62,587 bases of DNA from Patescibacteria group bacterium. Lineage in GTDB: Bacteria; Patescibacteriota; Patescibacteriia; 2-02-FULL-49-11. The translations under genes were made by a program, and so were the position numbers. The notes below the pieces were generated by a model. The model had not been told where the DNA came from. It made no database searches and worked only from the letters and a program-made list of their open reading frames with translations. Shown here in pieces: positions 1-62,587 of the stretch (positions are counted from its first letter, which is position 1; every line of letters begins with the position of its first letter). The stretch covers positions 1-62,587 of the forward strand of contig JBFLWV010000010.1 in NCBI GenBank assembly GCA_040757655.1, read 5' to 3'.

Positions 1-58
1 GGTCAAGCAGACGCGGATCGACGGGTTGTGCGGTATATTCCTTTTGTTTTGGTGGCAT
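1..58 (-). CDS. 5' end of an unidentified CDS running off the left edge (MPPKQKEYTAQPVDPRLLD...)
   Basis: ATG at 56-58 on the minus strand opens a frame that stays open to position 1. Too short to identify. Confidence 0.25.
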   Translation of the reverse strand, partial: MPPKQKEYTAQPVDPRLLD

Positions 59-133
59 ACGTTTTGTTTTTAACGGTAGTATGCCACTATTATCTCAAAT
101 TATTGGTTTTTGCGTAACATCAGTTATATAACT

Positions 134-163
134 TCTGCCCTCCGATGGACATCGGAGGGCAGA
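134..163 (-). terminator. Strong hairpin downstream of the pilin gene (possible terminator; no clear U-tract)
   Basis: Perfect 13-bp stem tctgccctccgat / atcggagggcaga with a 4-nt loop, 30 nt after the pilin stop codon. Confidence 0.35.
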
Positions 164-192
164 TTCGTAATTGACCTTACACTGCGTTACTT

Positions 193-636
193 TTACTGTA
201 CTCCACTAGGCGTTGCGGTATGCGTGCCCGCGCCCAATCCTCCCGTACCGCTCTCGAGATTAAACGTAATCGTATATGAGTTATCAGCTCCAGTATACGT
301 ATATGGCAAACCGTTTGGCGACGGATTTGACGGGATCAAACCCATATACGCTCCGCCGCACGCGGCCGAATTAAGGGTGCCTAGCCCTCCTGTGCCAAGA
401 CATTGGAGACTGGTTAATCCAAGGACGCCATTAGGCACATTTGTCGCGTACTTATTCTGATCCGAATAGTAGAGCTCAAGCGCGGTTTGGATCTGTTTGA
501 TATCTGAAACGCGCTTTGAGTCGCGGGATTTTGACCGCGCATTGTTCAATGCCACGACGGCAAGAGTTGCGAGCAAGCCGATGATCGCAATGACCACCAA
601 CAATTCAATAAGCGTAAAACCTTTTCGTGTACGCAT
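193..636 (-). CDS. Type IV pilin / pseudopilin with prepilin N-terminal cleavage-methylation motif
   Basis: N-terminus MRTRKGFTLIELLVVIAIIGLLATLAVVAL is the canonical G/FTLIE class III signal plus hydrophobic helix. The ATG at 636 is preferred over the TTG at 648. Confidence 0.9.
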   Translation of the reverse strand: MRTRKGFTLIELLVVIAIIGLLATLAVVALNNARSKSRDSKRVSDIKQIQTALELYYSDQNKYATNVPNGVLGLTSLQCLGTGGLGTLNSAACGGAYMGLIPSNPSPNGLPYTYTGADNSYTITFNLESGTGGLGAGTHTATPSGVQ

Positions 637-968
637 GGGATAATACAATTTATGATTAAGACTCTTGATTTTAATCTCTTATTCTTATAGAGAGCGAGGT
701 ACCTCAGCGCTCTCTAGGACTATACACTTTCGACCTTTTCTTCATATGCGCTCCGCGCATATCGCAGATCAACGCGGATCACGCTTCGCGGGACGCCCCG
801 TTACCGCGGGGCAGACGCAGATTTAGGCAGATTGATCATTTTTTTACCCCGCACTTTCCACTTACCTACGGTTTGTTATCGCACTATCCAGAGCAGAGCG
901 GCTTCGCCTTACTGAAGTGTTCCTAACGCACCGTCAGTATGCCGAAAGTGCGGGGTGAACTTATCCAC

Positions 969-1003
969 ATTATACCATAAAATAATGAAAAGACGTAACT
1001 TTC
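969..1003 (-). promoter_or_regulatory. Candidate extended -10 promoter (TGgTATAAT) for the pilin transcript, preceded by a terminator-like hairpin
   Basis: Minus strand reads aatgaaagttacgtcttttcattattttatggtataatgtgg. That is a hairpin plus T-run, then TGgTATAAT. There is no good -35. Confidence 0.4.
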
Positions 1004-1008
1004 ATTAG

Positions 1009-1148
1009 GTAAGTATTCACCTCTTCCCAAACATTTCCCCTCTCAACGGCAGAACGCTCAAGGTACGACGATTTTTTCTTCTCCGCGATTCTCACGCGGG
1101 ACGATGAGAGCCCTCAAAAATCGCGATTCTCTTCGCGTTCCGGGAAAC
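1009..1148 (-). repeat. 140-bp dispersed repeat, copy A (inverted relative to copies B and C)
   Basis: Near-identical to 13422..13561 and partly to 9990..10107. Core: gaatcgcgatttttgagggctctcatcgtcccgcgtgagaatcgcgg. Confidence 0.85.
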
Positions 1149-1167
1149 ATGGAATTTGAGATTCTTC

Positions 1168-1327
1168 CCAGTGAGGCCCTTCGGGCGCTCACTCCCTCCG
1201 GGCAGCACGAAAGCTGCGCTTAACCGCTGGATCGTATCGGCACGGTAGCCTAACACAGTCCAGCGCTTACCTGAAGGGTAAAGTGTCTGTCGGAATTTCA
1301 ACGCTTTGAAATTCCGATACGATAAAA
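1168..1327 (-). ncRNA. Unclassified ~160-nt structured repeat element, copy 1 (strand assignment tentative)
   Basis: Aligns along its length with 4335..4493. It has a perfect 10-bp hairpin ggaatttcaa-agcg-ttgaaattcc. The stem cgctgg/ccagcg here is replaced by gtgcggg/cccgcac in copy 2, a compensatory change. Confidence 0.4.
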
Positions 1328-1395
1328 GTACTCCTCTATGCCCTTGAAACATATATCCGCGTTTATCTGCGTCTTTATCTGCGTCCATCCGCGTC

Positions 1396-2598
1396 TTAGA
1401 GTGATGACGCCAAGTTATACATCGGCATGATGATGGCAGCGACCATGACGCCTACCGCCAATCCCATGAGGATCATGATGAGCGGCTCCACGAGCGAGAC
1501 GAGATTAGATACGAGGTTATCAACTTCCCTCGCATAAAACTGAGTCAGCCGATCCAAAATCTGCTCAAGCTGCCCTGTGGTTTCCCCCACCGACAACATA
1601 TGAGACACCATGACTGGCACCTGCGGGCTGTTGATGAACTCAACCGCGATTGGGTTGCCGTCCTGTACCTGCTTCACTGTCCGTAAGATAAGGTCGCGAT
1701 AGACTGCGCTGCCCACGACCTCTGCGGTAATCTCTAACGCGTGCGGCAGCGGCACGCCCCCCTTAAGGAGCGTATTCATGGAGCGCGTGAAGCGGATGAT
1801 GTAAATGCGCTGAAAGAGCTTACCGAAGATGGGCAGCTTGATTTTTAGCCAATCCCACCAACGACGCACTGACTTTCGCTTCAGCGAAAAGCGGAGTCCT
1901 GCCACTGCGCCGACCACGACGACCAGGAGCAGCCACCACAGCTTGCTCATAAAACTCGAGGTGCCGATGAGGATCTTGGTCGTTAAGGGGAGCTCTCCTC
2001 CGGTCTCAATAAGGATTGACGTGAGGCGGGGGACCACAAACACCATCATGATCACGCCCACCACACAGAGCGCGGAAAGGATGAAGGCAGGGTAGATCAT
2101 GGCACCGCGAATCTTGCTCATGAGGTCATAATCTTTCTCCCGCTGATCCGCGAGATAGGAGAGCACCTCATCGAGATGCCCTGAAGTCTCTCCTGAGCGC
2201 ACCATGTTCACATAGAAATTATTGAATACCTCTGGGTGCCGCGCGAACGCCTGTGAAAGCCGCGCGCCGCCGTCCACTTCATCTGCAATTTCTGAGATAA
2301 TGGTTTTTAACTTCTGGCTTTCGGTCTGCTTGATAAGGATGCGCAACGCCGCAACGATGGGGAGCGTTGCTGCAGACATGGTGGAGAGTTGGCGAAAAAA
2401 CACCACCAGCTCTTTCGGTTTCACGCGGTCAAATAATTTAAAAGCCTGCAGCTTTGATTCTGCCCCGCGCGCGGCAATCATGAGCGGCGTAAGGGACCGC
2501 TCCATCAACGCGTCCTGCGCTGCCTGCTCGGAAGGCGCCTCCACCACCCCTTGGATGTCTTTCCCCGCGAAATCCTTTGCCCGAAAATCGTATAACAT
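1396..2598 (-). CDS. pilC: Type IV pilus assembly platform protein PilC (GspF family)
   Basis: 400 aa with the duplicated T2SS-F architecture, three TM segments and typical size. Adjacent to pilT and pilB. Confidence 0.93.
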   Translation of the reverse strand: MLYDFRAKDFAGKDIQGVVEAPSEQAAQDALMERSLTPLMIAARGAESKLQAFKLFDRVKPKELVVFFRQLSTMSAATLPIVAALRILIKQTESQKLKTIISEIADEVDGGARLSQAFARHPEVFNNFYVNMVRSGETSGHLDEVLSYLADQREKDYDLMSKIRGAMIYPAFILSALCVVGVIMMVFVVPRLTSILIETGGELPLTTKILIGTSSFMSKLWWLLLVVVVGAVAGLRFSLKRKSVRRWWDWLKIKLPIFGKLFQRIYIIRFTRSMNTLLKGGVPLPHALEITAEVVGSAVYRDLILRTVKQVQDGNPIAVEFINSPQVPVMVSHMLSVGETTGQLEQILDRLTQFYAREVDNLVSNLVSLVEPLIMILMGLAVGVMVAAIIMPMYNLASSL

Positions 2599-2723
2599 GT
2601 AAGAGGTAATTTTCTGCGTTTATCTGCGTGTCTATCTGCGTTGATCTGCTTCTATGAAATTTATAGAAGCGGAAATACGCGGAATGTCACGCGGAATAAC
2701 GCTGACTGTGATACTACGTAACA

Positions 2724-3815
2724 TTATGCGCCTTTCACCATCCTCTGGAAACTCTCCTTGTCAGATACTTCCCGCAACGCGTCTTCAAGGAGCACTTCTC
2801 CGGTCTTCACGAGTTCCGCTAAAGAACGATCAAGGCTTACCGTACCCCCCTCCCTGGCGGTTAAGACCCACGAACTGATCTGGCTGAAGCGCCCATCGCG
2901 GATAAGCGCCTTGACCGGCGCAGACACCACCAACACCTCCGCAACCAGAATACTCCCACCCCCCACACGCGGTACTAATCGCACGCCGATCACTGCAATG
3001 AGATTGTCTGCAAGGCTATGGCAGATTCGTTCACGCTCGTGCGCGGCGTACGATTCAACAATATGTTCAAATGCCTGGGATAACGTCTCCGCGTCAAGGG
3101 GAGCAACCACGAGCCGCCCCCCCTCCGTGAGATTGATAAGCTCCTCAAAGACAAAACGGTCTGGTATCTCAGACACCGCAACGACGTTCACATCTTCATT
3201 TTTCAATGCCTGCAACCCCTCCAAGATGCTCGGCACATCTCTCCCTACTTCCTGCTGTTCTATCACGCTCTTATCCGCCGTGAGAATATATTCAATCGGA
3301 TGTTCTATGGTGACGATATTTTCCGGCCGGTTTATATTGATAGTGTTGAGAAACGACGCCATGGTGGTCGATCGTCCTGATCCATGGGGTCCGGTAACGA
3401 ACATGAGGCCCTTACGTGTGAAGCTCAATTCCTCTACCACTTTTGGGAGACCTAATTCTTTCAACGTTCTCAACGTCGGTGAGAGGAAATGGAGAAATAT
3501 GAAAGGATACCCCTGCTGGTAGATCACGGTCGCTTTGAAACGCACGCGGCTGCCGACGGTCCTGGCGATAGTCGCTCTCCGCTTGACTGACAGTTCCTGC
3601 CGTGCCTGTTCGTCAAAAAGGAGCATCACGAACTCTTCCATAGTCGCAGGTGCAAGGATCCCTTCATCCTCAAGAGGAGTGAGAGTTCCGTCCACCCGCA
3701 CGAGAGGAGGCTGACCCACGGTCAAGTGCACATCAGTTGCCCCCCGCGCTGCGGCGGACGCAATAATTTTTTGAAAAAACACGTCTGTTTGAGAAGACAT
3801 ACTACGATAACTCAA
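2724..3815 (-). CDS. pilT: PilT-like hexameric ATPase paralog with degenerate catalytic motifs
   Basis: 363 aa with a PilT-type N-domain (DVHLTVGQPPLVRVDG). Walker A reads GPHGSGRST (Lys replaced by Arg, codon cga at 3372-3374). The GEMRD motif reads SEIPD, and the His box TLHT reads APLDA. Confidence 0.8.
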   Translation of the reverse strand: MSYRSMSSQTDVFFQKIIASAAARGATDVHLTVGQPPLVRVDGTLTPLEDEGILAPATMEEFVMLLFDEQARQELSVKRRATIARTVGSRVRFKATVIYQQGYPFIFLHFLSPTLRTLKELGLPKVVEELSFTRKGLMFVTGPHGSGRSTTMASFLNTININRPENIVTIEHPIEYILTADKSVIEQQEVGRDVPSILEGLQALKNEDVNVVAVSEIPDRFVFEELINLTEGGRLVVAPLDAETLSQAFEHIVESYAAHERERICHSLADNLIAVIGVRLVPRVGGGSILVAEVLVVSAPVKALIRDGRFSQISSWVLTAREGGTVSLDRSLAELVKTGEVLLEDALREVSDKESFQRMVKGA

Positions 3816-3849
3816 AAGTCAAAACTCAAAATAACGAAGTGAAACATCC

Positions 3850-4296
3850 TCATCCCGAGCGAGCCTGCCCTGAGCCGGGTCGAAGGGAGGGAGTCCCCTT
3901 CTTTTTCTTTATGTCCAGAGAGCTTTCCACTACCTTTGCGAGCACTTCGTCCGGCCTCTGGTGATGCATACTGAAGAGCATGGACGCGTAGGGTTGCAGT
4001 TCTGGCGCGGATACTGGGGTGAGATGAGACCATGTAGTGACGAGCGCGAGCAATGGTGTAGCGCCCTGCGTGTCCGCAAACCAGCGTGCCAGTGAAGCGC
4101 CAACTTCACGATGCGCTTCCTCCGCGTGGTACACGATTGCGGCGATAGACTCACGTGCAAGGAGGAGCGCAGCCTCCCCCATGCTGGCTGCATAGTGCAC
4201 CGTGCCATAGGGTGCAGCGTAACGTTGGTAGGCAGGCAGCACGAGGGGAGGGGCAATCACGAGGACGGCACCATGGTGGGGAGAGTGTTTTGACAT
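3850..4296 (-). CDS. Hypothetical protein, receiver-domain-like pattern lacking the acidic pocket
   Basis: The ATG at 4296 (MSKHSPHHGAVLVIAPP...) is preferred. The upstream part of the 218-aa ORF is a translation of the repeat element. The alternating beta/alpha pattern resembles CheY but lacks the DD and D57 equivalents. Confidence 0.45.
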   Translation of the reverse strand: MSKHSPHHGAVLVIAPPLVLPAYQRYAAPYGTVHYAASMGEAALLLARESIAAIVYHAEEAHREVGASLARWFADTQGATPLLALVTTWSHLTPVSAPELQPYASMLFSMHHQRPDEVLAKVVESSLDIKKKKGTPSLRPGSGQARSG

Positions 4297-4334
4297 AATG
4301 CTATAAATCCCAAATCCCAATTTCAAATTTCCAA

Positions 4335-4493
4335 CCAGTTGGCCCTTCGGGCACTCACTCCCTCCGGACCGCACGAAAGCTGTGCTTACGTGCGGGGTCG
4401 TATCTCCTGCGAAGCCTAACGCAGTCCCGCACTTACCTGAAAGGTAAAGTGTCTGTCGGAATTTCAACGCTTTGAAATTCCGATACGATAAAA
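4335..4493 (-). ncRNA. Unclassified ~160-nt structured repeat element, copy 2
   Basis: Homologous to 1168..1327. Flanked by inverted simple-repeat arms (4300..4330 and 4520..4580). Lies between pilB and the receiver-like gene. Confidence 0.4.
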
Positions 4494-4581
4494 TCTCAAA
4501 CCCCAATGCTCACACGGTTTTGAGTATTGGACATTTGGATTTTATTTGACATTGGGATTTGGAAATTGGGATTTCTCAGTC

Positions 4582-6312
4582 TTATTCTTTCGTCGCACTC
4601 AATACCTCTTCTATCGTCGTAATACCCGCGATCGCTTTCACAATACCATCCTGCTTGAGGGTAAGCATTCCTTGCCGATTGAACGCGTCGCGAATCTGAT
4701 CGTACCTTGCGCCACTGGCGACAATCGCTTTTAACTCCTCGCTCACGCCTAACACCTCAGCGATAGCGGTCCGTCCCCCATACCCTTCTCCGCCGCACCG
4801 CTGACATCCTTTCCCTCTCCAAAACGTGAATGGCGCATCGAGCTTCACGGTCGCGGGGAGATTCTTCCGCACGGGTTCAAGCTCCTTGCGCACTTCTTGC
4901 ACAAGCGTATCAGGCGCCTCAAATGGCTCTTTGCAGAATTGGCACATCTTCCTGACCAACCGCTGTGCCACCACGACATTCAGCGTGGATGCGATAAGGA
5001 ATGGCTCCACTTTCATATCAATAAAACGCGGCATTGCCCCGAACGCATCATTCGTGTGAAGGGTGGAGAGCACAATATGCCCCGTGAGCGCTGCGTGAAT
5101 CGCAAGCTCTGCAGTTTCATTATCACGGATTTCTCCCACCATGACCGTGTCAGGGTCCTGCCGGAGGATAGAACGAAGGCCTGAAGCGAAGGTATACCCT
5201 ACCTCGGGGCGCACCTGGGATTGATTTACTCCTTTGAGATAATACTCCACCGGATCTTCCAACGTGACAATATTCACCCCCTCACTATTGAGGATGTTCA
5301 AAATCGCGTAGAGGGTAGTGGATTTGCCGCTTCCCGTAGGCCCCGTCACAAGGAACATGCCGTGGGGCTTGTCAATGTTATCCCGCATCACCGTAAGGTT
5401 CTTTCCTTCAAATCCCAAATCTTCAAGGGTGGGCACCCCTTCCGCAGTATCAAGGATACGCATGACCACCTTTTCATTGCTATAGAGGGGCAGCGTGGAT
5501 ATGCGGAAATCTATTTCCCTTCCCTCAATCTCGACCCTGATCCTCCCATCTTGTGGTACACGAGTTTCGTCAATTTTTAAGTCCGCTAACACCTTCACGC
5601 GCGACACAATGGCCGAATGGATATATTTAGGGAGCACGAGCGACGTATGCAATTCACCATCAATGCGGTACCGCACGCGCGTCTCGTTAAATACCGGCTC
5701 GATGTGGATGTCAGATGCCCGCGCTTCTACTGCGTGCTTCAGGATCGCCGAAACCATTTTTGAGACTGGCGCCGCTTTCACCACCTCTTCCATGCCTTCC
5801 ACCTTCTCTTTTGCGGTTGGCGCAAATTTACCAGCCGCTACATCTAAGGCCTCTTTCGCTTCCGTGCCAAGACTCCCATATTGCTTAATAATCCCTTGAT
5901 ACGCACGGGGTGTGGTAATGACATAATGAACTTTGAGTCCTTTTTCGCGCGCTAAGAATTCTACTGCTTCTTGAGCTTTGAGATCGGTCGCGTTCACCAG
6001 GGCGACCAAAAGCACATCCCCTTTGAGATCGAACACCGCGACTTGGTAATGAGTGGCTACTTCAAGGGGGATGTTCCTCAGCACCGTTTGATCTACCTTG
6101 CGTCCTATCAAATCTTCATAAGGAAGCCCAAATGCCTTTCCGCGCGCCCGTGCCATCACCTCTTCGGAAATCTGCCCCTGTGCAGCAAGAATCTTCTCTA
6201 CCGCATCGATGCTTTCCTCCTTTATTAAATGCTGATATGCATCAAGCGTAATAGCCTTCTCCTGAAGAAGGCTTTTTAAGAATTCTGTTTTTGGTTGTTC
6301 TCTGCGGGGCAT
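4582..6312 (-). CDS. pilB: Type IV pilus assembly ATPase PilB (GspE family)
   Basis: Walker A GPTGSGKSTT, VGEIRD, His box LSTLHTND and a C-terminal tetracysteine motif CQFC...CQRCGG. 576 aa. Confidence 0.95.
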   Translation of the reverse strand: MPRREQPKTEFLKSLLQEKAITLDAYQHLIKEESIDAVEKILAAQGQISEEVMARARGKAFGLPYEDLIGRKVDQTVLRNIPLEVATHYQVAVFDLKGDVLLVALVNATDLKAQEAVEFLAREKGLKVHYVITTPRAYQGIIKQYGSLGTEAKEALDVAAGKFAPTAKEKVEGMEEVVKAAPVSKMVSAILKHAVEARASDIHIEPVFNETRVRYRIDGELHTSLVLPKYIHSAIVSRVKVLADLKIDETRVPQDGRIRVEIEGREIDFRISTLPLYSNEKVVMRILDTAEGVPTLEDLGFEGKNLTVMRDNIDKPHGMFLVTGPTGSGKSTTLYAILNILNSEGVNIVTLEDPVEYYLKGVNQSQVRPEVGYTFASGLRSILRQDPDTVMVGEIRDNETAELAIHAALTGHIVLSTLHTNDAFGAMPRFIDMKVEPFLIASTLNVVVAQRLVRKMCQFCKEPFEAPDTLVQEVRKELEPVRKNLPATVKLDAPFTFWRGKGCQRCGGEGYGGRTAIAEVLGVSEELKAIVASGARYDQIRDAFNRQGMLTLKQDGIVKAIAGITTIEEVLSATKE

Positions 6313-6321
6313 ACCTTAGTG

Positions 6322-6413
6322 TGAAATTCAAAAATCAAAAGCCAAAATGAAGGAAAGTCATCCCGCTTTGCTGGATTCCATAATTTTGCATTTTGGATTT
6401 TGAATTTTGCATT
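6322..6413. repeat. Palindromic intergenic element built from degenerate A/C-rich and T/G-rich short repeats
   Basis: Left arm gaaattcaaaaatcaaaagccaaaatgaagg; right arm ccataattttgcattttggattttgaattttgcatt. Confidence 0.8.
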
Positions 6414-6416
6414 GTC

Positions 6417-6743
6417 TTATGGTCCGAATGTCGGAATAAACGGATTGACCCTTCCGGTGCGCGCCTCTCCCAACGGCCAGGTACCGTACTTTTGCAGCGA
6501 CCTAAACTCTTCGCTCTCAATAATGGAGCGATCTATCCCCTCCGCGAGCGTCTCAATGGCCGCGAGCGCTTCACTCACCTTGGGAGAAATAACGCTCACC
6601 ACAGGCGCTTCCTCCGCACGGGGCGCGCTCTTTGTATAGAAAAAATTCTTATACAACAAATACCCTCCCACGCTGTTGGTGAGTACAATCGCTATTAACA
6701 TGATGGTTTGTTTCTTCCGTGAGACTTGTCGTTCAATTAACAT
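6417..6743 (-). CDS. Small membrane-anchored protein in the pilus operon (function unknown)
   Basis: One N-terminal TM helix (IMLIAIVLTNSVGGYLLY). Sits between pilO and pilB. Confidence 0.5.
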   Translation of the reverse strand: MLIERQVSRKKQTIMLIAIVLTNSVGGYLLYKNFFYTKSAPRAEEAPVVSVISPKVSEALAAIETLAEGIDRSIIESEEFRSLQKYGTWPLGEARTGRVNPFIPTFGP

Positions 6744-6864
6744 ACCCGCCTAAATTTTGCACCTGTATAGTGCGTTATACCCGATAATAACAATAATTCG
6801 ACCCATTGTTACTAACTTGGTTTTACCAGCAAAACTTAGGCGGGCATACTCAAAACAATATTTT

Positions 6865-7497
6865 CTAATTCTGCGCACCGGGAGCACGCTGATAATAGGC
6901 AGTAACGCTCATTTGTATAACGTCGTCTTTTGGATTAAATGAAATCGACGGCACATCAAGGAGGCGAAGATTTGTTTCTATACGATGCAATAACTCCTTA
7001 AAGGTAGAGTAATTATTACCATTGGCACGCAGGGTAATGGGAACTGAGTGAATACTTCCAGATAATCCTGCAGCGATCATCTCGGAGGGTGCGGACCTTT
7101 GAGGGTCAGAAGATTGGGTGACTGATACGGACTCAAGTGTTAATCCGCTTAAAAGTACAATCGCTTCTATGTTCGGAATGAGGTCGGCAGCGCCTGGTTC
7201 AGTCGGAAGCACAGCATTTATTTTTTCATAATCCCCCGGCGTGATTTGCGAAGATTGTTCCTCAATGAACCGAGCCTTCTCAAGGCTCCTACGCCGCTCG
7301 GTAAGACGGACCTCTAAATCCGAGAGAGAAGTCTCACTCACGCGCTGGTACGCCCCCATCGCAGGACGTATCAGAAAGAACCATCCCACGAGTGTCATCA
7401 CGGTAAGGACAGTTACACCAATGAGCACAAGGTGCTGCTCAAAAAAATCGCGCACATTTCGCTCTGAGGGATGAGAAGTGATGACAGGAGTAGCCAT
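6865..7497 (-). CDS. pilO: PilO-like pilus assembly protein
   Basis: N-terminal TM helix followed by a coiled coil and an alpha/beta domain. Gene order pilM-pilN-pilO. Confidence 0.6.
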   Translation of the reverse strand: MATPVITSHPSERNVRDFFEQHLVLIGVTVLTVMTLVGWFFLIRPAMGAYQRVSETSLSDLEVRLTERRRSLEKARFIEEQSSQITPGDYEKINAVLPTEPGAADLIPNIEAIVLLSGLTLESVSVTQSSDPQRSAPSEMIAAGLSGSIHSVPITLRANGNNYSTFKELLHRIETNLRLLDVPSISFNPKDDVIQMSVTAYYQRAPGAQN

Positions 7498-7510
7498 ACG
7501 ATAACCCTCA

Positions 7511-8590
7511 CTATGGGAGTAATGAAGGGAAAATAATCTTCGGATTAACTAACAACGTAAAATTGACTAACACTGATGCATGACCGGTCTTATCCTCGTC
7601 CTTTGCCTCAAGAGGTGACACGACAATTCTCTTTATTTCCGGAACATGCGCGAAACTGATAACTTGTTCTGCCACGGCTTTGTAACTCTTCGCCTGTGCC
7701 TTAAGGTTCACGGCGCCATCGGGGCTTGCCTGCAACGAATCATAGAACAATTCTTGGGAAGTGTGTTGCTCAATAAATGCCAACAGCTTCAACCAGTGGG
7801 TATGCTTTTTGAGCAGCGCTCCTACCGCATTGCTCCTTTCATAAAATAGTAACGCCCGCTTCAAAAGCTCTGTACGGATGCCTAAGTCGCGCTCTACGCT
7901 AGAAATCTCTTGCAACTTCATATGGATATCGCGCTCCAGCACGGCGGCGCGATACCGATACCATACCGTGATACCTCCTATCACGAAAATGACGCATATG
8001 CCCAGCCCCATGAACAAAGTCACCAAATTCTCAAAGCTGATCCTCTGCCGCCCGCGAAGGGGGAGGAGGTTCACATCCAAAAATTCTGATCTTCGTTCCT
8101 CAATGGGTATGGAAAGTTTCGCACCTTGTTGGATAACTGACGCGGTCTGTTGTGATAATGGAAGAGGAGGGGGAGGGGTTGGCTGAGCGACGAACGTGGG
8201 TGGGGGGGGCGGAGCGGATAGCTCTTGCTTTTCTCCTTGCGCAACCTGAGAGGAAGAAGGTAATGAAATTTTATGACGGGTAAAAATCTTATGGAAAAAT
8301 ACTGCAAGGGGGTTTGGCCGCACGGCAAGAGGAGGAGGCGGCGGCGGCGGAAGCTTTACTTTAACTAAAGGCTTTTCCGGCTTAAGGAGAGGATGCTCTA
8401 CAGAAGATGAGGGAGTTTTTTTTCGTGCGGGAAAATGTAACCTTTGGAGGAGAGTCTTTAATGACCATGGTACAGGCGCCACTCTTTTGGCGGCAGGATA
8501 CGATAAATCAATCTCCCGCTTCACGGGGAGACGGCGGAGCGGTTTTTCTTTTTCTGACTGAGGAGAAAGAAAATCAATATCGTCGAACAT
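7511..8590 (-). CDS. pilN: PilN-like pilus assembly protein with a proline-rich N-terminal extension
   Basis: Central LDVNLLP motif followed by a TM helix and coiled coil. PPPPPPP tracts are present. The ATG at 8590 is preferred, because the ORF start at 8614 lies in the repeat arm. Confidence 0.6.
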   Translation of the reverse strand: MFDDIDFLSPQSEKEKPLRRLPVKREIDLSYPAAKRVAPVPWSLKTLLQRLHFPARKKTPSSSVEHPLLKPEKPLVKVKLPPPPPPPLAVRPNPLAVFFHKIFTRHKISLPSSSQVAQGEKQELSAPPPPPTFVAQPTPPPPLPLSQQTASVIQQGAKLSIPIEERRSEFLDVNLLPLRGRQRISFENLVTLFMGLGICVIFVIGGITVWYRYRAAVLERDIHMKLQEISSVERDLGIRTELLKRALLFYERSNAVGALLKKHTHWLKLLAFIEQHTSQELFYDSLQASPDGAVNLKAQAKSYKAVAEQVISFAHVPEIKRIVVSPLEAKDEDKTGHASVLVNFTLLVNPKIIFPSLLP

Positions 8591-8594
8591 GGAA

Positions 8595-8704
8595 ACTTGA
8601 AAATCAAAATGCAAAATGCAAAACTCAAAATGAAGGTATTCCGTCCCGACTATCTAGTCGGGACTCCATAATTTTGACTTTTGATCTTTGACTTTTGCAT
8701 TTTC
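8595..8704. repeat. Palindromic intergenic element with central gtcccgac-N6-gtcgggac hairpin
   Basis: Arms aaaatcaaaatgcaaaatgcaaaactcaaaatgaagg and ccataattttgacttttgatctttgacttttgcatttt. Core hairpin at 8643..8664. Confidence 0.8.
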
Positions 8705-8705
8705 A

Positions 8706-9830
8706 TCATCCAATCTCTCTCATCGCCAATCCTATGGCGACCGCAAACCGTGGTCCGAGCTCTTCGAGCGCGGGACGAAGTTCTGTCGGATAAATCACCC
8801 GCGCCCAGGGATCACCCACAAATACTTTAATCGCGAGCAGACGCGAAAGATAATCAGAAAGGCCGGGGAGGAATGCAGACCCTCCCGTGAGAATAATCTT
8901 TGACACATGCCCTATGCCCTCTTGAGAACGGTAGAGATCAAAGCAATATTTCAATTCATTGATGATAGGGTTAATACTTGTCTCAATGGTCTTTAAGATT
9001 CCACCATCGCCTTGGCCGGTAAAACCGATGTCCCGTTTAAACTGTTCTGCGCGCATAGTATCCACCCCCAAGCTCCCTGCAATCATTTTGGTAATGGAAG
9101 TACCTCCCACATCCACACTCCTATTCAAAAGTGGTATCCCCTTTTCGACAATAATGATATTTGAGGTGAGCGCCCCAATGTCAACGATCATGATAGCGTT
9201 AGGGTCATTCCCCACGAGCGACCGCTCAAGCGCAAAAGATTCTGTCTCCAGCCCCACCAGTTCCAACCCTGCTTCTTTAAAGAGCGCCACATAGCGTTCA
9301 ACTAAATTCTTAGGAGCTGCGGTAAGAAGAACTCTCACACTCCCTTGCTTTTCCTCGGGCTTTTGCGGCGTCTCCTTTTCTGGAGACGCGGGTACCTTTG
9401 ATGCCGCCGGTGAAAGAAGGTGAGAAGGCGAGGGCGGGTTGCTTCCTTCCGGTAACATTTTCCAATCAATAACCATTTCATCAATTGGAAGCGGTACGAT
9501 CTTCTTCGCTTCCCACTGTACGGCTTGCGCAAGGTCCTTTTTCGACATCTGTGGAAGACTCATAATAGAGCTAAAGACCGAGAAGTTTGGAAGGGCGGAT
9601 ACTGTTTTTTTCGTGGTGGTCTTTGCCTTCTCCAGCACTGCGTGAAGAAGGCCAATAACCTGTTTCCTCATCTCCTCGGAGCTCGCCTTCACAAGGTCAG
9701 TGGATTGCTCCACAAACCCATACGTGAATAAACGCGCCCGGCCATGTTCATTGCTCAATTCCACTACTTTAATATTCGCAGAGCTTATATCGACGCCCAA
9801 ATAATGTTCTCGGCTCGCAAAGAATCCCAT
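8706..9830 (-). CDS. pilM: Type IV pilus assembly protein PilM (actin-like ATPase fold)
   Basis: N-terminus LGVDISSANIKVVEL, then DIGALTSNI and ILTGGSA motifs typical of PilM/FtsA-like proteins. Confidence 0.9.
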   Translation of the reverse strand: MGFFASREHYLGVDISSANIKVVELSNEHGRARLFTYGFVEQSTDLVKASSEEMRKQVIGLLHAVLEKAKTTTKKTVSALPNFSVFSSIMSLPQMSKKDLAQAVQWEAKKIVPLPIDEMVIDWKMLPEGSNPPSPSHLLSPAASKVPASPEKETPQKPEEKQGSVRVLLTAAPKNLVERYVALFKEAGLELVGLETESFALERSLVGNDPNAIMIVDIGALTSNIIIVEKGIPLLNRSVDVGGTSITKMIAGSLGVDTMRAEQFKRDIGFTGQGDGGILKTIETSINPIINELKYCFDLYRSQEGIGHVSKIILTGGSAFLPGLSDYLSRLLAIKVFVGDPWARVIYPTELRPALEELGPRFAVAIGLAMREIG

Positions 9831-9923
9831 ATGACAAATATGAATCCTCCCCCTGTCGCGTACGGCAGGCTCACTGGAAATGTATGAAAAAAGTATGTGT
9901 ACCTTAAGAATTTATACATCCAA

Positions 9924-9952
9924 ATTATAGCACAAATTGCTCTCTGTGTCTA
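9924..9952 (-). promoter_or_regulatory. Candidate promoter of the pilM-led operon
   Basis: Minus strand reads TAGACA-17 nt-TGcTATAAT. This is 5/6 on the -35 and a perfect extended -10, about 90 nt upstream of the pilM ATG. Confidence 0.5.
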
Positions 9953-9989
9953 AAAAGGGATTGGTACGTGCTCACTGATTGTGACTCAG

Positions 9990-10107
9990 GAAGCGAGGGA
10001 ATCGCGATTTTTGAGGGCTCTCATCGTCCCGCGTGAGAATCGCGGCCCGAAAAAATCGTCGTACCCTGAGCGTATTGCCGCGATGGAGATGGTCAGTGAG
10101 CATTTAC
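9990..10107 (+). repeat. 140-bp dispersed repeat, copy B (more diverged at its 3' part)
   Basis: Shares gaatcgcgatttttgagggctctcatcgtcccgcgtgagaatcgcgg...cgtcgtac.ctgagcgt with copies A and C. Confidence 0.75.
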
Positions 10108-10111
10108 GGGA

Positions 10112-10140
10112 TTGACTTATTCAAAAAAAACATCATAATA
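10112..10140 (+). promoter_or_regulatory. Candidate clpC promoter positioned for a leaderless or near-leaderless mRNA
   Basis: TTGACT-16/17 nt-CATAAT. The ATG at 10147 lies about 7 nt after the -10. Confidence 0.45.
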
Positions 10141-10146
10141 AGACCT

Positions 10147-12636
10147 ATGAGAGAAGACTCTATCCTCAATAAATTTACGTCGCACTATCAACACGTGATA
10201 AGCATAGCACATCGCTTTGCGATGCATGCCCATACTCCCACCATCGAACCCATCCATATTTTATGGGGGTTGGCCAGTGAAGCCGGCTCGCTCGCGCATG
10301 AAATTCTCCAAAAAGCAGGTCTTCCCACTCCCTCTCTTCCGCAAGAAGAGATAAAAAATGTGACAGGATCTGTCTTTGCCCTCCCTCTTACCGACACGGT
10401 AAAAACGCTTATAAAAAAATCAGTGCTTGCCGCTTCCCATTATCGCCATAAATACATCGGCACAGAACACCTCCTCTTAGGGCTTCTCAATGTGAGAGAT
10501 GCACGGGTCGAACGTGCCCTGCAGGAACATCACATTGATCTACGCCTGCTTAAAAAACAGGCAGTACTCGTCATGAAGTCTACCTCAAGGTTTCCTGACC
10601 TCACCCACGTAATCACCCATGATGAAATAGAAGAGGAGGAAGATATCCGAACCCACGCACCGAAGACAAAAACGCCCGCGCTTGATTTTTTTGCGAACGA
10701 GCTCACCTCTGACGCGACGCAGGCGCGCCTCGACCCAGTCGTGGGCCGCGCGAGAGAAATCAATCGCATCATCCACATCCTCTCCCGTAAGACAAAAAAT
10801 AACCCCATTCTCCTCGGTGATCCGGGAGTTGGGAAAACGGCGATTGTCGAAGGCCTTGCCAAGCGTATCGGGGAAGGTAAGGTGCCAGACTTGCTCCTGC
10901 GCAAACGCATTTATAGCCTTGACCTGACGCTCCTCGTTGCGGGCACCATGTACCGCGGCGAGTTTGAATCGCGCATCAAACAGGTACTCGATGAAGTGCG
11001 CGCAGACCCCAATATCATCCTCTTTATTGATGAGATCCATAATATCATTGGCGCTGGGTCTGCCTCGGGATCGCTTGATGTGGCCAATATTTTGAAACCG
11101 GCGCTCGCACGAGGAGAAATACACTGTATCGGCGCGACGACCTATGAGGAATACAAACAGCACCTCGAAACTGACCCAGCCCTTGAACGCCGCTTCCAGG
11201 CGATACAGGTGAACGAGCCTTCAGTGGAGGAAGCCATAGAAATCCTCAAAGGGGTGAAAGCGTCGTACGAAGCGCATCACCACGTGAGTGTGGAGGACGA
11301 TGCGCTTGTTGCGGCGGCTCAACTTTCCGCACAATACTTGCCTGAAAAACGCCTCCCTGACAAAGCAATTGACTTGATTGATGAAGCGGCTGCCATGAAA
11401 CGTGTGCGCAGTCCAGGAAGCTCCTCCTTACGCGAACTGCGGAATAAAGAATCTGCACTCGAAAAGGTAAAGAGAGAAAAGGAAGAAGCGGTAAGAAAGG
11501 AAAATTTTCCCCTCGCTTTGAAGAAGAAAGAGGAGGAGAGAGCCCTTGCTGCCGCCATTGCGGAATTGCATAAAAATGAGCGGGAATACGAATCAGACGT
11601 CACGCGCTATGGGAACGTAAACCGAGACGACATTATCCATGTGCTTTCAGATATCACTGGCATCCCTTTAGGGAAAATTGAGGAGGAAGAGCGTGGGCAT
11701 TTGGTAAACTTGGAAACACTTCTCCGTGAAAGGATTATCGGCCAGGAAGAAGTGCTCCATGAACTCGCAAGCTTTATCAGGCGTTCGCGCGCAGGGCTTG
11801 CGGGCGACACACGTCCTTTAGGTTCGTTTATGTTCCTCGGACCCTCGGGGGTGGGTAAAACAGAAACAGCAAAAGTGCTCGCGGAAGTCATGTCCCACGA
11901 CCCCCAAGCCTTCATCCGCTTCGACATGTCAGAATTCAGCGAGAGTTTTAATATCTCAAAACTCATCGGCGCGCCTGCAGGATATGTGGGATACCGGGAA
12001 GGCGGAAAACTTACCGAACTCGTCAGGCGCAAACCCTTCTCAGTTATCCTCTTTGATGAAATCGAAAAAGCGCACCCTGATGTGTTTAATCTCTTCCTCT
12101 CTATCCTCGATGAAGGATTTGTTATGGACGCGGCGGGGCGGCGAGTGAATTTCCGTAATACTATCATTATCATGACTTCCAATATTGGACTCTCCTCCTT
12201 TAACGCAAGCGCGGCGTTGGGATTCTCATCTTCAGGTAATAAGGGCGGAGGATGGGAACAAACAAAATTACAAGTTATGGGCGAACTGCAGGAGCGGTTC
12301 CACGCGGAATTCTTAAACCGCATTGACCGCATCCTGATCTTCCGTCCCCTCACCATTGCGTCACTTACCTTAATCACAGAACAACAACTCCGCCAACTCC
12401 AGGCACAGTTAGCAAAACAATCCATTGTGCTGGAGTGGAATAAAAAGGGAGTCGATCTTATCACGAAGCTTTCCCAGAGTCCGACTGAGGGCGCAAGAAA
12501 AATATCTCGGGTTTTGAGGAAGGAGGTGGAAGATCCTGTGACTGATCTTCTGCTTACGCACAAAGTAAACGCCGGCGCAGTGATTCGCGTAGGGGTACGA
12601 AAAAACACTATCGTTATTGTGAACTCAAAAAAATAA
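10147..12636 (+). CDS. clpC: ClpC/ClpA-type AAA+ unfoldase (two ATPase modules, Clp_N repeats, ClpP-docking LGF loop)
   Basis: Walker A motifs [15 protein letters not shown] and [15 protein letters not shown], a short middle domain and an ALGFSS loop. The ATG at 10147 is preferred, because the ORF 5' extension covers repeat copy B. Confidence 0.9.
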
Positions 12637-12645
12637 ATTCTCTTT

Positions 12646-13413
12646 GTGTCGATTGACAACCGCTCACTGCTCCGACATCTCACTTCCTTGAGTAAATCTT
12701 TTGCCTCTACGGCACTCAACCTCATCACTCCCCGCGAATGTTTCCACTGCGGGAGGGTGGGGGCGTGGCTCTGTGAGCGATGCACGGCGTCTTTCCCGCT
12801 TCTTCATCCCATTCCCTGTCCTCTCTGCCGGCGACCTACCACGCGAGGCAGCGCTCATAGTCAGTGCAGAAAAAAGTTGGGGCTGGAGGGATGCTTGTTG
12901 GCTGCCGATCTGTCCAATCGGATGTTGGAGCAACTGCTCTATGGGCTTAAATACCATGGGCTCCAATCAGCTGCCATGCTATGTGCACGCCTCCTTGCGC
13001 GCGTGCTCTCTGAATATACTCCACTCTCCGGACTCGCAGACCGCAACGCTGCAGTCCTCTGCCCTATTCCGCTCCATCCACAGCGTGCGCGGGAACGCGG
13101 CTATAACCAGGCAGACTTGATTAGTAACGCGCTCTCGTATGAACTCTCGCTTCCCACCAGAGCGCTCCTCACGCGCACGCGTGCGACCAGAGACCAAGTG
13201 AAATTAAACCGTGCGCAGCGGCTCCAGAACCTTACAGGCGCATTTGAGCCATATAAAAACGCAACACTGCAGGAAGAGGTGGTGTTTCTTGTTGACGACG
13301 TCGTTACCAGCGGTGCAACTATGCACGCGGCAGCATCCGCGCTGCGGACGCAATGGCCGCACCTCACCATCTGGGGGCTCGCAGTAGCCTACCACGCACG
13401 TATTGAAAAGTAA
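12646..13413 (+). CDS. comF: ComF family protein (ComFC-like phosphoribosyltransferase with N-terminal Cys4 motif)
   Basis: CFHCG..CERC..CPLC zinc-finger-like cysteines and the PRTase motif VVFLVDDVVTSGATM. GTG start. Confidence 0.85.
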   Translation: MSIDNRSLLRHLTSLSKSFASTALNLITPRECFHCGRVGAWLCERCTASFPLLHPIPCPLCRRPTTRGSAHSQCRKKLGLEGCLLAADLSNRMLEQLLYGLKYHGLQSAAMLCARLLARVLSEYTPLSGLADRNAAVLCPIPLHPQRARERGYNQADLISNALSYELSLPTRALLTRTRATRDQVKLNRAQRLQNLTGAFEPYKNATLQEEVVFLVDDVVTSGATMHAAASALRTQWPHLTIWGLAVAYHARIEK

Positions 13414-13421
13414 CCATTCAG

Positions 13422-13561
13422 TGTTTCCCGGAACGCGAAGAGAATCGCGATTTTTGAGGGCTCTCATCGTCCCGCGTGAGAATCGCGGAGAAGAAAAAAC
13501 GTCGTACGCTGAGCGTTCTGCCGTTGATAGGGGAAATGTTTGGGAAGAGGTGAATACTTAC
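13422..13561 (+). repeat. 140-bp dispersed repeat, copy C
   Basis: Near-identical to the reverse complement of 1009..1148. Confidence 0.85.
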
Positions 13562-13572
13562 ATTGAAAAAAC

Positions 13573-13601
13573 TTGATAATTCTGGTCATTTCTCGTATCC
13601 T
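13573..13601 (+). promoter_or_regulatory. Candidate promoter of the tRNA-Ser cluster
   Basis: TTGATA-17 nt-TATCCT, immediately after repeat copy C. Confidence 0.35.
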
Positions 13602-13669
13602 TCACTCATGGGAAGATATTAAGGAGAGGTGGCTGATCCAGCGTAGCAGGACCCAATCCGCACTTTTAT

Positions 13670-13756
13670 GGAAGGGTGGCTGAGTGGCCGAAAGCGGCGC
13701 CGTGCTAAGGCGTTAGGGATGAAAGTCCCTCGTGAGTTCGAATCTCACCCCTTCCG
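13670..13756 (+). tRNA. tRNA-Ser (anticodon GCU), long variable arm, no encoded CCA
   Basis: Acceptor ggaaggg/cccttcc, anticodon stem gcgcc/ggcgt with loop gtGCTaa, variable arm tagggatgaaagtccctc, T arm gtgag-ttcgaat-ctcac. Confidence 0.9.
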
Positions 13757-13907
13757 AATGAGTACAACGAATGAGGAGAGAGCGAGCCAACTGCTTGGCT
13801 CGCGTGGTGGATTCGAACGCCAGAGCGATGTGCGACGAGCTCAAGAGGCGAGGAGCGCCGCGAGGCGGTGGCTCACCCGAGGAGGCGGAAGCCGACGAGA
13901 GGTGAAG

Positions 13908-13929
13908 CCGAATCTCACCCCTTCCGAAT
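13908..13929 (+). repeat. Duplicated 3' end of tRNA-Ser(GCU) (cgaatctcaccccttccgaat)
   Basis: A 22-nt exact copy of 13739..13760, lying about 150 bp downstream of the intact gene. Confidence 0.8.
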
Positions 13930-13955
13930 CATCAAAATCTACTCGCACAAATCCA

Positions 13956-14040
13956 GGAGGGGTCGCATAGCGGTTTAGTGCACCGGTCTTGAAAACCGGA
14001 GTACCGCAAGGTACCGTGAGTTCGAATCTCACCCCCTCCG
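13956..14040 (+). tRNA. tRNA-Ser (anticodon UGA), no encoded CCA
   Basis: Acceptor ggagggg/cccctcc, anticodon stem ccggt/accgg with loop ctTGAaa, variable arm gtaccgcaaggtac, T arm gtgag-ttcgaat-ctcac. Confidence 0.9.
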
Positions 14041-14068
14041 AATAATTAACAATCTTACACATTGCTCT

Positions 14069-14554
14069 ATGCCTGATAACAACCCCGCCTTCTCCTATCC
14101 CCTCGCGTGGTCCTTCCCAGAATACCCAAAACATGAGAGGAGCGTAGTGTGGTTCATTTTCGCTCTCCTCATCGGCGGCGGTCTCTTTGCATTCGCGCTT
14201 CTTTCGGCAAACTACTTATTTGCGAGCATTATTATCTTCATCGCCCTCATCATTGCGCTCCAACACTTCCGCCGCCCCCTTACGATTGACTTTTCCATCA
14301 CGGAAGATGGCATCGCACTTGCAGGGAAACAGGTGCCCTGGAAAGACATCAAATCCTTTTGGATGATCTATGAACCGCCGGAGATAAAAATGCTCTATTT
14401 TACCTTCAAAGGATTCCGCCCAACTTTGAAAATCCCACTCATAGACCAAAACCCACTCCACATCCGCGAAGCACTGAGCCCTTATGTGGAAGAAGATCTG
14501 GAAAAAGAAAACGAATCATTTTCAGACGCGGTGGGAAGGATGTTTAAGCTCTAG
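14069..14554 (+). CDS. Small membrane protein with two N-terminal TM helices and a PH-like C-terminal part (hypothetical)
   Basis: VVWFIFALLIGGGLFAFALL and YLFASIIIFIALIIAL hydrophobic helices. No catalytic motifs recognised. Confidence 0.55.
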   Translation: MPDNNPAFSYPLAWSFPEYPKHERSVVWFIFALLIGGGLFAFALLSANYLFASIIIFIALIIALQHFRRPLTIDFSITEDGIALAGKQVPWKDIKSFWMIYEPPEIKMLYFTFKGFRPTLKIPLIDQNPLHIREALSPYVEEDLEKENESFSDAVGRMFKL

Positions 14555-14560
14555 CGAGCT

Positions 14561-14648
14561 TAAATCCCAAGTTCAAAATTCCAATGTCAAATTCGATATT
14601 TGAACTTTGGATTTTATTTGACATTTGACATTGGGATTTGGGATTTTC
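14561..14648. repeat. Palindromic intergenic simple-repeat element
   Basis: Left arm aaatcccaagttcaaaattccaatgtcaaat; right arm atttgaactttggattttatttgacatttgacattgggatttgggattt. Confidence 0.8.
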
Positions 14649-14656
14649 CAAGATGT

Positions 14657-14734
14657 GCCCTTGTCGTTCAACGGACCCCGCACGAGAGCTCACTTTGTTC
14701 GCACAGTACGGGGCAAGTAGGACACAGGATTGCG
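14657..14734 (+). pseudogene. Partial tRNA-Arg(GCG) copy: 5' half with a 42-nt insertion in the D loop, truncated in the anticodon loop
   Basis: gcccttgtcgttcaacgga + 42-nt insert (14676..14717) + taggacacaggattgcg matches the intact gene at 14827. The sequence then diverges. Confidence 0.7.
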
Positions 14735-14753
14735 CCTGCCCGCCATCACTTAA

Positions 14754-14801
14754 GCCACTATAGTTCAACGGGTAGAACGCGAGATTGCGGATCTCATGAT
14801 C
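14754..14801 (+). pseudogene. Second degenerate tRNA-Arg-like fragment (D arm, anticodon arm with GCG, no T arm)
   Basis: gccactatagttcaacgggtagaacgcgagattgcggatctcatgatc. It has the D loop and the ttGCGga loop but no T stem-loop. Confidence 0.55.
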
Positions 14802-14826
14802 CAAGCCCGCCCCGCATCAACACCAC

Positions 14827-14898
14827 GCCCTTGTCGTTCAACGGATAGGACACAGGATTGCGGATCCTGTAATCGAGGTTCGATTCCTCGCAAGGGCA
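14827..14898 (+). tRNA. tRNA-Arg (anticodon GCG)
   Basis: Acceptor gcccttg/caagggc, anticodon stem cagga/tcctg with loop ttGCGga, T arm cgagg-ttcgatt-cctcg. Confidence 0.88.
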
Positions 14899-14940
14899 AT
14901 TGGTGCGGGGTGAAATTCCCCGCGGCGGCAATGGCACTTT

Positions 14941-14968
14941 GAAACCCTATAAATGGGTTTCGTTTTGT
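14941..14968 (+). terminator. Rho-independent terminator after the tRNA cluster
   Basis: gaaaccc-tataaat-gggtttc followed by gttttgtt. Confidence 0.6.
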
Positions 14969-15007
14969 TAAGTTGATATTTTCTCATAAGACCATCATAC
15001 TAATATC

Positions 15008-17215
15008 ATGCACGCAATGACGCTCTCCCCACCTCTTACCGAGCTCGGACTAATGGGGAAACGGCTCGCTTCCCGATTACGAAAACTCGGTATCGCAACC
15101 ATCGAACACCTGCTCTATCACTTTCCATTCCGCTACGAAGACTGGTCGCGAGTGGCGCCCATAAAAAATCTCACCCCAGGAATGCAGGCCACGGTGAGCG
15201 CGACGGTACAAACGATTTCATTCCGCCCGGGGAGGTGGAGGATAAAACCAGCAACAGAAGCGCTCCTTAAGGACCAAAACGGCGACTCTATTCGTGCCGT
15301 CTGGTTCAACGCACCCTACTTAGTAAAAACGCTTCCCCCCGGCACCGCGCTCTTGCTTTCGGGGAAAATTGATCGCGCAGGCAACGCGCTCCGGCTCACC
15401 CATCCCATGTGGGAAAAAAGCACAACCCAGGCGCCGACGCACACGGCGCGATTGGTTCCTATTTACCATACGACTGCTACGCTTTCCCAGAAACAAATCC
15501 GTGCGCTTATCTCTATTGCGCTGAAACGTGTCTCCGCGATTCCTGATTCGCTGCCTTCATGGATAAGGGCGAGTGCTAAACTCATACCCCTTGACCAGGC
15601 GCTGCGCACCATCCACTTCCCTTCCTCATGGGCGAATTTAAGCGCCGCACAAACTCGTCTCAAATTTGATGAATTGTTCTTCCTGCAGCTGCGCGGCGCG
15701 CTTGCCCGGCACGAGCTTACCACGCTCAGGAGTATTTCTATTCCATTCAATGAATCATTGACGCGATCCTTTGTCGCCCGCCTCCCTTTCAAACTCACCA
15801 CCGCGCAGCGCAAGGCAACGTGGGAAATTATCAAAGACCTTGGGAAAGATGCCCCAATGAACCGCCTCTTGGAAGGCGATGTGGGATCGGGAAAAACAGT
15901 GGCCGCAGCGATCGCTGCCCTCAACGTGGTCGCAGGCGGTTTTCAGGTGGCCTACCTTGCGCCCACGGCTATCCTCGCGGCACAACAATTCGAGACGTTT
16001 TGCCGGCTCTTCACCCACCCATCCCCCCCTTGCCAAGGGGGGGGCAAAAGGGGGGTATCTTTCACGATCGCGCTCATCACGCAAGGCGATATACGCCTTC
16101 GGCAAATCCAAAATCCAAAGCTTGTCCCGAGCCAAGTCGCGGGATCCAAAATCCAAAATGATGGAAACTACGAAAAAATATCCAAACATGAGTTGGCGAT
16201 ATACCTGCAACAAGGGAAAATCAATATCGCCATCGGCACGCACGCCTTGCTTTCTGAATACGTGCAATTCAATAACCTCGCGCTGGTCATTGTGGACGAA
16301 CAACATAGATTCGGAGTCAAGCAACGCCATGCGTTGCTTCGCGGATCAACGCAGATAGACACGCAGGTCAACGCAGATGGTGCATTTACGCCACATTTGC
16401 TTTCGATGACGGCAACGCCTATCCCGCGCTCGCTCGCCTTGGTCGCCTACGCTGACCTAGATCTCTCTATCATCAACGAACGCCCTTTGGGCCGCGCGCC
16501 GATCACGACAAAAATCATTCCCGCTGAATACCGTAAAGACGCCTACGAGCTCATCCATCAAGAACTCGCCGCTGGTCATCAGGCATTCATCATCTGTCCG
16601 CTCATTGATCCTTCTGACTCTTTGGGCGTGAAATCGGTAAAGGAGGAATCAGAGCGGCTGCAGAGGGAACACTTCCCCCATGCGAAACTTGCCGCGCTCC
16701 ACGGCCGCATGGCGCCGCAAAAGAAAGATGCGATTATGAAAGACTTCGCAGAAGGAAAGATCCAGGTGCTGGTATCCACACCCGTGGTTGAAGTGGGTAT
16801 TGACGTGCCAAATGCCACGGTCATTCTCATTGAGAGTGCGGAACGCTTTGGACTTGCTCAGCTCCACCAGCTCCGCGGCCGGGTGGGAAGAAGCACCTAT
16901 CCCTCGTGGTGCCTGCTCGCGACCGACACCGAACAGGAAGAAGCCCTCAAACGCCTCCATGCAGTCGTTACGTCCCGCGATGGATTTGCGCTCGCTGAAA
17001 TTGACCTTGCAATGCGCGGGCCTGGCGAGGTGTATGGCACAGAGCAATCAGGTTTTCTCGACACGCTAAAAATCGCCAAACTCACTGATGTAATTATCCT
17101 TAAACAATCAAAAGACGCAGTGGACAGGCTTCTGTCACAAGATCCATGCCTTGAACGGCATCCGGCACTGCAAAAACAGCTCGCAACGCTAGAACAAACC
17201 CTCCATCTTGAATGA
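15008..17215 (+). CDS. recG: ATP-dependent DNA helicase RecG, carrying repeat-derived in-frame insertions
   Basis: Wedge domain, helicase motifs GDVGSGKT, DEQHRFG and QLHQLRGRVGR. 735 aa. Confidence 0.95.
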   Translation: MHAMTLSPPLTELGLMGKRLASRLRKLGIATIEHLLYHFPFRYEDWSRVAPIKNLTPGMQATVSATVQTISFRPGRWRIKPATEALLKDQNGDSIRAVWFNAPYLVKTLPPGTALLLSGKIDRAGNALRLTHPMWEKSTTQAPTHTARLVPIYHTTATLSQKQIRALISIALKRVSAIPDSLPSWIRASAKLIPLDQALRTIHFPSSWANLSAAQTRLKFDELFFLQLRGALARHELTTLRSISIPFNESLTRSFVARLPFKLTTAQRKATWEIIKDLGKDAPMNRLLEGDVGSGKTVAAAIAALNVVAGGFQVAYLAPTAILAAQQFETFCRLFTHPSPPCQGGGKRGVSFTIALITQGDIRLRQIQNPKLVPSQVAGSKIQNDGNYEKISKHELAIYLQQGKINIAIGTHALLSEYVQFNNLALVIVDEQHRFGVKQRHALLRGSTQIDTQVNADGAFTPHLLSMTATPIPRSLALVAYADLDLSIINERPLGRAPITTKIIPAEYRKDAYELIHQELAAGHQAFIICPLIDPSDSLGVKSVKEESERLQREHFPHAKLAALHGRMAPQKKDAIMKDFAEGKIQVLVSTPVVEVGIDVPNATVILIESAERFGLAQLHQLRGRVGRSTYPSWCLLATDTEQEEALKRLHAVVTSRDGFALAEIDLAMRGPGEVYGTEQSGFLDTLKIAKLTDVIILKQSKDAVDRLLSQDPCLERHPALQKQLATLEQTLHLE

Positions 17216-17286
17216 CTCCGTATAACCACATTTTACCTGCTTCACGCCATCCCGTACTGGACTTCACGTGATCCAGCAGAAAGGGA

Positions 17287-17532
17287 TCACTTATTGACGA
17301 TCGTCAATTGTTGATCCCTCTGCCGCCCAAACCGTGTCAACACCCCAATCATCCAATCTTGGTTTGATAAAAGCACGTCACACTTTTTGTCATGTTCGGA
17401 AATTTTCTCATTCATCTCCATTACACTCTTATGGGTATTCACAACAACTCCCAATACCCGCTGAAGCGTCTCATCCATTTTCTTTAATTGGTCATTCTCC
17501 ATAGTATTTTTCAAGTATCCCCATTGTATCAT
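17287..17532 (-). CDS. Small coiled-coil hypothetical protein
   Basis: 81-aa ORF with no recognisable motif. Coding status uncertain. Confidence 0.35.
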   Translation of the reverse strand: MIQWGYLKNTMENDQLKKMDETLQRVLGVVVNTHKSVMEMNEKISEHDKKCDVLLSNQDWMIGVLTRFGRQRDQQLTIVNK

Positions 17533-17660
17533 AGATCATCCCTACGTCTCCAAGGCATGATGCCCTCCCACCGTCCTTCCAATCTGCAAGATTGAACTAA
17601 TGATGTAGAATAGTGTGCTTTGCCCTGTAATGCTCTCAAGAGATTCTATGGGGCTTTGCG

Positions 17661-17696
17661 CTCCTGCCCTGAGCAATCAGTGCATTTTGAATAAAC
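17661..17696 (+). repeat. 36-bp direct repeat, left copy, flanking the AbiEii cassette
   Basis: ctcctgccctgagcaatcagtgcattttgaataaac versus ctcctccccctgagcaatcagtgcattttgagtaaac at 18753..18789. Confidence 0.85.
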
Positions 17697-17704
17697 TATA
17701 AAAG

Positions 17705-18325
17705 TCAAATCTGCAGACTAAATTCCGTCAAAGCTTTTTTCACAATTTTATCACTCACCTTAAAGCCGGGCAGATATTCAACTTCTTCCTCATAATTTAT
17801 ACCTTCAAAGTAGGCAAGTTGGCCCCTAAAAAGCTTTTCATTGAATCCGTCAAAGATCTCGCGACTCCTTCGAGAAATTTCACTCACGGAAAAATAATCT
17901 TTAAGAATAAAATACAAATCCACGTAATCTTTCCATTTGGCTCTCTGCCCCAGAGCAAAGGCCTTCATGGCGGAGAGAGTAAGGAGATCGGGCATTTTTA
18001 AATTATCACCAAGACTTTTAGGGCAGGAAATTGTATATGGGTAATGAAAAAAAGTAAATTTCACGCCCTGAACGATAAGCGTAAGTTCGCCAAGCTTGTT
18101 AACGATTATTTCATCCGGAGCGGCCAAAGAAAGAATCTTGTTTAAAATGCTCTGATTGCCAAATTTTTCTTTAGAAAAAAGATCAAAATCTATTGACCGG
18201 CGGTGTCCGAGATGAAGAGCGATCGCGGTGCCCCCAACCAGATAAAAATTTTTTGAAAACATTCTCACTAACGGCAAAAGTTTATTTTGTTCGCTAGTGA
18301 AAATTTCTTTATGTATTTTTATCAT
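17705..18325 (-). CDS. Nucleotidyltransferase AbiEii/AbiGii-family toxin (type IV TA system)
   Basis: The motif FYLVGGTAIALHLGHRRSIDFDLF is the family signature. The ATG at 18325 is preferred. Confidence 0.8.
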   Translation of the reverse strand: MIKIHKEIFTSEQNKLLPLVRMFSKNFYLVGGTAIALHLGHRRSIDFDLFSKEKFGNQSILNKILSLAAPDEIIVNKLGELTLIVQGVKFTFFHYPYTISCPKSLGDNLKMPDLLTLSAMKAFALGQRAKWKDYVDLYFILKDYFSVSEISRRSREIFDGFNEKLFRGQLAYFEGINYEEEVEYLPGFKVSDKIVKKALTEFSLQI

Positions 18326-18581
18326 ATTTATCGAAATATAACTGAAAATAATGTTTGATTTCGGGACGATAATTCTGTCTGCCAAACTTGTCTGGGGTTG
18401 ATTTCTCGCGAAAAATCCGCGCGGCTTTTTTAATGCCTAATATCTTTATCACCTTCTGCACATCGTCCCAATCACCGTAATTTAAAACTGCTTCCAGAAT
18501 AGCCGCATCTGAAAGCCCGTCATAATTCCTTGTGGACCATACCAGATATGGTCTCGTTTTGATAAATGTTTGCAGTGTCAT
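18309..18581 (-). CDS. Small protein upstream of and overlapping AbiEii; presumed cognate antitoxin
   Basis: 90 aa. Its stop overlaps the toxin start by 17 nt. No HTH recognised by eye. Confidence 0.45.
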   Translation of the reverse strand: MTLQTFIKTRPYLVWSTRNYDGLSDAAILEAVLNYGDWDDVQKVIKILGIKKAARIFREKSTPDKFGRQNYRPEIKHYFQLYFDKYDKNT

Positions 18582-18752
18582 AATCTCAATAAAGGAAACC
18601 GCCCCATCCCCTCCTTAGTAAGGAGGGGACACGCGAGAGGGAGGTCTCCGTCATACGACGAAACAAGAATTACCGCGCTCCATGACTTAGTGACTCAATG
18701 ACTCAACACCCGCCGCCTCACCGCATTCGCGTGCATGGTAGCGTGCTCTGCA

Positions 18753-18789
18753 CTCCTCCCCCTGAGCAATCAGTGCATTTTGAGTAAAC
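18753..18789 (+). repeat. 36-bp direct repeat, right copy, immediately after the stop of the pilin-like gene
   Basis: See 17661..17696. Confidence 0.85.
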
Positions 18790-18790
18790 C

Positions 18791-19954
18791 TTAATAACAC
18801 GTTCCACTTTGGCTTCCCCCATCACACTGACATACACCAGAACAACAGTTATCTGTTTCGACCAATTCTGTATAAATCTGACCGGGGAACCGAACTCGGC
18901 ATGTAGGGGTGCACACTGCACCTGGTTGCTTCCAAGGCGTAGAGCGGAATTCCGGTTTCAGTTCACACGTTCCGAGTTGGCTACTAACAGCAACACAGGT
19001 ATAACACGATCGACACTCAGCTAAACTCGCCAGTCCAGATGTAACGCATGCACCATGCGGCTCCACAAGGCACTGATGAGGTATGATAGATTGATCGCAT
19101 ATCAATGGAAGATTGGCGAGAAATGTAGTACCGTCATAAGCGGGAAACATCGCACAATCACTGTTATTTTTACACTCTGTTCCGGGTTGTTTCCAGTCAC
19201 ATAAACCACGCCCGTCTGGCCCACCAGTGGTAAAATGTGTACATAAATTATAACTTGGATCACGTTTCTGGCAATCCGCAACCGTATTACACCCCTCCTC
19301 ACACTTCGCTATGTCGTGACTATATTTATGGCATACGCAGGGCTTGCTTGCACACTCATTGCATGGCGTGCCTGATTCTTTAAATCCTATAGGGACGCCC
19401 TCTTCATTCGTAAGAACGCACGTATCAGCCGATGTACCGGTAAGGGGCGAGACTTTTGCAGGAGTCGCGCACTTTTCAGCCTGTGCGTCCTTTCCCCCTT
19501 CTTTGTATTTCCTGCACGGCGTAATCCACCACGCGTCGTTTGAAAAAATGGTGGCAGGCTTGCCTTCAGTGGGTATGCCTTTAAGTGAAATAATGACCCA
19601 GTTAGGCCACACCCATGCGGCAAGCAGGATGATGAAGAGCCCCACCACTGTGCCGCTTATCATCTTTTTCCCGTGCTCCACTGCCTCTGCTTTGCCTTGG
19701 GAAATCAAGAGCTGAAATCCTCCATACACAAGCAACGCAAGGGCAATGGCGCCAGAAAGCGACAACAAAAACCGCATGCCCTTGCTTGCCATGAGCAAAA
19801 GGTCGCAGATTGAACACGCGCCGCAGTCGAAGCAATCCCGCGCCACCACTTTGTCGGAGAAGAAACTGAAGGCGTGGACGGGAAGCGCGGAAAACGCGAA
19901 GAAGCTGAGTACGAATACAAGGATTATTATATGTAAGAAGCGATAACGCGACAT
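18791..19954 (-). CDS. TrbC/VirB2-like T4SS pilin module fused to a large Cys-rich extracellular domain
   Basis: Signal-like N-terminus, then two hydrophobic helices separated by a QGKAEAVEHGKK loop (VirB2 topology), then about 250 aa with more than 30 Cys. The ATG at 19954 is preferred over the GTG at 19972. Confidence 0.55.
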   Translation of the reverse strand: MSRYRFLHIIILVFVLSFFAFSALPVHAFSFFSDKVVARDCFDCGACSICDLLLMASKGMRFLLSLSGAIALALLVYGGFQLLISQGKAEAVEHGKKMISGTVVGLFIILLAAWVWPNWVIISLKGIPTEGKPATIFSNDAWWITPCRKYKEGGKDAQAEKCATPAKVSPLTGTSADTCVLTNEEGVPIGFKESGTPCNECASKPCVCHKYSHDIAKCEEGCNTVADCQKRDPSYNLCTHFTTGGPDGRGLCDWKQPGTECKNNSDCAMFPAYDGTTFLANLPLICDQSIIPHQCLVEPHGACVTSGLASLAECRSCYTCVAVSSQLGTCELKPEFRSTPWKQPGAVCTPTCRVRFPGQIYTELVETDNCCSGVCQCDGGSQSGTCY

Positions 19955-19971
19955 AATTTTCCAAGTTACCA

Positions 19972-20103
19972 CAAATCCAAAACCAAAAATCCAAACACTA
20001 AAATGATATCTGTTAATCCAAAATTACCGATGGCCTTTCAACGAAATCCTTTTTGAATTGTTCTCTATCATTTTGGATTTTGGGGTTTGGATTTTGGATT
20101 GGC
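19972..20103 (-). mobile_element. Internal-deletion (miniature) derivative of the four-helix-bundle palindromic element
   Basis: Both ends align at high identity with the ends of the element at 40515..40995. The left junction is ...aaaattaccgatggcctttca and the right junction is acgaaatcctttttgaattgttctctatcattttgg.... The roughly 330-bp gene body is missing. Confidence 0.8.
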
Positions 20104-20229
20104 ATAGGAACAGTGGAGGTCTGACATTTGAGTTAATAATTCATTCCATGTGAAATCGTGTAGTAATAATACAAGGGTGATAGAAGAAGAGAGGTTAGTA
20201 GGGCAGCTATTCCTACGGCGGCATCGGCC

Positions 20230-21732
20230 CTATCGTCCATCATCAGCATCTCCTGAATTATTCTTCGGACAATTCTTGGTCTGATTGATATCATATACGC
20301 CCGGCGCGCAGCATGCTGATCGGTGAGTTCCGAGGTCGTTGCCTGATTCAAAATGCCACCATTCCTCACAGAATCTATCGAAACCCACTTCGTTCATCTT
20401 CGCCTGGAATTCCTTGACGACGGGGCCTGTGGGCGGAGTGCCGTCGGGCGGAGCGTAATTTCTGTTAAGCATATTGCACGCAGCGTCATTTGTTACCCCT
20501 GAAGGGAGACTGCCCTGACTTACTTCAAGACACACATCTACCGCAAATCCTGTCTGGTGAGGGGCGTCACATGAGGGTGTCGCCGCTTTCGCGCAGCCTG
20601 AACATTTATACGGACAGCTCACAGGTGTCGTAGCCACGCTGTAATCATAACATCCCCTTAATCCTGTCTGATTTGCCATGGTGCGGTACGCAGACATGAT
20701 GACAAGGGTGAATTTCACTTTCTCATTTTTCCAACTATTCTCTCCTTTAAGCCAATTTTCGAGCTTTTTATTATTAAGCATAGCTATCACTTGAGCCATA
20801 AGTCGCGGCGGCTGTTCCACAGCACCTGGATTATTATTAACAACGATAGACTTATTTGTGAACACCGTAGGATCTGCAATCGACAAAAAATTGGACGATG
20901 ATACGGTCTTAGTGCACTCTTGCGGACCGAAATTGATATCGATGTTTGCCGCTTGTGATTCTACATCTTCCAGAGTGCTCAATGCCGTGTCAAACTCCAC
21001 AAGGCGCGGGTTGATGGTGTAGAAGAGCAAGTATGAGGTGAGCGCAATGATGAAGCCGACAATGGCGCTCATAATGGATGATTTTGCTTCCGTGATCTTT
21101 TCCGGTGACCCGCCTGCCATCAAATACTTGAATCCCCCAATCATGATGCCAATGACTGCCAAGAGGCCGATGGAGGCAATGAGGAAATAATAGATGCCGG
21201 CAATATACTCGCCTATGGTTTTGCTATCCAAAGGAACCGGCTTCCCTGAAATAAAGCCCGTGCCTGGAATTGACACCTGGGGTTTAAATTGAATGGGATC
21301 ACGCTTGGAAGGCGGCACATAGACCTGCATCTTGTCACCAACAGGCGCAAACGCCTGCACTGATTGTTTTACGTCAGGACACGATGCTGCAGCACAATCA
21401 CCACTGTTTTGGTACGTGCACGCATAATACACGCCGTTTTGGGTTTTGATGCCGGTGACGCTAATCTTATTTCCTCCAACCTTGGGCTGAGGAGAGAGCG
21501 GTGCGAGATATTTAAAAGTCACTGGCCCATCGCATGCATCGGGACTAAGTGTTGGATAACAGACGTTCTGTAAGTAATCTTCCTTCTTTATACCTGTCGG
21601 CTGCTTATCATTTATCTTACACACGCAACACTGCGCATGGGCGGGAAGCGGAAAAAAATATGCACCAATCACCAAGAGTCCTGTAAGAAAGGTATATACT
21701 CTTTTACCAATTTGGTTATGATGCATAAACAT
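20230..21732 (-). CDS. Membrane protein with central VirB2-like pilin module and C-terminal M15 (VanY/LAS) peptidoglycan peptidase domain
   Basis: Pilin-like segment IAGIYYFLIASIGLLAVIGIMIGGFKYLMAGGSPEKITEAKSSIMSAIVGFIIALTSYLLF. Peptidase motifs SAYRT..Q, HQTGFAVDV and EWWHFE. Confidence 0.65.
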   Translation of the reverse strand: MFMHHNQIGKRVYTFLTGLLVIGAYFFPLPAHAQCCVCKINDKQPTGIKKEDYLQNVCYPTLSPDACDGPVTFKYLAPLSPQPKVGGNKISVTGIKTQNGVYYACTYQNSGDCAAASCPDVKQSVQAFAPVGDKMQVYVPPSKRDPIQFKPQVSIPGTGFISGKPVPLDSKTIGEYIAGIYYFLIASIGLLAVIGIMIGGFKYLMAGGSPEKITEAKSSIMSAIVGFIIALTSYLLFYTINPRLVEFDTALSTLEDVESQAANIDINFGPQECTKTVSSSNFLSIADPTVFTNKSIVVNNNPGAVEQPPRLMAQVIAMLNNKKLENWLKGENSWKNEKVKFTLVIMSAYRTMANQTGLRGCYDYSVATTPVSCPYKCSGCAKAATPSCDAPHQTGFAVDVCLEVSQGSLPSGVTNDAACNMLNRNYAPPDGTPPTGPVVKEFQAKMNEVGFDRFCEEWWHFESGNDLGTHRSACCAPGVYDINQTKNCPKNNSGDADDGR

Positions 21733-21740
21733 GGACAAGC

Positions 21741-21840
21741 TCAAAACTCAAATCTCAAAACGCAAAACCATAACTCAAAACCCATTAGCTTTGAGTTCTA
21801 AGATGTGGATTTGAGTTTTGAGTTCTGACATTTGAGTTAT
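21741..21840. repeat. Palindromic intergenic element of the caaaactcaaatctca type
   Basis: Left arm caaaactcaaatctcaaaacgcaaaaccataactcaaaa; right arm ctttgagttctaagatgtggatttgagttttgagttctgacatttgagttat. Confidence 0.8.
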
Positions 21841-22661
21841 AGTTTAATCAATCTCTCAATCTCCTCCGTTGTGATTCCTCCCGTTAATCTGTACTCTCCT
21901 ACAAACAAAGTAGGTATCCCTTCAATATCCAACGCCTGCGCCTCCTCCATGCCTTGGTTTACGAGATCCGTTGTTGCGCGCTCTTCCACGCAGCGGTTGA
22001 ATTCATTTAGATCTAGCCCAAGCTCTGTAATAATTGTACCATAATTTTGGGTTTTGGGTTTTGGGTTTTGGATTTCCACAATTGCCTCATGAAATTCCCA
22101 GAATTTCCCCTGGTTTTGGGCGCAGCGAGCAGCAAGCGCCGCAGGGCGGGAATCAGGGTTTAAGGGATTGGGGAAGTCCTTCCACACTAGATACGCGGAT
22201 GGTCGCAGATAAGACGCAGATGAACGCAGATCAGTTGACGCAGATCTACGCAGATCGTCACGCGTGGAATTATCGCGGATATACGCGGATACTTGTGTGA
22301 CCGCATTGCGGCATGTTTGGCTAAGGTGGTCGCAAAACAGCACCATTGCTACCTCACCCTCTCCCCATGTCGGATCAGTGGGCAGGATGGTGGGCGTGTA
22401 AGGCGTATCTTCGCGCAAAGGAGCAGAAGGTCTGACCAAGGTGATGAGAGGATCGCGAAAGGTGCCCTGTGAAATATTGTCGGAGATAGGGTAGTCAGAG
22501 ACAACCCCCCGTAGTAGAACTGATTCACTACGGGGCAAGTCTGACGCTATATTATATGAGGTAATAAAGCCAACCGCACTGCTGCCAAACGCAAGCGCGC
22601 CAAGACCGAGGGTGGCGAGGGAGAATAAAATAATAGTGAATGTATGCGAGGGTAGTTTCAT
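21837..22661 (-). CDS. DsbA-family thioredoxin-fold protein with atypical active site and two repeat-derived insertions
   Basis: N-terminal TM helix and a C-terminal IEGIPTLFVGEYRLTGG motif. The active-site position reads SQTC rather than CxxC. The ATG at 22661 is preferred. Confidence 0.6.
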   Translation of the reverse strand: MKLPSHTFTIILFSLATLGLGALAFGSSAVGFITSYNIASDLPRSESVLLRGVVSDYPISDNISQGTFRDPLITLVRPSAPLREDTPYTPTILPTDPTWGEGEVAMVLFCDHLSQTCRNAVTQVSAYIRDNSTRDDLRRSASTDLRSSASYLRPSAYLVWKDFPNPLNPDSRPAALAARCAQNQGKFWEFHEAIVEIQNPKPKTQNYGTIITELGLDLNEFNRCVEERATTDLVNQGMEEAQALDIEGIPTLFVGEYRLTGGITTEEIERLIKL

Positions 22662-22798
22662 AACTAAATGAGCACAAATCCAAATCCCAAAATAAGAGAA
22701 GTAACTCAAAACTCAAATCTCATAACTCAAAACCATAACGTAAAAACGATAAATCCCAAATCCCAATATCAAATTTCCAATAAAATCTCAAATCACAA

Positions 22799-23179
22799 CT
22801 AACTTTTAGATCTACTTCCGCTTAAAATTGAAGAAAATATAAAGACGAACTCCTGCGCTTCTTTCCACAAGACACGACATTGCGGTTGCGTTACTGGATT
22901 CGCCTTGGCAACCATGCGAAACCAATGCATACTTTCTTTTGCTTCTTTTCGCGCAATACCGATCTTGTGTTCGAAATCCTTCTTTGACTCTGCCGCGTCT
23001 GCCTCCATATAGTTGGCGCCAATACTCGTCGCAGCCCGAATAAGTTGGCTAATGAGAGGTGAATTGAGTGCGTTTCGTTCTAATCCTTGCACAAAGGTAA
23101 TCACGTTCTCTCCAAATCTTGCCGTACGCTCTATGAGGTCATATGTTTTTGTATTTGGGCTTGGGATTTTATTTGACAT
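22799..23179 (-). CDS. Four-helix-bundle protein (23S rRNA intervening-sequence protein family)
   Basis: Family motifs QLIRAATSIGANYMEA and KDFEHKIGIARKEAKESMHWF. Flanked by inverted simple-repeat arms. Confidence 0.85.
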   Translation of the reverse strand: MSNKIPSPNTKTYDLIERTARFGENVITFVQGLERNALNSPLISQLIRAATSIGANYMEADAAESKKDFEHKIGIARKEAKESMHWFRMVAKANPVTQPQCRVLWKEAQEFVFIFSSILSGSRSKS

Positions 23180-23280
23180 TGGGATTTTGAAATTGGGATT
23201 TACCCGCTGGTTCTGACATTTGAGTTCTCCTATGTGGGTATGACGTTCATCTCTATAAAGTTACTCTCCTTAAACACATC

Positions 23281-24561
23281 TCATTTTAATCTTACTCGAA
23301 ACACTTTCTCAAACGTCTCCAGGAAAAGTGAGGAGCTGTCCTGCGTAAGGTAGAGCTTACTCACGTCTTTCACGGTTTGCAGTCCTTCTTCCACTGGCAC
23401 GGCAATGCGGTGGTTGATGCCGCTGCCCAAGTCTGTCCGCCACAGGCTGTAGACGATGTTGCGCGCGGCATCCGGCACAAGCCCCGCACCAGGCGGGAGC
23501 TCGTCAGGCACGGCGCAATACACCGTCATGCTGTCTGCACCAAACGCGCAGCGATCTACCCACGTCGACAATCCCAATGCGTATTGACGCTGACCTGTCC
23601 GCTCTCCCCCAACGTCTGCCACCCACACCACAGGGATATACCCAGCGCTTGCAAGCACCGTGGAGTAGAGCATGCGCCTGCCGTCCGGAGACCAGATGCC
23701 GGAGAATTGCGACCCTTCCACTTCAAGCGACTTGAAATTCTCTCCCTGCATGCCGATGAAAAATATCTCTTCGCGGTCGATGCCAGAGGGCTTTCGGTAC
23801 GTGGCAACGACTTTGTAGTCAGGCGACCACTGGGGATCCACGAGCATCCCGCGGTCGCCGGTTGCCTGCACTGCTTTTGCGCCAGTCCCGTCCACATTGG
23901 AAACCACGACCCAGTTATCGCGCACGTCTCCGGTCTCTAATTTATAGGATAGAGCCCCCCCGTCTTGCCTGAAAGAGGGCGCCGTCAAGTCCCGCGGCAG
24001 CACCGCGCTCTTTTTGGTCGTGAAGTCGTAGTACACGTTCGAGCCGTCCTCATACTCAAGGATCGCGCTGTCCCCTTGCGGCGCCCATACGACATCTGCA
24101 ACGCCAGGGAAGGACTCATTAGAAAGCAGACGCTTTCCTGTCCCGTCAGCGCTTACGCGGTAAAATTTGGTATCAGTTGGATTGTAATAACTCAAACCCC
24201 CGCTAGGACTCACGTCAATGTTCATAGGGAACCCTTCCACAACCGCTTCCGCGCGCGTTTCTCTTCCGCGCGCCACGTCATCAACCACGGGCTGATAACC
24301 GGTACCTAAAGGCTGACCAGCAGTTTCTCCTCCGCGCTCAATCGGCAGTCCTCCCTCTGTAGGCCCTCGCACCTGCCCGCCTCTCCCTTCCTCGGCACCC
24401 GGCAAAGCGCCCACGCCGCCCCCTTCCCGCGGCGCGACGCCGGGTACGCTAAACAAACCAAACCGCCAGCCGATGAAAATAATGATTGCGGCGGTGCCGA
24501 TGACCCCAAACATGATGAGGCCGATGCCGATTAAAAATCTGACATTGAAACGTGGTAACAT
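23281..24561 (-). CDS. Membrane-anchored TolB-like beta-propeller protein (PD40/WD40-like repeats)
   Basis: N-terminal TM helix, a Gly-rich linker, and repeated WSPDG/WSPDY/WAPQGD motifs. Confidence 0.7.
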   Translation of the reverse strand: MLPRFNVRFLIGIGLIMFGVIGTAAIIIFIGWRFGLFSVPGVAPREGGGVGALPGAEEGRGGQVRGPTEGGLPIERGGETAGQPLGTGYQPVVDDVARGRETRAEAVVEGFPMNIDVSPSGGLSYYNPTDTKFYRVSADGTGKRLLSNESFPGVADVVWAPQGDSAILEYEDGSNVYYDFTTKKSAVLPRDLTAPSFRQDGGALSYKLETGDVRDNWVVVSNVDGTGAKAVQATGDRGMLVDPQWSPDYKVVATYRKPSGIDREEIFFIGMQGENFKSLEVEGSQFSGIWSPDGRRMLYSTVLASAGYIPVVWVADVGGERTGQRQYALGLSTWVDRCAFGADSMTVYCAVPDELPPGAGLVPDAARNIVYSLWRTDLGSGINHRIAVPVEEGLQTVKDVSKLYLTQDSSSLFLETFEKVFRVRLK

Positions 24562-24589
24562 AGTAAATCAAACACAAAATTACTAACTG

Positions 24590-24758
24590 TAAGATATAAA
24601 CTCAAAACTTAAATCTCAAAGCGCAAAACTATAACGCAAAACTAAAAAGCTTTGAGATTTGAGATATGGATTTGAGATTTGAGTTCTGACATTTGAGTTA
24701 TGCTGTTGCGGTTTGAAATTCTCGTTGGCATTTGAACTTTGATCTTTGGCATTTTCAA
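24590..24758. repeat. Compound palindromic intergenic simple-repeat element
   Basis: aaactcaaaacttaaatctcaaagcgcaaaactataacgcaaaac ... ctttgagatttgagatatggatttgagatttgagttctgacatttgagtt, plus a second arm pair. Confidence 0.75.
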
Positions 24759-25634
24759 TTAGCCGGGCAACTCCTTCTTCTCCTCCAGAGAGGACGGCTT
24801 GGTTTCCACTTCTGATCGGAAATAAATGTAGAGCACCGAAAAAGTCCAGATGGGGATAAAGCCAAGCCCCGGAATCATCTCTAAAAGGGCAGGCCCCAGT
24901 GAGCGGACAAGGCGCGTCGCGAAAGAGAGATTGTTCTTCCCCAACATCGCCCAAAACGTCAACCCGATCAAAGCGTCCACGATCCAATCAAGCCATGAGG
25001 CAAGCTCCAAGGTACCTACGTCCAGACAATCCTTAAACACTGCCATGCCGATGAGAATGAGCCACACCATGAATGAATGCGGCCGCGCCTGTATTCCATG
25101 CAATTTCTTCGGCCTTTTCTTAAATTTATCCCACGCGCCTTTTACGTTTCCCTTCATTAAATTTTTCTTCCATTCATTACGCTGCTGGTCATTCATTCGC
25201 TTAAACGCCGCTTCGCGTTCTGCTACACGGCTCATGGCGCCCGCGACGCCTTGGGGGCTCTTCGCCATGGCTCCGAAAGAATTTGCTAAAGGGCCTCCCC
25301 CCATCATTTTTGTCATACCCTTCCCCATTCTTCCCGCCGTCTTTCCAATACCAGCCATATGTTTCTCGTTCTGCTTCTGCCGCGCCAACTCATGCACATA
25401 CTGCTGCTGTTGACGCGCGGCATCATGCTCTGCCTGACGCTGGCGAATTTTATCCAGAAACCCCTGCTTCTCACCCTCCGGTGGACGTTGTCCCGTCGCG
25501 CTATAGCTTCGGTCCCCTCGATCCTTTGCCTGCATCACACCTCCTGCGCCTACCTGTCCTTGCTTGTACAAATTCTTCAATTCCTTCTTTCTATCCTTGC
25601 TGGGGATGTTTGGTTGTGCTTCCGTAGCGGGCAT
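24759..25634 (-). CDS. Hypothetical membrane protein (charged N-terminal half, 3-4 C-terminal TM helices)
   Basis: Long ORF in an operon context with hydrophobic helices in the last roughly 110 aa. No motif recognised. Confidence 0.55.
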   Translation of the reverse strand: MPATEAQPNIPSKDRKKELKNLYKQGQVGAGGVMQAKDRGDRSYSATGQRPPEGEKQGFLDKIRQRQAEHDAARQQQQYVHELARQKQNEKHMAGIGKTAGRMGKGMTKMMGGGPLANSFGAMAKSPQGVAGAMSRVAEREAAFKRMNDQQRNEWKKNLMKGNVKGAWDKFKKRPKKLHGIQARPHSFMVWLILIGMAVFKDCLDVGTLELASWLDWIVDALIGLTFWAMLGKNNLSFATRLVRSLGPALLEMIPGLGFIPIWTFSVLYIYFRSEVETKPSSLEEKKELPG

Positions 25635-25649
25635 ATAGATCTGCGAGAT

Positions 25650-25750
25650 AATTCAAAGGTCAAAAATCAAAACTTAAAATTGCAACTTAAAATCCAAAAG
25701 TTTTAACTTTTAACTTGAACCTTTGACTTTTGCCTTTTGAATTTTGACTT
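25650..25750. repeat. Palindromic intergenic simple-repeat element
   Basis: Left arm aattcaaaggtcaaaaatcaaaacttaaaattgcaacttaaaatccaaaag; right arm ttttaacttttaacttgaacctttgacttttgccttttgaattttgac. Confidence 0.75.
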
Positions 25751-26399
25751 ATGGTTCAGCTTTCTCCGGGCGCCAGTACGCGCCACTCACCTTCCACATC
25801 CCCTCCTCCTTAGCCATGCGCACTTCCAGCTCCTGATACCACACCCGCATATTTCCTCCAAGACCATGCGATTCCACGCGCTGGGTATTGACTATAAAAG
25901 TCGCCAAATCCTGGTTTGGGTTGAATTCATGCTCCTTCACGCTCAACGCTTTCGTGCGCACGCCAAGATAAAGGGTACGATCTGCCCCTGTTACGCCTTG
26001 CGCGCGCTCCTGCGTGAGGGCAAACGCTTGCATGCCTTTAGTCATGAAGGGTATGATGGTCTGTGCATGAAAAACGTCCTGCTGGTTTGAATAACTTCCC
26101 CATCGTTCTGCAAATACGAGCGCAAGCTGGGTGAGGTCGCTGTGAAGCTGCGCCTGTGGGTCGAGAGGTAGGGATGCTTTGGGTGTGGCAGGATTGGCGC
26201 GCGGCTGATTTTGCGGCGGCGCAGTAGGTTGTGGGGGGGTGGCAGCGGCTGGCTGCTGCTGCACTGACTCGATTAACGTTTTCGTATCCGTAGAGAGAGG
26301 CGCGCGCGTCCTGCGGAGTGCAAAAAAGTACGCGAACGCGGCGAGAAGAAGAATGCCGGAAAATATTAACAATAATCTTATACGAGAACTCATAAGCAC
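25749..26399 (-). CDS. Hypothetical secreted or membrane-anchored protein
   Basis: N-terminal TM/signal helix LLLIFSGILLLAAFAYFFAL, then a Pro/Gln-rich linker and a globular domain. Confidence 0.55.
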   Translation of the reverse strand: MLMSSRIRLLLIFSGILLLAAFAYFFALRRTRAPLSTDTKTLIESVQQQPAAATPPQPTAPPQNQPRANPATPKASLPLDPQAQLHSDLTQLALVFAERWGSYSNQQDVFHAQTIIPFMTKGMQAFALTQERAQGVTGADRTLYLGVRTKALSVKEHEFNPNQDLATFIVNTQRVESHGLGGNMRVWYQELEVRMAKEEGMWKVSGAYWRPEKAEP

Positions 26400-26482
26400 T
26401 TACTAATCCAAATCCCAAAAACCAAACGAAGAAATAACAACTCAAAACTCAAATCTCAGAACTCAAAGCCATAACGTAGAAC

Positions 26483-26908
26483 TTAGAACTTCTTTTTGCC
26501 TTTCATGGTAAGGAGGCTCGCACTGATCATCTTGCTCAACTGCTCTGCCTCGTCTAATAACGGGGTGATTGTTTCCTTGGTAGATAACTTACTGTCGCGC
26601 AACAGACAAAACCAGTAGAGGGTCTCATTGCAGCTTTTAAGGGAAATTTCGTAATACTTAATGAACTCTCTTTTGGAACTTGAGGATTTCGCTTCTACGA
26701 GATTGGCGCCTATCGAGGTGGCTGATCGCAAGAGCTGGTCGGTGAAAATCGCGTAGATTCTGTCATGAGGAAAATCCTTAACTAACATGATGACATCCAA
26801 TGAAAACCGATAGGCACGGTACTTCACATGAGCTTTGAGATCTGAGCTGTGGTTTTGAGATTTGAGTTCTGACATTTGAGTTGATAATCTTGAATTGTTC
26901 TTTATCAT
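26483..26908 (-). CDS. Four-helix-bundle protein (23S rRNA IVS-protein family)
   Basis: Motifs QLLRSATSIGANLVEA and REFIKYYEISLKSCNETLYWF. Sits inside nested inverted repeat arms. The exact start is uncertain. Confidence 0.8.
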   Translation of the reverse strand: MIKNNSRLSTQMSELKSQNHSSDLKAHVKYRAYRFSLDVIMLVKDFPHDRIYAIFTDQLLRSATSIGANLVEAKSSSSKREFIKYYEISLKSCNETLYWFCLLRDSKLSTKETITPLLDEAEQLSKMISASLLTMKGKKKF

Positions 26909-26941
26909 TTTGCATTTTGGGATTTGGATTTTGGATTAGGG

Positions 26942-28873
26942 TTATTGCTGTTGTGTTGCTGTTTGCGCCCCTCCCGCAGCAGAGGGCGCCCCTTCCTGCT
27001 CCATCGTCTGGTCGAACTGGCGTTTGGCTTCCTCAATCTCCAAAAGCTGCCGAGGATCTGACGTGATGATCTGGTCCTCGGTGTAGGACGCAACCACCTT
27101 GATGGCCGCGTGCTTATTGCCCGCGAAGAAAATACCCTCTCCCACCCCGCTCTCGAGAAGCAGATACCGCTCCCCTTGCGTGAGGAGGAACACTTTTGCC
27201 ACCGCGTCAATGGCAGAAGGCGACTGGCGCAAGAGTATCTGGAGCCCGGAATTGTTCACAATCGCCTGCCCATAAGGGGATCCCAAGAAGTCATTCACAT
27301 CCTGCGTAATGGTGGAGAGGCCCAGGTAGTATTTGCGGCAGCGCTTTGCGAGGGCGTAGATGAATTTTGCAGAATCCTCGTGCTGCATAAGCCACCATGC
27401 CTCGTCAATGACAAGGATGCGTTTTTTAATGCTTGAGCGCACCACGTTCCAGATGAAATTGATGATGGTGTAGATTGCCATTGGACGGAGCTCGTCTTCC
27501 AAATCGCGCACCGAGAATACGACCAGCTGGTTATTGAGGTTAATGTTCGTGCGGTTATTGAGGAGCCCTGCAAACGTACCTTCAGTGTATTTTTTAAGTC
27601 GCAGCGCGATATCGTCGCCGCCTTCCATGCCGCGCAGGATATCCTCAAGGTCAGAGAGCACCGGCATTTCCGCGTGCGAAAGGTCCGAAGAGGGGGTAAT
27701 GTCTTTCTTGGCGTAGGTCTCAAGGATGGCGCGGTCGAGGAGCGAGTCCTCTTGGTGCGTGAGCTCCCCGATCATAATCCGGGTAAGCCCTTTGAGGGTA
27801 ATCACCGCGGAGCGGATGATATCGCCTGCCTTCGTGTCTTCCCCAACGGCACGGGGCAGGTCAAACGGGTTGATTTTGCTGTCAGAATTCAAGGATATGT
27901 TAATATAGGTGCCGCCCACCGCTTGCGCGAGGTATTGGTACTCGCGCTCCGGATCAATGATGATGACTTCCGTGCCGAACATGAGCGAGCGAAGGATCTC
28001 AAGCTTGATGGCATACGACTTGCCTGCGCCCGAGGTGGCAAACACCACCATGTTCGCATTTGGGAGCGAGAAACGGTCAAAAAGGACCAGGGAATTATTG
28101 TGGCGGTTGATGCCATAGAGCACCCCATGGTCGCTTGAGAGCTCCGCGGAAACAAAAGGGAATGACGATGCGGCAGGGGACGTATTCATGTTGAAACTTA
28201 CCCCCAGCTCATCAATGCCAAGGGGAAGCGTTGAATTGAACCCCTGCTCTGACTGCCAGGTGGCGCGCCGCGTAAACACGAGCTTTGATCCAATGAGGCT
28301 CTCCACCCGTTCAGTAAGCTTATTAAGCTCCTTAATGTCCGATGCGTACAAAGTAAGGTACAATGCACATTGGAAGAAGTGCTCTACCCCTTGAGTAATG
28401 TCATCACGCAGCTTTTCAATGTCTTGAAGGGCGGTCTCGCGTACCGGGTCGCGCGGAGCTCCTTTTTCCCGGTCTGCGGCAAGCTGCGCTTCCAGCACGC
28501 CTACTTTGTTCCTTAATTGCTTTAAGATGATTTCAGGATCAATGGGGTAAAAAAACATTCCCACGTCAAAGGTGGCGCTTAAGTCAATGATCGGCTCAAA
28601 CCATCCAACCGACACATAGCGAGGATAGGTGACCACGAACATCGTGCGCAGGAACATCCCCCCCAGTTCCAGATGGTCTGGCTGCACCCGAAGGGAAGAG
28701 GGCGCGATGAAGTCGCGGATGGACACTACCCCTTCCCGGTAGACTTTTTCCGCGCGCAGGAGCTCTTCTGAAGGAAGAGCGCCCTTTTCCACCCGCGCCG
28801 CCTCTCCTTGCGCTCTTGATACCGCTGAAGGAGCCTTTGGGGCGGACGATTTTTTCTTTAAGAAGTTGAACAT
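26942..28873 (-). CDS. virB4: VirB4/TrbE/PrgJ-family T4SS ATPase
   Basis: Walker A FATSGAGKSYAIK and Walker B ILVIDEAWWLM, with an N-terminal VirB4-type domain. The ATG at 28873 is preferred. Confidence 0.85.
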   Translation of the reverse strand: MFNFLKKKSSAPKAPSAVSRAQGEAARVEKGALPSEELLRAEKVYREGVVSIRDFIAPSSLRVQPDHLELGGMFLRTMFVVTYPRYVSVGWFEPIIDLSATFDVGMFFYPIDPEIILKQLRNKVGVLEAQLAADREKGAPRDPVRETALQDIEKLRDDITQGVEHFFQCALYLTLYASDIKELNKLTERVESLIGSKLVFTRRATWQSEQGFNSTLPLGIDELGVSFNMNTSPAASSFPFVSAELSSDHGVLYGINRHNNSLVLFDRFSLPNANMVVFATSGAGKSYAIKLEILRSLMFGTEVIIIDPEREYQYLAQAVGGTYINISLNSDSKINPFDLPRAVGEDTKAGDIIRSAVITLKGLTRIMIGELTHQEDSLLDRAILETYAKKDITPSSDLSHAEMPVLSDLEDILRGMEGGDDIALRLKKYTEGTFAGLLNNRTNINLNNQLVVFSVRDLEDELRPMAIYTIINFIWNVVRSSIKKRILVIDEAWWLMQHEDSAKFIYALAKRCRKYYLGLSTITQDVNDFLGSPYGQAIVNNSGLQILLRQSPSAIDAVAKVFLLTQGERYLLLESGVGEGIFFAGNKHAAIKVVASYTEDQIITSDPRQLLEIEEAKRQFDQTMEQEGAPSAAGGAQTATQQQ

Positions 28874-28887
28874 GAACTTTAATGTAA

Positions 28888-28972
28888 ACCCCAAAATCCA
28901 AAAACCAAAATGATAATCAAGAATTTATAAATTTTGGGCTATCATTTTGCATTTTGGGATTTGGATTTTAAA
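28888..28972. repeat. Miniature palindromic element (caaaatgata ... tatcattttg core)
   Basis: Left arm ccccaaaatccaaaaaccaaaatgataatc; right arm gctatcattttgcattttgggatttggatttt. Confidence 0.8.
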
Positions 28973-28981
28973 TTAGTACCG

Positions 28982-29668
28982 TTATTCTTCCACCTCCATC
29001 TTCTCCATCGCGGGCGCTCTTTCGCTCACCATCACCTCTGGATTGTAGGTCGCATAGAGAAGTTCTATAAGCGACTGGGTATCAAGCTCCACCGCATTCA
29101 AACCCATCGCCTGCAGGCCGCCTCGCAGGTGCGCCACATTCCTATCAAGTGATAAGCGGTACTGCCGGAATTTCTCTTCCTTCATTTTAATAAGTTTGGT
29201 AAGTGAGAATGTTTCGGAGAGTCTGGTAACGAGACTCTTCTGTTTATCAGAAACCGGATTATAGGGAACCGCGACATAGAACCGCTTCGACACAATATCG
29301 CCAAGGCTCACGAGCTCCGTAATGAATTGCCGGTAATCTGCCATCTGAATGCGGAGAAGGTCATTGGACTGCTCCCGTTCGCGCTGTTTCAGGTCGTCAA
29401 GGTACGTATCAATGAGAAAGCGGCGCGACTGAATGATGATTTGCACGGAAAAGGAAAGTGAATTGAGAAACGAAATGTATCCCTGGACCGTGGCCGCCTG
29501 CTCTTCGGGAGATTTGAGCGCAAAGTTCACTGAGGACACGAGGAGTACTGCGCGGAGGCTCCCATCCTTGAGGATAATCGTATTATCACGAACCTCCGCA
29601 ATCGGCAAATACCGCTGGGTTGATGGCGGATGAGTCTTTTTCTTACTGACGCCTGGTTGGATGGACAT
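28982..29668 (-). CDS. Hypothetical T4SS-associated protein resembling a stand-alone VirB4 N-terminal domain
   Basis: The segment LPIAEVRDNTIILKDGSLRAVLLVSSVNFALKSPEEQAATVQGY resembles the N-domain start of VirB4/TraC-type ATPases. It has no Walker motifs. The ATG at 29668 follows aaggaagg. Confidence 0.45.
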   Translation of the reverse strand: MSIQPGVSKKKTHPPSTQRYLPIAEVRDNTIILKDGSLRAVLLVSSVNFALKSPEEQAATVQGYISFLNSLSFSVQIIIQSRRFLIDTYLDDLKQREREQSNDLLRIQMADYRQFITELVSLGDIVSKRFYVAVPYNPVSDKQKSLVTRLSETFSLTKLIKMKEEKFRQYRLSLDRNVAHLRGGLQAMGLNAVELDTQSLIELLYATYNPEVMVSERAPAMEKMEVEE

Positions 29669-29682
29669 ACCTTCCTTAATGT

Positions 29683-29792
29683 AAAAACCAAAATCCAAAA
29701 ATCAAAATGATAGATGATAATCCAAAATATTTGAGGTTATCGTCCCGAAGGGACTCTTTCATTTTGGATTTTGGGATTTGCATTTTGCATTA
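29683..29792. repeat. Palindromic intergenic element with gtccc-gaa-gggac core
   Basis: Arms aaaaccaaaatccaaaaatcaaaatgata and tttcattttggattttgggatttgcattttgcatt. Core at 29742..29754. Confidence 0.8.
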
Positions 29793-30218
29793 TTTATCTT
29801 GCTCTGCCTCATACACCCCTCCCGTATCCACTTCAAGCGCAAGCTCCGCAAGACGGGCGTGACTAAAGCGTCGATGAGGCTGTTCAAGTACGGCAGATAC
29901 CTCCTCGCCCTGCATGGTCGCTTCAAGACTCTCCGCATCAGATTTGCTCCACACCCGCAATGAGGGTTTCATCCCGAGCTGAAACACAGAAAGAAGAAAA
30001 TGATGAAAATACCTTCCATTTACTTTATAAAAGCCAAAGAGCCCCACCAGTCCAAACGTGACGAGCGCAATGAGGATAAACAGAGAGATGTCAAACAGCT
30101 TGTAGCATATCACAAGGAAGAGGCCGGCCACGATCATTATGATGAACTGCCGCGTGGTAATCGGCCCTAAGATTTTATCTTCCACATCGATAAATTGTGG
30201 CACGACGAATTGATCCAT
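29790..30218 (-). CDS. PrgI-family (VirB3-like) small T4SS membrane protein
   Basis: The N-terminus FIDVEDKILGPITTRQFIIMIVAGLF followed by two TM helices is the PrgI-family pattern. The ATG at 30218 follows aaggaagg. Confidence 0.6.
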   Translation of the reverse strand: MDQFVVPQFIDVEDKILGPITTRQFIIMIVAGLFLVICYKLFDISLFILIALVTFGLVGLFGFYKVNGRYFHHFLLSVFQLGMKPSLRVWSKSDAESLEATMQGEEVSAVLEQPHRRFSHARLAELALEVDTGGVYEAEQDK

Positions 30219-30232
30219 ACCTTCCTTAATGT

Positions 30233-30345
30233 AAACTCCAAAATTCAAAACCCAAAATGATATATTATAATTTAAAATATTTGAGGGGATCGTCCCGACC
30301 GCGTCGGGACACCTTCATTTTGATTTTTAGGATTTGATTTTTGCA
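30233..30345. repeat. Palindromic intergenic element with gtcccgac-cgc-gtcgggac core
   Basis: Core at 30291..30309. Arms ctccaaaattcaaaacccaaaatgata and ccttcattttgatttttaggatttgatttttgcatt. Confidence 0.8.
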
Positions 30346-30351
30346 TTACTA

Positions 30352-31650
30352 CTAGTATGCCAGTTTTCGGTTGATGTCCGCAATAGCGTCAAATTCATCT
30401 TTGGTAAACACCGGATGCTTTTTCTTCACGTGCTCCTCGATCACGTGCGCCACGTCCATCCCTTTCTCGAGGCTTTCTGCGCCGACCACCAGATACAGCT
30501 GATGCAAGGGTGATGATTTCCAGGCGAGCACTCCCTCGTTTCTCTTCAAAAGCGATTCATCAGCGAGCAATTCTATTTTTTCCACCACCTTTGCGGCCAT
30601 CATGGGCGCCGTGGCGCCTAAACGACGGAAATCTTCAATCGTCATAGTTTTGAGTTCGTCAATTGGCCCCATCACCCTCCGAAAGGTGCGCACATCCGTG
30701 ACCGTCGAACGTAATTCTGCCGCTGGCGCCTTCGGAGGCGCGACAGGAGGAGAGACTTTGACTGGAGGCGTAACCGCTTGACGAGCCACTTCTGTTATGG
30801 CTTCTGGCTTCTGGCTTCTGGCTTCTGGCTTATAGGATGGATGCACAAACGGCCGCGGTTCCTTGACCACAAGTGACGGCACCTCAAATGGCTTTGCAGG
30901 AGCCGCAGCAACACGAGCAATCGCAGGTCCTCCCCCTTCCTTCTGTGGGACACGCAAAGGCGCGGGAGCTTCTTCTTCTGGTTTCACTGGAGTCACTTTC
31001 ACTCCTCGCACTTCATCTTCAAACGCGCCTCGTCGCTCCTCTATAAACTGGAGAAGCGTCTGCGCGGCTGCATTATCCATATTCACACCTCCCAATTCCC
31101 GCGGCCGCATCAACACCTCTTTTGTTTCCATGAGATCCCTTACGTCTCTGAGTCGAGAAACAATGACCCGCACAAGCCGAGGACGAATCTCTGGGTCAAC
31201 CGGGAGGTTTGCTGTCTTCAAAATTTCATCTGCCTTCTTATTCACGAGCTCGTGGATCTTCTCAATGCGCTCTTTATCGCCCGCCTGACGGTACCCGTCA
31301 ATTTCCTCCTCATCGCCCACATCTACATAATAACGGGCAACGGGCTTCAGAGCCTGCCTAGCGGCCACAGGCGGAGATGCGCGTGCGGGCACGTCTGCAC
31401 GCGCGGGAGGCGTGGTCGGCGATTTCACCGGTGCGCCAACCGGGAGAGGAGCACGTTCGAGACCTATGTGCTTTACGCGATCATTATGAGATGCGCGCGA
31501 CGCATCCCAATCCTCCAGTTTGCCGTTCTTGAGCACCTTGAAACGCCCGTCCGCATCACGGACGACCAGCTCATTCATTGGATTGTGCACCACAGAATCT
31601 GCCATACCGTTACTATGTGTTAAAACTGGTTGCAGTGAACATTTTATCAT
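30352..31650 (-). CDS. Hypothetical Pro/Ala-rich protein containing a 7-bp tandem repeat
   Basis: 432 aa. Its start overlaps the upstream stop in an ATGA arrangement (31647-31650). No motif recognised. Confidence 0.6.
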   Translation of the reverse strand: MIKCSLQPVLTHSNGMADSVVHNPMNELVVRDADGRFKVLKNGKLEDWDASRASHNDRVKHIGLERAPLPVGAPVKSPTTPPARADVPARASPPVAARQALKPVARYYVDVGDEEEIDGYRQAGDKERIEKIHELVNKKADEILKTANLPVDPEIRPRLVRVIVSRLRDVRDLMETKEVLMRPRELGGVNMDNAAAQTLLQFIEERRGAFEDEVRGVKVTPVKPEEEAPAPLRVPQKEGGGPAIARVAAAPAKPFEVPSLVVKEPRPFVHPSYKPEARSQKPEAITEVARQAVTPPVKVSPPVAPPKAPAAELRSTVTDVRTFRRVMGPIDELKTMTIEDFRRLGATAPMMAAKVVEKIELLADESLLKRNEGVLAWKSSPLHQLYLVVGAESLEKGMDVAHVIEEHVKKKHPVFTKDEFDAIADINRKLAY

Positions 31651-32420
31651 GTTTTGAACTTCTCACGAATCCGTGCCTGCTCAACCTGGTACCATTTCTG
31701 CTCGTCATCTAATTTCTTTTCCAGCGATTCAACCAATTTCCTCATCAACCAGTCGGTTTTATTGATGAGTTCCAGGAATATCTCGCATGTCAAGTCTTCC
31801 GGTTGAATCTTGGCTAAAGGAGAATAAAGGACAGTTAAAGGACGATACGTGAAATTATTATCCTTTATCATCCTATATCTTCCTTTATCACCCTGTAACG
31901 CGCGATGAAATTCCCCAAGGTCAGTGCCGATGCTCTCAAAACTCGATCCTGGTCTAGATCTTAAAAACCCATCCTCGGTCATCTCGCGCACATCGCCTTT
32001 CACTTCTTCCAAACTGCCTTGACTGTAACTGATGAAATCGAGATACTCCCGCGTCGTCGCTCGCTTGTAGCCCTCCTCAATGTTCCGCACCACGCTCCTG
32101 GCAGCGTCATCAACCTGTGCTTTCCTGCGATATTCAGATTTCGGCAACGCATCAGTCGTGAGACGAACCAAATAGCGCAGCAATACAGCGTTCGACCACT
32201 GCACCAGGTAGCGATATCCTTCCGGATCCTGCCATACCCGTGATCGCTGTTGCGGACGCTCTGGCTGCGATAATTCCCATAGGGTTTTCATCCGCATGAA
32301 GGCTCCTACTTCGCTAGAATTCAATCCCGCCAAATCACAATGAGGAAAATCATTTGGTGCTTGTGACCAATCGGGATTATGGTCATCAAATTTTGCTATA
32401 AACTTTTTCACGTCCGACAT
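31647..32420 (-). CDS. Extended four-helix-bundle-family protein (257 aa)
   Basis: The core DDAARSVVRNIEEGYKRATTREYLDFISYSQGSLEEVKGDV matches the family motif (aNIaEG...f..fl.iA.gSl.E), with extra N- and C-terminal regions. Confidence 0.65.
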   Translation of the reverse strand: MSDVKKFIAKFDDHNPDWSQAPNDFPHCDLAGLNSSEVGAFMRMKTLWELSQPERPQQRSRVWQDPEGYRYLVQWSNAVLLRYLVRLTTDALPKSEYRRKAQVDDAARSVVRNIEEGYKRATTREYLDFISYSQGSLEEVKGDVREMTEDGFLRSRPGSSFESIGTDLGEFHRALQGDKGRYRMIKDNNFTYRPLTVLYSPLAKIQPEDLTCEIFLELINKTDWLMRKLVESLEKKLDDEQKWYQVEQARIREKFKT

Positions 32421-32483
32421 ATCGAGCCTTTATTTACGTTCAACCATCCTTTATCCTCCTCTTTCTTCCTTTATATCATCCAA

Positions 32484-32558
32484 CCACCTGAACTCACCCG
32501 TCTCTAAATCTCCATATGCTAAATGAGAATATTCAAGTTCGCCTGCCTTGCGGCATTC
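32484..32558 (-). pseudogene. Copy 4 (most diverged) of the 3' coding end of the 474-aa gene
   Basis: Translates ECRKAGELEYSHLAYGDLETGEFRW, versus ECRKAGDEEYAHLAYGDLETGEFKW in the intact gene. Confidence 0.7.
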
Positions 32559-32817
32559 ACCCCGTTAGAGAAAGGAAACGCTTCAAGCGATTTTTAAGAT
32601 ACCGCTTCCCCATCCCAGTCTTCAGATATTTTTCCCGAACTCGCGCATCATGGTCATTAATGCAAGCTTCATAGTAAATCAACTGAAATGGACCCCTGCC
32701 TGTTGTCGATGTTACCTTTCCTTCATTGTGCTCCCTGAAGCGTTTCCGTAGATCGCCCGAAGAACCTGTATACCATTTCCTATCCTTTAAACTTTGCAAA
32801 ACGTACGTATAGACCAT
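32557..32817 (-). CDS. GIY-YIG nuclease superfamily protein (stand-alone, 86 aa)
   Basis: VYTYVL...KWYTGSSGDLRKRFREHNEG is the GIY-(10)-YTG...R..EH signature. Confidence 0.85.
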   Translation of the reverse strand: MVYTYVLQSLKDRKWYTGSSGDLRKRFREHNEGKVTSTTGRGPFQLIYYEACINDHDARVREKYLKTGMGKRYLKNRLKRFLSLTG

Positions 32818-32943
32818 AAACTTACTTCTCTAGCCCGTTAAAACTATTCCTCTTAATGCTCTCTACGCGACAATGTCATAAATAATATATGCCAGATATA
32901 TCTCGTGACTCAGCTCAACTTTTAACGGGCTCTAACGGGGTAA

Positions 32944-33045
32944 ATTCCACTTAAACGTCCCTGTCTCCAAATCCCCCCGCCTAAATCTCTGCAAGAAAAT
33001 TGGGCGGGCGTCGGTTAATTTTTAACGTTCTATCAAAATATGTTT
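32944..33045 (-). pseudogene. Copy 3 of the 3' coding end of the 474-aa gene (tail variant beta)
   Basis: Near-identical to 33693..33795. Translates KHILIER*KLTDARPIFLQRFRRGDLETGTFKWN. Confidence 0.75.
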
Positions 33046-33069
33046 CGGATTATCCACTGTGCCCGTACC

Positions 33070-33165
33070 TTGACAAAAAATTCATACGTGCTATACTTTT
33101 TTTGCCTTGCTAAGGCAAGGCGGAACCAAATTTTCCTCGGGTAACACCGAGGAACTTTTTATTTC
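33070..33165 (+). ncRNA. Predicted ~60-nt transcript (promoter + two hairpins + terminator) convergent on NYN gene 1
   Basis: TTGACA (33070-33075)-16 nt-TATACT (33092-33097). Then hairpin gccttgc-taag-gcaaggc, then ttcctcgg-gtaaca-ccgaggaa followed by ctttttattt. Confidence 0.55.
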
Positions 33166-33677
33166 ATCAACTCAAATTCATTCCGCAGTTTCTTTAAATC
33201 AATAAACTTCGCCTGTTGCACGAGATCCAGTGCGACACTCCCTTTCGTGGACATGACTACGCATCGTTTGCCATGCGCTTTAAGAAATTTGAGTAAAAAT
33301 GCAAAATCGCTGTCACCGGACAATAAAATGAATGACTGATAATCGAGAAGCGTATGAACCGCGTCAATGGTAAGCTCAACATCAAGATTGCCCTTATGGA
33401 ATCCTCCTTCATCGCGCAACTGATCCCTGATAAACTTCACCTTCTTTGTACGAACAGTATACCCTATCAAATCGAGAAAATCGAGAAAACGTCTCTGCTT
33501 ATCCGATGTGGGGTCATACGCGGTATAGAAATAACAGCGATGAAGTTCGGCTTCGCGTGCGAAGTAAACAAGCAACTTTTGAAAATCAATGCGCCAACCA
33601 AGCCTCTTTTGGGAATGATAAATATTAGAGGCATCAATGCATATTATTGTCTTTCCATGAACAAAGGTGGAAATCAT
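33159..33677 (-). CDS. NYN-domain (LabA/DUF88, PIN-like) putative RNase, copy 1
   Basis: Motifs IICIDASNIYH and ILLSGDSDFAFLLKFLKAHGKRCVVMS. The ATG at 33677 lies 11 nt after the stop of tail copy 2. Confidence 0.85.
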   Translation of the reverse strand: MISTFVHGKTIICIDASNIYHSQKRLGWRIDFQKLLVYFAREAELHRCYFYTAYDPTSDKQRRFLDFLDLIGYTVRTKKVKFIRDQLRDEGGFHKGNLDVELTIDAVHTLLDYQSFILLSGDSDFAFLLKFLKAHGKRCVVMSTKGSVALDLVQQAKFIDLKKLRNEFELMK

Positions 33678-33688
33678 AAATACGTTTA

Positions 33689-33952
33689 TTACGCATTCCA
33701 CTTAAACGTCCCGGTCTCCAAATCCCCCCGCCTAAATCTCTGCAAGAAAATTGGGCGGGCGTCGGTTAATTTTTAACGTTCTATCAAAATATGTTTCAAA
33801 AACGCTAAGAAATACTTCGGTGCAGCAGGATCTTTCAAAAATTCCTGCACGGGCGTTGCATGCAACGCCCCTACATTATCCCCTGATTCCTGATTCATAA
33901 TTCTTGATTCCCGCTTCTCAAGTTGATGTCTCCAATACTTCACGAATCGTTC
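33689..33952 (-). pseudogene. Copy 2 of the 3' coding end of the 474-aa gene (constant part + in-frame TAA + tail variant beta)
   Basis: ERFVKYWRHQLEKRESRIMNQESGDNVGALHATPVQEFLKDPAAPKYFLAFLKHILIER*KLTDARPIFLQRFRRGDLETGTFKWNA*. The first roughly 170 bp is close to identical to 35770..35945. Confidence 0.8.
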
Positions 33953-33983
33953 TGGTCGGCTATCCATACACGGATGTCCCCAC

Positions 33984-34068
33984 TTGACAAACATTTACAA
34001 TACTATATACTGTAAATGTGATTTGACTCTGGAGTGCCTTGTAAAAGGCAGCTCCAGATTCTTTTTTA
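33984..34068 (+). ncRNA. Predicted ~50-nt transcript convergent on NYN gene 2
   Basis: TTGACA (33984-33989)-16 nt-TATACT (34006-34011). Then hairpin ctggagtgcc-ttgtaaaa-ggcagctccag followed by attctttttt. Confidence 0.55.
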
Positions 34069-34575
34069 TCTCGCAATTTCCGTCTTAAGTTTCCGAAAAT
34101 CGACAAACTTCGCAACTTCCAACAACTCTCGCGCTATATGACCGCGGGTGGACATCACGATCACTCTTTTCCCTTTTTCCTTCACGCGCTCCAATACCGG
34201 CGCGAAATCACTGTCGCCAGAGACAAGAATAGCCGTATCATAACGATCTGCGAGCTCCATCATCTCTAACGCGAGTTCAATATCAAGGCTTCCCTTCCGT
34301 TTGCTCGTGCCATCACTTGAATTGATTTCCTTAATCACTTTTGTGCGTACGATGTAGCCGTTGATCTCCAGCATGTCCAGAAACTTGCGCTCGCCAACCT
34401 TGTTGTCATTGAATGCTGTGTACGCGAAGCACTTCACCGAAACACCGCACTCATGCTTAAAATACGCCATTAATTTCTCATACCCAACGCTCCATCCGAG
34501 CGTACGTCTCGTGAAAAAGACGTTCGCCACATCAATGAATACGTATACTCGCCCTTGAATGTATTTTGAAATCAT
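34066..34575 (-). CDS. NYN-domain (LabA/DUF88, PIN-like) putative RNase, copy 2
   Basis: Motifs VFIDVANVFF and ILVSGDSDFAPVLERVKEKGKRVIVMS. The ATG at 34575 lies 11 nt after the TGA of tail copy 1. Confidence 0.85.
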   Translation of the reverse strand: MISKYIQGRVYVFIDVANVFFTRRTLGWSVGYEKLMAYFKHECGVSVKCFAYTAFNDNKVGERKFLDMLEINGYIVRTKVIKEINSSDGTSKRKGSLDIELALEMMELADRYDTAILVSGDSDFAPVLERVKEKGKRVIVMSTRGHIARELLEVAKFVDFRKLKTEIAR

Positions 34576-34586
34576 ATCATTTACAT

Positions 34587-34742
34587 TCACGCATTCCACC
34601 TGAATTCTCCCGTTTCCAGATCGCCGTATGCCAAGTGTGCGTACTCCTCATCTCCGGCTTTGCGGCATTCATTGCTTAAGGTCAAAACCGCCAGTTTCGC
34701 GCTTTCTTCAGTTAATTTTAAACGATCAATCGGGATATACCT
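34587..34742 (-). pseudogene. Copy 1 of the 3' coding end of the 474-aa gene (tail variant alpha, last 47 codons)
   Basis: Translates IDRLKLTEESAKLAVLTLSNECRKAGDEEYAHLAYGDLETGEFRWNA*. Near-identical to 35619..35765. Confidence 0.85.
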
Positions 34743-34756
34743 CAAGATTATTAACA

Positions 34757-34846
34757 TTGACAAAAAAAATCATAATGCTATGCTGTCAATGTACCTCCCT
34801 TATCTAAGGCTCTCTCGAGTACAGGTAACGGGGGTGTTTTTATTAT
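34757..34846 (+). ncRNA. Predicted ~55-nt transcript convergent on the DUF3800 gene
   Basis: TTGACA (34757-34762)-16 nt-TATGCT (34779-34784). Then a structured segment ending in gggggtgtttttatt, about 10 nt before the DUF3800 stop. Confidence 0.45.
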
Positions 34847-34855
34847 GAACAGTTC

Positions 34856-35467
34856 TTATAAGTGCAATAATATCTTCTCTTTATTCATGATCATTTCGTG
34901 ATAGTGGGGATCGCCCCGCTCATACTCTCTAAAAATACTCCCCGCAATCATATCTGCTATCTGGATCATCGCATTGTTCCGAGAACGTTGCTGCCTGATT
35001 TTTCTAACCACATTCTTGCTCATATACTGTTTAAGCACCGCATTGAATTCTCGCCGATGGATTTGAGCTGACGCTTCGTCAATGACGAGGACAGATTCAA
35101 CTATCGGCGGATCGTTATCATAAAACAATCTTCTCACTGCTTCGCAGTAGAGCTGATGGGGATGGAACTTCAGTGCTGGCGCGGTAAGTTCACGTTTATC
35201 AACAACGACTGCCTTATAGCGGATTAACCGCTCTGATAACGTACGCAAAAACGCTTCGCGAAATGTACGCTTGCATCGTGAAAACTTAAACTCAAAATCC
35301 TGCGCCAATCGCAATTCCAACCTTAACCTTTCCATTGTAATCTCAATCTCCTTCGCCTCGCATCCAAGAAACACCGCTGCCACTACAAAAAATCTCGAGG
35401 ATCCGCGTTCAAACTTGAAACCACAATCACTTGCTTCGTCTATCCAGAGATATGATATTGTCTCCAT
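34856..35467 (-). CDS. DUF3800-family protein
   Basis: N-terminus YLWIDEASDCGFKFERGSSRFFVVAAVF and C-terminal IQIADMIAGSI are typical DUF3800 motifs. The ATG at 35467 is preferred. Confidence 0.7.
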   Translation of the reverse strand: METISYLWIDEASDCGFKFERGSSRFFVVAAVFLGCEAKEIEITMERLRLELRLAQDFEFKFSRCKRTFREAFLRTLSERLIRYKAVVVDKRELTAPALKFHPHQLYCEAVRRLFYDNDPPIVESVLVIDEASAQIHRREFNAVLKQYMSKNVVRKIRQQRSRNNAMIQIADMIAGSIFREYERGDPHYHEMIMNKEKILLHL

Positions 35468-35618
35468 AATTATAGCACAATAATCTATCTCATATCCTAG
35501 CTGCAATTTCCTTAAGTCATACAAGCATCACTCACTCGCGATCGCGAGTCTTTGATTCCTTTCGGATTTAAGCCCTTCAGACACATGTCTGCGTAAGTCC
35601 GCGCAAGTCCGCGTTTAC

Positions 35619-37043
35619 TCACGCATTCCATTTGAATTCCCCAGTCTCCAGATCGCCGTATGCCAAGTGTGCGTACTCCTCATCTCCGGCTTTGCGGCAT
35701 TCATTGCTTAAGGTCAAAACCGCCAGTTTCGCGCTTTCTTCTGTTAATTTTAAACGATCAATCAAAACATGTTTCAAAAACGCTAAGAAATACTTCGGTG
35801 CGGCAGGATCTTTCAAAAATTCCTGTACGGGCGTTGCATGCAACGCCCCTACATTATCCCCTGATTCCTGATTCATAATTCTTGATTCCCGCTTCTCAAG
35901 TTGATGTTTCCAATACTTCACAAACCTTTCCGACTTGCCAAATGACTGTTTGAGAGACCCACGCCGGGCCAATCGCCAAAGACAAGTCAATACTCCGACT
36001 ATATCACCTTTGTTCACGGCGCTGTAAAACCCATTCAGCTCTTCCTCTTCGTTCGCTCCACTCCCGCCTGCTTGTTCCAACTGCGCCAACGCCGGAGCGA
36101 TCACGGTATCCAAAGTCCATTGCTCATACTTCTTTATCATCTTATTCACCATAAAGTCCCTCTTCGCTTCCCCGCCCAAATTTTCAACAATATCCGCCGG
36201 CGCCTCCTCTCCCAGCGCATGCAAAATCACTTCCCGCATCTCCTGCAATCCTTTCTTAATTTTTACTTCATCAATCTCTTTGATCGGCTCAAATTTCCCT
36301 TCCCGAATTGTTCCCTTTATATCAGACTCATCAATAGGTATCGCATCCTCCATTCCTTCTAGAGTAAGAGACGATTTGAGTAAATGTCCATAAAGGGTAA
36401 TAAGCGTACGTAATTGTTCCTGTTGCTTAGTAGGTAAACGTCGTGCCTGTTCATCGCTGGATAGAAAACTATTGACATCAAGCGCTGTATATATTTTTTT
36501 CCCTAATTTCACAACCACCCGTTGTAACCACTGTCCAATCGTTAAAGCACTATTCATCAACACTCTCTCTCCTAGCAACGGCGCTATCTGACCAAACGGC
36601 TCCTGATTCTTCTCCAATGCTTCCCGTAAAACAACTTTCAGTCGATCACGATCATCTAGAAGCGGGTAAGTGAGAAACCAAGCTTTAACTTTCTCCCAAA
36701 TATCAAACCCCTCGCTCTCAAGCGCCTGAACTAGATGATGCGCAAAGAGATCAATCGCTTCAGTGTCACTCTTCACGGTATGAAATACCGTCCATCGCAA
36801 AATTACCATCATGCGTTGCAACGCGTGATACTGCTCGGGATAACGAATGGCGAACTCAGGAGATGCGTGCAAAAATGCATTTAAATCGTTGAGTAACGCC
36901 GCCGATTCTGCCACATATCCGAAAAACATCATTTCCTCTGCACGTCGCTTCAAACCGTCCAAAAATTCGACGTCACCAAGTTTATCCCCTACTTGCGTAA
37001 GAAGATCCGTTAGAGAAACTGATTTAAGAAACGCTGTACTCAT
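35619..37043 (-). CDS. Hypothetical 474-aa protein whose 3' end is the recurrent cassette boundary
   Basis: Long ORF immediately downstream of the VirB6-like gene. No motif recognised. Confidence 0.7.
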   Translation of the reverse strand: MSTAFLKSVSLTDLLTQVGDKLGDVEFLDGLKRRAEEMMFFGYVAESAALLNDLNAFLHASPEFAIRYPEQYHALQRMMVILRWTVFHTVKSDTEAIDLFAHHLVQALESEGFDIWEKVKAWFLTYPLLDDRDRLKVVLREALEKNQEPFGQIAPLLGERVLMNSALTIGQWLQRVVVKLGKKIYTALDVNSFLSSDEQARRLPTKQQEQLRTLITLYGHLLKSSLTLEGMEDAIPIDESDIKGTIREGKFEPIKEIDEVKIKKGLQEMREVILHALGEEAPADIVENLGGEAKRDFMVNKMIKKYEQWTLDTVIAPALAQLEQAGGSGANEEEELNGFYSAVNKGDIVGVLTCLWRLARRGSLKQSFGKSERFVKYWKHQLEKRESRIMNQESGDNVGALHATPVQEFLKDPAAPKYFLAFLKHVLIDRLKLTEESAKLAVLTLSNECRKAGDEEYAHLAYGDLETGEFKWNA

Positions 37044-37059
37044 AACAATACGTGCTTAA

Positions 37060-40000
37060 TCAAGCAAGTGTGGGGCCGTAACCAATCGCTGATGCGCCTG
37101 CATAGAATTTCGCGCCCACACCTCTTAAGATTCCACGAAACTCCCTGAACTCACTATCCGGATCGATACCGCCATAATCTCTAACCGTCCCTATTCTCGA
37201 ATTCATCAATCGTTCAAATTCGTCATAGAGTTTCCGTTGAGGAGCGGTAAGTGTGTCGCGCATTGCCATAAGAATATTCCTATTTTCGTCCGTCCATATA
37301 TTTAGCATGACGTTAGGATTCATGCGGTTGCGCTGTACTAACTCTACCAAACCTTGCAAACTATTACGAATTTCCAATAATCCGAACTCATTAAGCTGCG
37401 CCCTTCTGCCTTTACTGTGATCATTGGAGTCACGCCAGTATTCTGTAAACCACCCTCCCAAACGGTTGGCATTACGGATCCGGTGCTCAGAATCACGTTT
37501 CGAAGTCTCTATCAATACCCGCGCCCGCTGGCCCGCAAGATCGCGCTGGAAATACCTGCCGTTTTCCACACCCACTGACTGCGCCAACGACCAATGATTA
37601 ATGCCCTGGGCAATATCGGAAAGATTATTTTGGAATGCGTAAGCCCATTGCGGGTTCATTCCCATATGCTTAATAAAATTCTTATTGATAAATGTATTTA
37701 GTCCGTTCACGTCCGACTGATCTTGCCCGGGAATACCGAACTCGTTAACCAATTCGTTCAAATGCCCGACCTCAGCGGCGTGCTGAGCAATGCCTGCGGC
37801 AAGAAACCGATCGTGATTCGCCGTGGCGTTACGGAAAAGTGAGATAAGCTCGTCTTCGTTGTCAGTGACGATTTTACGCGCCTCTTCCATGATTTTTGAC
37901 CGTGCGTCGCGCAGGGCATAATAATCCTGCGGAATATACTGCTCAATCTTGTTTTTCTGCTCGGTTAATTCCCCGACCGTCTTTCTCATTGCCTCTACCT
38001 CGCGTCCAATCCGCTCACGATCCGCTTCGGAATAATTACGATTTGCCTGTCTGCTATAACGCTTCGCTTCTTTCTTGAGCTCACTAAATATATCTTTATC
38101 TTTATTCTCCTCCTGCGCTTGCTGTAATGCTTCCGCAACTTTTGGCGCAAGCTTGTTTTTCTGCACATCCGATAATCCGCCGCCCTTCCCCAATAAAAGC
38201 GCGATTTTATCCAAATCATCCTGAATAAGCTCGAGCTCACGCAATTCTTCCGCGCTTACCTTTCCACCTTTATCTTGCTTATCTTTGATGCTCGCCTGCA
38301 TGGTAATCCTCTTCAACTCTAACTCCTTTTCTTTTTGACCATATGCTGCTTTCTGTGCCTCTGACAATCCGCCGTTCTTCACGCGCATCGCTTCTTCGCT
38401 CTTCTCTCTTGCTTTCTTGGCATAATACTTTCGAGCTATATTCCGAAGCTCATTGTATTTTTTGTCTTTCTTCATTTCTTTCACAGCATTATAATCATCT
38501 TCGGCTTTTTTCTTTGCAACCTGCGCTGTACCGCGCTCTTGACTTAACTCATTGAGATTTTCGTGTCTCTTCTTTACATTCTCTTCCTTCTGAAAATCTT
38601 CTTTCTCTGCTTTTAATGCTTTGTCCTGTACATTGAGCAATTCCTGCATTTGAGCCGTATCGCTTACCGGTCGAATCTGATCATAATGCTTAGCGATCTG
38701 ATTAGATATGCGGGTAAAAAGCTTGTCATATTCTTCAGTATTACCCTTCCCTTTAGCTTCCATATCCTTTAATGCCTTCAACCCCTCCTGCCAGCCAGAT
38801 AATTTCCTTAAATTTGCCTCCAGCTCTTTAGGTAAAGCATCCTTGTCTGTTTCAAACCTCTCGAGTTCCATAACATCTGCGTCCAATTTTTTAAACTTAG
38901 CCTCCGCCTGATCAAATTCCATCTTCATGTCCTGCTCAAACGCTTCAGGCGCATTCAAGCCTTTCCGATCGTCCTCGCGCTCGGCGAGCTGCTTCGCCAA
39001 ATCTTTAATTTGTTCATCCAGTTGCGCCATCAATGGCTCATTTGGTCTCCACCAGGCAGATAGCAATTTATTATAGCCCAAACCCGCAAAAAGCTGCTCA
39101 TGACCGGCATCGGACGATAGCATGCCGGCGAGACGGAAAAGACTGTTAACTACACGTCCGCGTTTAGGATCGCCTTTCATGAGCTCCAAAGACATCATTT
39201 TAGCAGCCACCTCTTCCTTCTCTTTCTTGCGCTTGCGTGATTCCATAAAACGTTTAGGCAGATGGAAGGGATTTAAGTCAATGCCGGCGAGCCCGCGTCG
39301 TTTAATCTCGCCTGTCTTCTCATCCTGTTTCCAACTTGCGAGCCAACCTGCTTCTCCTGCGTGTATTTTTTCCGCCAAGACCGCAGGTGCCTTGAGGAAA
39401 GCAAGACTCGCTGCGCCAACTCCTAATTTCTGCAACTTCCCCGACACTTGGCCGGCAAACTGCCCGCCCATGACCCCGAGCTGCTGGGTAAGGGTGAGGG
39501 ACCCTAAAAGGAGCGCGATCACGATGATGAAATTGATGAGGTTGTCGGTGGCGCCTGCTTCCGTACCATAGGGGTTATACTCTTCAATCGTCACTTTTTC
39601 GCCTGCCAAGAACTTCCCGAACGTGCTGTTTTCCCGCCGGGTAAAAAGCCCCTGGTTCATGATGGCAAACGAGAGCCAGAGGAAAAACGCAAGCACCGGG
39701 CCCACGATCAGGTGCGACGTGAACTTTTCCCACCACTGGGACGCATATTTCTGCCCGCCGGGGAAAGACGAGAGGAGATAGGCAAGCGGCGAGAGCACGG
39801 TAAGGGTCCAGAGCATGATGACCCGGAACACCAACACGAGGATAAACACAAGCAACACCCCTGCGGTGATTGCGGTAATGGCAAGCCCGAGAAGCAGCGC
39901 GCCAAATATTTTTAGGCTCTCAATATCCTGGCCTTTTTCAACCGCTTTTCGCGTGAAACTTAAAATGTTCCCAATACCCGTGGCATCCACGATATTCCCT

Positions 40001-40512
40001 CCGGCAATGTCCCGGAAAGAATTCACGAACGTGAGCATGACGATCTGGGCAAAGTCAATGAAGAGCCCGGTGATCATCTTTGAAAAATTGATGAGCACCG
40101 CCATGATGAGGAGCTTCGGGAGAAGCGCGCGGTACGAGTACGACTCCACCTTGAAGATGGTGGCAACCGCGATCACCAAGAGGATCACGATGAAAAACAT
40201 GTTGGACACATCCCGCACCACAGTCCACCCGAGCTGCACCCCGTATTCGGTCGCAAAATCGTTATAGCTTGCCACCATCACGAGGATGGGAATGAGCGAC
40301 TTGGTCACCAGAAGCCCGAAGACCCAGACGAGGGCGTAAATGATTGCGGTAATGATCGAAGCAACCATGGTCTCTGCCGCATTTCCCAACCAGCCCCAAT
40401 CTGCGCTTATCCCTTCATGTGCATACAAAAACACGCCCCCGAGCGCGAGCGCCATAACGAGGAGAAGGGAGGAACGTTGCGGTATGAATTTTTTAACAAA
40501 GCCGCCTGTCAT
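37060..40512 (-). CDS. Large polytopic membrane protein (VirB6/TrbL/PrgH-like N-terminal ~400 aa) with long Lys/Glu coiled coil and unknown C-terminal domain
   Basis: At least 7 hydrophobic helices in residues 1-400, and about 450 aa of KE-rich heptad-like sequence. Sits in a T4SS gene neighbourhood. Confidence 0.55.
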   Translation of the reverse strand: MTGGFVKKFIPQRSSLLLVMALALGGVFLYAHEGISADWGWLGNAAETMVASIITAIIYALVWVFGLLVTKSLIPILVMVASYNDFATEYGVQLGWTVVRDVSNMFFIVILLVIAVATIFKVESYSYRALLPKLLIMAVLINFSKMITGLFIDFAQIVMLTFVNSFRDIAGGNIVDATGIGNILSFTRKAVEKGQDIESLKIFGALLLGLAITAITAGVLLVFILVLVFRVIMLWTLTVLSPLAYLLSSFPGGQKYASQWWEKFTSHLIVGPVLAFFLWLSFAIMNQGLFTRRENSTFGKFLAGEKVTIEEYNPYGTEAGATDNLINFIIVIALLLGSLTLTQQLGVMGGQFAGQVSGKLQKLGVGAASLAFLKAPAVLAEKIHAGEAGWLASWKQDEKTGEIKRRGLAGIDLNPFHLPKRFMESRKRKKEKEEVAAKMMSLELMKGDPKRGRVVNSLFRLAGMLSSDAGHEQLFAGLGYNKLLSAWWRPNEPLMAQLDEQIKDLAKQLAEREDDRKGLNAPEAFEQDMKMEFDQAEAKFKKLDADVMELERFETDKDALPKELEANLRKLSGWQEGLKALKDMEAKGKGNTEEYDKLFTRISNQIAKHYDQIRPVSDTAQMQELLNVQDKALKAEKEDFQKEENVKKRHENLNELSQERGTAQVAKKKAEDDYNAVKEMKKDKKYNELRNIARKYYAKKAREKSEEAMRVKNGGLSEAQKAAYGQKEKELELKRITMQASIKDKQDKGGKVSAEELRELELIQDDLDKIALLLGKGGGLSDVQKNKLAPKVAEALQQAQEENKDKDIFSELKKEAKRYSRQANRNYSEADRERIGREVEAMRKTVGELTEQKNKIEQYIPQDYYALRDARSKIMEEARKIVTDNEDELISLFRNATANHDRFLAAGIAQHAAEVGHLNELVNEFGIPGQDQSDVNGLNTFINKNFIKHMGMNPQWAYAFQNNLSDIAQGINHWSLAQSVGVENGRYFQRDLAGQRARVLIETSKRDSEHRIRNANRLGGWFTEYWRDSNDHSKGRRAQLNEFGLLEIRNSLQGLVELVQRNRMNPNVMLNIWTDENRNILMAMRDTLTAPQRKLYDEFERLMNSRIGTVRDYGGIDPDSEFREFRGILRGVGAKFYAGASAIGYGPTLA

Positions 40513-40514
40513 AT

Positions 40515-41050
40515 CATAACAAATCCAAATCTAATCCAAATCCCAAAATCCAAATACCAAAATGATATCTGTGAATCCAAAATTATCGACGGCCTTTCAT
40601 GGTAACGATACTTGCCCCAATAATTCTGGCAAACTCATTAGCCTCGCGAGAGAAGGCTTCAACTTCGTCTCGATGTGAGACGCTCACTGTTTCCTGGAGC
40701 ACCATGAGCCAGTAGATCGTCTCATTGGCTGATTTAAGTGCAATCTCGAAAAAATGAATGTAATCTCTTTTTGAACCTGAACCTTTCGCCTCTACGACGT
40801 TCGCACCAATTGAACCTCCACTGCGGATTACTTGATCGACGATTGACCACAGCAGTCTATTCTCACCTTTAATCCTCTCCCCAAGCTTGATGATATGCAC
40901 GGTGAATTGGATCAACCTTCTGATGAAATCCTTTTTGAATTGTTCTCTATCATTTTGGGATTTGGGATTTGGGTTTTGGATTGGCATAGAGGCTGTGGGG
41001 ATTTGGAATTTTATTTGACATTGGGATTTGGAAATTGGGATTTAATGCGT
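40515..41050 (-). mobile_element. Full-length palindromic element carrying a four-helix-bundle gene
   Basis: Left arm aaatccaaatctaatccaaatcccaaaatccaaataccaaaatgata; right arm tatcattttgggatttgggatttgggttttggatt, plus a second arm set. A miniature derivative lies at 19972..20103. Confidence 0.7.
40583..40987 (-). CDS. Four-helix-bundle protein (23S rRNA IVS-protein family)
   Basis: Motifs QVIRSGGSIGANVVEAKGSGSKRDYIHFFEIALKSANETIYW. The N-terminus MPIQNPNPKSQND is encoded by the repeat arm. Confidence 0.85.
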   Translation of the reverse strand: MPIQNPNPKSQNDREQFKKDFIRRLIQFTVHIIKLGERIKGENRLLWSIVDQVIRSGGSIGANVVEAKGSGSKRDYIHFFEIALKSANETIYWLMVLQETVSVSHRDEVEAFSREANEFARIIGASIVTMKGRR

Positions 41051-41116
41051 TGATGCTGAGATTTAAGTAGGTGTATAGAGTTTAGGGTTTAGAGTTTAGG
41101 ATTTAGGATTTTTCAA

Positions 41117-44100
41117 CTATGGTTTCACCCTGATCTCTCCCCCATACGGCGTCCAGACAGGCAAAGGTTGGTCGCTCACGCCAGTAGGAGCGCGGTAAAA
41201 TACATTATCGTACCGATAGGGTGCAGCGCAAAGAGAACCCGCGCATACGGCTGGCGCGCAGTTCCCATTGCACAATCCCCAGTTATCCGTCACCTGCACG
41301 AAGGGCTTGAATTTACATACTCCTTCACTACTATCCCAGCAATTTTCATCCAACGTGAGCCCATTGACTACCGTACCGCAGTCAGGAAGGTCGTCCCGCC
41401 CCACTTGCTTCCCACCCTCGCCGCACTCGTACGTATGCGTCACGAGGTAAGGGTCTGATAGGGTGGACCGCTCCGCGCTCCGCAATCCCGCCACCTCGGT
41501 GACCGGCGAACCATCGCCCCACTCCACCCGATATCCTGCAAGCGGTTTATGGTCAGGATGGACGTTTGCAGTAAACTCAAGCACCACTCCCCCTGCGTGC
41601 TCGATGATATTCGGCAAATACTGTATCCTCATCTCCCCTACGCGCGGCTGCATAGAAGGACCCGTACTGAGCCCTACGGTATCCCACGCCTCCACGGTAC
41701 AGGCGGCCGGGACATTGGGGCACGTCGTGGCATTATACTTGCACGAACAGAACGCATATTTCTTCGTGCGCTCATCAAACGCCCACACCCCATATACTTT
41801 CGCGAAAAGCTTCTTTAAGGTATCTTCACCTTTTGCTGCTCCCATGAACGTTGCATCATACATTGCCTTATAGAAATTCTCCCACAACTTCACCTCCTTT
41901 GGCTTATCAACCCCGGCGCAAATCCCTGGGGATCCCACATCACCCTCCACATAGCCACAATCGGGGTTCTCCTCGCATGATTTTCCTACCCGATCATCGC
42001 CACCTGTAAGACACACCCGTCCCCCTTCTTTTCTGGTAGTGACACTACAGGTACCATACACATGACATGCAGCATCATTTCCGATATCAGAAGCAGAACA
42101 AGAAGTAGCTGATAAATTATCACATCGATACTCCGGCTCATACTCACCCTGTATTTCTATACACTGACCAATATCATCGCAATCATTATCCGTTGCACAC
42201 CATTGGCCTTCTGTGCCGGCAGGAGCGGCGCACGTTTTTATGAAACACGTTCCTGTCAACTGTTGCGTACGGCAATCACTGTCATATTGACAATACAGAC
42301 TTGGCCCTGTGGCAACTGCAGCGCCCGTGGCATCCCTCCAGTCACCGCAACCACCTACAAACCTCATGCCATACGGCGATCCTGCGCGATACTGATAGGG
42401 AGGTTCTGCGCCTGCCTGCTGCGTGAGCGGCGCTTCCACGTAGGCAGGCCCTGGCCACGTGGTAGGATCACCCGGGTCAACGCCAGCACCTTTGGGAGGC
42501 ACCAAACCGCCATATGGTTCATAGTCTTGGGTATACGGATAGTGCGGCGCATTATACGGAGGCCTGAATCCTCCTGGCTCCAACCGTGAGGTATAAGGAA
42601 TGGCGTCTCCCTCGGGCGTCACTACCTGCGCAATCACATTGCACCGCTCTCCGCGGTAGGTGATCGTTGCGGAAGAGGCTTTGATCCTCCCATCGCCGCT
42701 GACGTTTTTAAAGAACACTTCTAGGTTCGTTAATTCATCATAGGGGTTAAATTCCAAACGCGCGGATACCATTCTACAATCATCTTCATGATCATTTGCC
42801 TCGCACCGCAGATAGGTATGAGGGTTGTGCGCCGCAGTAACGCCGCCTCCACAATTCTTTGAAGAAAGGAAACCATCGCTCCAATGATCCTTATTCATCT
42901 GATTCAGGATAATCGTCCCTTTTTTCCCCTCAAGAGAGGGATTTATATCCTTGCTGTCATTCCGCATGAAGCACGCCCAAGGATCGTCTTTAGTATCATC
43001 CATTTCTATATCATTGACCCGCACTTCAATAATTTCATTCTTTAAGATATGCAACCCTATCACGTTTACACTAAACAATTTCCTGTCCGCCCCTCCATCC
43101 CACTGTAGGTAGTTGGCGCTCATGATCTTGCGATCATAGTAAGGCCAATCGCCCTTTGATTCCAGGCAATAGTACAAAGGTTTCCTACCTTTATAGCCTA
43201 CCACCTCTCCGCCCGCAAACAGATCAGAAGCTCCCAAGAGCACATCCACCGGCCACCAAATCAAACAGTCATTCTTGGAATCAAACGCGCGCTCCGGGTC
43301 AGGATCTTGCCGCTCCACGCAATACCCTTTCCATCCACGGTACTCCTTGCCGGTTTCCTCCTCCAAAAAATCACATGCGGGCGCGTCTGGTTTGGGATAG
43401 GTCCGGCAGGAGCGGGGGATGGTGCTCACCTTGGCGACCGTAAGCACCGGCTGGAGACTAACCTCATCAATATATATTGCCGAAGGCGATTCTGATGAAG
43501 AAGCTCCTTGGACAAATTGCAGGTTTGCCTGACCGCTTACCGAAAGGGGCAGTGCGCCGTCTTCCGCTTTCGTGCCAAGCCGCATCTGGTAGGTTGCCCA
43601 GCCATACCCAAGAGTCACTCGCTGTGCACCTTTGCCGATCACAAAATTATGGTAATCTCTCCCGTTCACGGCAAGCTGGACCGCAATGGTCTTATAGAGG
43701 CACGCCTGGTTCCTGTCTTTGTCCGGAATCCAAGGACAGTCAGCGCTGGTACTGCATGGTTCGTCGATATCTTCCTCGCAGTATCCTTCATTCTGGTCCG
43801 TACGCGCGCGGAAGGTCAGCATCAAAGGATCAAGACCCGGGGTGGTATTAAACGCGCCGAGCGGCACATATGCGCCTGACCACCGCGGCTCTCCTGGCAC
43901 TACTTTAAGCGCAAATGAAGAGTTCACCGTATCGCCGGGTTTGCGATACACGTAGAGACTCGCTTTGTTTTGCGCGCGCCAGGGTGAAGCATAGCCGCTT
44001 TCAAAATTTCCGTTTTGCACTTTCAACAACCTCCCCACTTCATCCATGCGCACATAAGGGTAAAGACCCTCTATGCGGGTATCAAGGATGCAAGTTTCTG

Positions 44101-46051
44101 TCGGGGGACATGAGGAATAACATCTTTGATTCGTGGTTGTCGAGCAGGTATTTGCCGCAGTACACGACTCTCCCGCAGGGCACGAAGGCGCGCATTTCTG
44201 CGTCTTCGTGATGGAACAGTGACCTTCGCCCCAATTAAGCCCCACCTTCGCATACCCTGATATATCCTTGATAAAGTGTACCTTTGAGGGGGTGTCAAAG
44301 GTAAGGTTTGCCCTGCCGGTTGATCCTTCAAGCGCGACAGGATTTGCGCAGTAGCCCATAGGGTCGAGCGCATCACAGATGCCAAGATCAAAACACAGGT
44401 CATCGTATTTGCCCTGTTGATTCTTCAAACGCACGGAAGACCTGCAGTAGAGCCAATTCTTGCACACGCGGTCGCGATCCACCTTCATGATCACATTCGC
44501 ATCCGGCTCGATCGCAGGGCAGGCGGGTACTGATACTCTCCAATATTTTGGGCCTGCACTCTCTGGTGGATTCGCAATTGCCGCGGTAATGTTGACGCAA
44601 TACTGGAAGCGGCATTGCGCGGGAGCAGTACAATCGCTATTACTGGTGCAGGTGTTAAAAGGCAGCTTTGAACATATACCATTCGTTAATGAAAGCGGTG
44701 TAGCCACCGTCGCGTGGGAAAGGCTGTACGTGTTATCAGTCCGTGAAGAAGCCGCTCCGCTTACTGTACAAGATCCGAGACCCCATGGGATGCTTTCCCA
44801 TGCTACTGTCCCAAGCGCAGGCTTTGTCGTGCCATAGGTCACACGGAAGGAGCGACACGTAATATCAGAGATACCCACGTCAATAATCCGCAATATGTCT
44901 GCTTCGCTCTCACTCACGATGAATTGTCCTTGGTAAGTCGCGTCCACATAACCAGTAGCAGTACAGGTGATCGTGAAATTATAAGTTGCGCCCGGCGTCA
45001 ATCCGCCCAACTCCACCTTATGGTTAATGGGAGGGTTGCCTGTGCCAGTACTTGACACGGGACCGCCGCTGGCGCCGGGGGGTTGCACTTGGGTGTACGT
45101 GGTATTACAACTCGCACCCACTGGCGTTTCAGGATCAGTGTTCCAAATAATCGTTTCTGTTCTCGGTGCTGAAGTCAAGCTATTGACACTCAGAATAGTC
45201 AGCTGTTCCATGGTGGGAGGTCTGCACGGCCTTGAGCAGCACACGGTGGTAGGATCAGCGTCTGGATATTCTGTACCGCCGTCATAACACCCCTCTCCTA
45301 CCCCGCAAATGAACCCTCCCCATCCATCAGGAGAAGGCGGTGTACAAGGAAGCGCGCCCACGATGGTATAGGAACCGTTGTGCACCTTTGTGCGGTCAAG
45401 GATATCCGCAGTACCGCCGTTGGACGCAACCATGACCACGTGGGAATCCGTGAGGTTGAATTCTACTGGGGTCGTGACAGGTAATGGATCAGTGGGAGGG
45501 ACGATGGTCCTGAACCTAAGTGATACAAAATATGCAGTTGTGCTTCTCTCCCCTGGATAGGGTGCGCCGCGCACGAGGTGTATGACATTACATCCCGGAA
45601 TCGTAGTAGGACAACTCGTGGGCGTACCTGCGGCTGCATTACCCGGCACCACTTCCCGCGTCACCTCTTCCGTAAAGAGCGAATCTCCAAGTTCAATGCA
45701 CCGATCCTCACCACTGACACAAATCTTGTGTGAAATATCAAGATATTGCGGATCGTAGAAAATATACATTTCCACCGCGTAAATATCCTGGGGGGTTGGA
45801 TTTATAATATCCACCTCCACACTAAGCGTAGCATTATTCGCCACCATGCCCGTGGCAGGTTTAAGCACCAACTCTGCATTAACAATTGCGGGAGGCGAAG
45901 GCGCTACCTGCGCGAGGATAAACCCTATCCCTGCCGCAACCGCCAAAAATATCACGATCTTCACCCACAGGGAAAGCGCGCTGAACCATCCTCTGAACCG
46001 CGTCCAGAGATAACGAGGAGTAAGCGTCATTTGATGCTGATCATTCGGCAT
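41117..46051 (-). CDS. Giant secreted or cell-surface protein (1644 aa): N-terminal TM anchor, cohesin-like domain, CBM4/9-like module, many Cys-rich segments
   Basis: TM helix VKIVIFLAVAAGIGFILAQV. The segment LVLKPATG..LSVEVDIINP..IYAVEMYIFYDPQYLDI is cohesin-like, and QNGNFESGYASPWRAQ is CBM-like. More than 90 Cys. Confidence 0.75.
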   Translation of the reverse strand: MPNDQHQMTLTPRYLWTRFRGWFSALSLWVKIVIFLAVAAGIGFILAQVAPSPPAIVNAELVLKPATGMVANNATLSVEVDIINPTPQDIYAVEMYIFYDPQYLDISHKICVSGEDRCIELGDSLFTEEVTREVVPGNAAAGTPTSCPTTIPGCNVIHLVRGAPYPGERSTTAYFVSLRFRTIVPPTDPLPVTTPVEFNLTDSHVVMVASNGGTADILDRTKVHNGSYTIVGALPCTPPSPDGWGGFICGVGEGCYDGGTEYPDADPTTVCCSRPCRPPTMEQLTILSVNSLTSAPRTETIIWNTDPETPVGASCNTTYTQVQPPGASGGPVSSTGTGNPPINHKVELGGLTPGATYNFTITCTATGYVDATYQGQFIVSESEADILRIIDVGISDITCRSFRVTYGTTKPALGTVAWESIPWGLGSCTVSGAASSRTDNTYSLSHATVATPLSLTNGICSKLPFNTCTSNSDCTAPAQCRFQYCVNITAAIANPPESAGPKYWRVSVPACPAIEPDANVIMKVDRDRVCKNWLYCRSSVRLKNQQGKYDDLCFDLGICDALDPMGYCANPVALEGSTGRANLTFDTPSKVHFIKDISGYAKVGLNWGEGHCSITKTQKCAPSCPAGESCTAANTCSTTTNQRCYSSCPPTETCILDTRIEGLYPYVRMDEVGRLLKVQNGNFESGYASPWRAQNKASLYVYRKPGDTVNSSFALKVVPGEPRWSGAYVPLGAFNTTPGLDPLMLTFRARTDQNEGYCEEDIDEPCSTSADCPWIPDKDRNQACLYKTIAVQLAVNGRDYHNFVIGKGAQRVTLGYGWATYQMRLGTKAEDGALPLSVSGQANLQFVQGASSSESPSAIYIDEVSLQPVLTVAKVSTIPRSCRTYPKPDAPACDFLEEETGKEYRGWKGYCVERQDPDPERAFDSKNDCLIWWPVDVLLGASDLFAGGEVVGYKGRKPLYYCLESKGDWPYYDRKIMSANYLQWDGGADRKLFSVNVIGLHILKNEIIEVRVNDIEMDDTKDDPWACFMRNDSKDINPSLEGKKGTIILNQMNKDHWSDGFLSSKNCGGGVTAAHNPHTYLRCEANDHEDDCRMVSARLEFNPYDELTNLEVFFKNVSGDGRIKASSATITYRGERCNVIAQVVTPEGDAIPYTSRLEPGGFRPPYNAPHYPYTQDYEPYGGLVPPKGAGVDPGDPTTWPGPAYVEAPLTQQAGAEPPYQYRAGSPYGMRFVGGCGDWRDATGAAVATGPSLYCQYDSDCRTQQLTGTCFIKTCAAPAGTEGQWCATDNDCDDIGQCIEIQGEYEPEYRCDNLSATSCSASDIGNDAACHVYGTCSVTTRKEGGRVCLTGGDDRVGKSCEENPDCGYVEGDVGSPGICAGVDKPKEVKLWENFYKAMYDATFMGAAKGEDTLKKLFAKVYGVWAFDERTKKYAFCSCKYNATTCPNVPAACTVEAWDTVGLSTGPSMQPRVGEMRIQYLPNIIEHAGGVVLEFTANVHPDHKPLAGYRVEWGDGSPVTEVAGLRSAERSTLSDPYLVTHTYECGEGGKQVGRDDLPDCGTVVNGLTLDENCWDSSEGVCKFKPFVQVTDNWGLCNGNCAPAVCAGSLCAAPYRYDNVFYRAPTGVSDQPLPVWTPYGGEIRVKP

Positions 46052-46076
46052 ATACGACCTATAGGACTTATAAGAC

Positions 46077-46739
46077 TTATTTCACCATAAACACATCATC
46101 CCTTATTTCACTGAATTGGTATTTCTCCGCGGTCATATATGGCACAAACTGCGACTCTTTTGCGTCAATGGTGAATTTCACCTCTCCTGCCTTCAAAGGC
46201 TTCACCCGCAAACTCGTAAACAGACCACTCCCTGCAAACCCTCCCTCGCCGCCTTTTGCGCCGGGCCCTGGAATAAAGCGCACGAGCTCAATCCTGCCAC
46301 GAGTATCCAAAGCACCCGGAGGATTTACTTCCATTGGCAGGCTCGTATCTTTTGCATTCTGTCCTAAAAACGCAACCTGTGTTGGGTCAAAGGTAAGCAC
46401 GGCGCGCACGACCGTGATGTGCGTGTCATAGGTATTGAAACGAACCTCGACCAACCCTTCCTTGCCCACGCTCAAACTCTTCCCTTCAGGAAGCGAGAGG
46501 GAAATCGCGCCTTTGAGGTCTGGCCGTTTGAGGGGTACTGGTTGAGATTTCTTCTGCGCAGGCAAGGGTGGCGGGACCTCCCGCGGCGACGGCTTCGGAG
46601 TAAAGTAATTGACTGCAAGCGCCACGAGCACCACGCCAGAGAGAATCCCTAATAGCGCCAAGAGACGGAAGGAAGAACGATTTTTTCCTTCTATGGGAGG
46701 AGTATTCGTATTTTCTGTAGATGAGTTTTGAGTAGGCAT
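46077..46739 (-). CDS. Membrane-anchored cohesin-like domain protein (220 aa)
   Basis: The ATG at 46739 (MPTQNSS...) is preferred. It has a TM helix, then ISLSLPEGKSLSVGKEGLVEVRFNTYDTHITVVRAVLTFDPTQVAF...GSGLFTSLRVKPLKAGEVKF. The longer ORF version overlaps the upstream giant gene. Confidence 0.6.
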   Translation of the reverse strand: MPTQNSSTENTNTPPIEGKNRSSFRLLALLGILSGVVLVALAVNYFTPKPSPREVPPPLPAQKKSQPVPLKRPDLKGAISLSLPEGKSLSVGKEGLVEVRFNTYDTHITVVRAVLTFDPTQVAFLGQNAKDTSLPMEVNPPGALDTRGRIELVRFIPGPGAKGGEGGFAGSGLFTSLRVKPLKAGEVKFTIDAKESQFVPYMTAEKYQFSEIRDDVFMVK

Positions 46740-46809
46740 AGGGCAATTACTAATTGTGTTAAATTCCAAATCCCAATTCCATTTTGCATTTTGGGATTTG
46801 GATTTTGGA

Positions 46810-49800
46810 TTAATACTTATTTTGTTGGTACCCGCACGTTCCTCCAGCGTCACAATCGCTATCAATAACGCACGGCTGCGGATCCCCTGCGGGAGAGTTT
46901 GAACAGTACTTTGCCGTGATGATCGTATCAGGTCCTCTGCCAGTCTCATGCAGCCCCACGCAGCCCGCTTCAGGATCCAGCACGCCGTTGCACTCACCCT
47001 CCTGGCTCGAAATTTTATCTTTTGGCGCATAGAGGAAATCGCATGCAACCACCGAACAGGTGCCGCCAGGACCGGGGGGAGTTGCCGCAGTACTGCACTG
47101 CGCATCGGTGGTGCAGGTGAAGGGAGTGGCACCTTCACTGCATACCTTTTGTCCATACACAAGCGTTTTATTGCACCCCTCTGGCAGCCGCGGATCCTGA
47201 TACTCGGTGCAGGTGGATACTTGTGGACTGCACTTTGCCACTGCATTTGAGCATGTTCCCCTACTTCCTGGTCGAGCAAAATCAAGACAATCATTATCGC
47301 TCACGCAGAGATTCCTTTCCTTATACGTCACGCCATTGGCGTCAGCGGTGAGATTTTTGCTTCTTCCCCCAATGCAGTGACCCAAAGGACGGCACGTCGC
47401 GCCTGCAGGACACCTCGTACCCACGTTGGCAGCAGTACAACTCCGATACGGCGCGTTGGAACACACACTCGTCACGGTGGGACAAGGAATAGAAGAGCCG
47501 ATCTCATACCACGTGGTCACGGTGCCTTCTGTCTTATATTCACAGACATAGCCGGTAGGATCTTTAAATACTTTCCTTGACTGGCTCGCATCAGTGCCGG
47601 TCCATGTGGCGCAATATTCTTCGGGCAGTGTGCACAGGCTCGTACTCTTCCCTACCTCGTCGCTGAATGTGTCTGGATCAACCATCACGATCGTATCCGC
47701 AAACGTGCTCGTGGCAACCCCGCTCGCGGAATTCCAAAATGCCACGCTTGCCTGCCCCAGCAGGGTACATCCTGCCTGCGTGTTCGTGCATGAGGCATCT
47801 ATGGAAGGAATGAGGTAGGTGAGCGTATCCGCAGGCACGGTGAGCGCTGAGGCGGGGCTATAGATGCGCCCTGCGTCAGTGGAGTTATAGAATGTCTGCT
47901 CAGCAGGATTGCTTGAATTCTGCGTGTCAATCAAGACCTCGCATCCCACAAACCGTTCAGGACATAGCGTAGAAAATTGTTTGAAATAGAAGGTTGTATC
48001 TGTCCCTCCTTGCCGGTACGCGGCGCAGTTGAGCTGGGCGCCTATCACTGTGGCTATTGGCGGAACTTGACTATTCTGATCGCAGGTCTCTGGCGTATAC
48101 CAACTATCCTTGATCGCGTACACCTGCGCAGTTTGCAGGACCACATTGTCAAGGTAGGTATAGGCGAAAGGACTCATCCTCACTTGCGCAGGCCCGGCGC
48201 TTGTTGCAGTAAACGGCCCAAGCGTATATGAGTTCCACGATGTGGTTACATTAGCCGCGTAGGACGCGGGAGTGGCCACCGGCACTTGTCCGGTGTTATC
48301 AACAAGTGAAACAGTTATCGTGCCCGCGGTATCAGCCCGCGCCCAGAATTTCACGTTATAGAGCTTGCCGGTTTCAAGAGAAAACCCAGGCCGGTAGGCA
48401 TTCAGTCCAACAATTTTGAGCGAATGGTTATTCAACACCGCTGCTTCATTGGAAACGGAAAGCGTGGTGGCCGCATCAGGATGCCACGGCTCATACGATC
48501 CGCTCTCGAACGTATCAGAGAAAAATGTCTGTACATTGCCGCCATCGCCTCTCCGATACTCACGGCAACCGGCAGAGAAGGGTGCGCATGTGGTGCTATA
48601 GGTGGGAATTGCCTTATATACGCAATTATTTCCCTGCATGGTTCCCCGATGGCTCGTACACCACGCGGCTGCGGTCTCGAGGAGCGTACGCCGCAGGGGA
48701 TGGCAATCGTCTGATGCGATGATCACTTTTGAGAAATAACGGTAGTAGTAATTAAGGTTGCCATCAATAAACTGCCGACAATCAAGATCGGGGGTGGGGG
48801 AATTGAAATCATTTTCACAATCAATGCCATCAGGGCTCCGCGACGGATCTACTTGCTTTTGTCCTGTCACCGCGGGCGCGGTATTCGGGCCGCCGCTGGG
48901 AATCAATGTCCACACCTTCAGCTGAAAACCCGTCGTATCTGATCCTTCCCACGTGTAGTAGGGCGCCTCGCCGCTCCCGAGCTGTTCGCATTGCATGAGC
49001 GCCGTGTAGTACTCCTTGCCCTCGCCTCCCCGCGCCACCTCATCAAGGTTCGTGAATTCATCGCACCCCACGTCTTGCGCAGGACAGGATTGAGCGGTAG
49101 CGGGTATGAAATTAACCCCAGGACTAAACCCAATGGCTGCTTCAAAATTCGTTTCCCTCTGTTCAAACTTTTTATATCCCACGCACTCTGCCGGACACTC
49201 ATCATTCCAATCCGTGACATTGCCTTCCACATCAATAGAGGCCATGGTTGGCTTTGCAGGAATTGCCACTTGCAATTCCGTCGGATCAAGCGGCGTATAA
49301 AGGTTACATCCTACATACTTACTCTTTTCCTCAAGCGACGCCGCGGGATCTGAAGAACCAATGCATGATTCGGCAGTGTTATTTAAGTATACCGACTCAG
49401 TTTCTCGCTCATTAAAATTCCGGTAAGAATCAGTGCCCGCGATGACATTATTAAGCAGCGTAGTGTATTCCGCGGGTGTGAGGAGGTGTTTCGCCTCATC
49501 CTTATGCCGTATGCGAACATAATCTTTGCACCCCACTGCGTTCGGCTCTTTACACGCAGCTTCAGCCATATTTAAGGCGCTTTGGTTTAAGAAATAATTA
49601 TCTGCTGCTGCCACGCTATTCACCCATCCTCCCGCATCCCTGCGTCTTGTGTAGCGGCGGCACCCTTCGGACGCCGTTCGCGTACAACCCTCTGCATCAG
49701 TGGTATTCATGAGGAAGCTTACTGCTTGCTCTGATCCTGTTTTTTTAAGCTCCAAACATGAGGCAAACTGCGCAGGACACGACTCGCCCAAGGTCCACAC

Positions 49801-51747
49801 TTGTTTTTCCTTCACGCAATATCCATACGCGAGACACCCTTCTGACCCCCCTTCAACTATACACGTACGTTCCTTACTGCAGACATTTGCGCGATCGATA
49901 GGAGGGGTGGCGATATCGGGTGGGCAGGCAATAAAGCCATCGCCATTCGTGTCAGTATCGCAGATGGGCGTTTGAAGTTCGCTCGTGTTGTCTTCACCTG
50001 GCCCCTCGCTGTAGCAGCGGCTAAGAGGCGCTTTCAGAATCCAGTTCGGATCTACCAACCGGCAATATGGTGAGAGCGGACGACCAGCTTGTCCACATTC
50101 GTCATACGCGTCTAGAAGCTGACCTAATGTCACCATTTGTCGCGAGAAATCTCTCATATAGAGGGCAGCAAGCTCCCATCCCACGGGCACGATGCGGTAC
50201 TTCCGCATAATCACAATCGAGCGGTAGGGAATGCCTTGGTCCCACTTTGGCTGCGCGCCATTGGTTTCAAATCCAAAGGTCAAGTTGCGGGAGAGGAGTC
50301 CTTTGCATTTTGGACAGCTGCCAATGGGTTCCACTGCTTCGCGGAGAGACAGTTTTTGTTCAATCGCCTGACGGAAATCGTCGGTGAGCACGCAATGCTC
50401 CTGCAGAGGGACTCCTGATCCTGAAGCAGTGCAGGTGGACAATTCATTTAAGAGATCTATCGCGCTATCGGTCGTGAAATCCGTTTTCATGATATCGGCA
50501 AATGCAAGTTGCGCGCCTGCGGTAAAGCCGATGAGGCCGCTTGAAGGGCCGTAGCTTGAGAGCGAACGGTCGGTTGCCGGATTAAACCCTCCGCTCGTGA
50601 TGCGCTTGAAGAGTTTGGAGACCAAGGTATTGGTAAAGACCTTAAACGCGTCTGCAACCGCATTGCCGGTAAAGGTGAGGTAGGTGCTGTAGGATTTCTC
50701 GGTGAGCGCTTTTTCGATCGCTTCGGATTTGAGCGATGCGGGTGTCTTGATTTCACCAGTCACCAAATCTTCCACCGGTTGGAAGCCCTTTGTTTCCTCA
50801 CGTTTATAGATGCCTGCTTTCTGCGCCTCAATTTTAGTCCGATACCCATCTGCGACGATAGAGAGCACAGCGCCGAGATCATTCTCCGAAGGATTGAAGT
50901 ACGTGGCAAATTTGGGGAGGTCTTTGAGTTTCAACCGCCGATAGTTGGTGCGGAAAATATCCATGCCATTGACTCGCACCGATGCCTGCGGTAAATTCTT
51001 TCTAATCTGACTAAAGGTACACAAAGGCTTTGAAGGCTCTAAAATTTCACGCGCCGACAGCTTGATTTTTGCTTCAATATCTACAGAAATGGGGGTGCAG
51101 AGAGTAAGCTTCCGATGAAGCGTATCGCGGAGTTTTGCACGGCTCCCTGCGGTTTTCGCGTTCTGCGCTTGTATTTTCTCATTCTTCGCGAGACAAGCCA
51201 TGAACTTACTTATCAATTGTTGTTCTGCTGGCGTATTTGGATTTGCAGGTTGACCTGTTTCGGGATCATAGAAAGCTTCACAAAAAGGTCCTGCGCCTAA
51301 ATCAACGATCTCGCCACTTAAACAATATTTCGCGCACTCTTCAAGTTGTCCTGCCATGGTCGCCACGTCAATCCCTACTTCAACGCCTGTTGTTAAAAAT
51401 TCCCCGAGCGCTTGATCGCCTACCCCGCCTTCGCCAAAAAGATAATTGCCCCAACCCTTCGTAATAAAAGCAGGCTTGCCGCCTTGTCCGCCGCTTCCCA
51501 AGTAATTCGCAGTGTCATACGCAATCCTATTCAAAAACATCTGCAACCCGCTCTTGTACGCGACCGCCACCACGGTTTTTAAGGCTTTATCTACTACTTT
51601 CCAAACCTTATCTGCAATATCCACCACCGGCATACCAGTCGCAAACACGCTACGCGGGTGCGATAATGTGCCAGCCGCAATAAATCCCAAAACCGTGAGG
51701 AGGGTGATGATAGTAATCGCGATCTTCCGTGGTGGCCTTAAAAACAT
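46810..51747 (-). CDS. Giant secreted or cell-surface protein (1645 aa): N-terminal TM anchor, CBM4/9-like module, Cys-rich repeats
   Basis: TM helix IAITIITLLTVLGFIAAG and the CBM-like segment FSDTFESGSYEPWHPD...LYNVKFWARAD. Many CxxC-type pairs. Confidence 0.75.
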   Translation of the reverse strand: MFLRPPRKIAITIITLLTVLGFIAAGTLSHPRSVFATGMPVVDIADKVWKVVDKALKTVVAVAYKSGLQMFLNRIAYDTANYLGSGGQGGKPAFITKGWGNYLFGEGGVGDQALGEFLTTGVEVGIDVATMAGQLEECAKYCLSGEIVDLGAGPFCEAFYDPETGQPANPNTPAEQQLISKFMACLAKNEKIQAQNAKTAGSRAKLRDTLHRKLTLCTPISVDIEAKIKLSAREILEPSKPLCTFSQIRKNLPQASVRVNGMDIFRTNYRRLKLKDLPKFATYFNPSENDLGAVLSIVADGYRTKIEAQKAGIYKREETKGFQPVEDLVTGEIKTPASLKSEAIEKALTEKSYSTYLTFTGNAVADAFKVFTNTLVSKLFKRITSGGFNPATDRSLSSYGPSSGLIGFTAGAQLAFADIMKTDFTTDSAIDLLNELSTCTASGSGVPLQEHCVLTDDFRQAIEQKLSLREAVEPIGSCPKCKGLLSRNLTFGFETNGAQPKWDQGIPYRSIVIMRKYRIVPVGWELAALYMRDFSRQMVTLGQLLDAYDECGQAGRPLSPYCRLVDPNWILKAPLSRCYSEGPGEDNTSELQTPICDTDTNGDGFIACPPDIATPPIDRANVCSKERTCIVEGGSEGCLAYGYCVKEKQVWTLGESCPAQFASCLELKKTGSEQAVSFLMNTTDAEGCTRTASEGCRRYTRRRDAGGWVNSVAAADNYFLNQSALNMAEAACKEPNAVGCKDYVRIRHKDEAKHLLTPAEYTTLLNNVIAGTDSYRNFNERETESVYLNNTAESCIGSSDPAASLEEKSKYVGCNLYTPLDPTELQVAIPAKPTMASIDVEGNVTDWNDECPAECVGYKKFEQRETNFEAAIGFSPGVNFIPATAQSCPAQDVGCDEFTNLDEVARGGEGKEYYTALMQCEQLGSGEAPYYTWEGSDTTGFQLKVWTLIPSGGPNTAPAVTGQKQVDPSRSPDGIDCENDFNSPTPDLDCRQFIDGNLNYYYRYFSKVIIASDDCHPLRRTLLETAAAWCTSHRGTMQGNNCVYKAIPTYSTTCAPFSAGCREYRRGDGGNVQTFFSDTFESGSYEPWHPDAATTLSVSNEAAVLNNHSLKIVGLNAYRPGFSLETGKLYNVKFWARADTAGTITVSLVDNTGQVPVATPASYAANVTTSWNSYTLGPFTATSAGPAQVRMSPFAYTYLDNVVLQTAQVYAIKDSWYTPETCDQNSQVPPIATVIGAQLNCAAYRQGGTDTTFYFKQFSTLCPERFVGCEVLIDTQNSSNPAEQTFYNSTDAGRIYSPASALTVPADTLTYLIPSIDASCTNTQAGCTLLGQASVAFWNSASGVATSTFADTIVMVDPDTFSDEVGKSTSLCTLPEEYCATWTGTDASQSRKVFKDPTGYVCEYKTEGTVTTWYEIGSSIPCPTVTSVCSNAPYRSCTAANVGTRCPAGATCRPLGHCIGGRSKNLTADANGVTYKERNLCVSDNDCLDFARPGSRGTCSNAVAKCSPQVSTCTEYQDPRLPEGCNKTLVYGQKVCSEGATPFTCTTDAQCSTAATPPGPGGTCSVVACDFLYAPKDKISSQEGECNGVLDPEAGCVGLHETGRGPDTIITAKYCSNSPAGDPQPCVIDSDCDAGGTCGYQQNKY

Positions 51748-51781
51748 AATTTCTTTATCGTGAGAGTCTACAAATCGCCCT

Positions 51782-52141
51782 TCAAGGCACAGCGAACATG
51801 AGGCCGGTCCCCTGAATATAAGGACCGATGCTCACCCCAAAACCTATAATACTGCCTCTCTTCCTTACGATACCTATGATGGGCGGCCGTGTCGGTCCTT
51901 TCAATAACATTTGCTTCCCCCGTGGCCCTTGAAGAGTGACAATCAGATCGCTGCAAACAAGGGGAAGAGGCGCGGGACATGGCGCCGGCACTATTGCGGT
52001 CACCTTGCCGCCAACGACCATCTTAGCCGCACGTGTACCCACGGATGCATACACTATTGACACCACGCCGATATTCAACACGAATATCATGGAGAAAAAA
52101 TAAATCCATCGCTTATAATTTTGTTTGATGTGTTTTACCAT
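51782..52141 (-). CDS. Small membrane-anchored hypothetical protein
   Basis: 119 aa with N-terminal TM helix IYFFSMIFVLNIGVVSIVYA. First gene after the four-helix-bundle element. Confidence 0.45.
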   Translation of the reverse strand: MVKHIKQNYKRWIYFFSMIFVLNIGVVSIVYASVGTRAAKMVVGGKVTAIVPAPCPAPLPLVCSDLIVTLQGPRGKQMLLKGPTRPPIIGIVRKRGSIIGFGVSIGPYIQGTGLMFAVP

Positions 52142-52272
52142 AAAATCTTTATATCACAATGAGGAGAATGACGAGGAGAGAGAATAATTTACGACGAGAA
52201 GAAAAATGCACCATATCCTATAAATCCAAATCCCAAAAACCAAAATCCAAAATGATAATAAATAATGTAGAA

Positions 52273-52650
52273 TTATCGTCTATCCTTCATGGTAAGTATG
52301 CTTGCGCCGATTATCTTCGCAATCTCCACGTTTTCACGGTACAAAACTTCAATTTCGTTCCGCAACCCGCTCTCCACGGTTTCGCGCAGAACCATTAACC
52401 AATAGGTCGTCTCATTCGCGGATTTGAGCGCAATTTCAAAATAGTGGATGTAGTCTTTCTTGGAACCAGAACCTTTCGCTTCCACGACATTCGCGCCGAT
52501 CGAGCCGCCGCTGCGAATGGACTGATCCACGAGCGACCATAAGAGTTTATTGCGCTCTTTGACCTTTTCTCCCAATCTAATGAGGGCTATCGTAAACCGT
52601 ATGAGCCTGCGGATAAAGTCCTTTTTGAATTGTTCTTTATCATTTTGCAT
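52273..52650 (-). CDS. Four-helix-bundle protein (23S rRNA IVS-protein family)
   Basis: Clear sequence similarity by eye to the protein at 40583..40987 (QSIRSGGSIGANVVEAKGSGSKKDYIHYFEIALKSANETTYW). Flanked by inverted repeat arms. Confidence 0.85.
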   Translation of the reverse strand: MQNDKEQFKKDFIRRLIRFTIALIRLGEKVKERNKLLWSLVDQSIRSGGSIGANVVEAKGSGSKKDYIHYFEIALKSANETTYWLMVLRETVESGLRNEIEVLYRENVEIAKIIGASILTMKDRR

Positions 52651-52676
52651 TTTGGGATTTGGATTTTGGATTAGGG

Positions 52677-53330
52677 TTATTGCCCTTGCTGCTGCACCGT
52701 CTGCTCTTGTTCTTTCAGCGTTTCCTGGTACATCTGCATCAGGGTCGCGTCGTCAATCTGCTTGAGCTGTTCTTCCGTCACCTGGCCGGTCTGGAGGAGA
52801 AGTTTCCGAAGTTCGCTCGGCGTCATGCTTGAGAGGTCTGGAGGAGGCGCAGGATTCTCGCTGCTCGGAGCAGGGGGGTTGAGTTCATTAAACTGCGGTG
52901 ATGAATCTGCCTGCGCAGGCGCACTCGTGCGGCATTCCGTGCCCTTCGGGCAATTCGGATCATTATTGGAATCAATTTCCACCTTGTCGGTATACGTATC
53001 GCCATCTGAATCTTTAAGATAAGGCGAGGTGCCATACACATTCAGCTCATCCCAGTCAGAGAGCCCATCGCTGTCCGTGTCCTTTGTTTTTAATTCTTCG
53101 CCACTTGCTGAAAACTGCGCTCCCGCTTGCGGGATAGCGCTCACGCTCCCTGAACCTTCTTGATTGGCAGAACCCGTGGAGAGCTCCAAATCGCGCCAAA
53201 TCTTAAAACCCCCTAAGGAGAGCGCTAAAAACCCAAAAAATAAAATAGACCCAAATAATACTTTTGGGCTTATCCCTTGAGAAGACTTACCTTCTTCGCT
53301 TATGTTTTGCGGCAAAGAGGAGTTAGCCAT
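52677..53330 (-). CDS. Secreted protein with thrombospondin type-3-like calcium-binding repeats
   Basis: TM/signal helix, then DTDSDGLSDWDELNVYGTSPYLKDSDGDTYTDKVEIDSNNDP. Confidence 0.65.
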   Translation of the reverse strand: MANSSLPQNISEEGKSSQGISPKVLFGSILFFGFLALSLGGFKIWRDLELSTGSANQEGSGSVSAIPQAGAQFSASGEELKTKDTDSDGLSDWDELNVYGTSPYLKDSDGDTYTDKVEIDSNNDPNCPKGTECRTSAPAQADSSPQFNELNPPAPSSENPAPPPDLSSMTPSELRKLLLQTGQVTEEQLKQIDDATLMQMYQETLKEQEQTVQQQGQ

Positions 53331-53416
53331 CTATTATATTTTATCTTTATTTTAACGAAGAGAAAATAGGAAAATGCTGATAACAATATAGCATAAAATT
53401 GTATTCTTGTCAAAAA

Positions 53417-54295
53417 CTATATTGCACCATATTTTGTGGTATAAAGCATAGTCCAATCATCAAGAGAAAGCTCTCCCGGACGCCTCTCTATAAACGCGGA
53501 TGAACGCGGATTACTACGCAGATCAACGCTGATGTTGATTGTGTTTAAAATCTTCCTACGAGGGAAGCGAAAGGCAGGTTTGATAAAATGTAAAAACGTT
53601 TCACTCTTGATGCCGTTCCTCCGCGCTAAAACGAACGAGTCGTGTAAGTCAATCTTCACTAATGCGCTCTCCACGGCAGGCATCGGCCAAAATGCGGAAC
53701 GCGGGATGAAGCGTACCATCTCCACTCTGCCGAACCACTGCGCCACCACAGAGAGGAGAGACATATACGGCGGGCGCGCAGCAAGGCGCTCGGCGACTTC
53801 CTTCTGGAGGATGAGCACTAAACGTTTTGGGAGGCGATCATCCTTCAACACGGATGAAAAAAAATCCGAAGTAATGGAATATGGAAGACTCGCTACTATA
53901 GATAACCGTTTCACCTTGTGACAATGTAACAATGTAACCATTTGACTATTCAACCATCCGATGAAGTCTCTCTCTATCACTTCCACATTCTTAATCTTTT
54001 GACGCGCCAATTCACTTTTTAAAAATTGTACCAACTTCGGCTCAATCTCCACCGCTGTCACGCGCCGCGCCTGCTTCGCCAATCCAAACGTTAACGCCCC
54101 AAACCCCGGTCCTACTTCAATGACTTCGTCATCTAGGTGGAGGCGCGCGGCATGGATCGTCTCTCGCGCCACCTTTTCATCAATGAGAAAATTTTGGCCG
54201 CGATCATGGCTGGGATGAAAACGGTATTGCGCACAAATTTTTTTAAGTTCGCCTGCGGAGTAAAGAGAAGACACAGGATTAAACTCAAATCTCAA
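53417..54295 (-). CDS. rsmA: 16S rRNA (adenine1518/1519-N6)-dimethyltransferase RsmA/KsgA
   Basis: GQNFLID and VIEVGPGFGALT motifs. The C-terminal region contains a CGCGGAT/CGCAGAT repeat insertion. Confidence 0.9.
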   Translation of the reverse strand: MRFEFNPVSSLYSAGELKKICAQYRFHPSHDRGQNFLIDEKVARETIHAARLHLDDEVIEVGPGFGALTFGLAKQARRVTAVEIEPKLVQFLKSELARQKIKNVEVIERDFIGWLNSQMVTLLHCHKVKRLSIVASLPYSITSDFFSSVLKDDRLPKRLVLILQKEVAERLAARPPYMSLLSVVAQWFGRVEMVRFIPRSAFWPMPAVESALVKIDLHDSFVLARRNGIKSETFLHFIKPAFRFPRRKILNTINISVDLRSNPRSSAFIERRPGELSLDDWTMLYTTKYGAI

Positions 54296-54382
54296 ATGTC
54301 AAAGCTCAAAACCATATCTTAAATCTCAAAGCTATCGGGTTTTGAGTTGTGGTTTTGAGATTTGCGCTTTGAGTTTTGAGAT
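54281..54382. repeat. Palindromic simple-repeat element overlapping the rsmA start and tsaC end
   Basis: Left arm aaactcaaatctcaaatgtcaaagctcaaaaccatatcttaaatctcaaagc; right arm gggttttgagttgtggttttgagatttgcgctttgagttttgagat. Confidence 0.75.
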
Positions 54383-55093
54383 CGGGATAGGACCGCGCCT
54401 CAATACGTCCATCTCACCGTCTAGGTGTACTTGAATAATGGTTGATGGCTTCCTCCGTGGCAATGTTCCCGCATCGATAATCAAATCCGGCCGATGCTTC
54501 CTCCTTTGGAATTCTCTTACCACTGCGGCGGCGCTATAGAGATTTTCCCCTCCGGATATGTTCGCGCTCGTGGCGATTATTGGCCTACCTAATCCTCGTG
54601 CCAATTTCTGTGCAATCGGATGCGAGGAAATACGGAGAGATAACGCACCGCCGACACCCTCACCCTCGCCTCCTGGCGTCAGGAGGCGAGCCTCTCCCTT
54701 TTTAGGGAGAGGAACTTGTTGCCTTTGAGTCTCTCCCCCTAATAAGGGGGAGAATCGAAAAAATCCACTGGATTTTTTCGATGAGAGGGTGTGTCGTTTC
54801 AATGGCAACACCAACGACAACGGCCCCGGCCAAAACGTATGTGCGAGTTTGCGAGCGAGGGGGAAAAACTCCACATACTGCGCTGCTATTGCATGCGTAG
54901 ACACAATAACCGGCAATTGTTTCTCTGCCGGCCGCTGTTTGATGCGCCTCACTTTCTCATGCACCCGCGGATTGGTCCAGTCGCCGCCTAAACCGTAAGA
55001 AGTTTCGGTGGGATAGACCACCACGCCTCCCTTACGAAGCACTGTTACAGCAATCTGTATCATGTTGTGTTCGCTCACTGAAACCGCCTGCAT
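54332..55093 (-). CDS. tsaC: L-threonylcarbamoyladenylate synthase TsaC/YrdC family, with a ~50-aa hairpin-derived insertion
   Basis: GGVVVYPTETSYGLG and ATSANISG motifs. The start is at 55093 or 55063. Confidence 0.85.
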   Translation of the reverse strand: MQAVSVSEHNMIQIAVTVLRKGGVVVYPTETSYGLGGDWTNPRVHEKVRRIKQRPAEKQLPVIVSTHAIAAQYVEFFPLARKLAHTFWPGPLSLVLPLKRHTLSSKKSSGFFRFSPLLGGETQRQQVPLPKKGEARLLTPGGEGEGVGGALSLRISSHPIAQKLARGLGRPIIATSANISGGENLYSAAAVVREFQRRKHRPDLIIDAGTLPRRKPSTIIQVHLDGEMDVLRRGPIPISKLKAQISKPQLKTR

Positions 55094-55096
55094 AAT

Positions 55097-55187
55097 GCAA
55101 AACCCAAAATCCAAATACCAAAATGATAGACCAAAATTTATAGATTATTCATTTTCATTTTGGATTTTGGGATTTGGATTTTGGGTT
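55097..55187. repeat. Miniature palindromic element (caaaatgata ... core)
   Basis: Left arm caaaacccaaaatccaaataccaaaatgata; right arm ttcattttcattttggattttgggatttggattttgggtt. Confidence 0.8.
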
Positions 55188-55188
55188 A

Positions 55189-57837
55189 TTATTGCGCCAC
55201 AATATTGAGCAGCTTCCCCTTCACATATACCTTTTTCGTGACCGTAATTCCTCTCAAGTACTTCTGAATTTCCGGCGCTGCTCCCACCGCCGCAAACACC
55301 TCTTCCTCTCCTGCACCTCGGAGGACTTCCACCATTCCTCTCTTCTTTCCGTTGATCTGGATGACCACGCTTACCTTCATCTCAAGTATCAACCGAGGAT
55401 CAAATTTCGGCCACGGCTCCTTAAAAATACTCGACACGTTTTCTGAATCATCTGCGTTGATCTGCGTATTAGATCTGCGTTGATCTGCGGCATGCGCAAA
55501 GCGCATGCGTTGCCACAGCTCTTCGGCTATATGAGGGGCAAAAGGAGCAAGGAGTACAATGAGTAAAGTATAATAATCACGCATCGCGGGATCCCGCAAG
55601 TCAGCTTTGACAAGCTCATTGGTATAGGTCATGAGCTGCGCAATCGCCGTGTTGAATTTGAAACTTTCAATATCCTCTGTCACTTTCTTAATCGTCTGAT
55701 GCGCCAGCATCTGTAAACGCTTTTTCTGAACCGCAGGATATTTATTAATAAATGTCTCCTTAGTTTTGAGTTTTGAGTTTTGAGTTTTGAGTTTGTTACC
55801 CAACATCCACACTCTCTCCAAAAATCTCCTCACGCCCACGATGCTGTTCATCGACCAAGGATACGCGCCCACCGTCGCATACGGCCCGATGAAGGCGAGA
55901 TACATACGAACCGCATCAGCCCCCAGCCGCTCCACTTGCTCGTCAGGATCCACGACGTTTCCGTGCGACTTGGACATCTTCTGCCCATCGGGGCCTAAAA
56001 TAATACCCCGATTAAGTCTCCGCACGTACGGCTCACACCATGGAACCAATTTCAACCTCTCCATCGCTTTGATCCAAAACCGCGAGTAAAGCAAGTGCAT
56101 AGTCGTATGCTCGGCGCCGCCCGAATAAAGGTTGACGGGCATCCACTGCGCCATTTTCTCTTGCGCGGCAAATACTTTTTCATTTCCCGGATCGGTATAA
56201 CGCAAAAAATACCATGATGAATCAATAAAGGTGTCTAGCGTATCCGTTTCCCTCTCGGCCGCTCCCCCGCACTGCGGGCACTTTACCCGCACCCAGTCTG
56301 CGGCTTTCGAGAGCGGCGACCTCCCGTCATCGCGCGGTTTATAATCATCTAATTCAGGCAGCTCAACTGGCAGCTGATCACCAGGAACGGGAATCACTGC
56401 GTGCATAACACCATCAATCTCACTGCCAACTAATTTTGGATTTTGGATTTTGGATTTTGGATTTTCCCAGCATCTACGACAGTAGATGATGGGAATGGGG
56501 CATCCCCAATACCGCTGGCGTGAAATCAGCCAGTCGCGCAGTTTATAACTTGTGGATCTTTTGCCTAACTTATTTAACTCCAACCATGCTACAATCCTCT
56601 CCCTCGCGGTTTGAGAATCCAAACCAGTAAATTTACCAGAGTTCACTACGGCGCCCTCGCCTTCATACGCACCTTGTACGGGCGAACGGCCGTTCGCCCC
56701 TACCTCTGGACTGATAACCTTCCGTATCGGCAGATGAAACTCTTGAGCAAAAGCAAAATCCCTTGCATCATGACCAGGCACCGCCATAATCGCCCCCGTC
56801 CCGTATCCCATGAGCACGTAATCAGCGACCCATATAGGGATTTCCTCCTTAGTTGCCGGGTTCACCGCTCGTATCCCCGCCAACTCAACACCGGTTTTCT
56901 CCTTCTGTAGCTGCCCCCGTTCCATTTCAGTCTTGGTCTTCGCCCGCTCAATATATTCTTTCACTTCTTCTAGATTCTTGATTCCAGATTCTAGATTCTC
57001 GATAAGCGGGTGCTCCGGTGCCAATACAAGGTACGTCGCACCAAAGATGGTATCTGGTCTGGTGGTAAAAACTTCAACGTACAAATTTGAATTTGTGATT
57101 TGGGATTTATTTGGAAATTGGAAATTGGAAATTGGAAATTTCACAAGAGCTCCTTCGCTTCTCCCAATCCAGTTCCGCTGCGCTTCCTTTATCTCCTCCG
57201 GCCACGGAAGCGTTTCTAAATCATGTAATAGCGCATCTGCAAAATCTTTGATCTTCAGCAACCATTGTTTCATCTTCCGCTGCATGACTGCTGATTCGCA
57301 CCGTTCGCATCTGCCGTCGATAACCTGCTCATTCGCGAGCACGGTCTTGCACGAATGGCACCAGTTCACCAAGCTATCCGCTTGATAGGCGAGCCCCGCT
57401 TTGAAAAACTGAAGGAAGATCCACTGGGTCCAGCGATAATAATCAGGTTCGCACGTCACGACTTCCCGTTCCCAATCAAACGAAGCGCCCATGCGCCTGA
57501 GTTGCTTCCGCATGTACTCAATATTGTCATGCGTCCACGTGCGGGGATTGATGCCGCGCTTCAATGCGGCGTTTTCTGCGGGAAGTCCGAACGCGTCAAA
57601 GCCGATGGGAAAAAGCACATTGAACCCGCGCATGCGCATGAAGCGCGCAAAAATGTCAGGAATGGCAAATGCATACCAATGGCCGATATGGAGATTGCCT
57701 GAAGGATAGGGAAATTCAACGAGCAGATAAAAATTCTTTTTACCCCTCACTACATCTGCAGCATGGAATATGCCTTGTTCCTCCCAATGCTTCTGCCACT
57801 TTGGTTCAATTTGTTTGTGATCGTAGGTTGAGGACAT
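55189..57837 (-). CDS. leuS: Leucine--tRNA ligase, carrying four repeat-derived in-frame insertions
   Basis: HIGH motif (PSGNLHIGH), KMSKS motif (QKMSKSHGN), CP1 editing-domain motif TTRPDT and a zinc motif CPQCGG. Confidence 0.97.
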   Translation of the reverse strand: MSSTYDHKQIEPKWQKHWEEQGIFHAADVVRGKKNFYLLVEFPYPSGNLHIGHWYAFAIPDIFARFMRMRGFNVLFPIGFDAFGLPAENAALKRGINPRTWTHDNIEYMRKQLRRMGASFDWEREVVTCEPDYYRWTQWIFLQFFKAGLAYQADSLVNWCHSCKTVLANEQVIDGRCERCESAVMQRKMKQWLLKIKDFADALLHDLETLPWPEEIKEAQRNWIGRSEGALVKFPISNFQFPNKSQITNSNLYVEVFTTRPDTIFGATYLVLAPEHPLIENLESGIKNLEEVKEYIERAKTKTEMERGQLQKEKTGVELAGIRAVNPATKEEIPIWVADYVLMGYGTGAIMAVPGHDARDFAFAQEFHLPIRKVISPEVGANGRSPVQGAYEGEGAVVNSGKFTGLDSQTARERIVAWLELNKLGKRSTSYKLRDWLISRQRYWGCPIPIIYCRRCWENPKSKIQNPKLVGSEIDGVMHAVIPVPGDQLPVELPELDDYKPRDDGRSPLSKAADWVRVKCPQCGGAAERETDTLDTFIDSSWYFLRYTDPGNEKVFAAQEKMAQWMPVNLYSGGAEHTTMHLLYSRFWIKAMERLKLVPWCEPYVRRLNRGIILGPDGQKMSKSHGNVVDPDEQVERLGADAVRMYLAFIGPYATVGAYPWSMNSIVGVRRFLERVWMLGNKLKTQNSKLKTKETFINKYPAVQKKRLQMLAHQTIKKVTEDIESFKFNTAIAQLMTYTNELVKADLRDPAMRDYYTLLIVLLAPFAPHIAEELWQRMRFAHAADQRRSNTQINADDSENVSSIFKEPWPKFDPRLILEMKVSVVIQINGKKRGMVEVLRGAGEEEVFAAVGAAPEIQKYLRGITVTKKVYVKGKLLNIVAQ

Positions 57838-57849
57838 ACCACGATAATG

Positions 57850-57943
57850 TAAAAATCAAAAGTCAAAAATCAAAATTATGGAGTCCCGACCGAGTCGGGA
57901 CGTAATACCTTCATTTTGCATTTTGAGATTTGCACTTTGCATT
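57850..57943. repeat. Palindromic intergenic element with gtcccgac-cga-gtcgggac core
   Basis: Core at 57883..57901. Arms aaaaatcaaaagtcaaaaatcaaaatt and ccttcattttgcattttgagatttgcactttgcatt. Confidence 0.8.
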
Positions 57944-57962
57944 ACGTTATGATTGTACCATT

Positions 57963-57991
57963 GACGCAATGAATTTCCAATGGTATACCCA
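57963..57991 (+). promoter_or_regulatory. Candidate promoter of the M23 peptidase gene
   Basis: TTGACG-17 nt-TATACC. Confidence 0.35.
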
Positions 57992-58055
57992 GTATATCAA
58001 CATCCTTGATTGTTGTATTTAGTATACTCAGAAATAGACACGTACGCATATTGCC

Positions 58056-59366
58056 ATGCATATATCACTACGCCACATTACCCTCACCCTGCTACGGTTC
58101 TTCGTCCGCATGCTCATTGGATTAGGGAAAGGCATCGCCCTCGCGGGGAGCTACTTCTACCACTCGCTGTCCTCATCGCAAAAAATCGTTATCAGTATAC
58201 GGCGTGTCATGGTGCGTGGATATGAAACCGTTCGTATCCTTCGCGCACACGCCCGTATCATTCACCCTCAAGGAAAAATCCGGATCCTCCTCGCACATCC
58301 TTTCGTACTTAAGACAACCCTCGCAGGGATCCTCCTCCTTATTCTCATCACTAATATACGCTCCCATTCTGTTACCGCTGACGAACTGGGGCATGATAGC
58401 CTCATCTATCACCTTATCGCTCTTGACACCCATATGATTGTGATTGATGCAACCCCCGCCGCACTCCCTCAGCTTGGAAGAATGGGAAGGAGTACTATTG
58501 AGAGAGAAAACTCACTGGATGAGGAAGGAGAGGATATGCCAATTGTATTCAGTAGGGAAATAGGCTCGCTGCTGCGCCCCAACCCTACCGAAACTCTGCG
58601 CGGCAGTCGCCCGCGTGACAGCATCATCACCTACACGGTGCAACTGAATGATACCATCAGCGGCATCGCGTACCGTTTTGCGCTCTCTTCACGTACGATT
58701 CTCTGGGCGAATAGTTTAAGCAGCACCTCGGTAATCCGACCTGGAGAGACGCTCCGTATTCCTCAAGTAGACGGTGTGATTCATGCCATAAAGCGCGGCG
58801 ACACGCTCAAGGCAATTGCGACGAAGTACCGATCGAGCGTGGAAAAAATAATCGCTCTCAATAATCTCTCACCGGATGCGAAACTCGAACCAGGCGCCCT
58901 GCTTACTGTTCCGGATGGCCGGCCCCCTTCGGTCAGTATGCCGGTGCAGACGCGTATCGCTTCTCGCCCCGCTCCCAGAAGCGCGGGCGGCGCGCGTGTA
59001 TCAGGAGGCGGTCTTCTCTGGCCTACCATCGGCCGCACCATAACCCAATATTTCAGCTGGCGCCACAGTGGGATCGATATTGATGGAACCTTAAGCTCTC
59101 CGATCTATGCCGCGGAGAGCGGCACGGTAGAAATCGCTCAGGGAGGATGGAATGGCGGCTATGGCAATGTCATCGTGATAAGCCATGGCAAAAGCACGAA
59201 GACGAGATATGGCCACCTCTCGCGCATCTATGTGCGTCCAGGGGAACAAGTACAGCGAGGGCAGATCATCGGCATGATGGGATCGACCGGCCGCTCCACA
59301 GGCTCCCATCTCCATTTTGAAATCCTCATCAATGGTATCCGCAAGAACCCGTTGAGCTACTTCTAG
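58056..59366 (+). CDS. LysM-domain M23-family peptidoglycan endopeptidase
   Basis: Two LysM motifs (YTVQLNDTISGIAYRF and AIKRGDTLKAIATKY). M23 motifs HSGIDIDG and GSTGRSTGSHLHFEI. The exact start is uncertain. Confidence 0.9.
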   Translation: MHISLRHITLTLLRFFVRMLIGLGKGIALAGSYFYHSLSSSQKIVISIRRVMVRGYETVRILRAHARIIHPQGKIRILLAHPFVLKTTLAGILLLILITNIRSHSVTADELGHDSLIYHLIALDTHMIVIDATPAALPQLGRMGRSTIERENSLDEEGEDMPIVFSREIGSLLRPNPTETLRGSRPRDSIITYTVQLNDTISGIAYRFALSSRTILWANSLSSTSVIRPGETLRIPQVDGVIHAIKRGDTLKAIATKYRSSVEKIIALNNLSPDAKLEPGALLTVPDGRPPSVSMPVQTRIASRPAPRSAGGARVSGGGLLWPTIGRTITQYFSWRHSGIDIDGTLSSPIYAAESGTVEIAQGGWNGGYGNVIVISHGKSTKTRYGHLSRIYVRPGEQVQRGQIIGMMGSTGRSTGSHLHFEILINGIRKNPLSYF

Positions 59367-59463
59367 TGGAGCACCAACAAAATTTCCAGAAAATGCTTTC
59401 TCGGTATTACCTTACGTAAGCGCAAGACACGGCATCGGAATGCTCAGTTGGCGCTCCACGAGC

Positions 59464-61218
59464 TCAATGGTCATCAATGATGAACCTCACGCTCCCCAGC
59501 CGGTCAAGTTCCAGCCCTCCCTGCACTCCCTTGAAGTCCCTCTCTTCAAAAGTAAAGGGAGGAATTTTTAGACTTCCCTCGCCGCGTATCATGAGGAGCG
59601 CACCATCCTGCCGTTTAACGATCCCGTACTTTCCTTCTGAGAGGATGTGCCGAAATTGGGGGGCCATATGCGAGGCGTAAGGGGAAGTCCAGGCAAGTGT
59701 CTGCGCTTGGATGAGGTCTGCCCACACTTCTTCTTGATCAAGTAAAATATAATTGGGAAGCACGGAGGCATAAGGCGCCGCAGCGTACTGCTGCACCCCG
59801 AGGAGCAGAAGCGGGAGGAGGGTGAGGCCGCGGCGCGAAGAGAGAGGCGCAAGGAAGCGATCAGTCGCAGCGATGGAAGCAGAAGGAGGGACCGCGGAAA
59901 TGAGATTTCTTGGCGCGAGCTTACGATCGCGGCTCGTCACTGCGCGAAGGGCGGGAGTAAGAGGTCCAAAGGCAAGCGCAGCGCTGAGTGAGGCAGTTAT
60001 GAGCGCGACGAAAAGAATGCTCTTTTTCTTCAATGAATCTATACACGCAAGAAATATTCCGGGAAGCAACAACAACCCATAGTGTGTCTGCCAGATGAGC
60101 GCGCCGCCGCCTGATTGCGAAAACACGATTGCGGCAAGCGGGGGAAGTGAGAGCAGAAGCCATGTGGGTTTAAGGAGAGGAAGAAAAAGGAGTGGCAGGA
60201 GCAGTCCGATGAGCATTTCCAGATTGGGAAGGGTGAACAGATGCGCCATAACTCCTTTGAATGTTGCGCCCCAAGAGCCGAGCTGTAGGATCCATTCATA
60301 ATACCCACGGAATTGATACCCCCCCGAAGGGGAAAAGCGCGCAATGAGGTGCTGTGCGAGGAGGAACCATGTGCTGCTTATTGCTATAGTGAGGAGAGAT
60401 AATATCCACCCTACCACGGCGGCGCGGCGCGGCTCAATTTCCTTCTGCGGAACTCGCATGCCTTCGGCACCGTCCCGACAAGCCCCCTCATCACGATCAT
60501 GGCTTGTCGGGAGTTGCTCGGACAGTCCTCGTGCGGAAATTGTTCCATCGCCGCGCCGATACCAAATTTCAACCATCCATATGAATCCGAGAGGAAAGGT
60601 AATAAGTGCCACGTCCTCGCGCACCGAAAGGGAGAGGAGAAGAAACAGAATAAATAGGGAGGGGTGAAGAGCATTCGCCTGCACCTTGAGGTGCGCCCAG
60701 AATAGAAAAAAGAGAACCAACGGCGCAAAAGCGAGAGAGTGAAATTCGAAGAGATTTGCATTCTGCACGGCAGGATGCAAGAGCCAGAGGACGCCGACAC
60801 ATGGGGGCAGCCACGCGTGTAACCATGGAGCCATGGAGCCATGTTCTTGTCGGCTAACGGACGCAGCGAGAACTATTTTGGTAATGAGGAAAAGAGGAAT
60901 CGCAGCCAATGCGAGTGCGAGCGTCTGAATGATAAGGACCGTCCGCGGGTCTGGAAAAAGCGCATACAAGGGAGCAATGAGGAGAAGGATGGGTTCAACG
61001 TGATCTCCTAAATAATTGTGGCCTTGGATTGATGAATAGAAATTATCTACAATGTTTGTATCTTGTTTCTCATTTCTTGTATCTTGTAACTGCCATAAAA
61101 TTTGATTATAAATTGCCAAATCCCGCGCATTATAACGGAGACCATTATACTTCCATAAAGAAATACAAGAAAAAACGATGGTATAGAGTGCAATACACAA
61201 TATGAATACTCTTTTCAT
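59464..61218 (-). CDS. DUF2079-family polytopic membrane protein (putative glycosyltransferase-like)
   Basis: N-terminus ARDLAIYNQILWQ...GDHVEPILLLIAPLY and at least 10 TM helices. Contains repeat and hairpin insertions. Confidence 0.7.
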   Translation of the reverse strand: MKRVFILCIALYTIVFSCISLWKYNGLRYNARDLAIYNQILWQLQDTRNEKQDTNIVDNFYSSIQGHNYLGDHVEPILLLIAPLYALFPDPRTVLIIQTLALALAAIPLFLITKIVLAASVSRQEHGSMAPWLHAWLPPCVGVLWLLHPAVQNANLFEFHSLAFAPLVLFFLFWAHLKVQANALHPSLFILFLLLSLSVREDVALITFPLGFIWMVEIWYRRGDGTISARGLSEQLPTSHDRDEGACRDGAEGMRVPQKEIEPRRAAVVGWILSLLTIAISSTWFLLAQHLIARFSPSGGYQFRGYYEWILQLGSWGATFKGVMAHLFTLPNLEMLIGLLLPLLFLPLLKPTWLLLSLPPLAAIVFSQSGGGALIWQTHYGLLLLPGIFLACIDSLKKKSILFVALITASLSAALAFGPLTPALRAVTSRDRKLAPRNLISAVPPSASIAATDRFLAPLSSRRGLTLLPLLLLGVQQYAAAPYASVLPNYILLDQEEVWADLIQAQTLAWTSPYASHMAPQFRHILSEGKYGIVKRQDGALLMIRGEGSLKIPPFTFEERDFKGVQGGLELDRLGSVRFIIDDH

Positions 61219-61221
61219 ATC

Positions 61222-62448
61222 CTATTCGTCGTGCCATGAATACAGAGAAAGATCAGCGCGCAGCTGTTGCCAGGGCGTAAAATCCCTCTTTTGCACATGA
61301 AATACGGCAGCAGCTGCAATCATGGCAGCATTGTCGGTGGTATACGATGTAGCAGGTATGAGGTATCTGGCATGAGGTAGTTGAATTGAAATTGCTGCGG
61401 CGAGTTGTCGGCGCAGTTGTGAGTTCGCAGCGACGCCGCCTCCTAAGAGGACTGTTTTTGCGTTGTGCTGTTTGGCCGCGCGGATGGTTTTCTCAACCAA
61501 CACATCCACGACTGCTGCCTGGAAGGAGGCACAGAGGTCTTTGAGTGTAGAAGTTGGAATATGGAAGTTAGAAGTTGGAAGTTGAGGGTCGTGGGTGCGT
61601 GAGTGTTTTTTTTGTTTTTTGTTTCTGGATTCCGAAACTAGTTCGGGATGACATTGAAGGGTATATAAAACGGCGGTTTTGAGACCGGAGAAGGAGAAAT
61701 CGTAATCGCCGCTCTTTATCATACCGCGGGGAAAGTCAAATGCCTGGGGGTCTCCTAGTCGCGCAAGGCGGTCTATTGCCGGCCCGCCCGGATAGGGAAG
61801 CCCCAAAAGCTTTGCCACTTTGTCAAACGCTTCTCCTGCCGCATCATCGCGCGTGCGGCCAAGCAATGTGTATTTAAGGAAATCCTTTATGAGAATAAGT
61901 TCAGTGTGCCCACCGGAGACCATGAGGCCAATGGCTGGGAAATAAATATCATTTATTCCATAGTTTTGAGTTTTGAGTTTTGAGTTTTGAGTTTGGTTCT
62001 GCGTTGCAGGGAGCAACGCAGAGTAGAGGTGCCCTTCTAAGTGATTGACCGCAACAATGGGTTTCTTCCACACCGCGGCGAGCGTGCGGGCAGTTTCGAC
62101 ACCGACGGAGAGCGCGATCTGGAGCCCCGGCCCCACCGTGACGGCGAGGGCGTCGAGGTGAGGTATTATAAATCTGGAATTATGAATTATAGTTCCGCGT
62201 GTTGTTCCTAATTCCTGATTCTTTATTCCTAATTCTTCGTATGCTTTGGCGAGCGCCTCTTCTATGACTGGTATGATAAGCTCCACCTGTTTCCGCGCGG
62301 CAACTTCTGGCACTACGCCGCCGAATTTTTTGTGGATCTCAATTTGCGACGAAACGACATTGGAATGTACGGCAAAGCTGCCGTGGGAATACTCCACCAC
62401 CGCTGCTGCGGTCTCATCGCAGGAGGTTTCAATGGCAAGAATAATCAT
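61222..62448 (-). CDS. tsaD: tRNA N6-adenosine threonylcarbamoyltransferase TsaD, carrying three repeat-derived insertions (408 aa versus ~340 typical)
   Basis: ILAIETSCDETAAAVV, VSGGHTEL and GGVAANS motifs. Confidence 0.95.
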   Translation of the reverse strand: MIILAIETSCDETAAAVVEYSHGSFAVHSNVVSSQIEIHKKFGGVVPEVAARKQVELIIPVIEEALAKAYEELGIKNQELGTTRGTIIHNSRFIIPHLDALAVTVGPGLQIALSVGVETARTLAAVWKKPIVAVNHLEGHLYSALLPATQNQTQNSKLKTQNYGINDIYFPAIGLMVSGGHTELILIKDFLKYTLLGRTRDDAAGEAFDKVAKLLGLPYPGGPAIDRLARLGDPQAFDFPRGMIKSGDYDFSFSGLKTAVLYTLQCHPELVSESRNKKQKKHSRTHDPQLPTSNFHIPTSTLKDLCASFQAAVVDVLVEKTIRAAKQHNAKTVLLGGGVAANSQLRRQLAAAISIQLPHARYLIPATSYTTDNAAMIAAAAVFHVQKRDFTPWQQLRADLSLYSWHDE

Positions 62449-62472
62449 TGTGTGAAAGGGATGTAAATCTGC

Positions 62473-62494
62473 CCTGTGGCAGAGACCACAGGGC
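62473..62494. repeat. Perfect hairpin ccctgtgg-cagaga-ccacaggg next to the TnpA-like fragment
   Basis: An 8-bp stem directly downstream of the partial CDS stop. It could be a terminator or an IS200/IS605-type subterminal hairpin. Confidence 0.4.
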
Positions 62495-62495
62495 G

Positions 62496-62587
62496 TTAAA
62501 GCTCGAATAGTCTCAACTGCTTAAGATTATGCTCTCGACCTTGCTGTTTGATATAGTTTTCAATGATGTGCTTATTCCCTTTCCCAC
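62496..62587 (-). CDS. 3' end of a CDS entering from the right edge; C-terminus resembles IS200/IS605 TnpA
   Basis: Translates ...GKGNKHIIENYIKQQGREHNLKQLRLFEL*. The I..YI..Q ending is typical of Y1 transposases, but only 29 aa are visible. Confidence 0.3.
   Translation of the reverse strand, partial: GKGNKHIIENYIKQQGREHNLKQLRLFEL

Follow-up and report, generated by a model that had tools for sequence, protein, structure and literature searches.

A chromosomal, very probably nonconjugative T4SS gene cluster with a pilin-peptidase fusion in a Patescibacteria genome

RESULTS AND DISCUSSION

The gene set described here is very probably a chromosomal, nonconjugative T4SS of the Patescibacteria that descends from the MPF_FATA conjugation machinery of monoderms and no longer has its DNA-processing functions. 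Since such clusters have already been described as standard equipment of ultra-small Patescibacteria (CPR), the locus is known in kind and ordinary for its lineage. The additions to the published T4SS are minor, namely a pilin-M15 fusion that is rare and a set of conserved accessory genes. Small selfish gene cassettes sit between the T4SS genes. The window, that is, the whole stretch of DNA analyzed, is contig JBFLWV010000010.1 (62,587 nt), and the studied gene set lies on its minus strand (Table 1). Every gene named in a preliminary description of this DNA was found on that strand at the positions given there, and the T4SS-like gene set that it reported is genuine.

Table 1. Positions of the T4SS genes, their neighbors, and the inserted cassettes in the window
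Feature	Position	Strand	Evidence or remark
comF-like	12646-13413	+	ComF TIGR00201, E 4e-23
recG	15008-17215	+	RecG domains (Pfam)
Modular VirB2-like pilin, 393 aa	18791-19972	-	T4SS_pilin 25.7 bits, just below cut-off (26.6)
Intergenic palindrome with internally deleted IVP cassette remnant	19973-20229	-	20034-20134 is 81% identical to 40916-41016
Pilin hairpin + M15/VanY-type peptidoglycan peptidase, 504 aa	20230-21744	-	T4SS_pilin 40.2 bits (cut-off 26.6)
Membrane-anchored DsbA/thioredoxin-like protein	21837-22709	-	Thioredoxin_4 52.4 bits, DSBA 42 bits
IVP cassette (four-helix-bundle, 23S_rRNA_IVP)	22799-23179	-	PF05635 57.5 bits; TIGR02436
Membrane-anchored beta-propeller (PD40/TolB-like)	23281-24561	-	TolB propeller E 6.8e-7 (well short of cut-off)
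291-aa protein	24759-25634	-	Charged N-terminal half, C-terminal membrane helices
VirB8-like protein, 216 aa	25749-26399	-	AlphaFold2 model, Foldseek
IVP cassette inside inverted repeat arms	26483-26908	-	PF05635 89 bits
VirB4 ATPase, monoderm (MPF_FATA, CD1110) type	26942-28894	-	NF045971, P-loop_TraG, PDB 4AG5
TrsD-like stand-alone VirB4 N-terminal domain protein	28982-29698	-	Subthreshold profiles
PrgI/VirB3-like membrane protein	29790-30248	-	Pfam PrgI 36.4 bits (cut-off 27)
432-aa conserved cytoplasmic protein	30352-31650	-	Pro-rich middle, conserved C-terminal domain
Inserted cassette block	31647-35524	-	Pfam matches
IVP-like cassette	31647-32420	-	In cassette block
GIY-YIG cassette	32557-32817	-	In cassette block; in 3/80 related loci
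NYN cassettes, two	33159-33701; 34066-34599	-	In cassette block; 0/80 related loci
DUF3800 cassette	34856-35524	-	In cassette block; 0/80 related loci
474-aa conserved cytoplasmic protein	35619-37043	-	Between virB6 and 432-aa gene
Extended VirB6-like protein, 1150 aa	37060-40512	-	AF2 model and PDB fold matches
IVP cassette inside inverted repeat arms	40583-40987	-	PF05635 67 bits; arms 40533-40582 and 40933-40982
Giant membrane-anchored Cys-rich surface protein, 1644 aa, 75 Cys	41117-46051	-	One N-terminal hydrophobic segment
Second giant Cys-rich surface protein, 1645 aa, 71 Cys	46810-51747	-	

Translocon genes

The VirB4 ATPase scored above the cut-off of the NCBIfam model for CD1110-family VirB4 (NF045971; 350.3 bits, cut-off 325) and gave 104 bits with Pfam P-loop_TraG. 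In a PDB search, it matched 4AG5 at an E value of 4.5e-47, compared with 2e-8 for TrwK. The adjacent TrsD-like protein aligned with VirB4 models over their N-terminal parts (E 4.7e-8) and with TrsD (NF041427; E 1e-4), all below threshold, as well as with the N-terminal part of TraC_F_IV (Pfam). Among 80 related loci, the TrsD-like gene adjoins virB4 in all 80, and the PrgI/VirB3 gene was found in 76. Profile searches supported the earlier assignments of VirB4, the stand-alone VirB4-N-like protein, and the DsbA-like protein. Those of PrgI/VirB3 and the VirB2-like pilins also held, one pilin falling just short of its cut-off, whereas VirB6 had no direct profile match and was suggested by fold.

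The 1150-aa protein is likely a VirB6 homologue, as its modeled structure suggests. No direct match was obtained in Pfam or NCBIfam (TrbL and TrbL_3 included), the N-terminal 400 residues searched alone matched no family, and TrbL_3 run against the genome found nothing. A precomputed match to TrbL_3 (PF19590) is carried by 13 of 120 homologues. The AF2 model comprises a polytopic N-terminal domain, a long helical middle (residues 418 to 960), and a globular C-terminal domain that was confidently modeled; about seven membrane helices are predicted. When the PDB was searched by fold, the top eight matches were all to TrwI/VirB6 of R388, in the predicted membrane domain. These matches, which agree with the VirB6 identity first proposed, are modest in score (E 6e-3 to 0.5, probability 0.75 to 1.0, TM 0.38 to 0.49). 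The gene is syntenic in 43 of the 80 related loci.

The 216-aa protein encoded at 25749-26399 had been left unassigned in the preliminary description. It has no sequence-level family match, and its AlphaFold2 model (mean pLDDT, 85.9) contains a helix at residues 3 to 27 followed by three helices and four long strands, a layout of N-terminal membrane helix, linker, and NTF2-like domain. Foldseek matched it to CagV (TM 0.68), PrgL, TraE, VirB8, R388 chain 8rtd_Y, and IcmL-like structures, and generic NTF2 proteins (ARC6, the CaMKII hub) match the fold equally well. The modeled membrane helix and NTF2-like domain, together with the T4SS operon setting, are the features expected of the VirB8 family, to which the protein is assigned on the strength of this model. 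Its gene lies immediately downstream of virB4 in 69/80 related loci. When alignments of the 1150-aa, 216-aa, and 432-aa families were compared with the PDB by sequence profile, coiled-coil or noise matches were all that was returned.

Pilins and the pilin-peptidase fusion

Both pilins of the locus are joined to other domains. The 393-aa pilin consists of a signal peptide, a two-helix pilin hairpin, and a C-terminal domain of about 260 aa with 32 Cys. In the 504-aa protein, the hairpin is fused to a peptidase domain that scored below the Pfam cut-offs (Peptidase_M15, 22.9 bits; VanY, 19.4 bits). As with the TolB-like propeller, the family named in the preliminary description was therefore recovered below threshold, and for the peptidase the M15 motifs are intact: SAYR at 351, HQTGFAVD at 396, and EWWH at 461. 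Judged by its sequence, the protein carries the zinc-binding and catalytic motifs of the M15/VanY (LAS) peptidases (SxYR, HxxGxAxD, and ExWH), and a VirB1-type role is probable. The fusion is rare, with 23 homologues found in all, several of them annotated with PF18895 plus PF01427/PF02557. The genome has four more pilin genes outside the locus (T4SS_pilin, 31 to 45 bits), giving six pilin-hairpin genes in total, three of which are fused to large extracellular modules.

Accessory and surface proteins

Several neighbors recur with the translocon genes. The 432-aa gene, for which no family or PDB match was found, is immediately upstream of prgI in 73/80 related loci. The 474-aa and 291-aa proteins gave no family match in profile searches and are detectable in 17/80 and just 3/80 loci, respectively, each at the identical position. 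The DsbA-like gene is syntenic in 28/80 loci. Its product matches the thioredoxin fold, but at the active-site position, where DsbA-like oxidoreductases have CxxC, it reads CDHLSQTC (Cx6C), as do its closest relatives; most relatives have CPxC. The propeller gene is syntenic in 26/80 loci, and its other Pfam propeller matches were weak.

Homologues of the 1644-aa giant protein, which has a weak Pfam match to CBM_4_9, occur upstream of virB6 in 21/80 related loci, syntenic with the T4SS. No homologue of the 1645-aa giant was found in the 80 loci. The two were considered as paralogues, and this was rejected, the sequences being unrelated to each other.

Inserted cassettes and palindromes

The IVP, NYN, DUF3800, and GIY-YIG genes are variable insertions; like the heptamer palindromes, which are inserted too, they do not belong to the machine. 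Every cassette in the 31647-35524 block is preceded by a repeat of the 474-aa gene's 3' end. The IVP gene at 22799-23179, whose location varies among relatives, is flanked by inverted heptamer-repeat arms (pairing, -58 kcal/mol), and that at 26483-26908 lies between arms at 26405-26465 and 26870-26930 (-44 kcal/mol). In the deleted remnant, tblastn placed the IVP N terminus at 20034-20105, within a hairpin with a z-score of -2.8. All five IVP genes of this genome are on this contig. A role for them as dedicated T4SS parts was rejected because IVPs in relatives are scattered over many contigs and shift within the operon; they are still enriched near virB4, where a rough count gives about 9 within 5 kb and about 1 would be expected.

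As noted in the preliminary description, the initiation regions at 28873, 29668, and 30218 are nearly identical and lie inside palindromes. The starts at 29668 and 30218 share tttacattaaggaaggtATG exactly, and tttacattaaagttcATG is found at 28873; the hairpin-forming palindromes around them have z-scores of -3.8, -4.3, and -2.3. The ATG codons at 28873, 29668, and 30218 are the probable starts of VirB4, the TrsD-like protein, and PrgI/VirB3, respectively. An Rfam scan of the window found three tRNAs only, with no match for the palindromes, and a scan of 21500-41300 for promoter and terminator consensus sequences gave counts not above those of shuffles.

Conservation and the absence of conjugation genes

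The order giant-VirB6-p474-p432-PrgI-TrsD-VirB4-VirB8-like-pilin-propeller-DsbA-pilin recurs in the 80 related Patescibacteria loci. These loci carry the names Patescibacteria, Falkowbacteria, Kuenenbacteria, and Komeilibacteria. Of 31 class relatives, 30 encode VirB4, at 63 to 73% identity (91 to 92% among members of the genus); 29 carry a single copy, and one has two identical inverted copies. On these sequence comparisons, the locus appears chromosomal and vertically inherited in Patescibacteria.

The assembly is 98.9% complete in 70 contigs. The Pfam scan of the window comprised all nonoverlapping open reading frames (ORFs) of at least 119 aa and several shorter ones, four ORFs of 86 to 108 aa lying outside it (1092-1388, 6417-6743, 14544-14804, and 46168-46431). 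Among the ORFs scanned there was no T4CP, relaxase, or integrase, which agrees with the preliminary description for the window itself. Across the whole assembly, relaxase models PF03432, PF02486, PF01076, PF08751, PF03389, and PF07514 found no match and a seventh MOB model, PF13814, reached 16.9 bits at best, below cut-off; the MOBM class was outside this search. The lack of a coupling protein, in contrast, does not extend to the genome. One VirD4-like T4CP gene lies on contig C30 (3504-6065; TrwB_AAD_bind, 45.5 bits; T4SS-DNA_transf, 36 bits; TraG-D_C, 31.8 bits) and a paralogue on C42, both among housekeeping genes and unlinked to the virB4 locus. VirD4-like T4CP genes occur in 31/31 relatives and are conserved in the class; in the phylum as a whole, a T4CP gene remote from virB4 is usual according to published work (PMC12102498).

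That the locus belongs to an ordinary integrated conjugative element, with the relaxase and coupling protein encoded beyond this contig, is exceedingly improbable. The VirB4 family (CD1110, CTn2) was first defined on conjugative elements, and in a 70-contig genome adjacency past the contig ends is invisible. However, a linked relaxase and T4CP and an integrase with att sites are the marks of such elements and of conjugative MPF_FATA systems, and no integrase was found among the window ORFs scanned. This hypothesis was rejected because no relaxase of the seven MOB families was found in the assembly, both T4CPs are unlinked, housekeeping genes (recG, clpB, ksgA, and leuS) flank the locus, gene order and position are kept class-wide, with VirB4 in 30/31 relatives, and GC content is similar to that of the remaining genome. 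These results support the earlier view that this is not an ordinary conjugative element.

The same side of related loci carries recG in 39/80 and comF in 20/80, a neighborhood typical of ABY1-class T4SS loci (PMC12102498). From this neighborhood and the names of the related MAGs, the organism probably belongs to class ABY1. Type IV pilus genes (pilM, pilB, pilT, pilC, and a pilin; 193-9830) share the contig with comF and recG. A role in DNA uptake or release, like that of Helicobacter ComB or archaeal Ced and exercised jointly with these pilus genes, comF, and recG, was considered; we regard it as quite improbable. The recG/comF adjacency is kept in relatives, as noted for ABY1 (PMC12102498), and VirB4 matches CedB at an E value of 7e-12. 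That match is weak, far weaker than the one to CD1110, and comF and recG lie outside the operon on the opposite strand. Moreover, Southlakia epibionticum loses competence but remains viable when comEC is deleted, yet it cannot do without its T4SS (PMC12857230).

Proposed function

A role in host contact may be proposed by analogy with S. epibionticum, which needs its T4SS and pilin array for epibiotic growth and in which the T4SS is essential (PMC12857230). Reading the locus as an apparatus for contact or host interaction in an episymbiont with a small genome, as first suggested, would be in line with earlier studies of the Patescibacteria (PMC12102498, PMC12857230). VirB4, TrsD, and VirB3, together with VirB6 and VirB8, would form a membrane translocon that pulls pilin hairpins out of the membrane into a surface fiber displaying the fused modules. 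The M15 domain could open peptidoglycan locally, and the DsbA-like protein may oxidize the exported Cys-rich domains. Such a machine would serve contact-dependent interaction with a host cell and not conjugation.

The six pilin-hairpin genes with their three fusions, and the giant Cys-rich surface proteins and DsbA-like protein within the locus, would also suit a pilus or adhesin display machine in which pilin-anchored modules are assembled, no substrate is moved, and the distant T4CPs do something else. The T4CP is not essential in S. epibionticum (PMC12102498), which fits this alternative as well. Nevertheless, the translocon set of VirB3, VirB4, the likely VirB6, and the VirB8-like protein is complete and conserved, and every relative in the class has conserved T4CPs; display without transport is regarded as unlikely, although it keeps a small share of the probability. 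A similarly small chance is given to a tentative proposal that the ABY1 VirB2-type hairpin is a general T4SS carrier that displays or delivers enzymatic and adhesive modules, in which case an active M15 peptidase on the fiber would breach the wall of the host and not that of the symbiont, with a dedicated Cx6C DsbA variant and the accessory set supporting the machine. The accessory set in this proposal comprises the VirB8-like, propeller, 432-aa, 474-aa, and giant Cys-rich proteins.

For the favored nonconjugative T4SS, the wider interest lies in the fact that the Patescibacteria T4SS is the first T4SS found to be indispensable to the bacterium that carries it; this locus is one more example. 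It offers a clean ABY1-class map with counts of conserved neighbor genes, modeled structures that favor a VirB8-like subunit and an extended VirB6, and a rare pilin-peptidase fusion open to biochemical work.

Comparison with known systems

With the MPF_T systems R388 Trw and Agrobacterium VirB, the locus has in common a VirB2-type pilin, a predicted membrane domain of the 1150-aa protein that resembles TrwI/VirB6, and a 216-aa protein that resembles VirB8-family structures. Unlike these systems, it has no VirB5, VirB7, VirB9, VirB10, or VirB11, its VirB4 is distant (TrwK, E 2e-8), and its VirB6 is about 800 residues longer.

The MPF_FATA systems of monoderms (pCF10 Prg/Pcf, pIP501/pGO1 Tra/Trs, and CTn2 CD1110) are similar in that VirB4 exceeds the CD1110-family cut-off and the outer-membrane core parts VirB7, VirB9, and VirB10 are absent. 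In addition, PrgI-TrsD-VirB4-VirB8-like is an order similar to that of TraC-TraD-TraE in pIP501/pGO1 and PrgH-PrgI-PrgJ...PrgL in pCF10. In contrast to these systems, the locus has no relaxase, oriT, or adjacent T4CP, it possesses VirB2-type pilins, its inheritance appears chromosomal and vertical, and its hydrolase is a pilin-fused M15 peptidase in place of an SLT/CHAP VirB1.

Agreement extends furthest with the Patescibacteria T4SS (Quinonero-Coronel 2025; Southlakia epibionticum ML1, Wang 2023). The survey by Quinonero-Coronel reported TrsD, PrgI, VirB6, and VirB2 arrays and no relaxase (PMC12102498). Shared features are a FATA-related VirB4 whose neighbor is a TrsD-like protein; PrgI/VirB3 and VirB2-like pilins beside virB4, where a likely VirB6 is also encoded; the lack of a relaxase, with T4CP genes remote from virB4; a housekeeping chromosomal context, with comF/recG as in ABY1; and a peptidase near virB4 with a VirB1-like role. 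Here, however, two pilin genes lie in the locus and four are dispersed, in place of a six-gene array, and each pilin of the locus carries a fused domain, an M15 peptidase in one and a Cys-rich domain in the other. The Cx6C DsbA-like, propeller, 432-aa, and 474-aa proteins are conserved neighbors that the survey does not mention, and genes of this locus are separated by IVP, NYN, GIY-YIG, and DUF3800 insertions.

Core genes of the T4SS locus

Nearly all assignments in the T4SS gene set proposed by the preliminary description were borne out by Pfam and NCBIfam searches. The VirB4 ATPase and the PrgI/VirB3-like protein scored above their cut-offs, and the stand-alone VirB4-N-like protein was recovered through matches that were all sub-threshold. 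The closest solved structure to VirB4 was the monoderm VirB4 4AG5 (E 4.5e-47; TrwK, E 2e-8). The VirB4 alignment starts only at model position 185, and the missing N-terminal domain is in effect supplied by the TrsD-like protein.

For the 1150-aa protein, described as VirB6-like, no direct family match was obtained in Pfam or NCBIfam searches. Strong conservation of its N-terminal membrane domain extends across >1,200 Patescibacteria proteins; precomputed TrbL_3 matches were found on 13 of the 120 listed homologues. In an AlphaFold2 model built from 35 sequences (mean pLDDT 68; membrane domain, 70-87; C-terminal domain, >90), the best eight PDB matches were all R388 TrwI/VirB6; E values started at 6e-3 and probabilities reached 1.0, but TM scores were only 0.38-0.49. 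The protein is likely, though not proven, to be what PMC12857230 calls an "extended VirB6".

A 216-aa protein appears from its predicted structure (pLDDT 85.9) to be a VirB8-like T4SS part that had been overlooked. The model combines an N-terminal membrane helix with an NTF2-like domain and matches CagV, PrgL, TraE, Agrobacterium VirB8, R388 chain 8rtd_Y, and IcmL-like proteins, with generic NTF2 proteins scoring similarly. In a published survey, VirB8 homologues were almost confined to the class ABY1 (PMC12102498), which the VirB8-like protein fits, this genome being a probable member of that class.

Features of the T4SS locus, its surroundings, and related genes elsewhere in the genome (C10, the window; C30, C42, and C62, other contigs)
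Feature	Position	Strand	Details
Type IV pilus cluster	C10:193-9830		pilM, two unknown genes, pilB, unassigned 218-aa ORF (3850-4506), pilT-like gene, pilC, pilin
AbiEii-type nucleotidyltransferase toxin gene and small upstream ORF	C10:17287-18385		45 bits
Pilin with Cys-rich domain	C10:18791-19972		T4SS_pilin 25.7 bits, just under cut-off; C-terminal domain with 32 Cys
IVP cassette remnant	C10:19973-20229		Deletion
Pilin fused to M15 peptidase	C10:20230-21744		T4SS_pilin 40.2 bits (cut-off 26.6); Peptidase_M15/VanY sub-threshold; SAYR, HQTGFAVD, EWWH intact
DsbA-like	C10:21837-22709		Thioredoxin_4 and DSBA matches
IVP cassettes	C10:22750-23202, 26405-26930, 40533-40982, 52224-52671		Long inverted arms of 7-nt repeats
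Propeller protein	C10:23281-24561		Weak PD40/TolB-type signals only
291-aa protein	C10:24759-25634	minus
VirB8-like 216-aa protein	C10:25749-26399	minus
VirB4	C10:26942-28894		CD1110-family model 350.3 bits (cut-off 325)
Gene-less hairpins	C10:28880-28975, 29678-29790, 30228-30347
TrsD-like	C10:28982-29698		TrsD and N-terminal parts of VirB4 models, sub-threshold
PrgI/VirB3	C10:29790-30248		36.4 bits (cut-off 27)
432-aa protein	C10:30352-31650	minus
474-aa protein	C10:35619-37043	minus
VirB6-like 1150-aa protein	C10:37060-40512	minus
VirD4-like T4CP, 854-862 aa	C30:3504-6065		TrwB_AAD_bind 45.5, T4SS-DNA_transf 36.0, TraG-D_C 31.8 bits, all above cut-off
Second VirD4-like T4CP (paralogue)	C42:21591-25119		Two adjacent ORFs: N-terminal membrane part, 462 aa; ATPase part, 674 aa
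Giant pilin-anchored surface protein, ~1,700 aa	C62:15063-20288	minus	Signal peptide, T4SS_pilin hairpin (45 bits), Gly linker, Big_5 and TIG domains, 60 Cys

Pilins and exported proteins

Of the two VirB2/TrbC-like pilin modules proposed, one passed the T4SS_pilin cut-off and the other fell just short. The M15 hydrolase keeps its catalytic motifs intact, although its profile scores are sub-threshold, and the TolB-like propeller gave signals of the expected type that were weak; the DsbA-like assignment was confirmed. The pilin-M15 fusion is rare, with only 23 homologues (E < 1e-5) in a large protein collection. Several of these carry PF18895 with PF01427/PF02557, and in one a pilin is joined to C39 peptidase domains. 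Six pilin-hairpin genes are present genome-wide, of which three are short (one on C20 and two on C34) and three modular (393 aa, 504 aa, and the Big_5/TIG protein on C62). The last has no linkage to virB4.

The DsbA-like protein is a conserved neighbor in related T4SS loci, most of which have CPxC where this one reads CDHLSQTC (Cx6C); the nearest relatives also have Cx6C, as CDLFSPLC. Each exported protein encoded at the locus contains 20-75 Cys, a very high content that suggests an obvious role for the DsbA-like oxidoreductase.

Synteny and inheritance

A VirB4 query returned hundreds of Patescibacteria MAG loci at ~70% identity, under names such as Falkowbacteria, Kuenenbacteria, Komeilibacteria, and Veblenbacteria. 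When gene order was compared across relatives, the order giant protein-VirB6-474-aa-432-aa-PrgI-TrsD-VirB4-VirB8-like-(291-aa)-pilin-propeller-DsbA-pilin recurred in the 80 loci fetched. The conserved neighbors were TrsD (80/80), PrgI (76/80), the 432-aa protein (73/80), the VirB8-like protein (69/80, its gene directly 3' of virB4), and VirB6 (43/80). recG was present in 39 and comF in 20 of these loci, side and orientation unchanged, with recG identity of only 41-53%, below VirB4 conservation. VirB4 occurred in 30 of 31 class relatives and was single-copy in 29 of those 30. The conserved order, the position of recG and comF, and the near-universal VirB4 together indicate that the T4SS locus represents a core organelle passed on by vertical descent rather than a mobile element. 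One relative, G028, has two identical inverted VirB4 copies 8 kb apart (C2:664496-666298 and 674248-676050).

The assembly (1.19 Mb, 70 contigs, completeness rating 98.9%) includes the window as one entire contig, with a GC of about 0.44-0.54 along its length, the same as in other contigs. All long ORFs across 17287-57837 lie on the minus strand. The locus is flanked on one side by clpB, comF, tRNAs, and recG and on the other by two giant surface-protein genes, ksgA, sua5, leuS, and tsaD. The type IV pilus cluster shares the contig with the T4SS, comF, and recG. The AbiEii-type toxin gene, which separates recG from the first pilin gene, was found in only 1/80 related loci.

Coupling proteins and relaxases

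The preliminary description saw no coupling protein or relaxase in the window. Neither was found among the window ORFs scanned with Pfam (all non-overlapping ORFs of at least 119 aa and several shorter), but two T4CP genes lie elsewhere in the genome. The first is flanked by cysS/corA and dnaX; the second lies near secDF and genes encoding a sigma factor and a two-component system, and it has a Cys4 zinc-ribbon-like motif at the end of its ATPase part. T4CP homologues were present in 31/31 relatives. Seven Pfam relaxase models (MOBP, MOBT, MOBV, MOBF, MOBQ, MOBH, and MOBC) gave no significant genome match, and the sole relaxase-model signal was a sub-threshold one to Replic_Relax (16.9 bits).

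Insertions in the locus

The common translation-initiation region reported for three consecutive genes is confirmed; the hairpins whose 3' arm contains it are long and built from 7-nt units. Four cassettes carry genes for IVP (a four-helix-bundle 23S_rRNA_IVP protein) within long inverted arms of such repeats; in each, the 5' arm overlaps the IVP start codon, and the arms flanking an IVP gene do not fold by themselves. The gene-less intergenic hairpins look like emptied IVP cassettes. In related loci, IVP genes sit in arms of like design with different repeat units. All five IVP genes of this genome are on C10; in relatives (G001, G002, G003, G009, G026, and G000) they are scattered yet seem enriched near virB4, with a rough count of ~9 within 5 kb versus ~1 expected (~90 IVP genes, genomes of ~1 Mb). 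Arrays of the 7-nt units, 173 genome-wide, also occur inside the essential genes leuS (55760-55792 and 56434-56462) and tsaD (61964-61997).

The 3'-terminal 26-106 codons of the 474-aa gene (ending in AYGDLETGEFKWNA and the stop) are copied four more times downstream, at 32484-35930. Behind every copy comes either a different small nuclease-type gene (DUF3800, NYN, NYN, or GIY-YIG) or the IVP-like gene, which suggests serial insertions at a single hot spot. NYN and DUF3800 genes were found in 0/80 related loci. The IVP, NYN, DUF3800, and GIY-YIG genes are insertions.

Comparison with known systems

What the analysis shows for the locus itself is its set of parts, its lack of DNA-processing genes, and its conservation. 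VirB4, TrsD, VirB3, VirB6, and the VirB8-like protein would form a membrane translocon, which could build a surface fiber from pilin-anchored modules; this machine may in turn mediate contact with the host. As summarized in PMC12857230, the T4SS and pilin array of S. epibionticum are essential for epibiotic growth, independently of comEC. That the T4SS instead serves DNA uptake seems quite improbable.

In the published survey, the Patescibacteria VirB4 clade is related to MPF_FATA, and the commonest VirB4 companion is TrsD, with PrgI/VirB3 and VirB6 (PMC12102498). VirB2-like pilins lie close to virB4, genomes have ~2 T4CPs that are seldom close to virB4, relaxases are almost absent, and the virB4 neighborhood in ABY1 includes comF, recG, and radA (PMC12102498). 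The pilin-M15 fusion, the six-pilin set, the Cx6C DsbA-like neighbor, and the Cys-rich exported proteins go slightly past the published accounts compared here. The locus agrees exactly with the published description of the Patescibacteria chromosomal T4SS (PMC12102498) and is therefore an ordinary member of an already described system.

Follow-up and report, generated by a model that had tools for sequence, protein, structure and literature searches.

A palindrome of 130 bases separates two pilin-like genes in a 62,587-nt stretch of DNA from a Patescibacteria group bacterium (contig JBFLWV010000010.1; the whole stretch is referred to as the window). How did this element arise, and how is it related to the other intergenic palindromes around it? 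A first-pass annotation had read it as an internal-deletion derivative of a longer, gene-carrying element and, by extension, had taken all of the ubiquitous intergenic palindromes for decay or mobilisation products of the gene-bearing form, in the manner of MITEs. Here, the element was compared with the remainder of the window and with relatives (L-numbered contigs) that were reached via protein homologues; the available sequence of the source genome, and of most relatives, is fragmentary.

Results

The palindrome in the pilin gap

The palindrome between the two pilin-like genes is a hairpin-bounded cassette minus its small four-helix-bundle gene (Table 1). In a gap-tolerant global alignment, 19960-20120 and 40505-41010 formed two collinear blocks with a single gap of 323 nt, corresponding to 40600-40922. 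A gap-tolerant pairwise method was used for this purpose; a three-way MAFFT alignment put the left junction in the wrong place. The alignment at both ends with the full element at 40516-40995 is thus as first described, and the four-helix-bundle body, estimated at roughly 330 bp, is absent. Both hairpin arms are retained; of the gene itself, ~21 codons remain at the start and ~4 at the end, along with the 3′UTR.

The similarity extends beyond low-complexity repeats. On the left side, a non-periodic segment of 33 nt (ATCTGTKAATCCAAAATTAYCGAYGGCCTTTCA) has its sole occurrences at 20008-20040 and 40567-40599. On the right side, one of 23 nt (TCCTTTTTGAATTGTTCTCTATC) occurs only at 20047-20069 and 40929-40951 and, with one mismatch, at 52619-52641. 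Shuffled sequence gave 0 matches to either segment. The remnant ORF of 30 aa was also found, with its ATG 2 nt past position 20103, where the element had been thought to end. It preserves the reading frame of the parent N-terminus and, as the 323-bp deletion is out of frame, runs on to a new stop. The true start codons lie in ctATGcc (40985-40987 and 20103-20105) and in ATGCAAAATGA (52648-52650); the caaaatgata core is out of frame in these cassettes and is not a start codon.

Inspection for microhomology revealed candidate ATC/CAT repeats at both breakpoints within 40516-40995. The junction of the remnant differs by 2-5 nt from this cassette, which is therefore not its true parent, and the deletion mechanism is unreadable from the junction. 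The alignment and its junctions support 19972-20105 as an internal-deletion derivative of a cassette that carried a 4HB gene and had the subtype of 40516-40995.

Table 1. Cassettes, remnants, and short hairpins located in the window (4HB, four-helix bundle).
Feature	Coordinates	Strand	Evidence or remark
Family-A cassette with 323-bp internal deletion	19972-20105	-	Alignment, junction matches, fold
Remnant ORF of 30 aa, MPIQNPNPKIQNDREQFKKDFVERPSVILD	20013-20105	-	Frameshifted past the deletion junction
Family-B 5′ arm fragment, AACTCAAATGTCAGA	20106-20140	-	Directly upstream of remnant 19972-20105 in transcript orientation
Full family-A cassette, heptamer-repeat arms around 4HB gene 40583-40987	40516-40995	-	Alignment, PF05635/TIGR02436, fold
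Family-C 5′ arm fragment, AAATCCCAATGTCAAATAAAAT	40996-41040	-	Abuts full cassette 40516-40995
Full family-A cassette, MQNDKEQFKK subtype, 4HB gene 52273-52650	52220-52674	-	Inverted repeats, PF05635/TIGR02436
Composite: outer family-A shell kept through ATGCAAAATGATAAAGAACAATTCAA, family-B cassette nested within	26402-26939	-
Nested family-B 4HB ORF of composite 26402-26939	26483-26908	-	Likely start ATGTCAGAAC at 26873-26875
Full family-C cassette, 4HB gene 22799-23179, start codon within arm motif CCCAATGTCAAATAAAATCC	22750-23202	-
Short family-A hairpin, keeps ATGCAAAATGATAG and 3′UTR tail ATTATCATTTTGG	28880-28975	-
Short family-A hairpin between LeuRS and Sua5-like genes	55091-55190	-
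Short family-A hairpin, PrgI/TraC-like slot, keeps AAAATGAAAGAG and GACGATAA (stop-proximal codons)	29677-29792	-
Paralogue of 29677-29792, same derived junction	30227-30348	-	84% identical, 540 nt apart
Mini-hairpin of about 58-60 nt	46755-46812	-	5′ arm + ATG (33 nt) identical to L004 full cassette, orthologous slot
Short hairpin, TTCAAAA/CCAAAAT flavour	6305-6426	-
Short family-B hairpin, keeps AACTCAAATGTCAGAAC	21745-21838	-
Short family-B hairpin, CAAATCTCAAAACCACA in common with inner arm of 26402-26939	54284-54380	-
Short family-C hairpin	14562-14646	+
Family-C arms around a strongly structured, non-coding insert of about 210 nt	4305-4574	-

Gene-bearing cassettes

Four genes of the window (40583-40987, 52273-52650, 26483-26908, and 22799-23179) matched PF05635 (E 1e-15 to 1e-25) and TIGR02436 (E 1e-20 to 1e-27), in both cases above the curated cut-offs. 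These profiles describe the 23S-rRNA-intervening-sequence protein, a four-helix bundle (4HB), for which 2rld is the nearest solved structure. The Pfam and TIGR02436 profile matches of the window genes included no transposase, recombinase, or nuclease domain in the 4HB cargo.

The cassettes have a common anatomy. The 4HB gene lies in the loop of an imperfect stem of 30-40 bp, formed by inverted repeats of 40-60 nt (44-61 nt when measured as arms, with 72-82% complementarity). The 5′ arm includes the start codon and the first 5-15 codons, and the 3′ arm is located just past the stop codon. Each cassette fills its gap exactly, i.e. from the stop codon of one host gene to the ribosome-binding site of the next, and the neighbours of the examined cassettes were host genes (pilins, T4SS parts, LeuRS, KsgA, Sua5, PolX, PPDK, and ExbB/ExbD). 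In one relative, a 4HB gene is directly downstream of rnc. For all four window copies and every fetched locus with called neighbours, the 4HB gene was co-oriented with both adjacent genes. No promoter-like or terminator-like motif was detected on the minus strand of the pilin gap.

Comparison of 52273-52650 with the 4HB gene of L004 yielded a dN of 0.07, a dS of 0.64, and an omega of 0.11. By this ratio, the 4HB genes are evidently under purifying selection. The flanking host genes showed higher dS values (1.3-2.5) than the 4HB pair, though the latter occupies different slots. The low synonymous divergence of the pair could partly be due to RNA-structure constraint rather than recent transfer.

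RNA folds of the elements had z-scores between -2.8 and -6.6, and the minimum free energy folds close the element by the arm stem. Hairpin energy was equal on both strands (summed dG of -387 vs -401 kcal/mol), and G·U counts were without bias. In the absence of strand asymmetry, the target of selection may have been DNA, as hairpins or cruciforms, instead of RNA, the two levels being inseparable by this measure. The window contains no rRNA genes; a search against Rfam at gathering thresholds returned only three tRNAs.

Arm families and short hairpins

Three arm families (A, B, and C) were distinguished in the window, each with one or two 4HB-bearing copies as well as short copies. Their characteristic heptamers are CCAAAAT for family A, CTCAAAA for family B, and TCCCAAT/GTCAAAT for family C. 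Short copies of all three families retain the arm segment with the 4HB ATG. Allowing for at most one mismatch, the CCAAAATGATA core occurs 17 times in the window, compared to 1.65 occurrences expected.

The two shorter versions reported earlier at 28888-28972 and 55097-55187 are present and were delimited to 28880-28975 and 55091-55190. They are 78-81% identical whichever orientation is chosen; as both are near-perfect palindromes, their relative orientation is ambiguous. Overall, the gene-less copies of the window are heterogeneous and do not resemble the near-identical products of a burst. A possible spread by the gene-less form is hinted at solely by the sequence of one local pair, 29677-29792 and 30227-30348.

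For the region 4200-4650, which includes the non-coding insert between family-C arms, the comparison with Rfam produced just a chance miRNA-like match. A CRISPR-like or TIGR-array reading was dropped, since the heptamer arrays are palindromic and have no spacers. Heptamer arrays also occur in frame within the LeuRS, TsaD-like, and DsbA-like genes of the window, where they are single arms and not palindromes.

Slots compared across relatives

In L008, the pilin slot of 19972-20105 has zero intergenic DNA and the two genes overlap at ATGA; this empty site is too diverged to fix the insertion boundaries. Where the window has a short hairpin in the PrgI/TraC slot, L009 has an entire 4HB cassette. 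A further slot, between a big gene and a 218-aa gene, has three different occupants: in L004 a full family-A cassette, in the window the mini-hairpin 46755-46812, and in L036 a cassette of family C next to an arm remnant of family A. Hairpins of differing arm flavour occupy orthologous slots. A second, independent deletion derivative was found in L003 (4990-5115). Breakpoints are graded, in the window as well as in relatives, from full cassettes over remnants with coding stubs (e.g. 19972-20105) to bare hairpins. This series bears out the link drawn in the first-pass annotation between gene-less palindromes and gene-bearing forms. To derive all of the ubiquitous palindromes from the latter is too broad, as similar arms at the same slots in relatives enclose GIY-YIG genes (L006) or an IS200-like Y1 transposase gene (L004), and the window itself has the non-coding insert.

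The IS200-like Y1_Tnp gene of L004 (3604-4101) lies inside the arms. Its own end hairpins (GGTTCAATCTNNNAGATTGAACC) are GC-rich and bear no relation to the heptamer arms, and behind it there is what seems to be the C-terminal remnant of a 4HB gene. This arrangement points to an IS that inserted into a 4HB cassette. Y1_Tnp genes near cassettes were also detected in L019-L028.

Compared slot by slot, these loci show a turnover of cassettes at fixed intercistronic positions, by insertion, nesting, replacement, and internal deletion, with the deletions taking the loop with the gene and sparing the stem. For some slots, gene insertion into an existing hairpin and gene loss from a cassette would look alike without phylogeny. 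No consistent direct repeat was found at the boundaries, all of which were inspected for the target-site duplications that had been suggested as a check; many copies end in TAAT...ATTA, leaving room for a TA target.

Three further observations were made during the search for relatives. The pair L013 and L018, with an identical 4HB protein and different downstream genes, was not counted as transposition, the break being inside the 3′ arm and possibly due to an assembly chimera. An exact scan of genome and metagenome contig collections for the arm pattern gave one match each (L001, a Methanogenium contig, and L002), and the L002 match had no element anatomy on reading; exact look-ups with three proteins of the window gave no match. 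Carriage by phages was rejected, with two weak matches only (34-44% identity).

Pairing of arm type and protein type

Since the 5′ arm is translated, its family can be followed in the proteins. Among the best 120 homologues listed for family A, 108 contain MQN[DE]K..FK, and 98 of the best 120 listed for family C begin with M[SPT]N[KQ]I, i.e. with the translated arm. The listed homologues with arm-encoded N-termini include members outside CPR. Arms were confirmed in the DNA of L003, L004, L009, L011, L013, L018, L019, and L036, and cognate arms paired better than non-cognate ones (permutation p = 0.004). As the arm holds family-specific start and N-terminal codons that are conserved in most listed homologues, arms travel with the gene. 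This family-specific pairing suggests that the 4HB protein may recognise its own arms.

Discussion

The best explanation for 19972-20105, and one which we consider fairly probable, is that of a decayed remnant of a hairpin-bounded cassette of the IVS type. The cassette, probably without a promoter of its own, would be transcribed within the host operon, and its arms would pair to a long stem of double-stranded RNA in which the start codon of the 4HB gene is hidden. By analogy with the 23S-rRNA intervening sequences (IVS), which share gene family and anatomy, RNase III probably cuts this stem; circumstantially, its length of 30-40 bp and the 4HB gene behind rnc in one relative would fit. Such a cut would render the insertion harmless for the flanking cistrons.

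The S23p-encoding IVS of 23S rRNA, known from Leptospira, Coxiella, Brucella, and Xanthomonas, are the closest known kind of element. [quoted passage not shown] IVS and cassettes have in common a PF05635/TIGR02436 protein encoded in the loop, a long stem of terminal inverted repeats around the ORF, heptamer repeats just before or around the start codon, a sense ORF in the host transcript without its own promoter (presumed for the cassettes), and decay of the ORF within the element (PMC4990558). Differences are evident as well. The IVS sits in helix 25 or 45 of 23S rRNA, whereas the cassettes were all located between protein-coding genes. They occur in many copies per genome and in at least three arm/protein families, their arms are translated as the protein N-terminus, and they come with a full series of gene-less derivatives. 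Excision by RNase III, known for the IVS, is a prediction for the cassettes.

Two other systems show some likeness. Avd of diversity-generating retroelements (DGR) belongs to the same protein superfamily as the 4HB protein. It forms pentamers, has a four-helix-bundle fold, and binds nucleic acid, and we take it to be the one characterised PF05635 relative, an accessory factor binding nucleic acid and reverse transcriptase. The hairpin arms of the cassettes are not a DGR feature, though; no reverse transcriptase gene was present among the ORFs scanned next to the examined cassettes, and no template/variable repeat pair was recognised in passing beside any of them. Rickettsia palindromic elements resemble the heptamer arrays in being short repeats that tolerate in-frame insertion into essential genes, but the in-frame arrays of the window are single arms rather than palindromes, and the Rickettsia elements have no gene-bearing parent.

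Could the 4HB cassette instead be autonomous, a DNA transposon recognised at its heptamer arms and moved by its own protein, unaided or together with host factors, and could it mobilise the gene-less hairpins, as non-autonomous copies, in trans? Like bacterial MITEs, the latter are short, hairpin-forming intergenic repeats with terminal inverted repeats, often with TAAT...ATTA ends, and internal deletion from a longer gene-bearing element with the same ends is documented by 19972-20105 and L003 4990-5115. The coupling of protein and arm type across distant genomes, the 4HB pair that is less diverged than host genes despite its different slots, the common derived junction of 29677-29792 and 30227-30348, and the empty slot in L008 are likewise in line with a MITE relation. 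We nevertheless regard it as rather unlikely, because transposase, recombinase, and nuclease domains are absent from PF05635 proteins and no target-site duplication was identified at any boundary. Moreover, the gene-less window copies are heterogeneous instead of forming a near-identical burst, and a strict co-orientation of gene-bearing copies with host genes would not be expected if a DNA transposon were free to insert both ways round. Of the MITE-like pattern proposed in the first pass, internal deletion and the graded decay series stand; the relation of an autonomous to a miniature element, which would make the cargo the enzyme of mobility, is not borne out, given a 4HB cargo with neither a transposase domain nor a known role in mobility and boundaries where no target-site duplication was found. 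A mere resemblance of A/C-rich and G/T-rich heptamer repeats, which are of low complexity and present in many places, has practically no chance of accounting for the likeness of the loci: the reading is refuted by the collinear blocks with their single gap and by the non-periodic junction segments, without matches in shuffled sequence, and the remnant keeps the frame of the parent N-terminus.

The order of events may also be reversed, with the heptamer hairpins serving the host as RNA elements between cistrons (in processing, stability, or the coupling of translation) and small selfish genes (4HB, GIY-YIG, IS200-like) as later invaders of their loops, so that 19972-20105 gained and then lost its 4HB gene. 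Similar arms around GIY-YIG (L006), IS200-like Y1 (L004), and non-coding sequence (4305-4574), the precise placement of hairpins between stop codon and Shine-Dalgarno sequence, and orthologous slots with different arm flavours would agree with such a history. It is an unlikely one in our estimate, as the arms encode N-termini that are conserved in most of the best 120 listed homologues of families A and C each, short hairpins of all three families keep the ATG segment, and some short copies retain further coding and 3′UTR stubs; the IS200-like element of L004 brings its own end hairpins and has a 4HB C-terminal remnant behind it. Still far less probable is a movement of the hairpins by a Y1 (HUH) transposase of the RAYT/IS200 type encoded elsewhere, with the 4HB genes as passengers. 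REPINs are likewise long hairpins in intergenic positions, and REP/BIME/REPIN elements share with the hairpins described here the location in intercistronic operon gaps, a mosaic clustering in which arm types are mixed (here at 41000-41115 and 20106-20140), and a possible influence on how mRNA is processed or how stable it is; Y1_Tnp genes do occur near cassettes in L004 (inside the arms) and L019-L028. However, the 23 window ORFs scanned against Pfam included no Y1 transposase, and that of L004 is flanked by its own GC-rich hairpins and not by heptamer arms. The cassette arms consist of AT-rich heptamers arrayed over 30-40 bp, in contrast to REPs, which are short GC-rich palindromes of 20-40 nt with GTAG or CGTC heads, and the associated gene encodes a 4HB protein and not a Y1 transposase.

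Returning to the decayed IVS-type cassette, a more speculative extension, in which we place little confidence, would treat IVS-type elements as mobile cassettes with two niches, rRNA helices and operon gaps. The 4HB (S23p/Avd-like) protein would serve as the specificity factor, with each family recognising its own arms as RNA or single-stranded DNA and promoting the copying or maintenance of both full and gene-less forms, and RNase III, by cutting the arm stem, would leave each insertion phenotypically silent.

The element at 19972-20105 belongs to a widespread and apparently undescribed set of cassettes and remnants that fills intergenic gaps in genomes of the Patescibacteria type (CPR). A full-text literature search, whose coverage mostly excluded subscription journals, found no description of intercistronic cassettes or remnants. 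To our knowledge, neither a function nor a means of spread has been established for S23p (PF05635) since it was first described in the early 1990s. In ordinary CPR operons, the same gene-in-hairpin unit recurs many times per genome. The three co-existing arm/protein families, the arms that encode their own N-terminus, and the slot-by-slot decay series across relatives make it testable, and they offer a comparative system for what the 4HB protein binds, for the stem as an RNase III site, and for how cassettes move. The elements account for many of the short palindromes between genes, the unusual N-terminal extensions, and the small stub ORFs in CPR annotations, and they are likely break points in metagenome assembly. 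If the 4HB protein indeed proved to be a specificity factor, the PF05635 family would gain a function, and a mechanism of mobility without a conventional transposase would come into view.

The gene-less element is a shortened cassette

The roughly 130-bp palindromic element at 19972-20105 is flanked by ORF 20230-21744 and ORF 18791-19972, both on the minus strand and both matching T4SS_pilin. It was compared with a full cassette, i.e. a four-helix-bundle (4HB) gene in the loop of a hairpin with heptamer-repeat arms. Gap-tolerant global alignment of 19960-20120 with 40505-41010 gave two collinear blocks around a single 323-nt gap (40600-40922), in agreement with the first-pass annotation, which had matched the element to the full form at both ends. 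The similarity is not confined to low-complexity repeats. A 33-nt segment (ATCTGTKAATCCAAAATTAYCGAYGGCCTTTCA) was found in the window only at 20008-20040 and 40567-40599, and a 23-nt segment (TCCTTTTTGAATTGTTCTCTATC) at 20047-20069 and 40929-40951 alone, apart from a one-mismatch copy at 52619-52641. Neither segment had any match in shuffled sequence. The 30-aa remnant ORF ascribed to the element was recovered on the minus strand (20013-20105), as were the reported shorter copies, at 28880-28975 and 55091-55190. One correction concerns the caaaatgata core, which does not supply the start codon: read in the true frame, ORF 40583-40987 begins at ctATGcc, where the arm has its outer end, and ORF 52273-52650 at ATGCAAAATGA. 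According to RNA folds, the deletion removed the loop and spared all stem-pairing sequence. With high confidence, 19972-20105 is an internal-deletion product of a 4HB cassette.

Anatomy of the cassettes

ORFs 40583-40987, 52273-52650, 26483-26908, and 22799-23179 matched PF05635, the 23S rRNA-intervening sequence protein family, and TIGR02436, the four helix bundle protein family, well over the curated thresholds; the solved structure closest to the 4HB protein was 2rld. Homologues came from sources named as Doudnabacteria, Portnoybacteria, Uhrbacteria, Moranbacteria, and 'Patescibacteria group'. These names and the neighbouring genes assign the window to the Candidate Phyla Radiation (CPR). 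A long inverted repeat encloses each gene in its loop, and the repeat's arms (44-61 nt, 72-82% complementary) are heptamer arrays. Read along the transcript, the 5' arm is rich in A and C and holds the start codon and first codons, and the 3' arm starts a few nucleotides past the stop codon. N-terminal coding sequence (e.g. CAATTCAAAAAGGA) pairs with the 3' UTR (TAATTTTGGATT) in RNA folds, extending the stem inward. Fold z-scores ranged from -2.8 to -6.6 for short copies and reached -3.6 for the 491-nt full element.

Intercistronic gaps are filled exactly by the elements: the outer TAAT of the 5' arm often contains the upstream stop codon, and the 3' arm leads into CATTAAGG(AAGG)TATG, where the following gene has its ribosome-binding site and start. 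The element's 3' end may provide this ribosome-binding site or overlap with it. An identical 20-nt sequence with Shine-Dalgarno motif and start codon (TTTACATTAAGGAAGGTATG) follows both members of the short-hairpin pair 29677-29792 and 30227-30348 (within 29650-29700 and 30200-30250), and TAAGGTATG recurs 3' of elements in two contigs of other genomes, L004 and L006, and at window position 6305. At every locus examined, the 4HB gene was co-oriented with both neighbours. Genes next to elements in the window include T4SS_pilin, PrgI, TraC-like, and AbiEii genes. A consensus scan of the minus strand in the pilin gap revealed no promoter-like or terminator-like motif, although such a consensus may not apply to CPR bacteria. 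The simplest reading is that the elements ride in host operons as passengers. Other genes in the window include an AbiEii-like toxin gene (17705-18385) and tandem NYN-domain genes (33159-33701 and 34066-34599) together with a DUF3800 gene (34856-35524); L006 has an AbiEii gene (13492-14136) downstream of its pilin-like genes.

Arm families and graded loss of the gene

Three arm families were distinguished (table): A, with CCAAAAT arms and the start ATGCAAAATGA or ctATGCCAATCC; B, with CTCAAAA arms and a start within AACTCAAATGTCAGAAC; and C, with TCCCAAT/GTCAAAT arms and a start within CCCAATGTCAAATAAAATCC. Within each family, the short members have the ATG-holding, non-periodic arm segment in common. 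Aligning every family-A copy at both ends, in transcript orientation, showed that the copies retained less and less of the 4HB gene, and a general decay series from full cassette to bare hairpin is likely.

Elements, derivatives, and single-arm arrays (window coordinates unless a contig is named)
Coordinates	Family	Form	Retained 4HB sequence or host gene
40516-40995	A	full copy	
52220-52674	A	full copy	
26402-26939 (part)	A	outer shell	sequence through GAACAATTCAA
19972-20105 (minus)	A	deletion product (the gene-less element)	~21 codons, last 4 codons, and 3' UTR
L003 4990-5115 (contig of another genome)	A	deletion derivative	GATAGAGAACAAT and 27/27 nt of the 3' UTR of the same contig's full cassette
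29677-29792	A	short copy	AAAATGAAAGAG and GACGATAA
30227-30348	A	short copy	
28880-28975	A	short copy	ATGCAAAATGATAG
55091-55190	A	short copy	
46755-46812	A	short copy	ATGCAAAATGG
26402-26939 (inside)	B	inner cassette	
21745-21838	B	short copy	
54284-54380	B	short copy	
20106-20140	B	fragment	
22750-23202	C	full copy	
14562-14646	C	short copy	
4305-4574	C	arms with non-coding cargo	
40996-41040	C	fragment	
56429-56466; 55759-55799		in-frame single-arm heptamer arrays	LeuRS gene 55189-57837, minus
61959-62001		in-frame single-arm heptamer array	TsaD-like gene 61222-62448, minus
22040-22076		in-frame single-arm heptamer array	DsbA-like gene 21837-22709, minus

Between the full cassette 40516-40995 and a 1644-aa gene, 41000-41115 is a mosaic of arm types (family C, GGATTTGGAAATTGGG, and TTTAGGGTTTAGAGTTTAGG) that resembles a BIME-like cluster of arm fragments. 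The arrays inside the long ORFs of the LeuRS, TsaD-like, and DsbA-like housekeeping genes consist of the same heptamers as the element arms (CCAAAAT x4.5, CTCAAAA x4, and CCCAAAA x3) and encode ENPKSKIQNPKLV, GNKLKTQNSKLKTK, QNQTQNSKLKTQNYG, and EIQNPKPKTQNYG. They are reminiscent of the in-frame Rickettsia palindromic elements but single-armed, a partner arm being absent save for a weak one at 21757-21784.

Turnover at orthologous slots

L004 (GCA_040960315.1) is collinear with the window from 55.7 to 45.1 kb and carries a full family-A cassette between a 1579-aa and a 218-aa gene. In the window, this slot (i.e. the gap between the same two host genes) holds only a mini-hairpin at 46755-46812, which over its first 33 nt (TAATCCAAAATCCAAATCCCAAAATGCAAAATG) does not differ from the L004 arm and ATG. 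In L035 and L036, a family-C cassette follows a 5' arm remnant of family A (~20 nt) at the same slot. In L003, the full cassette occupies the slot of window 40516-40995, and the slot of that contig's deletion derivative is just 25 nt in the window. At the PrgI/TraC-like slot, the window has a short hairpin, L006 a short hairpin of another arm flavour, and L009, a Portnoybacteria contig, a full 4HB cassette. The pilin-pair slot differs as well: in L008, where the pilin-like protein has 68% identity to that of the window, the two genes overlap at ATGA with zero intergenic DNA, and in L006 they are separated by 222 nt of unrelated sequence. The states of this slot thus mark 19972-20105 and the adjoining family-B arm fragment as an insertion specific to one lineage, whose gene was later lost. 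We also noted that L013 and L018 encode an identical 123-aa 4HB protein with the same upstream flank but different downstream genes. The break falls inside the 3' arm and may reflect either recombination at the arms or chimeric metagenome assembly across the repeat.

Origin of the bare hairpins

Comparison of 52273-52650 with the L004 4HB gene gave dN = 0.07, dS = 0.64, and omega = 0.11, whereas dS was 1.3-2.5 for flanking host genes of the same two genomes. Since the two 4HB genes also sit in different slots, their lower dS indicates an ancestor more recent than that of the hosts, sequence exchange, or constrained synonymous sites. The 4HB cargo is a functional gene, and it belongs to an old unit. 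Of the 120 best family-A homologues, 108 contain MQN[DE]K..FK, 23 of these with extensions like MQKSKIKMQNEK that are translated heptamers; the start M[SPT]N[KQ]I..PN is present in 98 of the 120 best family-C homologues, a family whose query had >4000 protein matches at E ≤ 1e-8. At the DNA level, cognate arms were found in L009, L011 (an Omnitrophota contig with the cassette between exbB and exbD), L013, L018, L019, and L036, and 5' arms pair better with their cognate 3' arms than with non-cognate ones (permutation p = 0.004). Together, the conserved arm-encoded N-termini, the cognate arms, and their better pairing indicate that the arms belong to the gene unit. This argues against host hairpins having been invaded by genes, and it is the chief reason to regard the bare hairpins as derived.

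The first-pass interpretation holds for the deletion derivative and for the link between gene-less and gene-bearing forms. Its label of autonomous versus miniature elements is premature, as the 4HB cargo contains no transposase or nuclease domain and no target-site duplication was found. The only sign of the gene-less form propagating is the pair 29677-29792 and 30227-30348, which are 84% identical, have the same derived junction, and lie 540 nt apart. Deriving all palindromes from the gene-bearing form was likewise too broad, since other inserts are also arm-bounded. In L006, 94-aa GIY-YIG genes (5058-5342 and 8690-8974) lie exactly at the slots of window 26402-26939 and 22750-23202, bordered by GC-rich palindromes of their own and in part also by TTTTCAA-type heptamer arms; more GIY-YIG genes occur in L013-L017. 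At L004 3487-4290, the orthologue of the window slot 52220-52674, arms with heptamers of CCAAAGTT flavour surround an IS200/RAYT-like Y1 transposase gene (3604-4101). NHLH and YIHNNP motifs were recognised in it by eye, it has end hairpins of its own (GGTTCAATCTNNNAGATTGAACC), and an apparent remnant of the 4HB C-terminal helix lies 3' of it. Finally, between the family-C arms of 4305-4574 lie ~210 nt that are GC-rich and form several hairpins with tetraloop caps (fold z-score -6.5). The insert had no Rfam match; instead of a gene, the arms may carry a structured RNA.

Relation to 23S rRNA intervening sequences

In anatomy and cargo, the cassettes match the S23p-encoding intervening sequences (IVS) of 23S rRNA, but they lie outside 23S rRNA, the location that defines an IVS. 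The Coxiella IVS is a 428-nt element whose 28-bp inverted-repeat stem has the S23p ORF in its loop, with heptamers in tandem immediately before the ATG; RNase III excises the element, and its ORF shows ongoing reductive evolution (PMC4990558). In the full texts searched, where subscription journals are thinly covered, we found no PF05635 cassettes with hairpin bounds in intercistronic gaps, no remnants of these, and no such CPR repeats; related work comprised that on the Coxiella IVS and DGR/Avd papers. In a Moranbacteria population (L019-L028, ~2158-3387), a family-C 4HB cassette lies directly downstream of rnc, the RNase III gene, in the row L32-NusB-rnc-4HB-SMC with a Y1_Tnp gene upstream, which is anecdotal for an RNase III hypothesis.

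By analogy with the IVS, cassette stems might serve as double-stranded RNA substrates that part the cassette from flanking cistrons. The stem rather than the gene may be what cannot be lost without cost to the host, and this would account for its survival in the deletion products. With the start codon buried in the stem and the upstream stop codon at its base, 4HB translation may be coupled to translational termination in the cistron before it. Neither strand of the hairpins folds better than the other, so they may also have a role at the DNA level, and we put forward the RNase III passenger mechanism only tentatively. Taken as a whole, we moderately favour the explanation that the element between the pilin-like genes is the decayed remnant of an IVS-type 4HB cassette.

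Follow-up and report, generated by a model that had tools for sequence, protein, structure and literature searches.

Why should the end of one gene of a secretion operon be repeated several times, with small nuclease-type genes lying between the copies? In the window analysed here (the whole 62.6-kb stretch of DNA, from a Uhrbacteria-like bacterium of a candidate phylum), the last 25-105 codons of a 474-aa gene occur in four further copies downstream, on the same strand. The genes between the tails are, in order, DUF3800, NYN, NYN and GIY-YIG, after which comes a four-helix-bundle (23S_rRNA_IVP) gene, all of them on the minus strand.

The repeated gene end

35619..37043, minus strand: 474-aa gene of the T4SS-like operon (ORF), with the functional end T0 (...GEFKWNA*)
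35619..35930, minus strand: T0, functional gene-end segment repeated downstream (repeat search)
34587..34731, minus strand: T1, orphan tail covering codons ~419-474 and closed by a TGA of its own (self-BLASTN)
33689..33965, minus strand: T2, orphan tail, codons ~369-431 alpha-type (94% identical to the gene), then a degenerate "beta" end
32944..33046, minus strand: T3, orphan tail of the beta type that matches the 3' part of T2 at 99% identity and stops where the GIY-YIG element starts
32451..32559, minus strand: T4, original resident gene end, codons ~447-472 plus a native extension LDDIKEERGG* (collinear with related locus L007)
31647..32420, minus strand: 257-aa four-helix-bundle gene (23S_rRNA_IVP / TIGR02436; Pfam 6.8e-13)
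30352..31650, minus strand: 432-aa gene of the operon, forming the conserved flank on the right of the hotspot

A preliminary description of this DNA had reported the recurrence, and self-alignment bears it out with significant similarity throughout (E 4e-82 to 9e-8, 74-99% identity). The repeat search by self-BLASTN paired 35930-35740 with 33952-33762 (191 nt, 94%, E 4e-82), 35763-35614 with 34731-34580 (152 nt, 95%, E 3e-64), 33797-33695 with 33046-32944 (103 nt, 99%, E 6e-48) and 34671-34596 with 32559-32484 (76 nt, 74%, E 9e-8). The last pair is identical at 21 of 25 residues at the protein level (tblastn E 3e-11). The stop codons are also as described, including the TAA in place of a TTA codon in T2 (33775-33773), and the array does interrupt the T4SS-like operon. 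The fourth copy is a diverged tail, as had been noted, but it does not end at the W codon: it reads on into a native C-terminal extension, with its stop at 32451. No more copies of tail or cargo were found elsewhere in the window.

In the orphan tails of the window and its relatives, the 3' end is always kept (codon 472-474) while the 5' start varies from 369 to 458, with truncation at more than 15 different codon positions. The repeats are 5'-truncated coding sequences of 75-265 nt without a common core junction. Of the earlier proposal of repeated site-specific insertion, repeated recombination at the conserved GDLxTGEF(K/R)W-coding end is supported, and the site-specific part is not.

The 474-aa protein has a hypervariable body and a C-terminal block of ~70 aa that is conserved in the alignment, and only 3 homolog clusters were found for it among 5.8 billion proteins. 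The preliminary description had likened the array to Rhs/CDI loci, in which displaced C-terminal modules of a polymorphic toxin accumulate with their partner genes. Serial displacement of a 3' end, with one small gene per copy, is formally similar to that known pattern (PMC3482391). However, no part of the protein is better conserved than the segment repeated here, which is orthologous in all copies, and there is no variable toxin tip. Domain searches of the 474-aa protein returned no toxin, Rhs or filamentous haemagglutinin domain, and the downstream genes are nuclease-fold genes with their own small RNAs and are not immunity-like. The defining features of such arrays are absent, and we give this explanation next to no weight.

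Origin of the tail copies

Positions 32559-31657 of the window are collinear, at 75% identity, with 11188-12097 of L007, where an intact gene end is followed by the IVP gene. The native-type extension of T4 matches WMDAIKEK of L007. Judging from this collinearity, the gene end that originally resided here is the distal copy T4, a point that the preliminary description missed. T0 and T4 are separated by 13 synonymous and 4 non-synonymous codon differences, T0 and T1 by 4 synonymous and 2 non-synonymous ones (K>R, and L>P at the truncation boundary). This synonymous bias shows that the orphans were working gene ends while they evolved in separate lineages, in agreement with the earlier suggestion that each incoming cassette brings a copy of its target.

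With its in-frame stop and a net deletion of 48 nt, the beta tail is a degenerate orphan, and none of the related loci has an equivalent of its specific middle part. Since T2 and T3 are 99% identical, stop codon and deletions included, they require duplication or gene conversion within the array and not to import of a functional end. The notion of two tail alleles in circulation has to be given up, as beta is a decayed orphan unique to the window.

Between the window and L007, the IVP gene, the 432-aa gene, PrgI, TraC and the N-terminal part of an 1150-aa gene are 67-88% identical, whereas the body of the 474-aa gene is 37% identical and the C-terminal part of the 1150-aa gene 26%. At its stop, the IVP gene overlaps with the start of the operon gene that follows. 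The IVP gene is itself variable among relatives, being present in L007, L005 and L020 and absent from L003, L001, L015 and L017.

Cargo modules and antisense small RNAs

34732..35613, minus strand: DUF3800 cassette; ORF 34856-35467 from ATG, or from a TTG start at 35524 (Pfam DUF3800, 1.8e-12)
34757..34850, plus strand: DUF3800 antisense promoter TTGACA-16-TATGCT (34757-34784) and candidate small RNA (~34791-34846), convergent (fold z = -2.0)
34066..34575, minus strand: NYN-a gene, 169 aa (Pfam NYN, 7.5e-32)
33984..34075, plus strand: NYN-a antisense promoter TTGACA-16-TATACT (33984-34011) and predicted small RNA (~34018-34070), convergent (fold z = -5.1)
33159..33677, minus strand: NYN-b gene, 172 aa (Pfam NYN, 1.2e-26)
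33070..33165, plus strand: NYN-b antisense promoter TTGACA-16-TATACT (33070-33097) and predicted two-hairpin small RNA (~33104-33164), convergent (fold z = -6.6)

Pfam confirms the cargo identities proposed earlier (DUF3800, NYN twice, GIY-YIG and 23S_rRNA_IVP). Both NYN ATGs (34575 and 33677) lie, as had been observed, exactly 11 nt past the stop of the preceding tail, T1 for NYN-a and T2 for NYN-b. The DUF3800 cassette sits between 152-nt direct tail repeats that are 95% identical. NYN-b is 40% identical to NYN-a. The NYN-a block (34610-34000) is common to L006, L015 and L017 at 77%, the NYN-b block (33727-33069) to L005, L010 and L012 at 79%.

Each DUF3800 or NYN cassette also carries, on the opposite strand, a near-consensus promoter and a predicted terminator-ended small RNA, a new finding absent from the preliminary description. 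An exact TTGACA with at least 10 of 12 matches occurs at 4 sites in the whole window on both strands (1.5 expected), and three of these are the cassette promoters, one per cassette. L015 has 8 such promoters, again one per cassette; none was found on that strand in L007, a 21-kb locus with an empty site. The right ends of the cassettes are sharp and lie just past the -35 hexamer. Rfam DUF3800-II, the family of one small-RNA type in relatives, gives matches of 55-62 bits (gathering threshold 43.2) in L015, L005 and L001, and these begin at the very nucleotide predicted as the transcription start. The NYN-a small RNA is laid out as a conserved 5' single strand followed by a terminator hairpin, and RNAs of this type are kept beside NYN genes in other CPR genomes, with compensatory changes in 5 of 13 stem pairs. 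L005 has an element homologous to the NYN-b small RNA after its own NYN-b. The DUF3800 small RNA is the weakest of the three candidates.

By analogy with RNA antitoxins, we infer that the small RNA may restrain or partner the protein. It is possible, though we consider it less than an even chance, that the locus is a host-selected defence or addiction island, in which anti-phage or toxin/RNA-antitoxin modules persist because they benefit the host or resist loss, and the swapping of such modules leaves the tail fossils behind as by-products. The PADLOC matches are NYN (PDLC01154, 7.5e-16), HEC-09, and DUF3800 to candidate family PDC-M04A (1.4e-8), yet the families involved are candidates, and neither the GIY-YIG nor the IVP gene has a match. 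A strong, constitutive predicted antisense promoter opposite a nuclease-fold gene resembles convergent RNA-antitoxin systems, and an AbiEii toxin gene lies nearby (17705-18385). On the other hand, conservation of the NYN-a family across CPR phyla (58-67% identity) leaves room for a housekeeping role. As a proposal about function, it can stand beside the recombination model set out below.

The GIY-YIG element

32556..32945, minus strand: GIY-YIG element, ~390 bp; 86-aa ORF 32557-32817 (Pfam GIY-YIG, 2.8e-14)

Perfect 11-nt terminal inverted repeats, CCCCGTTAGAG (32940-32930 and 32570-32560), flank the element on both sides; the preliminary description did not include them, and they are a new finding. 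The right repeat codes for the final codons SLTG*. These repeats recur, with covarying substitutions, in Doudnabacteria, in a MAG labelled Planctomycetes by one source and in a Dehalococcoidia MAG. More than 4000 protein clusters were found for the protein, with 74-86% identity across several phyla. On these sequence features the element is clearly mobile, and in the window as in L002 it lies within or beside tail sequence.

Such mobility speaks for the intronless homing that had been suggested earlier, by which cargo nucleases would cut tails that lack a cassette and repair would insert the cassette while regenerating the target, the array resulting from successive homing events. Presence/absence polymorphism of cassettes among related loci fits this too, as do the nuclease folds of the cargo (GIY-YIG and NYN by Pfam; DUF3800 is predicted to be RNase H-like, PMC10910872). 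A close formal parallel exists in fungal mitochondria, where C-terminal duplications of atp6 and cob are flanked by free-standing GIY-YIG or LAGLIDADG ORFs (PMC6279837). However, the NYN and small-RNA module is found in other CPR genomes in unrelated contexts, where the upstream gene end is not duplicated, and so homing by the cargo is not supported. NYN domains are generally considered RNases. The GIY-YIG protein is an 86-aa catalytic domain without a DNA-binding domain and scores 29 bits against a group I intron endonuclease model, under the 56-bit cutoff. The flanking tail positions of the element differ (473/447 in the window, after the stop/~466 in L002), and truncation points are spread over ~90 codons. 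We therefore regard homing as unlikely.

Related loci

The preliminary description pointed to related genomes as the place to look for empty sites and different cassette orders, and both were found. Related Uhrbacteria loci differ in the presence, absence and order of cassettes, and cassettes vary even between near-identical strains. Two loci are empty sites: in L007 the 474-aa homolog is followed by 43 nt, the IVP gene and the 432-aa gene homolog; in L003, 8 nt separate the 474-aa and 432-aa homologs. L015 and L006 carry at least 9 tails over 6 kb, L005 and L010 5-6, L017 5, and L002 and L009 1-2. Breakpoints between related arrays fall in tails: L019 and L015 are 100% identical from tail codon 450 on and different upstream, L015 carries an additional two-cassette block of 1.6 kb between ~85-nt near-identical tail repeats, and the block common to L015 and L017 ends at a tail stop. 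The last tail of the arrays, beside the native neighbour, is of native type (W, then MD... or LDD...); the internal ones end in WNA* or WG[STV]*.

An assembly artefact, with strain variants collapsed or chimerically joined at a polymorphic locus, has a very small probability. The locus is heterogeneous in populations, many related contigs begin or finish within arrays, and the 474-aa protein of the window is known from one contig only. Nevertheless, the repeats are short (76-191 nt) and mutually diverged (74-99%), with unique genes between them, and T4 runs seamlessly into the native downstream gene. The same architecture was also assembled independently in several samples (L005 and L010 are identical at 100%, and L015, L006, L014 and L016 at 99-99.6%).

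Single-gene cassettes in the same orientation, each bounded by a repeat and differing in order between strains, also recall an integron-like system, where a site-specific recombinase would insert circular cassettes and the tails would act as attC-like sites. The near-identical direct repeats (T2/T3, 99%; the 85-nt pair of L015) are what a single crossover with a circle would leave. However, no integrase, transposase or other recombinase was found among the 20 neighbouring ORFs scanned, and the repeats lack the common core junction expected of such sites. The same cargo is moreover followed by differently truncated tails in different lineages, starting at 369 or 408 after NYN-a and at 425 or 375 after NYN-b. 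This explanation is largely refuted and highly improbable.

Proposed recombinational accretion at a conserved gene end

The best model, which we consider somewhat more probable than not, is an array built by recombinational accretion, anchored in the conserved 3' tail of the 474-aa gene at the edge of a hypervariable segment of secretion genes, and not by site-specific insertion or as an integron or toxin array. The hypervariable segment comprises the body of the 474-aa gene and two thirds of the 1150-aa gene, on its C-terminal side. To the right of this segment, good conservation begins with the tail, which makes the tail the natural crossover point in exchange between strains. Small self-contained cassettes would gather directly after it, DUF3800, NYN-a and NYN-b probably being two-gene modules of a nuclease-fold gene ~10 nt past the tail stop and a convergent small RNA. 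Each import would bring the functional gene end of a related strain together with its cassette or cassettes. On the right it would join within the resident tail, through an illegitimate event or through crossover involving an orphan tail that the donor already carried. The 474-aa gene would thereby remain intact, and the earlier end would stay downstream as a 5'-truncated fossil. Once between two tail copies, a cassette could be moved, duplicated or deleted by ordinary homologous recombination. The conserved 3' end of a secretion-operon gene would thus serve as a recombination landing pad for nuclease-type genes.

The pathway is presumably RecA-dependent, through natural transformation or another transfer route, and the first junction between cassette and tail would need an illegitimate event. 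No consistent microhomology was found at the cassette-tail junctions, the only case being a repeated 7-nt ACAGGGG at the L002 GIY-YIG element. Purely random recombination would not predict the sharp right ends of the cassettes; selection to keep the small-RNA promoter intact, or some dedicated mechanism, may account for them. In L001, it is the 5' end of the 432-aa gene, rather than the tail, that is repeated between cassettes.

Repeated gene ends in a T4SS-like operon

Between 30 and 41 kb of the window every gene lies on the minus strand (ORF listing). The 3' end of a 474-aa gene of this segment has four copies downstream, retrieved by self-BLASTN and a repeat finder, so that the serial repeats claimed in the preliminary description are real. 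We call the functional gene end, or tail, T0 and the downstream copies T1 to T4, of which T2 and T3 hold a second version, the beta end. Pfam agrees with the cargo order previously described (DUF3800, NYN, NYN, GIY-YIG and then a four-helix-bundle gene of the 23S_rRNA_IVP family), and the 11 nt said to separate each NYN start codon from a preceding tail stop codon are exact for both genes. A window-wide search gave no tail or cargo copies beyond the array, which is a real and well-delimited feature.

Genes and tail copies of the array (for tails: paired segments, length, identity)
37043..35619, minus, 474-aa gene ending in T0
34732..35613, minus, DUF3800 cassette
T1: 35763-35614 with 34731-34580, 152 nt, 95%
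34066..34575, minus, NYN-a
T2, 5' part: 35930-35740 with 33952-33762, 191 nt, 94%
33159..33677, minus, NYN-b
T2, 3' part, with T3: 33797-33695 with 33046-32944, 103 nt, 99%
32556..32945, minus, GIY-YIG element
T4: 34671-34596 with 32559-32484, 76 nt, 74%; 21/25 amino acids identical
31647..32420, minus, 257-aa 23S_rRNA_IVP gene (IVP gene)

As had been proposed, the array interrupts a T4SS-like operon. Around it lie PrgI-like, TraC/VirB4-like and T4SS pilin genes and the gene of a 1150-aa membrane protein (g1150), while housekeeping genes (LeuRS, TsaD, KsgA, ClpB, RecG) flank the operon. The 474-aa protein is rare, with three other clusters among 5.8 billion proteins, and its final ~70 residues are by far its best-conserved part. 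Structure-database sequence searches with this protein and with DUF3800 gave no match below E = 0.08. A 30-nt near-perfect palindrome (TGTAGGGGCGTTGCATGCAACGCCCGTACA) is found in frame in the 474-aa gene (35824-35853) and again in T2 (33846-33875); it falls in a 22-codon insertion of the gene, and homologs lack that insertion.

Empty and occupied sites in related genomes

We recovered 20 related loci and mapped them by tblastn; the nearest named relatives of the window are Candidatus Uhrbacteria metagenome-assembled genomes. Two of the loci are empty sites. In L007, a 71-kb contig, the IVP gene begins 43 nt past the 474-aa homolog and precedes the homolog of the 432-aa operon gene (g432); in L003, only 8 nt separate the 474-aa homolog from that of g432. 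Other loci are occupied: the L015/L006 array has at least nine tail copies across 6 kb, L005/L010 five to six, L017 five, and L002 and L009 one or two. The cargo of these relatives includes NYN-a and NYN-b genes 82-89% identical to those of the window, several DUF3800 types, a GIY-YIG gene 89% identical (L002) and three families of 148, 143 and 135 aa without a Pfam match. For the 148-aa family, kinship with DUF3800 was considered and rejected (hhalign probability 2.7%).

Near-identical strains differ by whole cassettes. L019 equals L015 at 100% from tail codon 450 onwards and differs upstream, and L015 holds an additional two-cassette block between ~85-nt near-identical tail repeats. Presence/absence and order variation, expected from the preliminary description, is thus seen among relatives. 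An assembly artefact, by which the repeats would come from misjoined reads, is unlikely: the same arrays were assembled independently in relatives (L005 and L010, 100% identical; L015 and L006, 99.6%), which speaks against mis-assembly as a general explanation.

Identity of the window to the empty site L007
g1150, N-terminal third: 76%
g1150, C-terminal part: 26%
474-aa gene, body: 37%
IVP gene: 77.5%
g432: 67%
PrgI: 88%
TraC: 87.5%

In this profile, the tail is where conserved sequence first resumes on the right side of a hypervariable operon segment, which makes it a natural homologous anchor for allele exchange.

A mirror image of the array was found in L001: there, the gene downstream, the g432 homolog, has its 5' start repeated three times between cassettes. 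In this mirror array (4172-6851), the first ~25 codons of the g432 homolog recur together with the region upstream of them at 4326-4429, 5108-5226, 5777-5852 and 6733-6851, with cargo remnants in between, including a degraded GIY-YIG start and a pair of DUF3800 gene and DUF3800-II RNA. The mirror image favours a property of the locus, with recombination anchored in either conserved flank, and speaks against a tail-specific enzyme.

Origin of the tails and growth of the array

The tail copies that bound the cassettes are 5'-truncated coding sequences of 75-265 nt with variable start points. All orphan tails reach codon 472-474, and their truncation codons include 369, 375, 402-409, 417-422, 425, 429, 440-447 and 450-458; therefore there is no fixed crossover site. 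The "site-specific" insertion suggested previously does not agree with truncation points that vary between codons 369 and 458. An integron-like system would build arrays of same-orientation single-gene cassettes with a repeated element between them and strain-variable content, as is observed here. It fails, however, because no integrase, transposase or other recombinase turned up when the array genes and 20 neighbouring ORFs, several of them short or without an assignment, were scanned with Pfam and NCBIfam, and there is neither an attC structure nor a fixed site; moreover, the repeats here are truncated coding sequence and the DUF3800/NYN cassettes have their own antisense promoter.

The preliminary description had also noted a resemblance to the orphan C-terminal modules of polymorphic-toxin (Rhs/CDI) loci, in which variable toxin tips are followed by cognate immunity genes. 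This reading fails as well. The repeated piece is the conserved end and not a variable tip, the tails are all orthologous, the genes after them are DUF3800, NYN and GIY-YIG rather than cognate immunity genes, and no toxin, Rhs or haemagglutinin domains were found in the array proteins by Pfam and NCBIfam.

Native tails end in W plus an extension that varies, for example MDAIKEK* in L007 and LDDIKEERGG* in T4 of the window. Such endings are confined to tails that abut the native downstream gene; array-internal tails terminate in WNA* or WG[STV]*. Window 32559-31657 (T4, spacer and IVP gene) is collinear with the intact gene end and IVP gene of L007. T4 is therefore the original resident end, and the stretch from T4 to the gene body is added DNA. 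Between T0 and T4, 13 codon differences are synonymous and four non-synonymous; between T0 and T1, four are synonymous, to which a K>R change and one change at the boundary are added; between the gene and the 5' part of T2, six are synonymous and five non-synonymous, the TAA being counted among the latter. These differences show purifying selection. The orphans thus evolved as working gene ends in other lineages and were stranded later; the incoming DNA supplied a gene end of its own.

The beta end of T2 and T3 contains an in-frame stop and a 48-nt net deletion, and T2 and T3 are 99% identical along the entire T3. The preliminary description took it for a second tail allele in circulation; that proposal was rejected, because the beta-specific middle part matches nothing in the 20 related loci compared. 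The beta end is a decayed orphan, duplicated or gene-converted inside this array.

Serial accretion by recombination anchored in the tail is the reading with the best support. An incoming segment from a related strain would bring the 3' part of the gene, its tail and one or more cassettes. On its left side it would enter by homologous crossover, and on its right side it would join inside the resident tail, either illegitimately, as in homology-facilitated illegitimate recombination (PMC3240628), or by crossing over with an orphan tail that the donor already carried. As only products with an intact gene survive, the old end would persist as a truncated fossil. Once a cassette stands between two tails, ordinary recombination could insert, duplicate or delete it. 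Serial accretion accounts for the variable truncation points, the distal native end, the synonymous divergence of the tails, the near-identical repeats flanking some cassettes, the mirror-image array of L001 and the many contigs that break inside arrays. It also accounts for the similarity breakpoints between arrays, which fall in the tails, consistent with homologous recombination. It leaves unexplained the origin of the first illegitimate junctions and the right ends of the cassettes, which are sharp, just past the -35 hexamer of the antisense promoter. A constant promoter-to-tail junction for each cassette type, as from a Campbell-type circle with a fixed tail fragment, was considered and rejected; in different lineages the tail after NYN-a starts at codon 369 or 408, and that after NYN-b at codon 425 or 375.

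Some tails contain or adjoin other small sequences. In L015 (~5250-5400), an orphan tail is interrupted at ...EES|AKL... by an element of ~155 nt whose terminal inverted repeats are CACCCCGCAC / GTGCGGGG, and L012 (~1999-2025) has a 27-nt palindrome alone at the same spot, either a footprint or a minimal form of that element. In L005, at 1234-1290 and 2900-2975, each of two orphan tails that begin at codon 445 has a short hairpin (GGGCAGAA GATT TTCTGCCC) immediately before it; the first instance is a cargo-less mini-cassette between two tails.

Nuclease-fold genes with predicted antisense small RNAs

Every DUF3800/NYN cassette contains, between the cargo stop codon and the next tail, a predicted near-consensus sigma-70-type promoter on the opposite strand, which was overlooked in the preliminary description.

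Predicted promoters of the window cassettes
34757-34784, plus, TTGACA-16-TATGCT, DUF3800 cassette
33984-34011, plus, TTGACA-16-TATACT, NYN-a cassette
33070-33097, plus, TTGACA-16-TATACT, NYN-b cassette

These are three of the four such sites (exact TTGACA and at least 10/12 matches) on both strands of the 62.6-kb window, where 1.5 are expected. L015 has eight, one for each cassette, and none occurs on that strand of a 21-kb empty-site locus. Downstream of each promoter there is a structured sequence of 55-120 nt that closes with a hairpin and a T-run shortly before the cargo stop codon. Each DUF3800/NYN ORF has, directly on its 3' side, a convergent predicted promoter and a predicted RNA with a terminator. 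A sense-strand promoter, TTGTCA-16-GATAAT, occurs at one window junction only; as a general junction promoter it was rejected, not being general in other loci (by eye).

DUF3800 genes, whose domain has a predicted RNase H-like fold (PMC10910872), are associated with at least eleven unrelated RNA motifs, DUF3800-I to -XI, structured and terminator-ended, for which neither function nor genomic behaviour was found (Weinberg et al. 2017, PMC5737381; Rfam RF02961). The cassettes of L015, L005 and L001 bear bona fide DUF3800-II RNA (RF02961, 55-62 bits against a gathering score of 43.2), and the matches begin exactly at the start site predicted from the promoter. Unlike the published motifs, the gene-RNA pair is here a discrete movable cassette with a consensus promoter, and the layout reaches NYN genes and the 148-aa family. 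No Rfam family matched in the window array, including its own DUF3800 candidate RNA, a 60-nt sequence with promoter and terminator and a weak fold (z -2.0).

[quoted passage not shown] Relatives in unrelated contexts have the same hairpin downstream, with a near-consensus antisense promoter in two of the three loci examined, and the small-RNA stem shows compensatory changes in 5/13 pairs. No gene-end duplication was seen around the NYN modules in those contexts; the tail duplication is therefore a feature of this locus and not of the modules. The DUF3800/NYN cargo thus consists of self-contained modules, each a nuclease-fold gene with a convergent predicted small RNA. From this layout and matches to PADLOC candidate families we infer an RNA-antitoxin-like or defence role. 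Unlike in type I toxin-antitoxin systems, the cargo encodes soluble nuclease-fold proteins of 169-203 aa and not small hydrophobic peptides. A function as guide RNAs was considered and rejected, as the three window small RNAs have no complementarity of 9 nt or more to the tail.

Two variants of the layout were observed elsewhere. A ~76-aa ORF with two predicted membrane helices, found only in L001 (5496-5726, minus), L002 (3771-4001, minus) and L015 (near 6390, minus), lies on the opposite strand under the same type of consensus promoter, in place of the small RNA. Two more conserved small-RNA types follow the 148-aa family in L002, L005, L009, L011, L015 and L017; they are long three-helix hairpins starting with GATGATYGAG... 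or GTGATCGGGT... (for example L015 6033-6100 and L009 ~4830-4920), with no Rfam match and one compensatory pair in seven sequences.

The GIY-YIG element

The 86-aa GIY-YIG ORF is enclosed by perfect 11-nt inverted repeats CCCCGTTAGAG (window 32940-32930 and 32570-32560, and likewise in L002), the right one coding for the C-terminal SLTG*. The protein, a catalytic domain only (TIGR01453 score of 29 bits against a cutoff of 56), has more than 4000 relatives, and identity across Patescibacteria, Omnitrophota, Planctomycetes, Dehalococcoidia and Flavobacteriales is 74-86%. Three other contexts retain the repeats, with substitutions matching on both sides, for instance ATCCCGTTAGAGACA in a Doudnabacteria genome. 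This pattern marks a tiny, widely travelling element, and our literature search found no description of GIY-YIG elements with inverted repeats. The Ssn proteins, small GIY-YIG single-strand DNA nucleases tied to natural transformation, are flanked by hairpin repeats called SRM (PMC11893778). They share with this element a small single-domain gene and a cognate repeat on both sides, but here a single inverted repeat, split into two halves, encloses the ORF, in place of local hairpins. Ssn-type SRM flanks were rejected, the published degenerate SRM pattern giving 0 matches in the window.

Among the loci, the GIY-YIG cassette occurs in the window and L002 only. Its flanks in the window are non-contiguous tail positions (T3 codon 473 on the left, T4 codon 447 on the right) and differ from those in L002; a target-site duplication is lacking in the window, and a 7-nt repeat occurs in L002 only. 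These data bear on homing, in which the cargo itself would direct its insertion, and which the preliminary description had invoked by likening the array to intronless homing. The likeness to free-standing endonucleases of the T4 seg/mob type holds for presence/absence of cassettes between conserved genes (L007 and L003 empty, others occupied) and breaks down at the insertion point, which is not fixed, as the differing GIY-YIG flanks and the scattered orphan starts indicate. Homing is possible for the GIY-YIG element and unsupported for the NYN and DUF3800 modules.

In L034 (2001-2661), from the Dehalococcoidia MAG GCA_041645415.1, the GIY-YIG element is followed after 26 nt by a 124-aa 23S_rRNA_IVP gene, parallel to the order GIY-YIG, T4, IVP gene in the window. 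These selfish-type genes may travel together.

Parallels and significance

The array is a case of gene-end regeneration with serial displacement, a kind of event already known, and its closest parallels are C-terminal duplications in fungal mitochondria (PMC6279837) and the minimal mobile elements of Neisseria (PMC3082526). In the fungal atp6 and cob genes, partial C-terminal duplications accompany free-standing homing-endonuclease ORFs: the functional 3' end is kept, a truncated copy lies downstream, and small GIY-YIG/LAGLIDADG ORFs stand between (PMC6279837). Both systems thus have a truncated end copy downstream, small ORFs in between and a replacement end from incoming DNA. The present array, in contrast, is on a bacterial chromosome, with up to nine serial copies and variable truncation points, and most of its cargo consists of NYN/DUF3800 genes with antisense small RNAs and not of recognisable homing endonucleases. 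Minimal mobile elements occupy a site between conserved genes, with different cassettes in different strains of a DNA-exchanging population, and are exchanged by homologous recombination in the conserved flanks without a dedicated recombinase. Here, too, conserved genes flank cassettes that differ from strain to strain, but minimal mobile elements are simple replacements and leave no series of truncated end copies of a flanking gene. Homology-facilitated illegitimate recombination, an experimental phenomenon that combines a one-sided homologous anchor with an illegitimate join and usually deletes resident DNA (PMC3240628), would be the simplest route to a new junction of cassette and truncated tail, although the surviving products here keep the resident end as a duplicate. 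Our literature search found no description of such an arrangement in Patescibacteria.

A more far-reaching proposal goes beyond a passive crossover point: the conserved gene end would be kept up as a landing pad that needs no integrase, at which CPR bacteria collect and shuffle nuclease/small-RNA modules. Orphan tails would be portable homology arms, functionally equivalent to attC; the modules or the GIY-YIG element would actively stimulate recombination at the tail; the DUF3800, NYN and 148-aa families would form a new class of RNA-controlled toxin/defence cassettes; and candidate-phyla bacteria would draw on a phylum-wide module pool. As a whole, we consider this proposal rather unlikely.

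The locus documents how gene-cassette arrays are built and reshuffled without an integrase in tiny-genome bacteria, with natural intermediates that comprise empty sites, single insertions, nine-cassette arrays and a mirror version at the neighbouring gene's 5' end. Two additions raise its value, the movable nuclease and small-RNA cassettes and the inverted-repeat-bounded GIY-YIG element. The long-unexplained DUF3800-RNA motifs gain a genomic behaviour, as discrete movable two-gene cassettes with a consensus promoter, and this layout extends to the NYN family across the CPR. The 86-aa GIY-YIG gene with its covarying inverted repeats may be one of the smallest mobile elements to have travelled widely. 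In practice, the locus can be used as a strain-level hypervariable marker, and it probably gives rise to assembly breaks in genome bins of Uhrbacteria.

Other elements in the window

An AbiEii-type nucleotidyltransferase toxin gene (type IV toxin-antitoxin / abortive infection; 17705-18385) adjoins the T4SS pilin genes on their downstream side. Besides the 257-aa gene, small 23S_rRNA_IVP genes occur at 40533-40982, 52223-52672 and 26483-26948, all intergenic; two lie within the operon. Pfam confirmed the ORFs of 134 and 141 aa, and the 125-aa ORF (52273-52650) is assigned solely because its DNA is 71% similar to the 134-aa copy. Inverted repeats of ~35 nt (40533-40567 / 40982-40948) bound the copy at 40533-40982, and an ORF-less derivative at 19974-20107 consists merely of the two ends of the element. 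These copies look like small mobile, IVS-like elements. MITE-like intergenic repeat families of 50-130 nt, each way round, are found between genes of the operon and close to housekeeping genes (for example 21737-21840, 24598-24701, 54282-54380, 28880-28976, 29666-29792, 30216-30348 and 55093-55195). Three tRNA genes, two of them with long variable arms, lie at 13670-14898 and are unrelated to the array.
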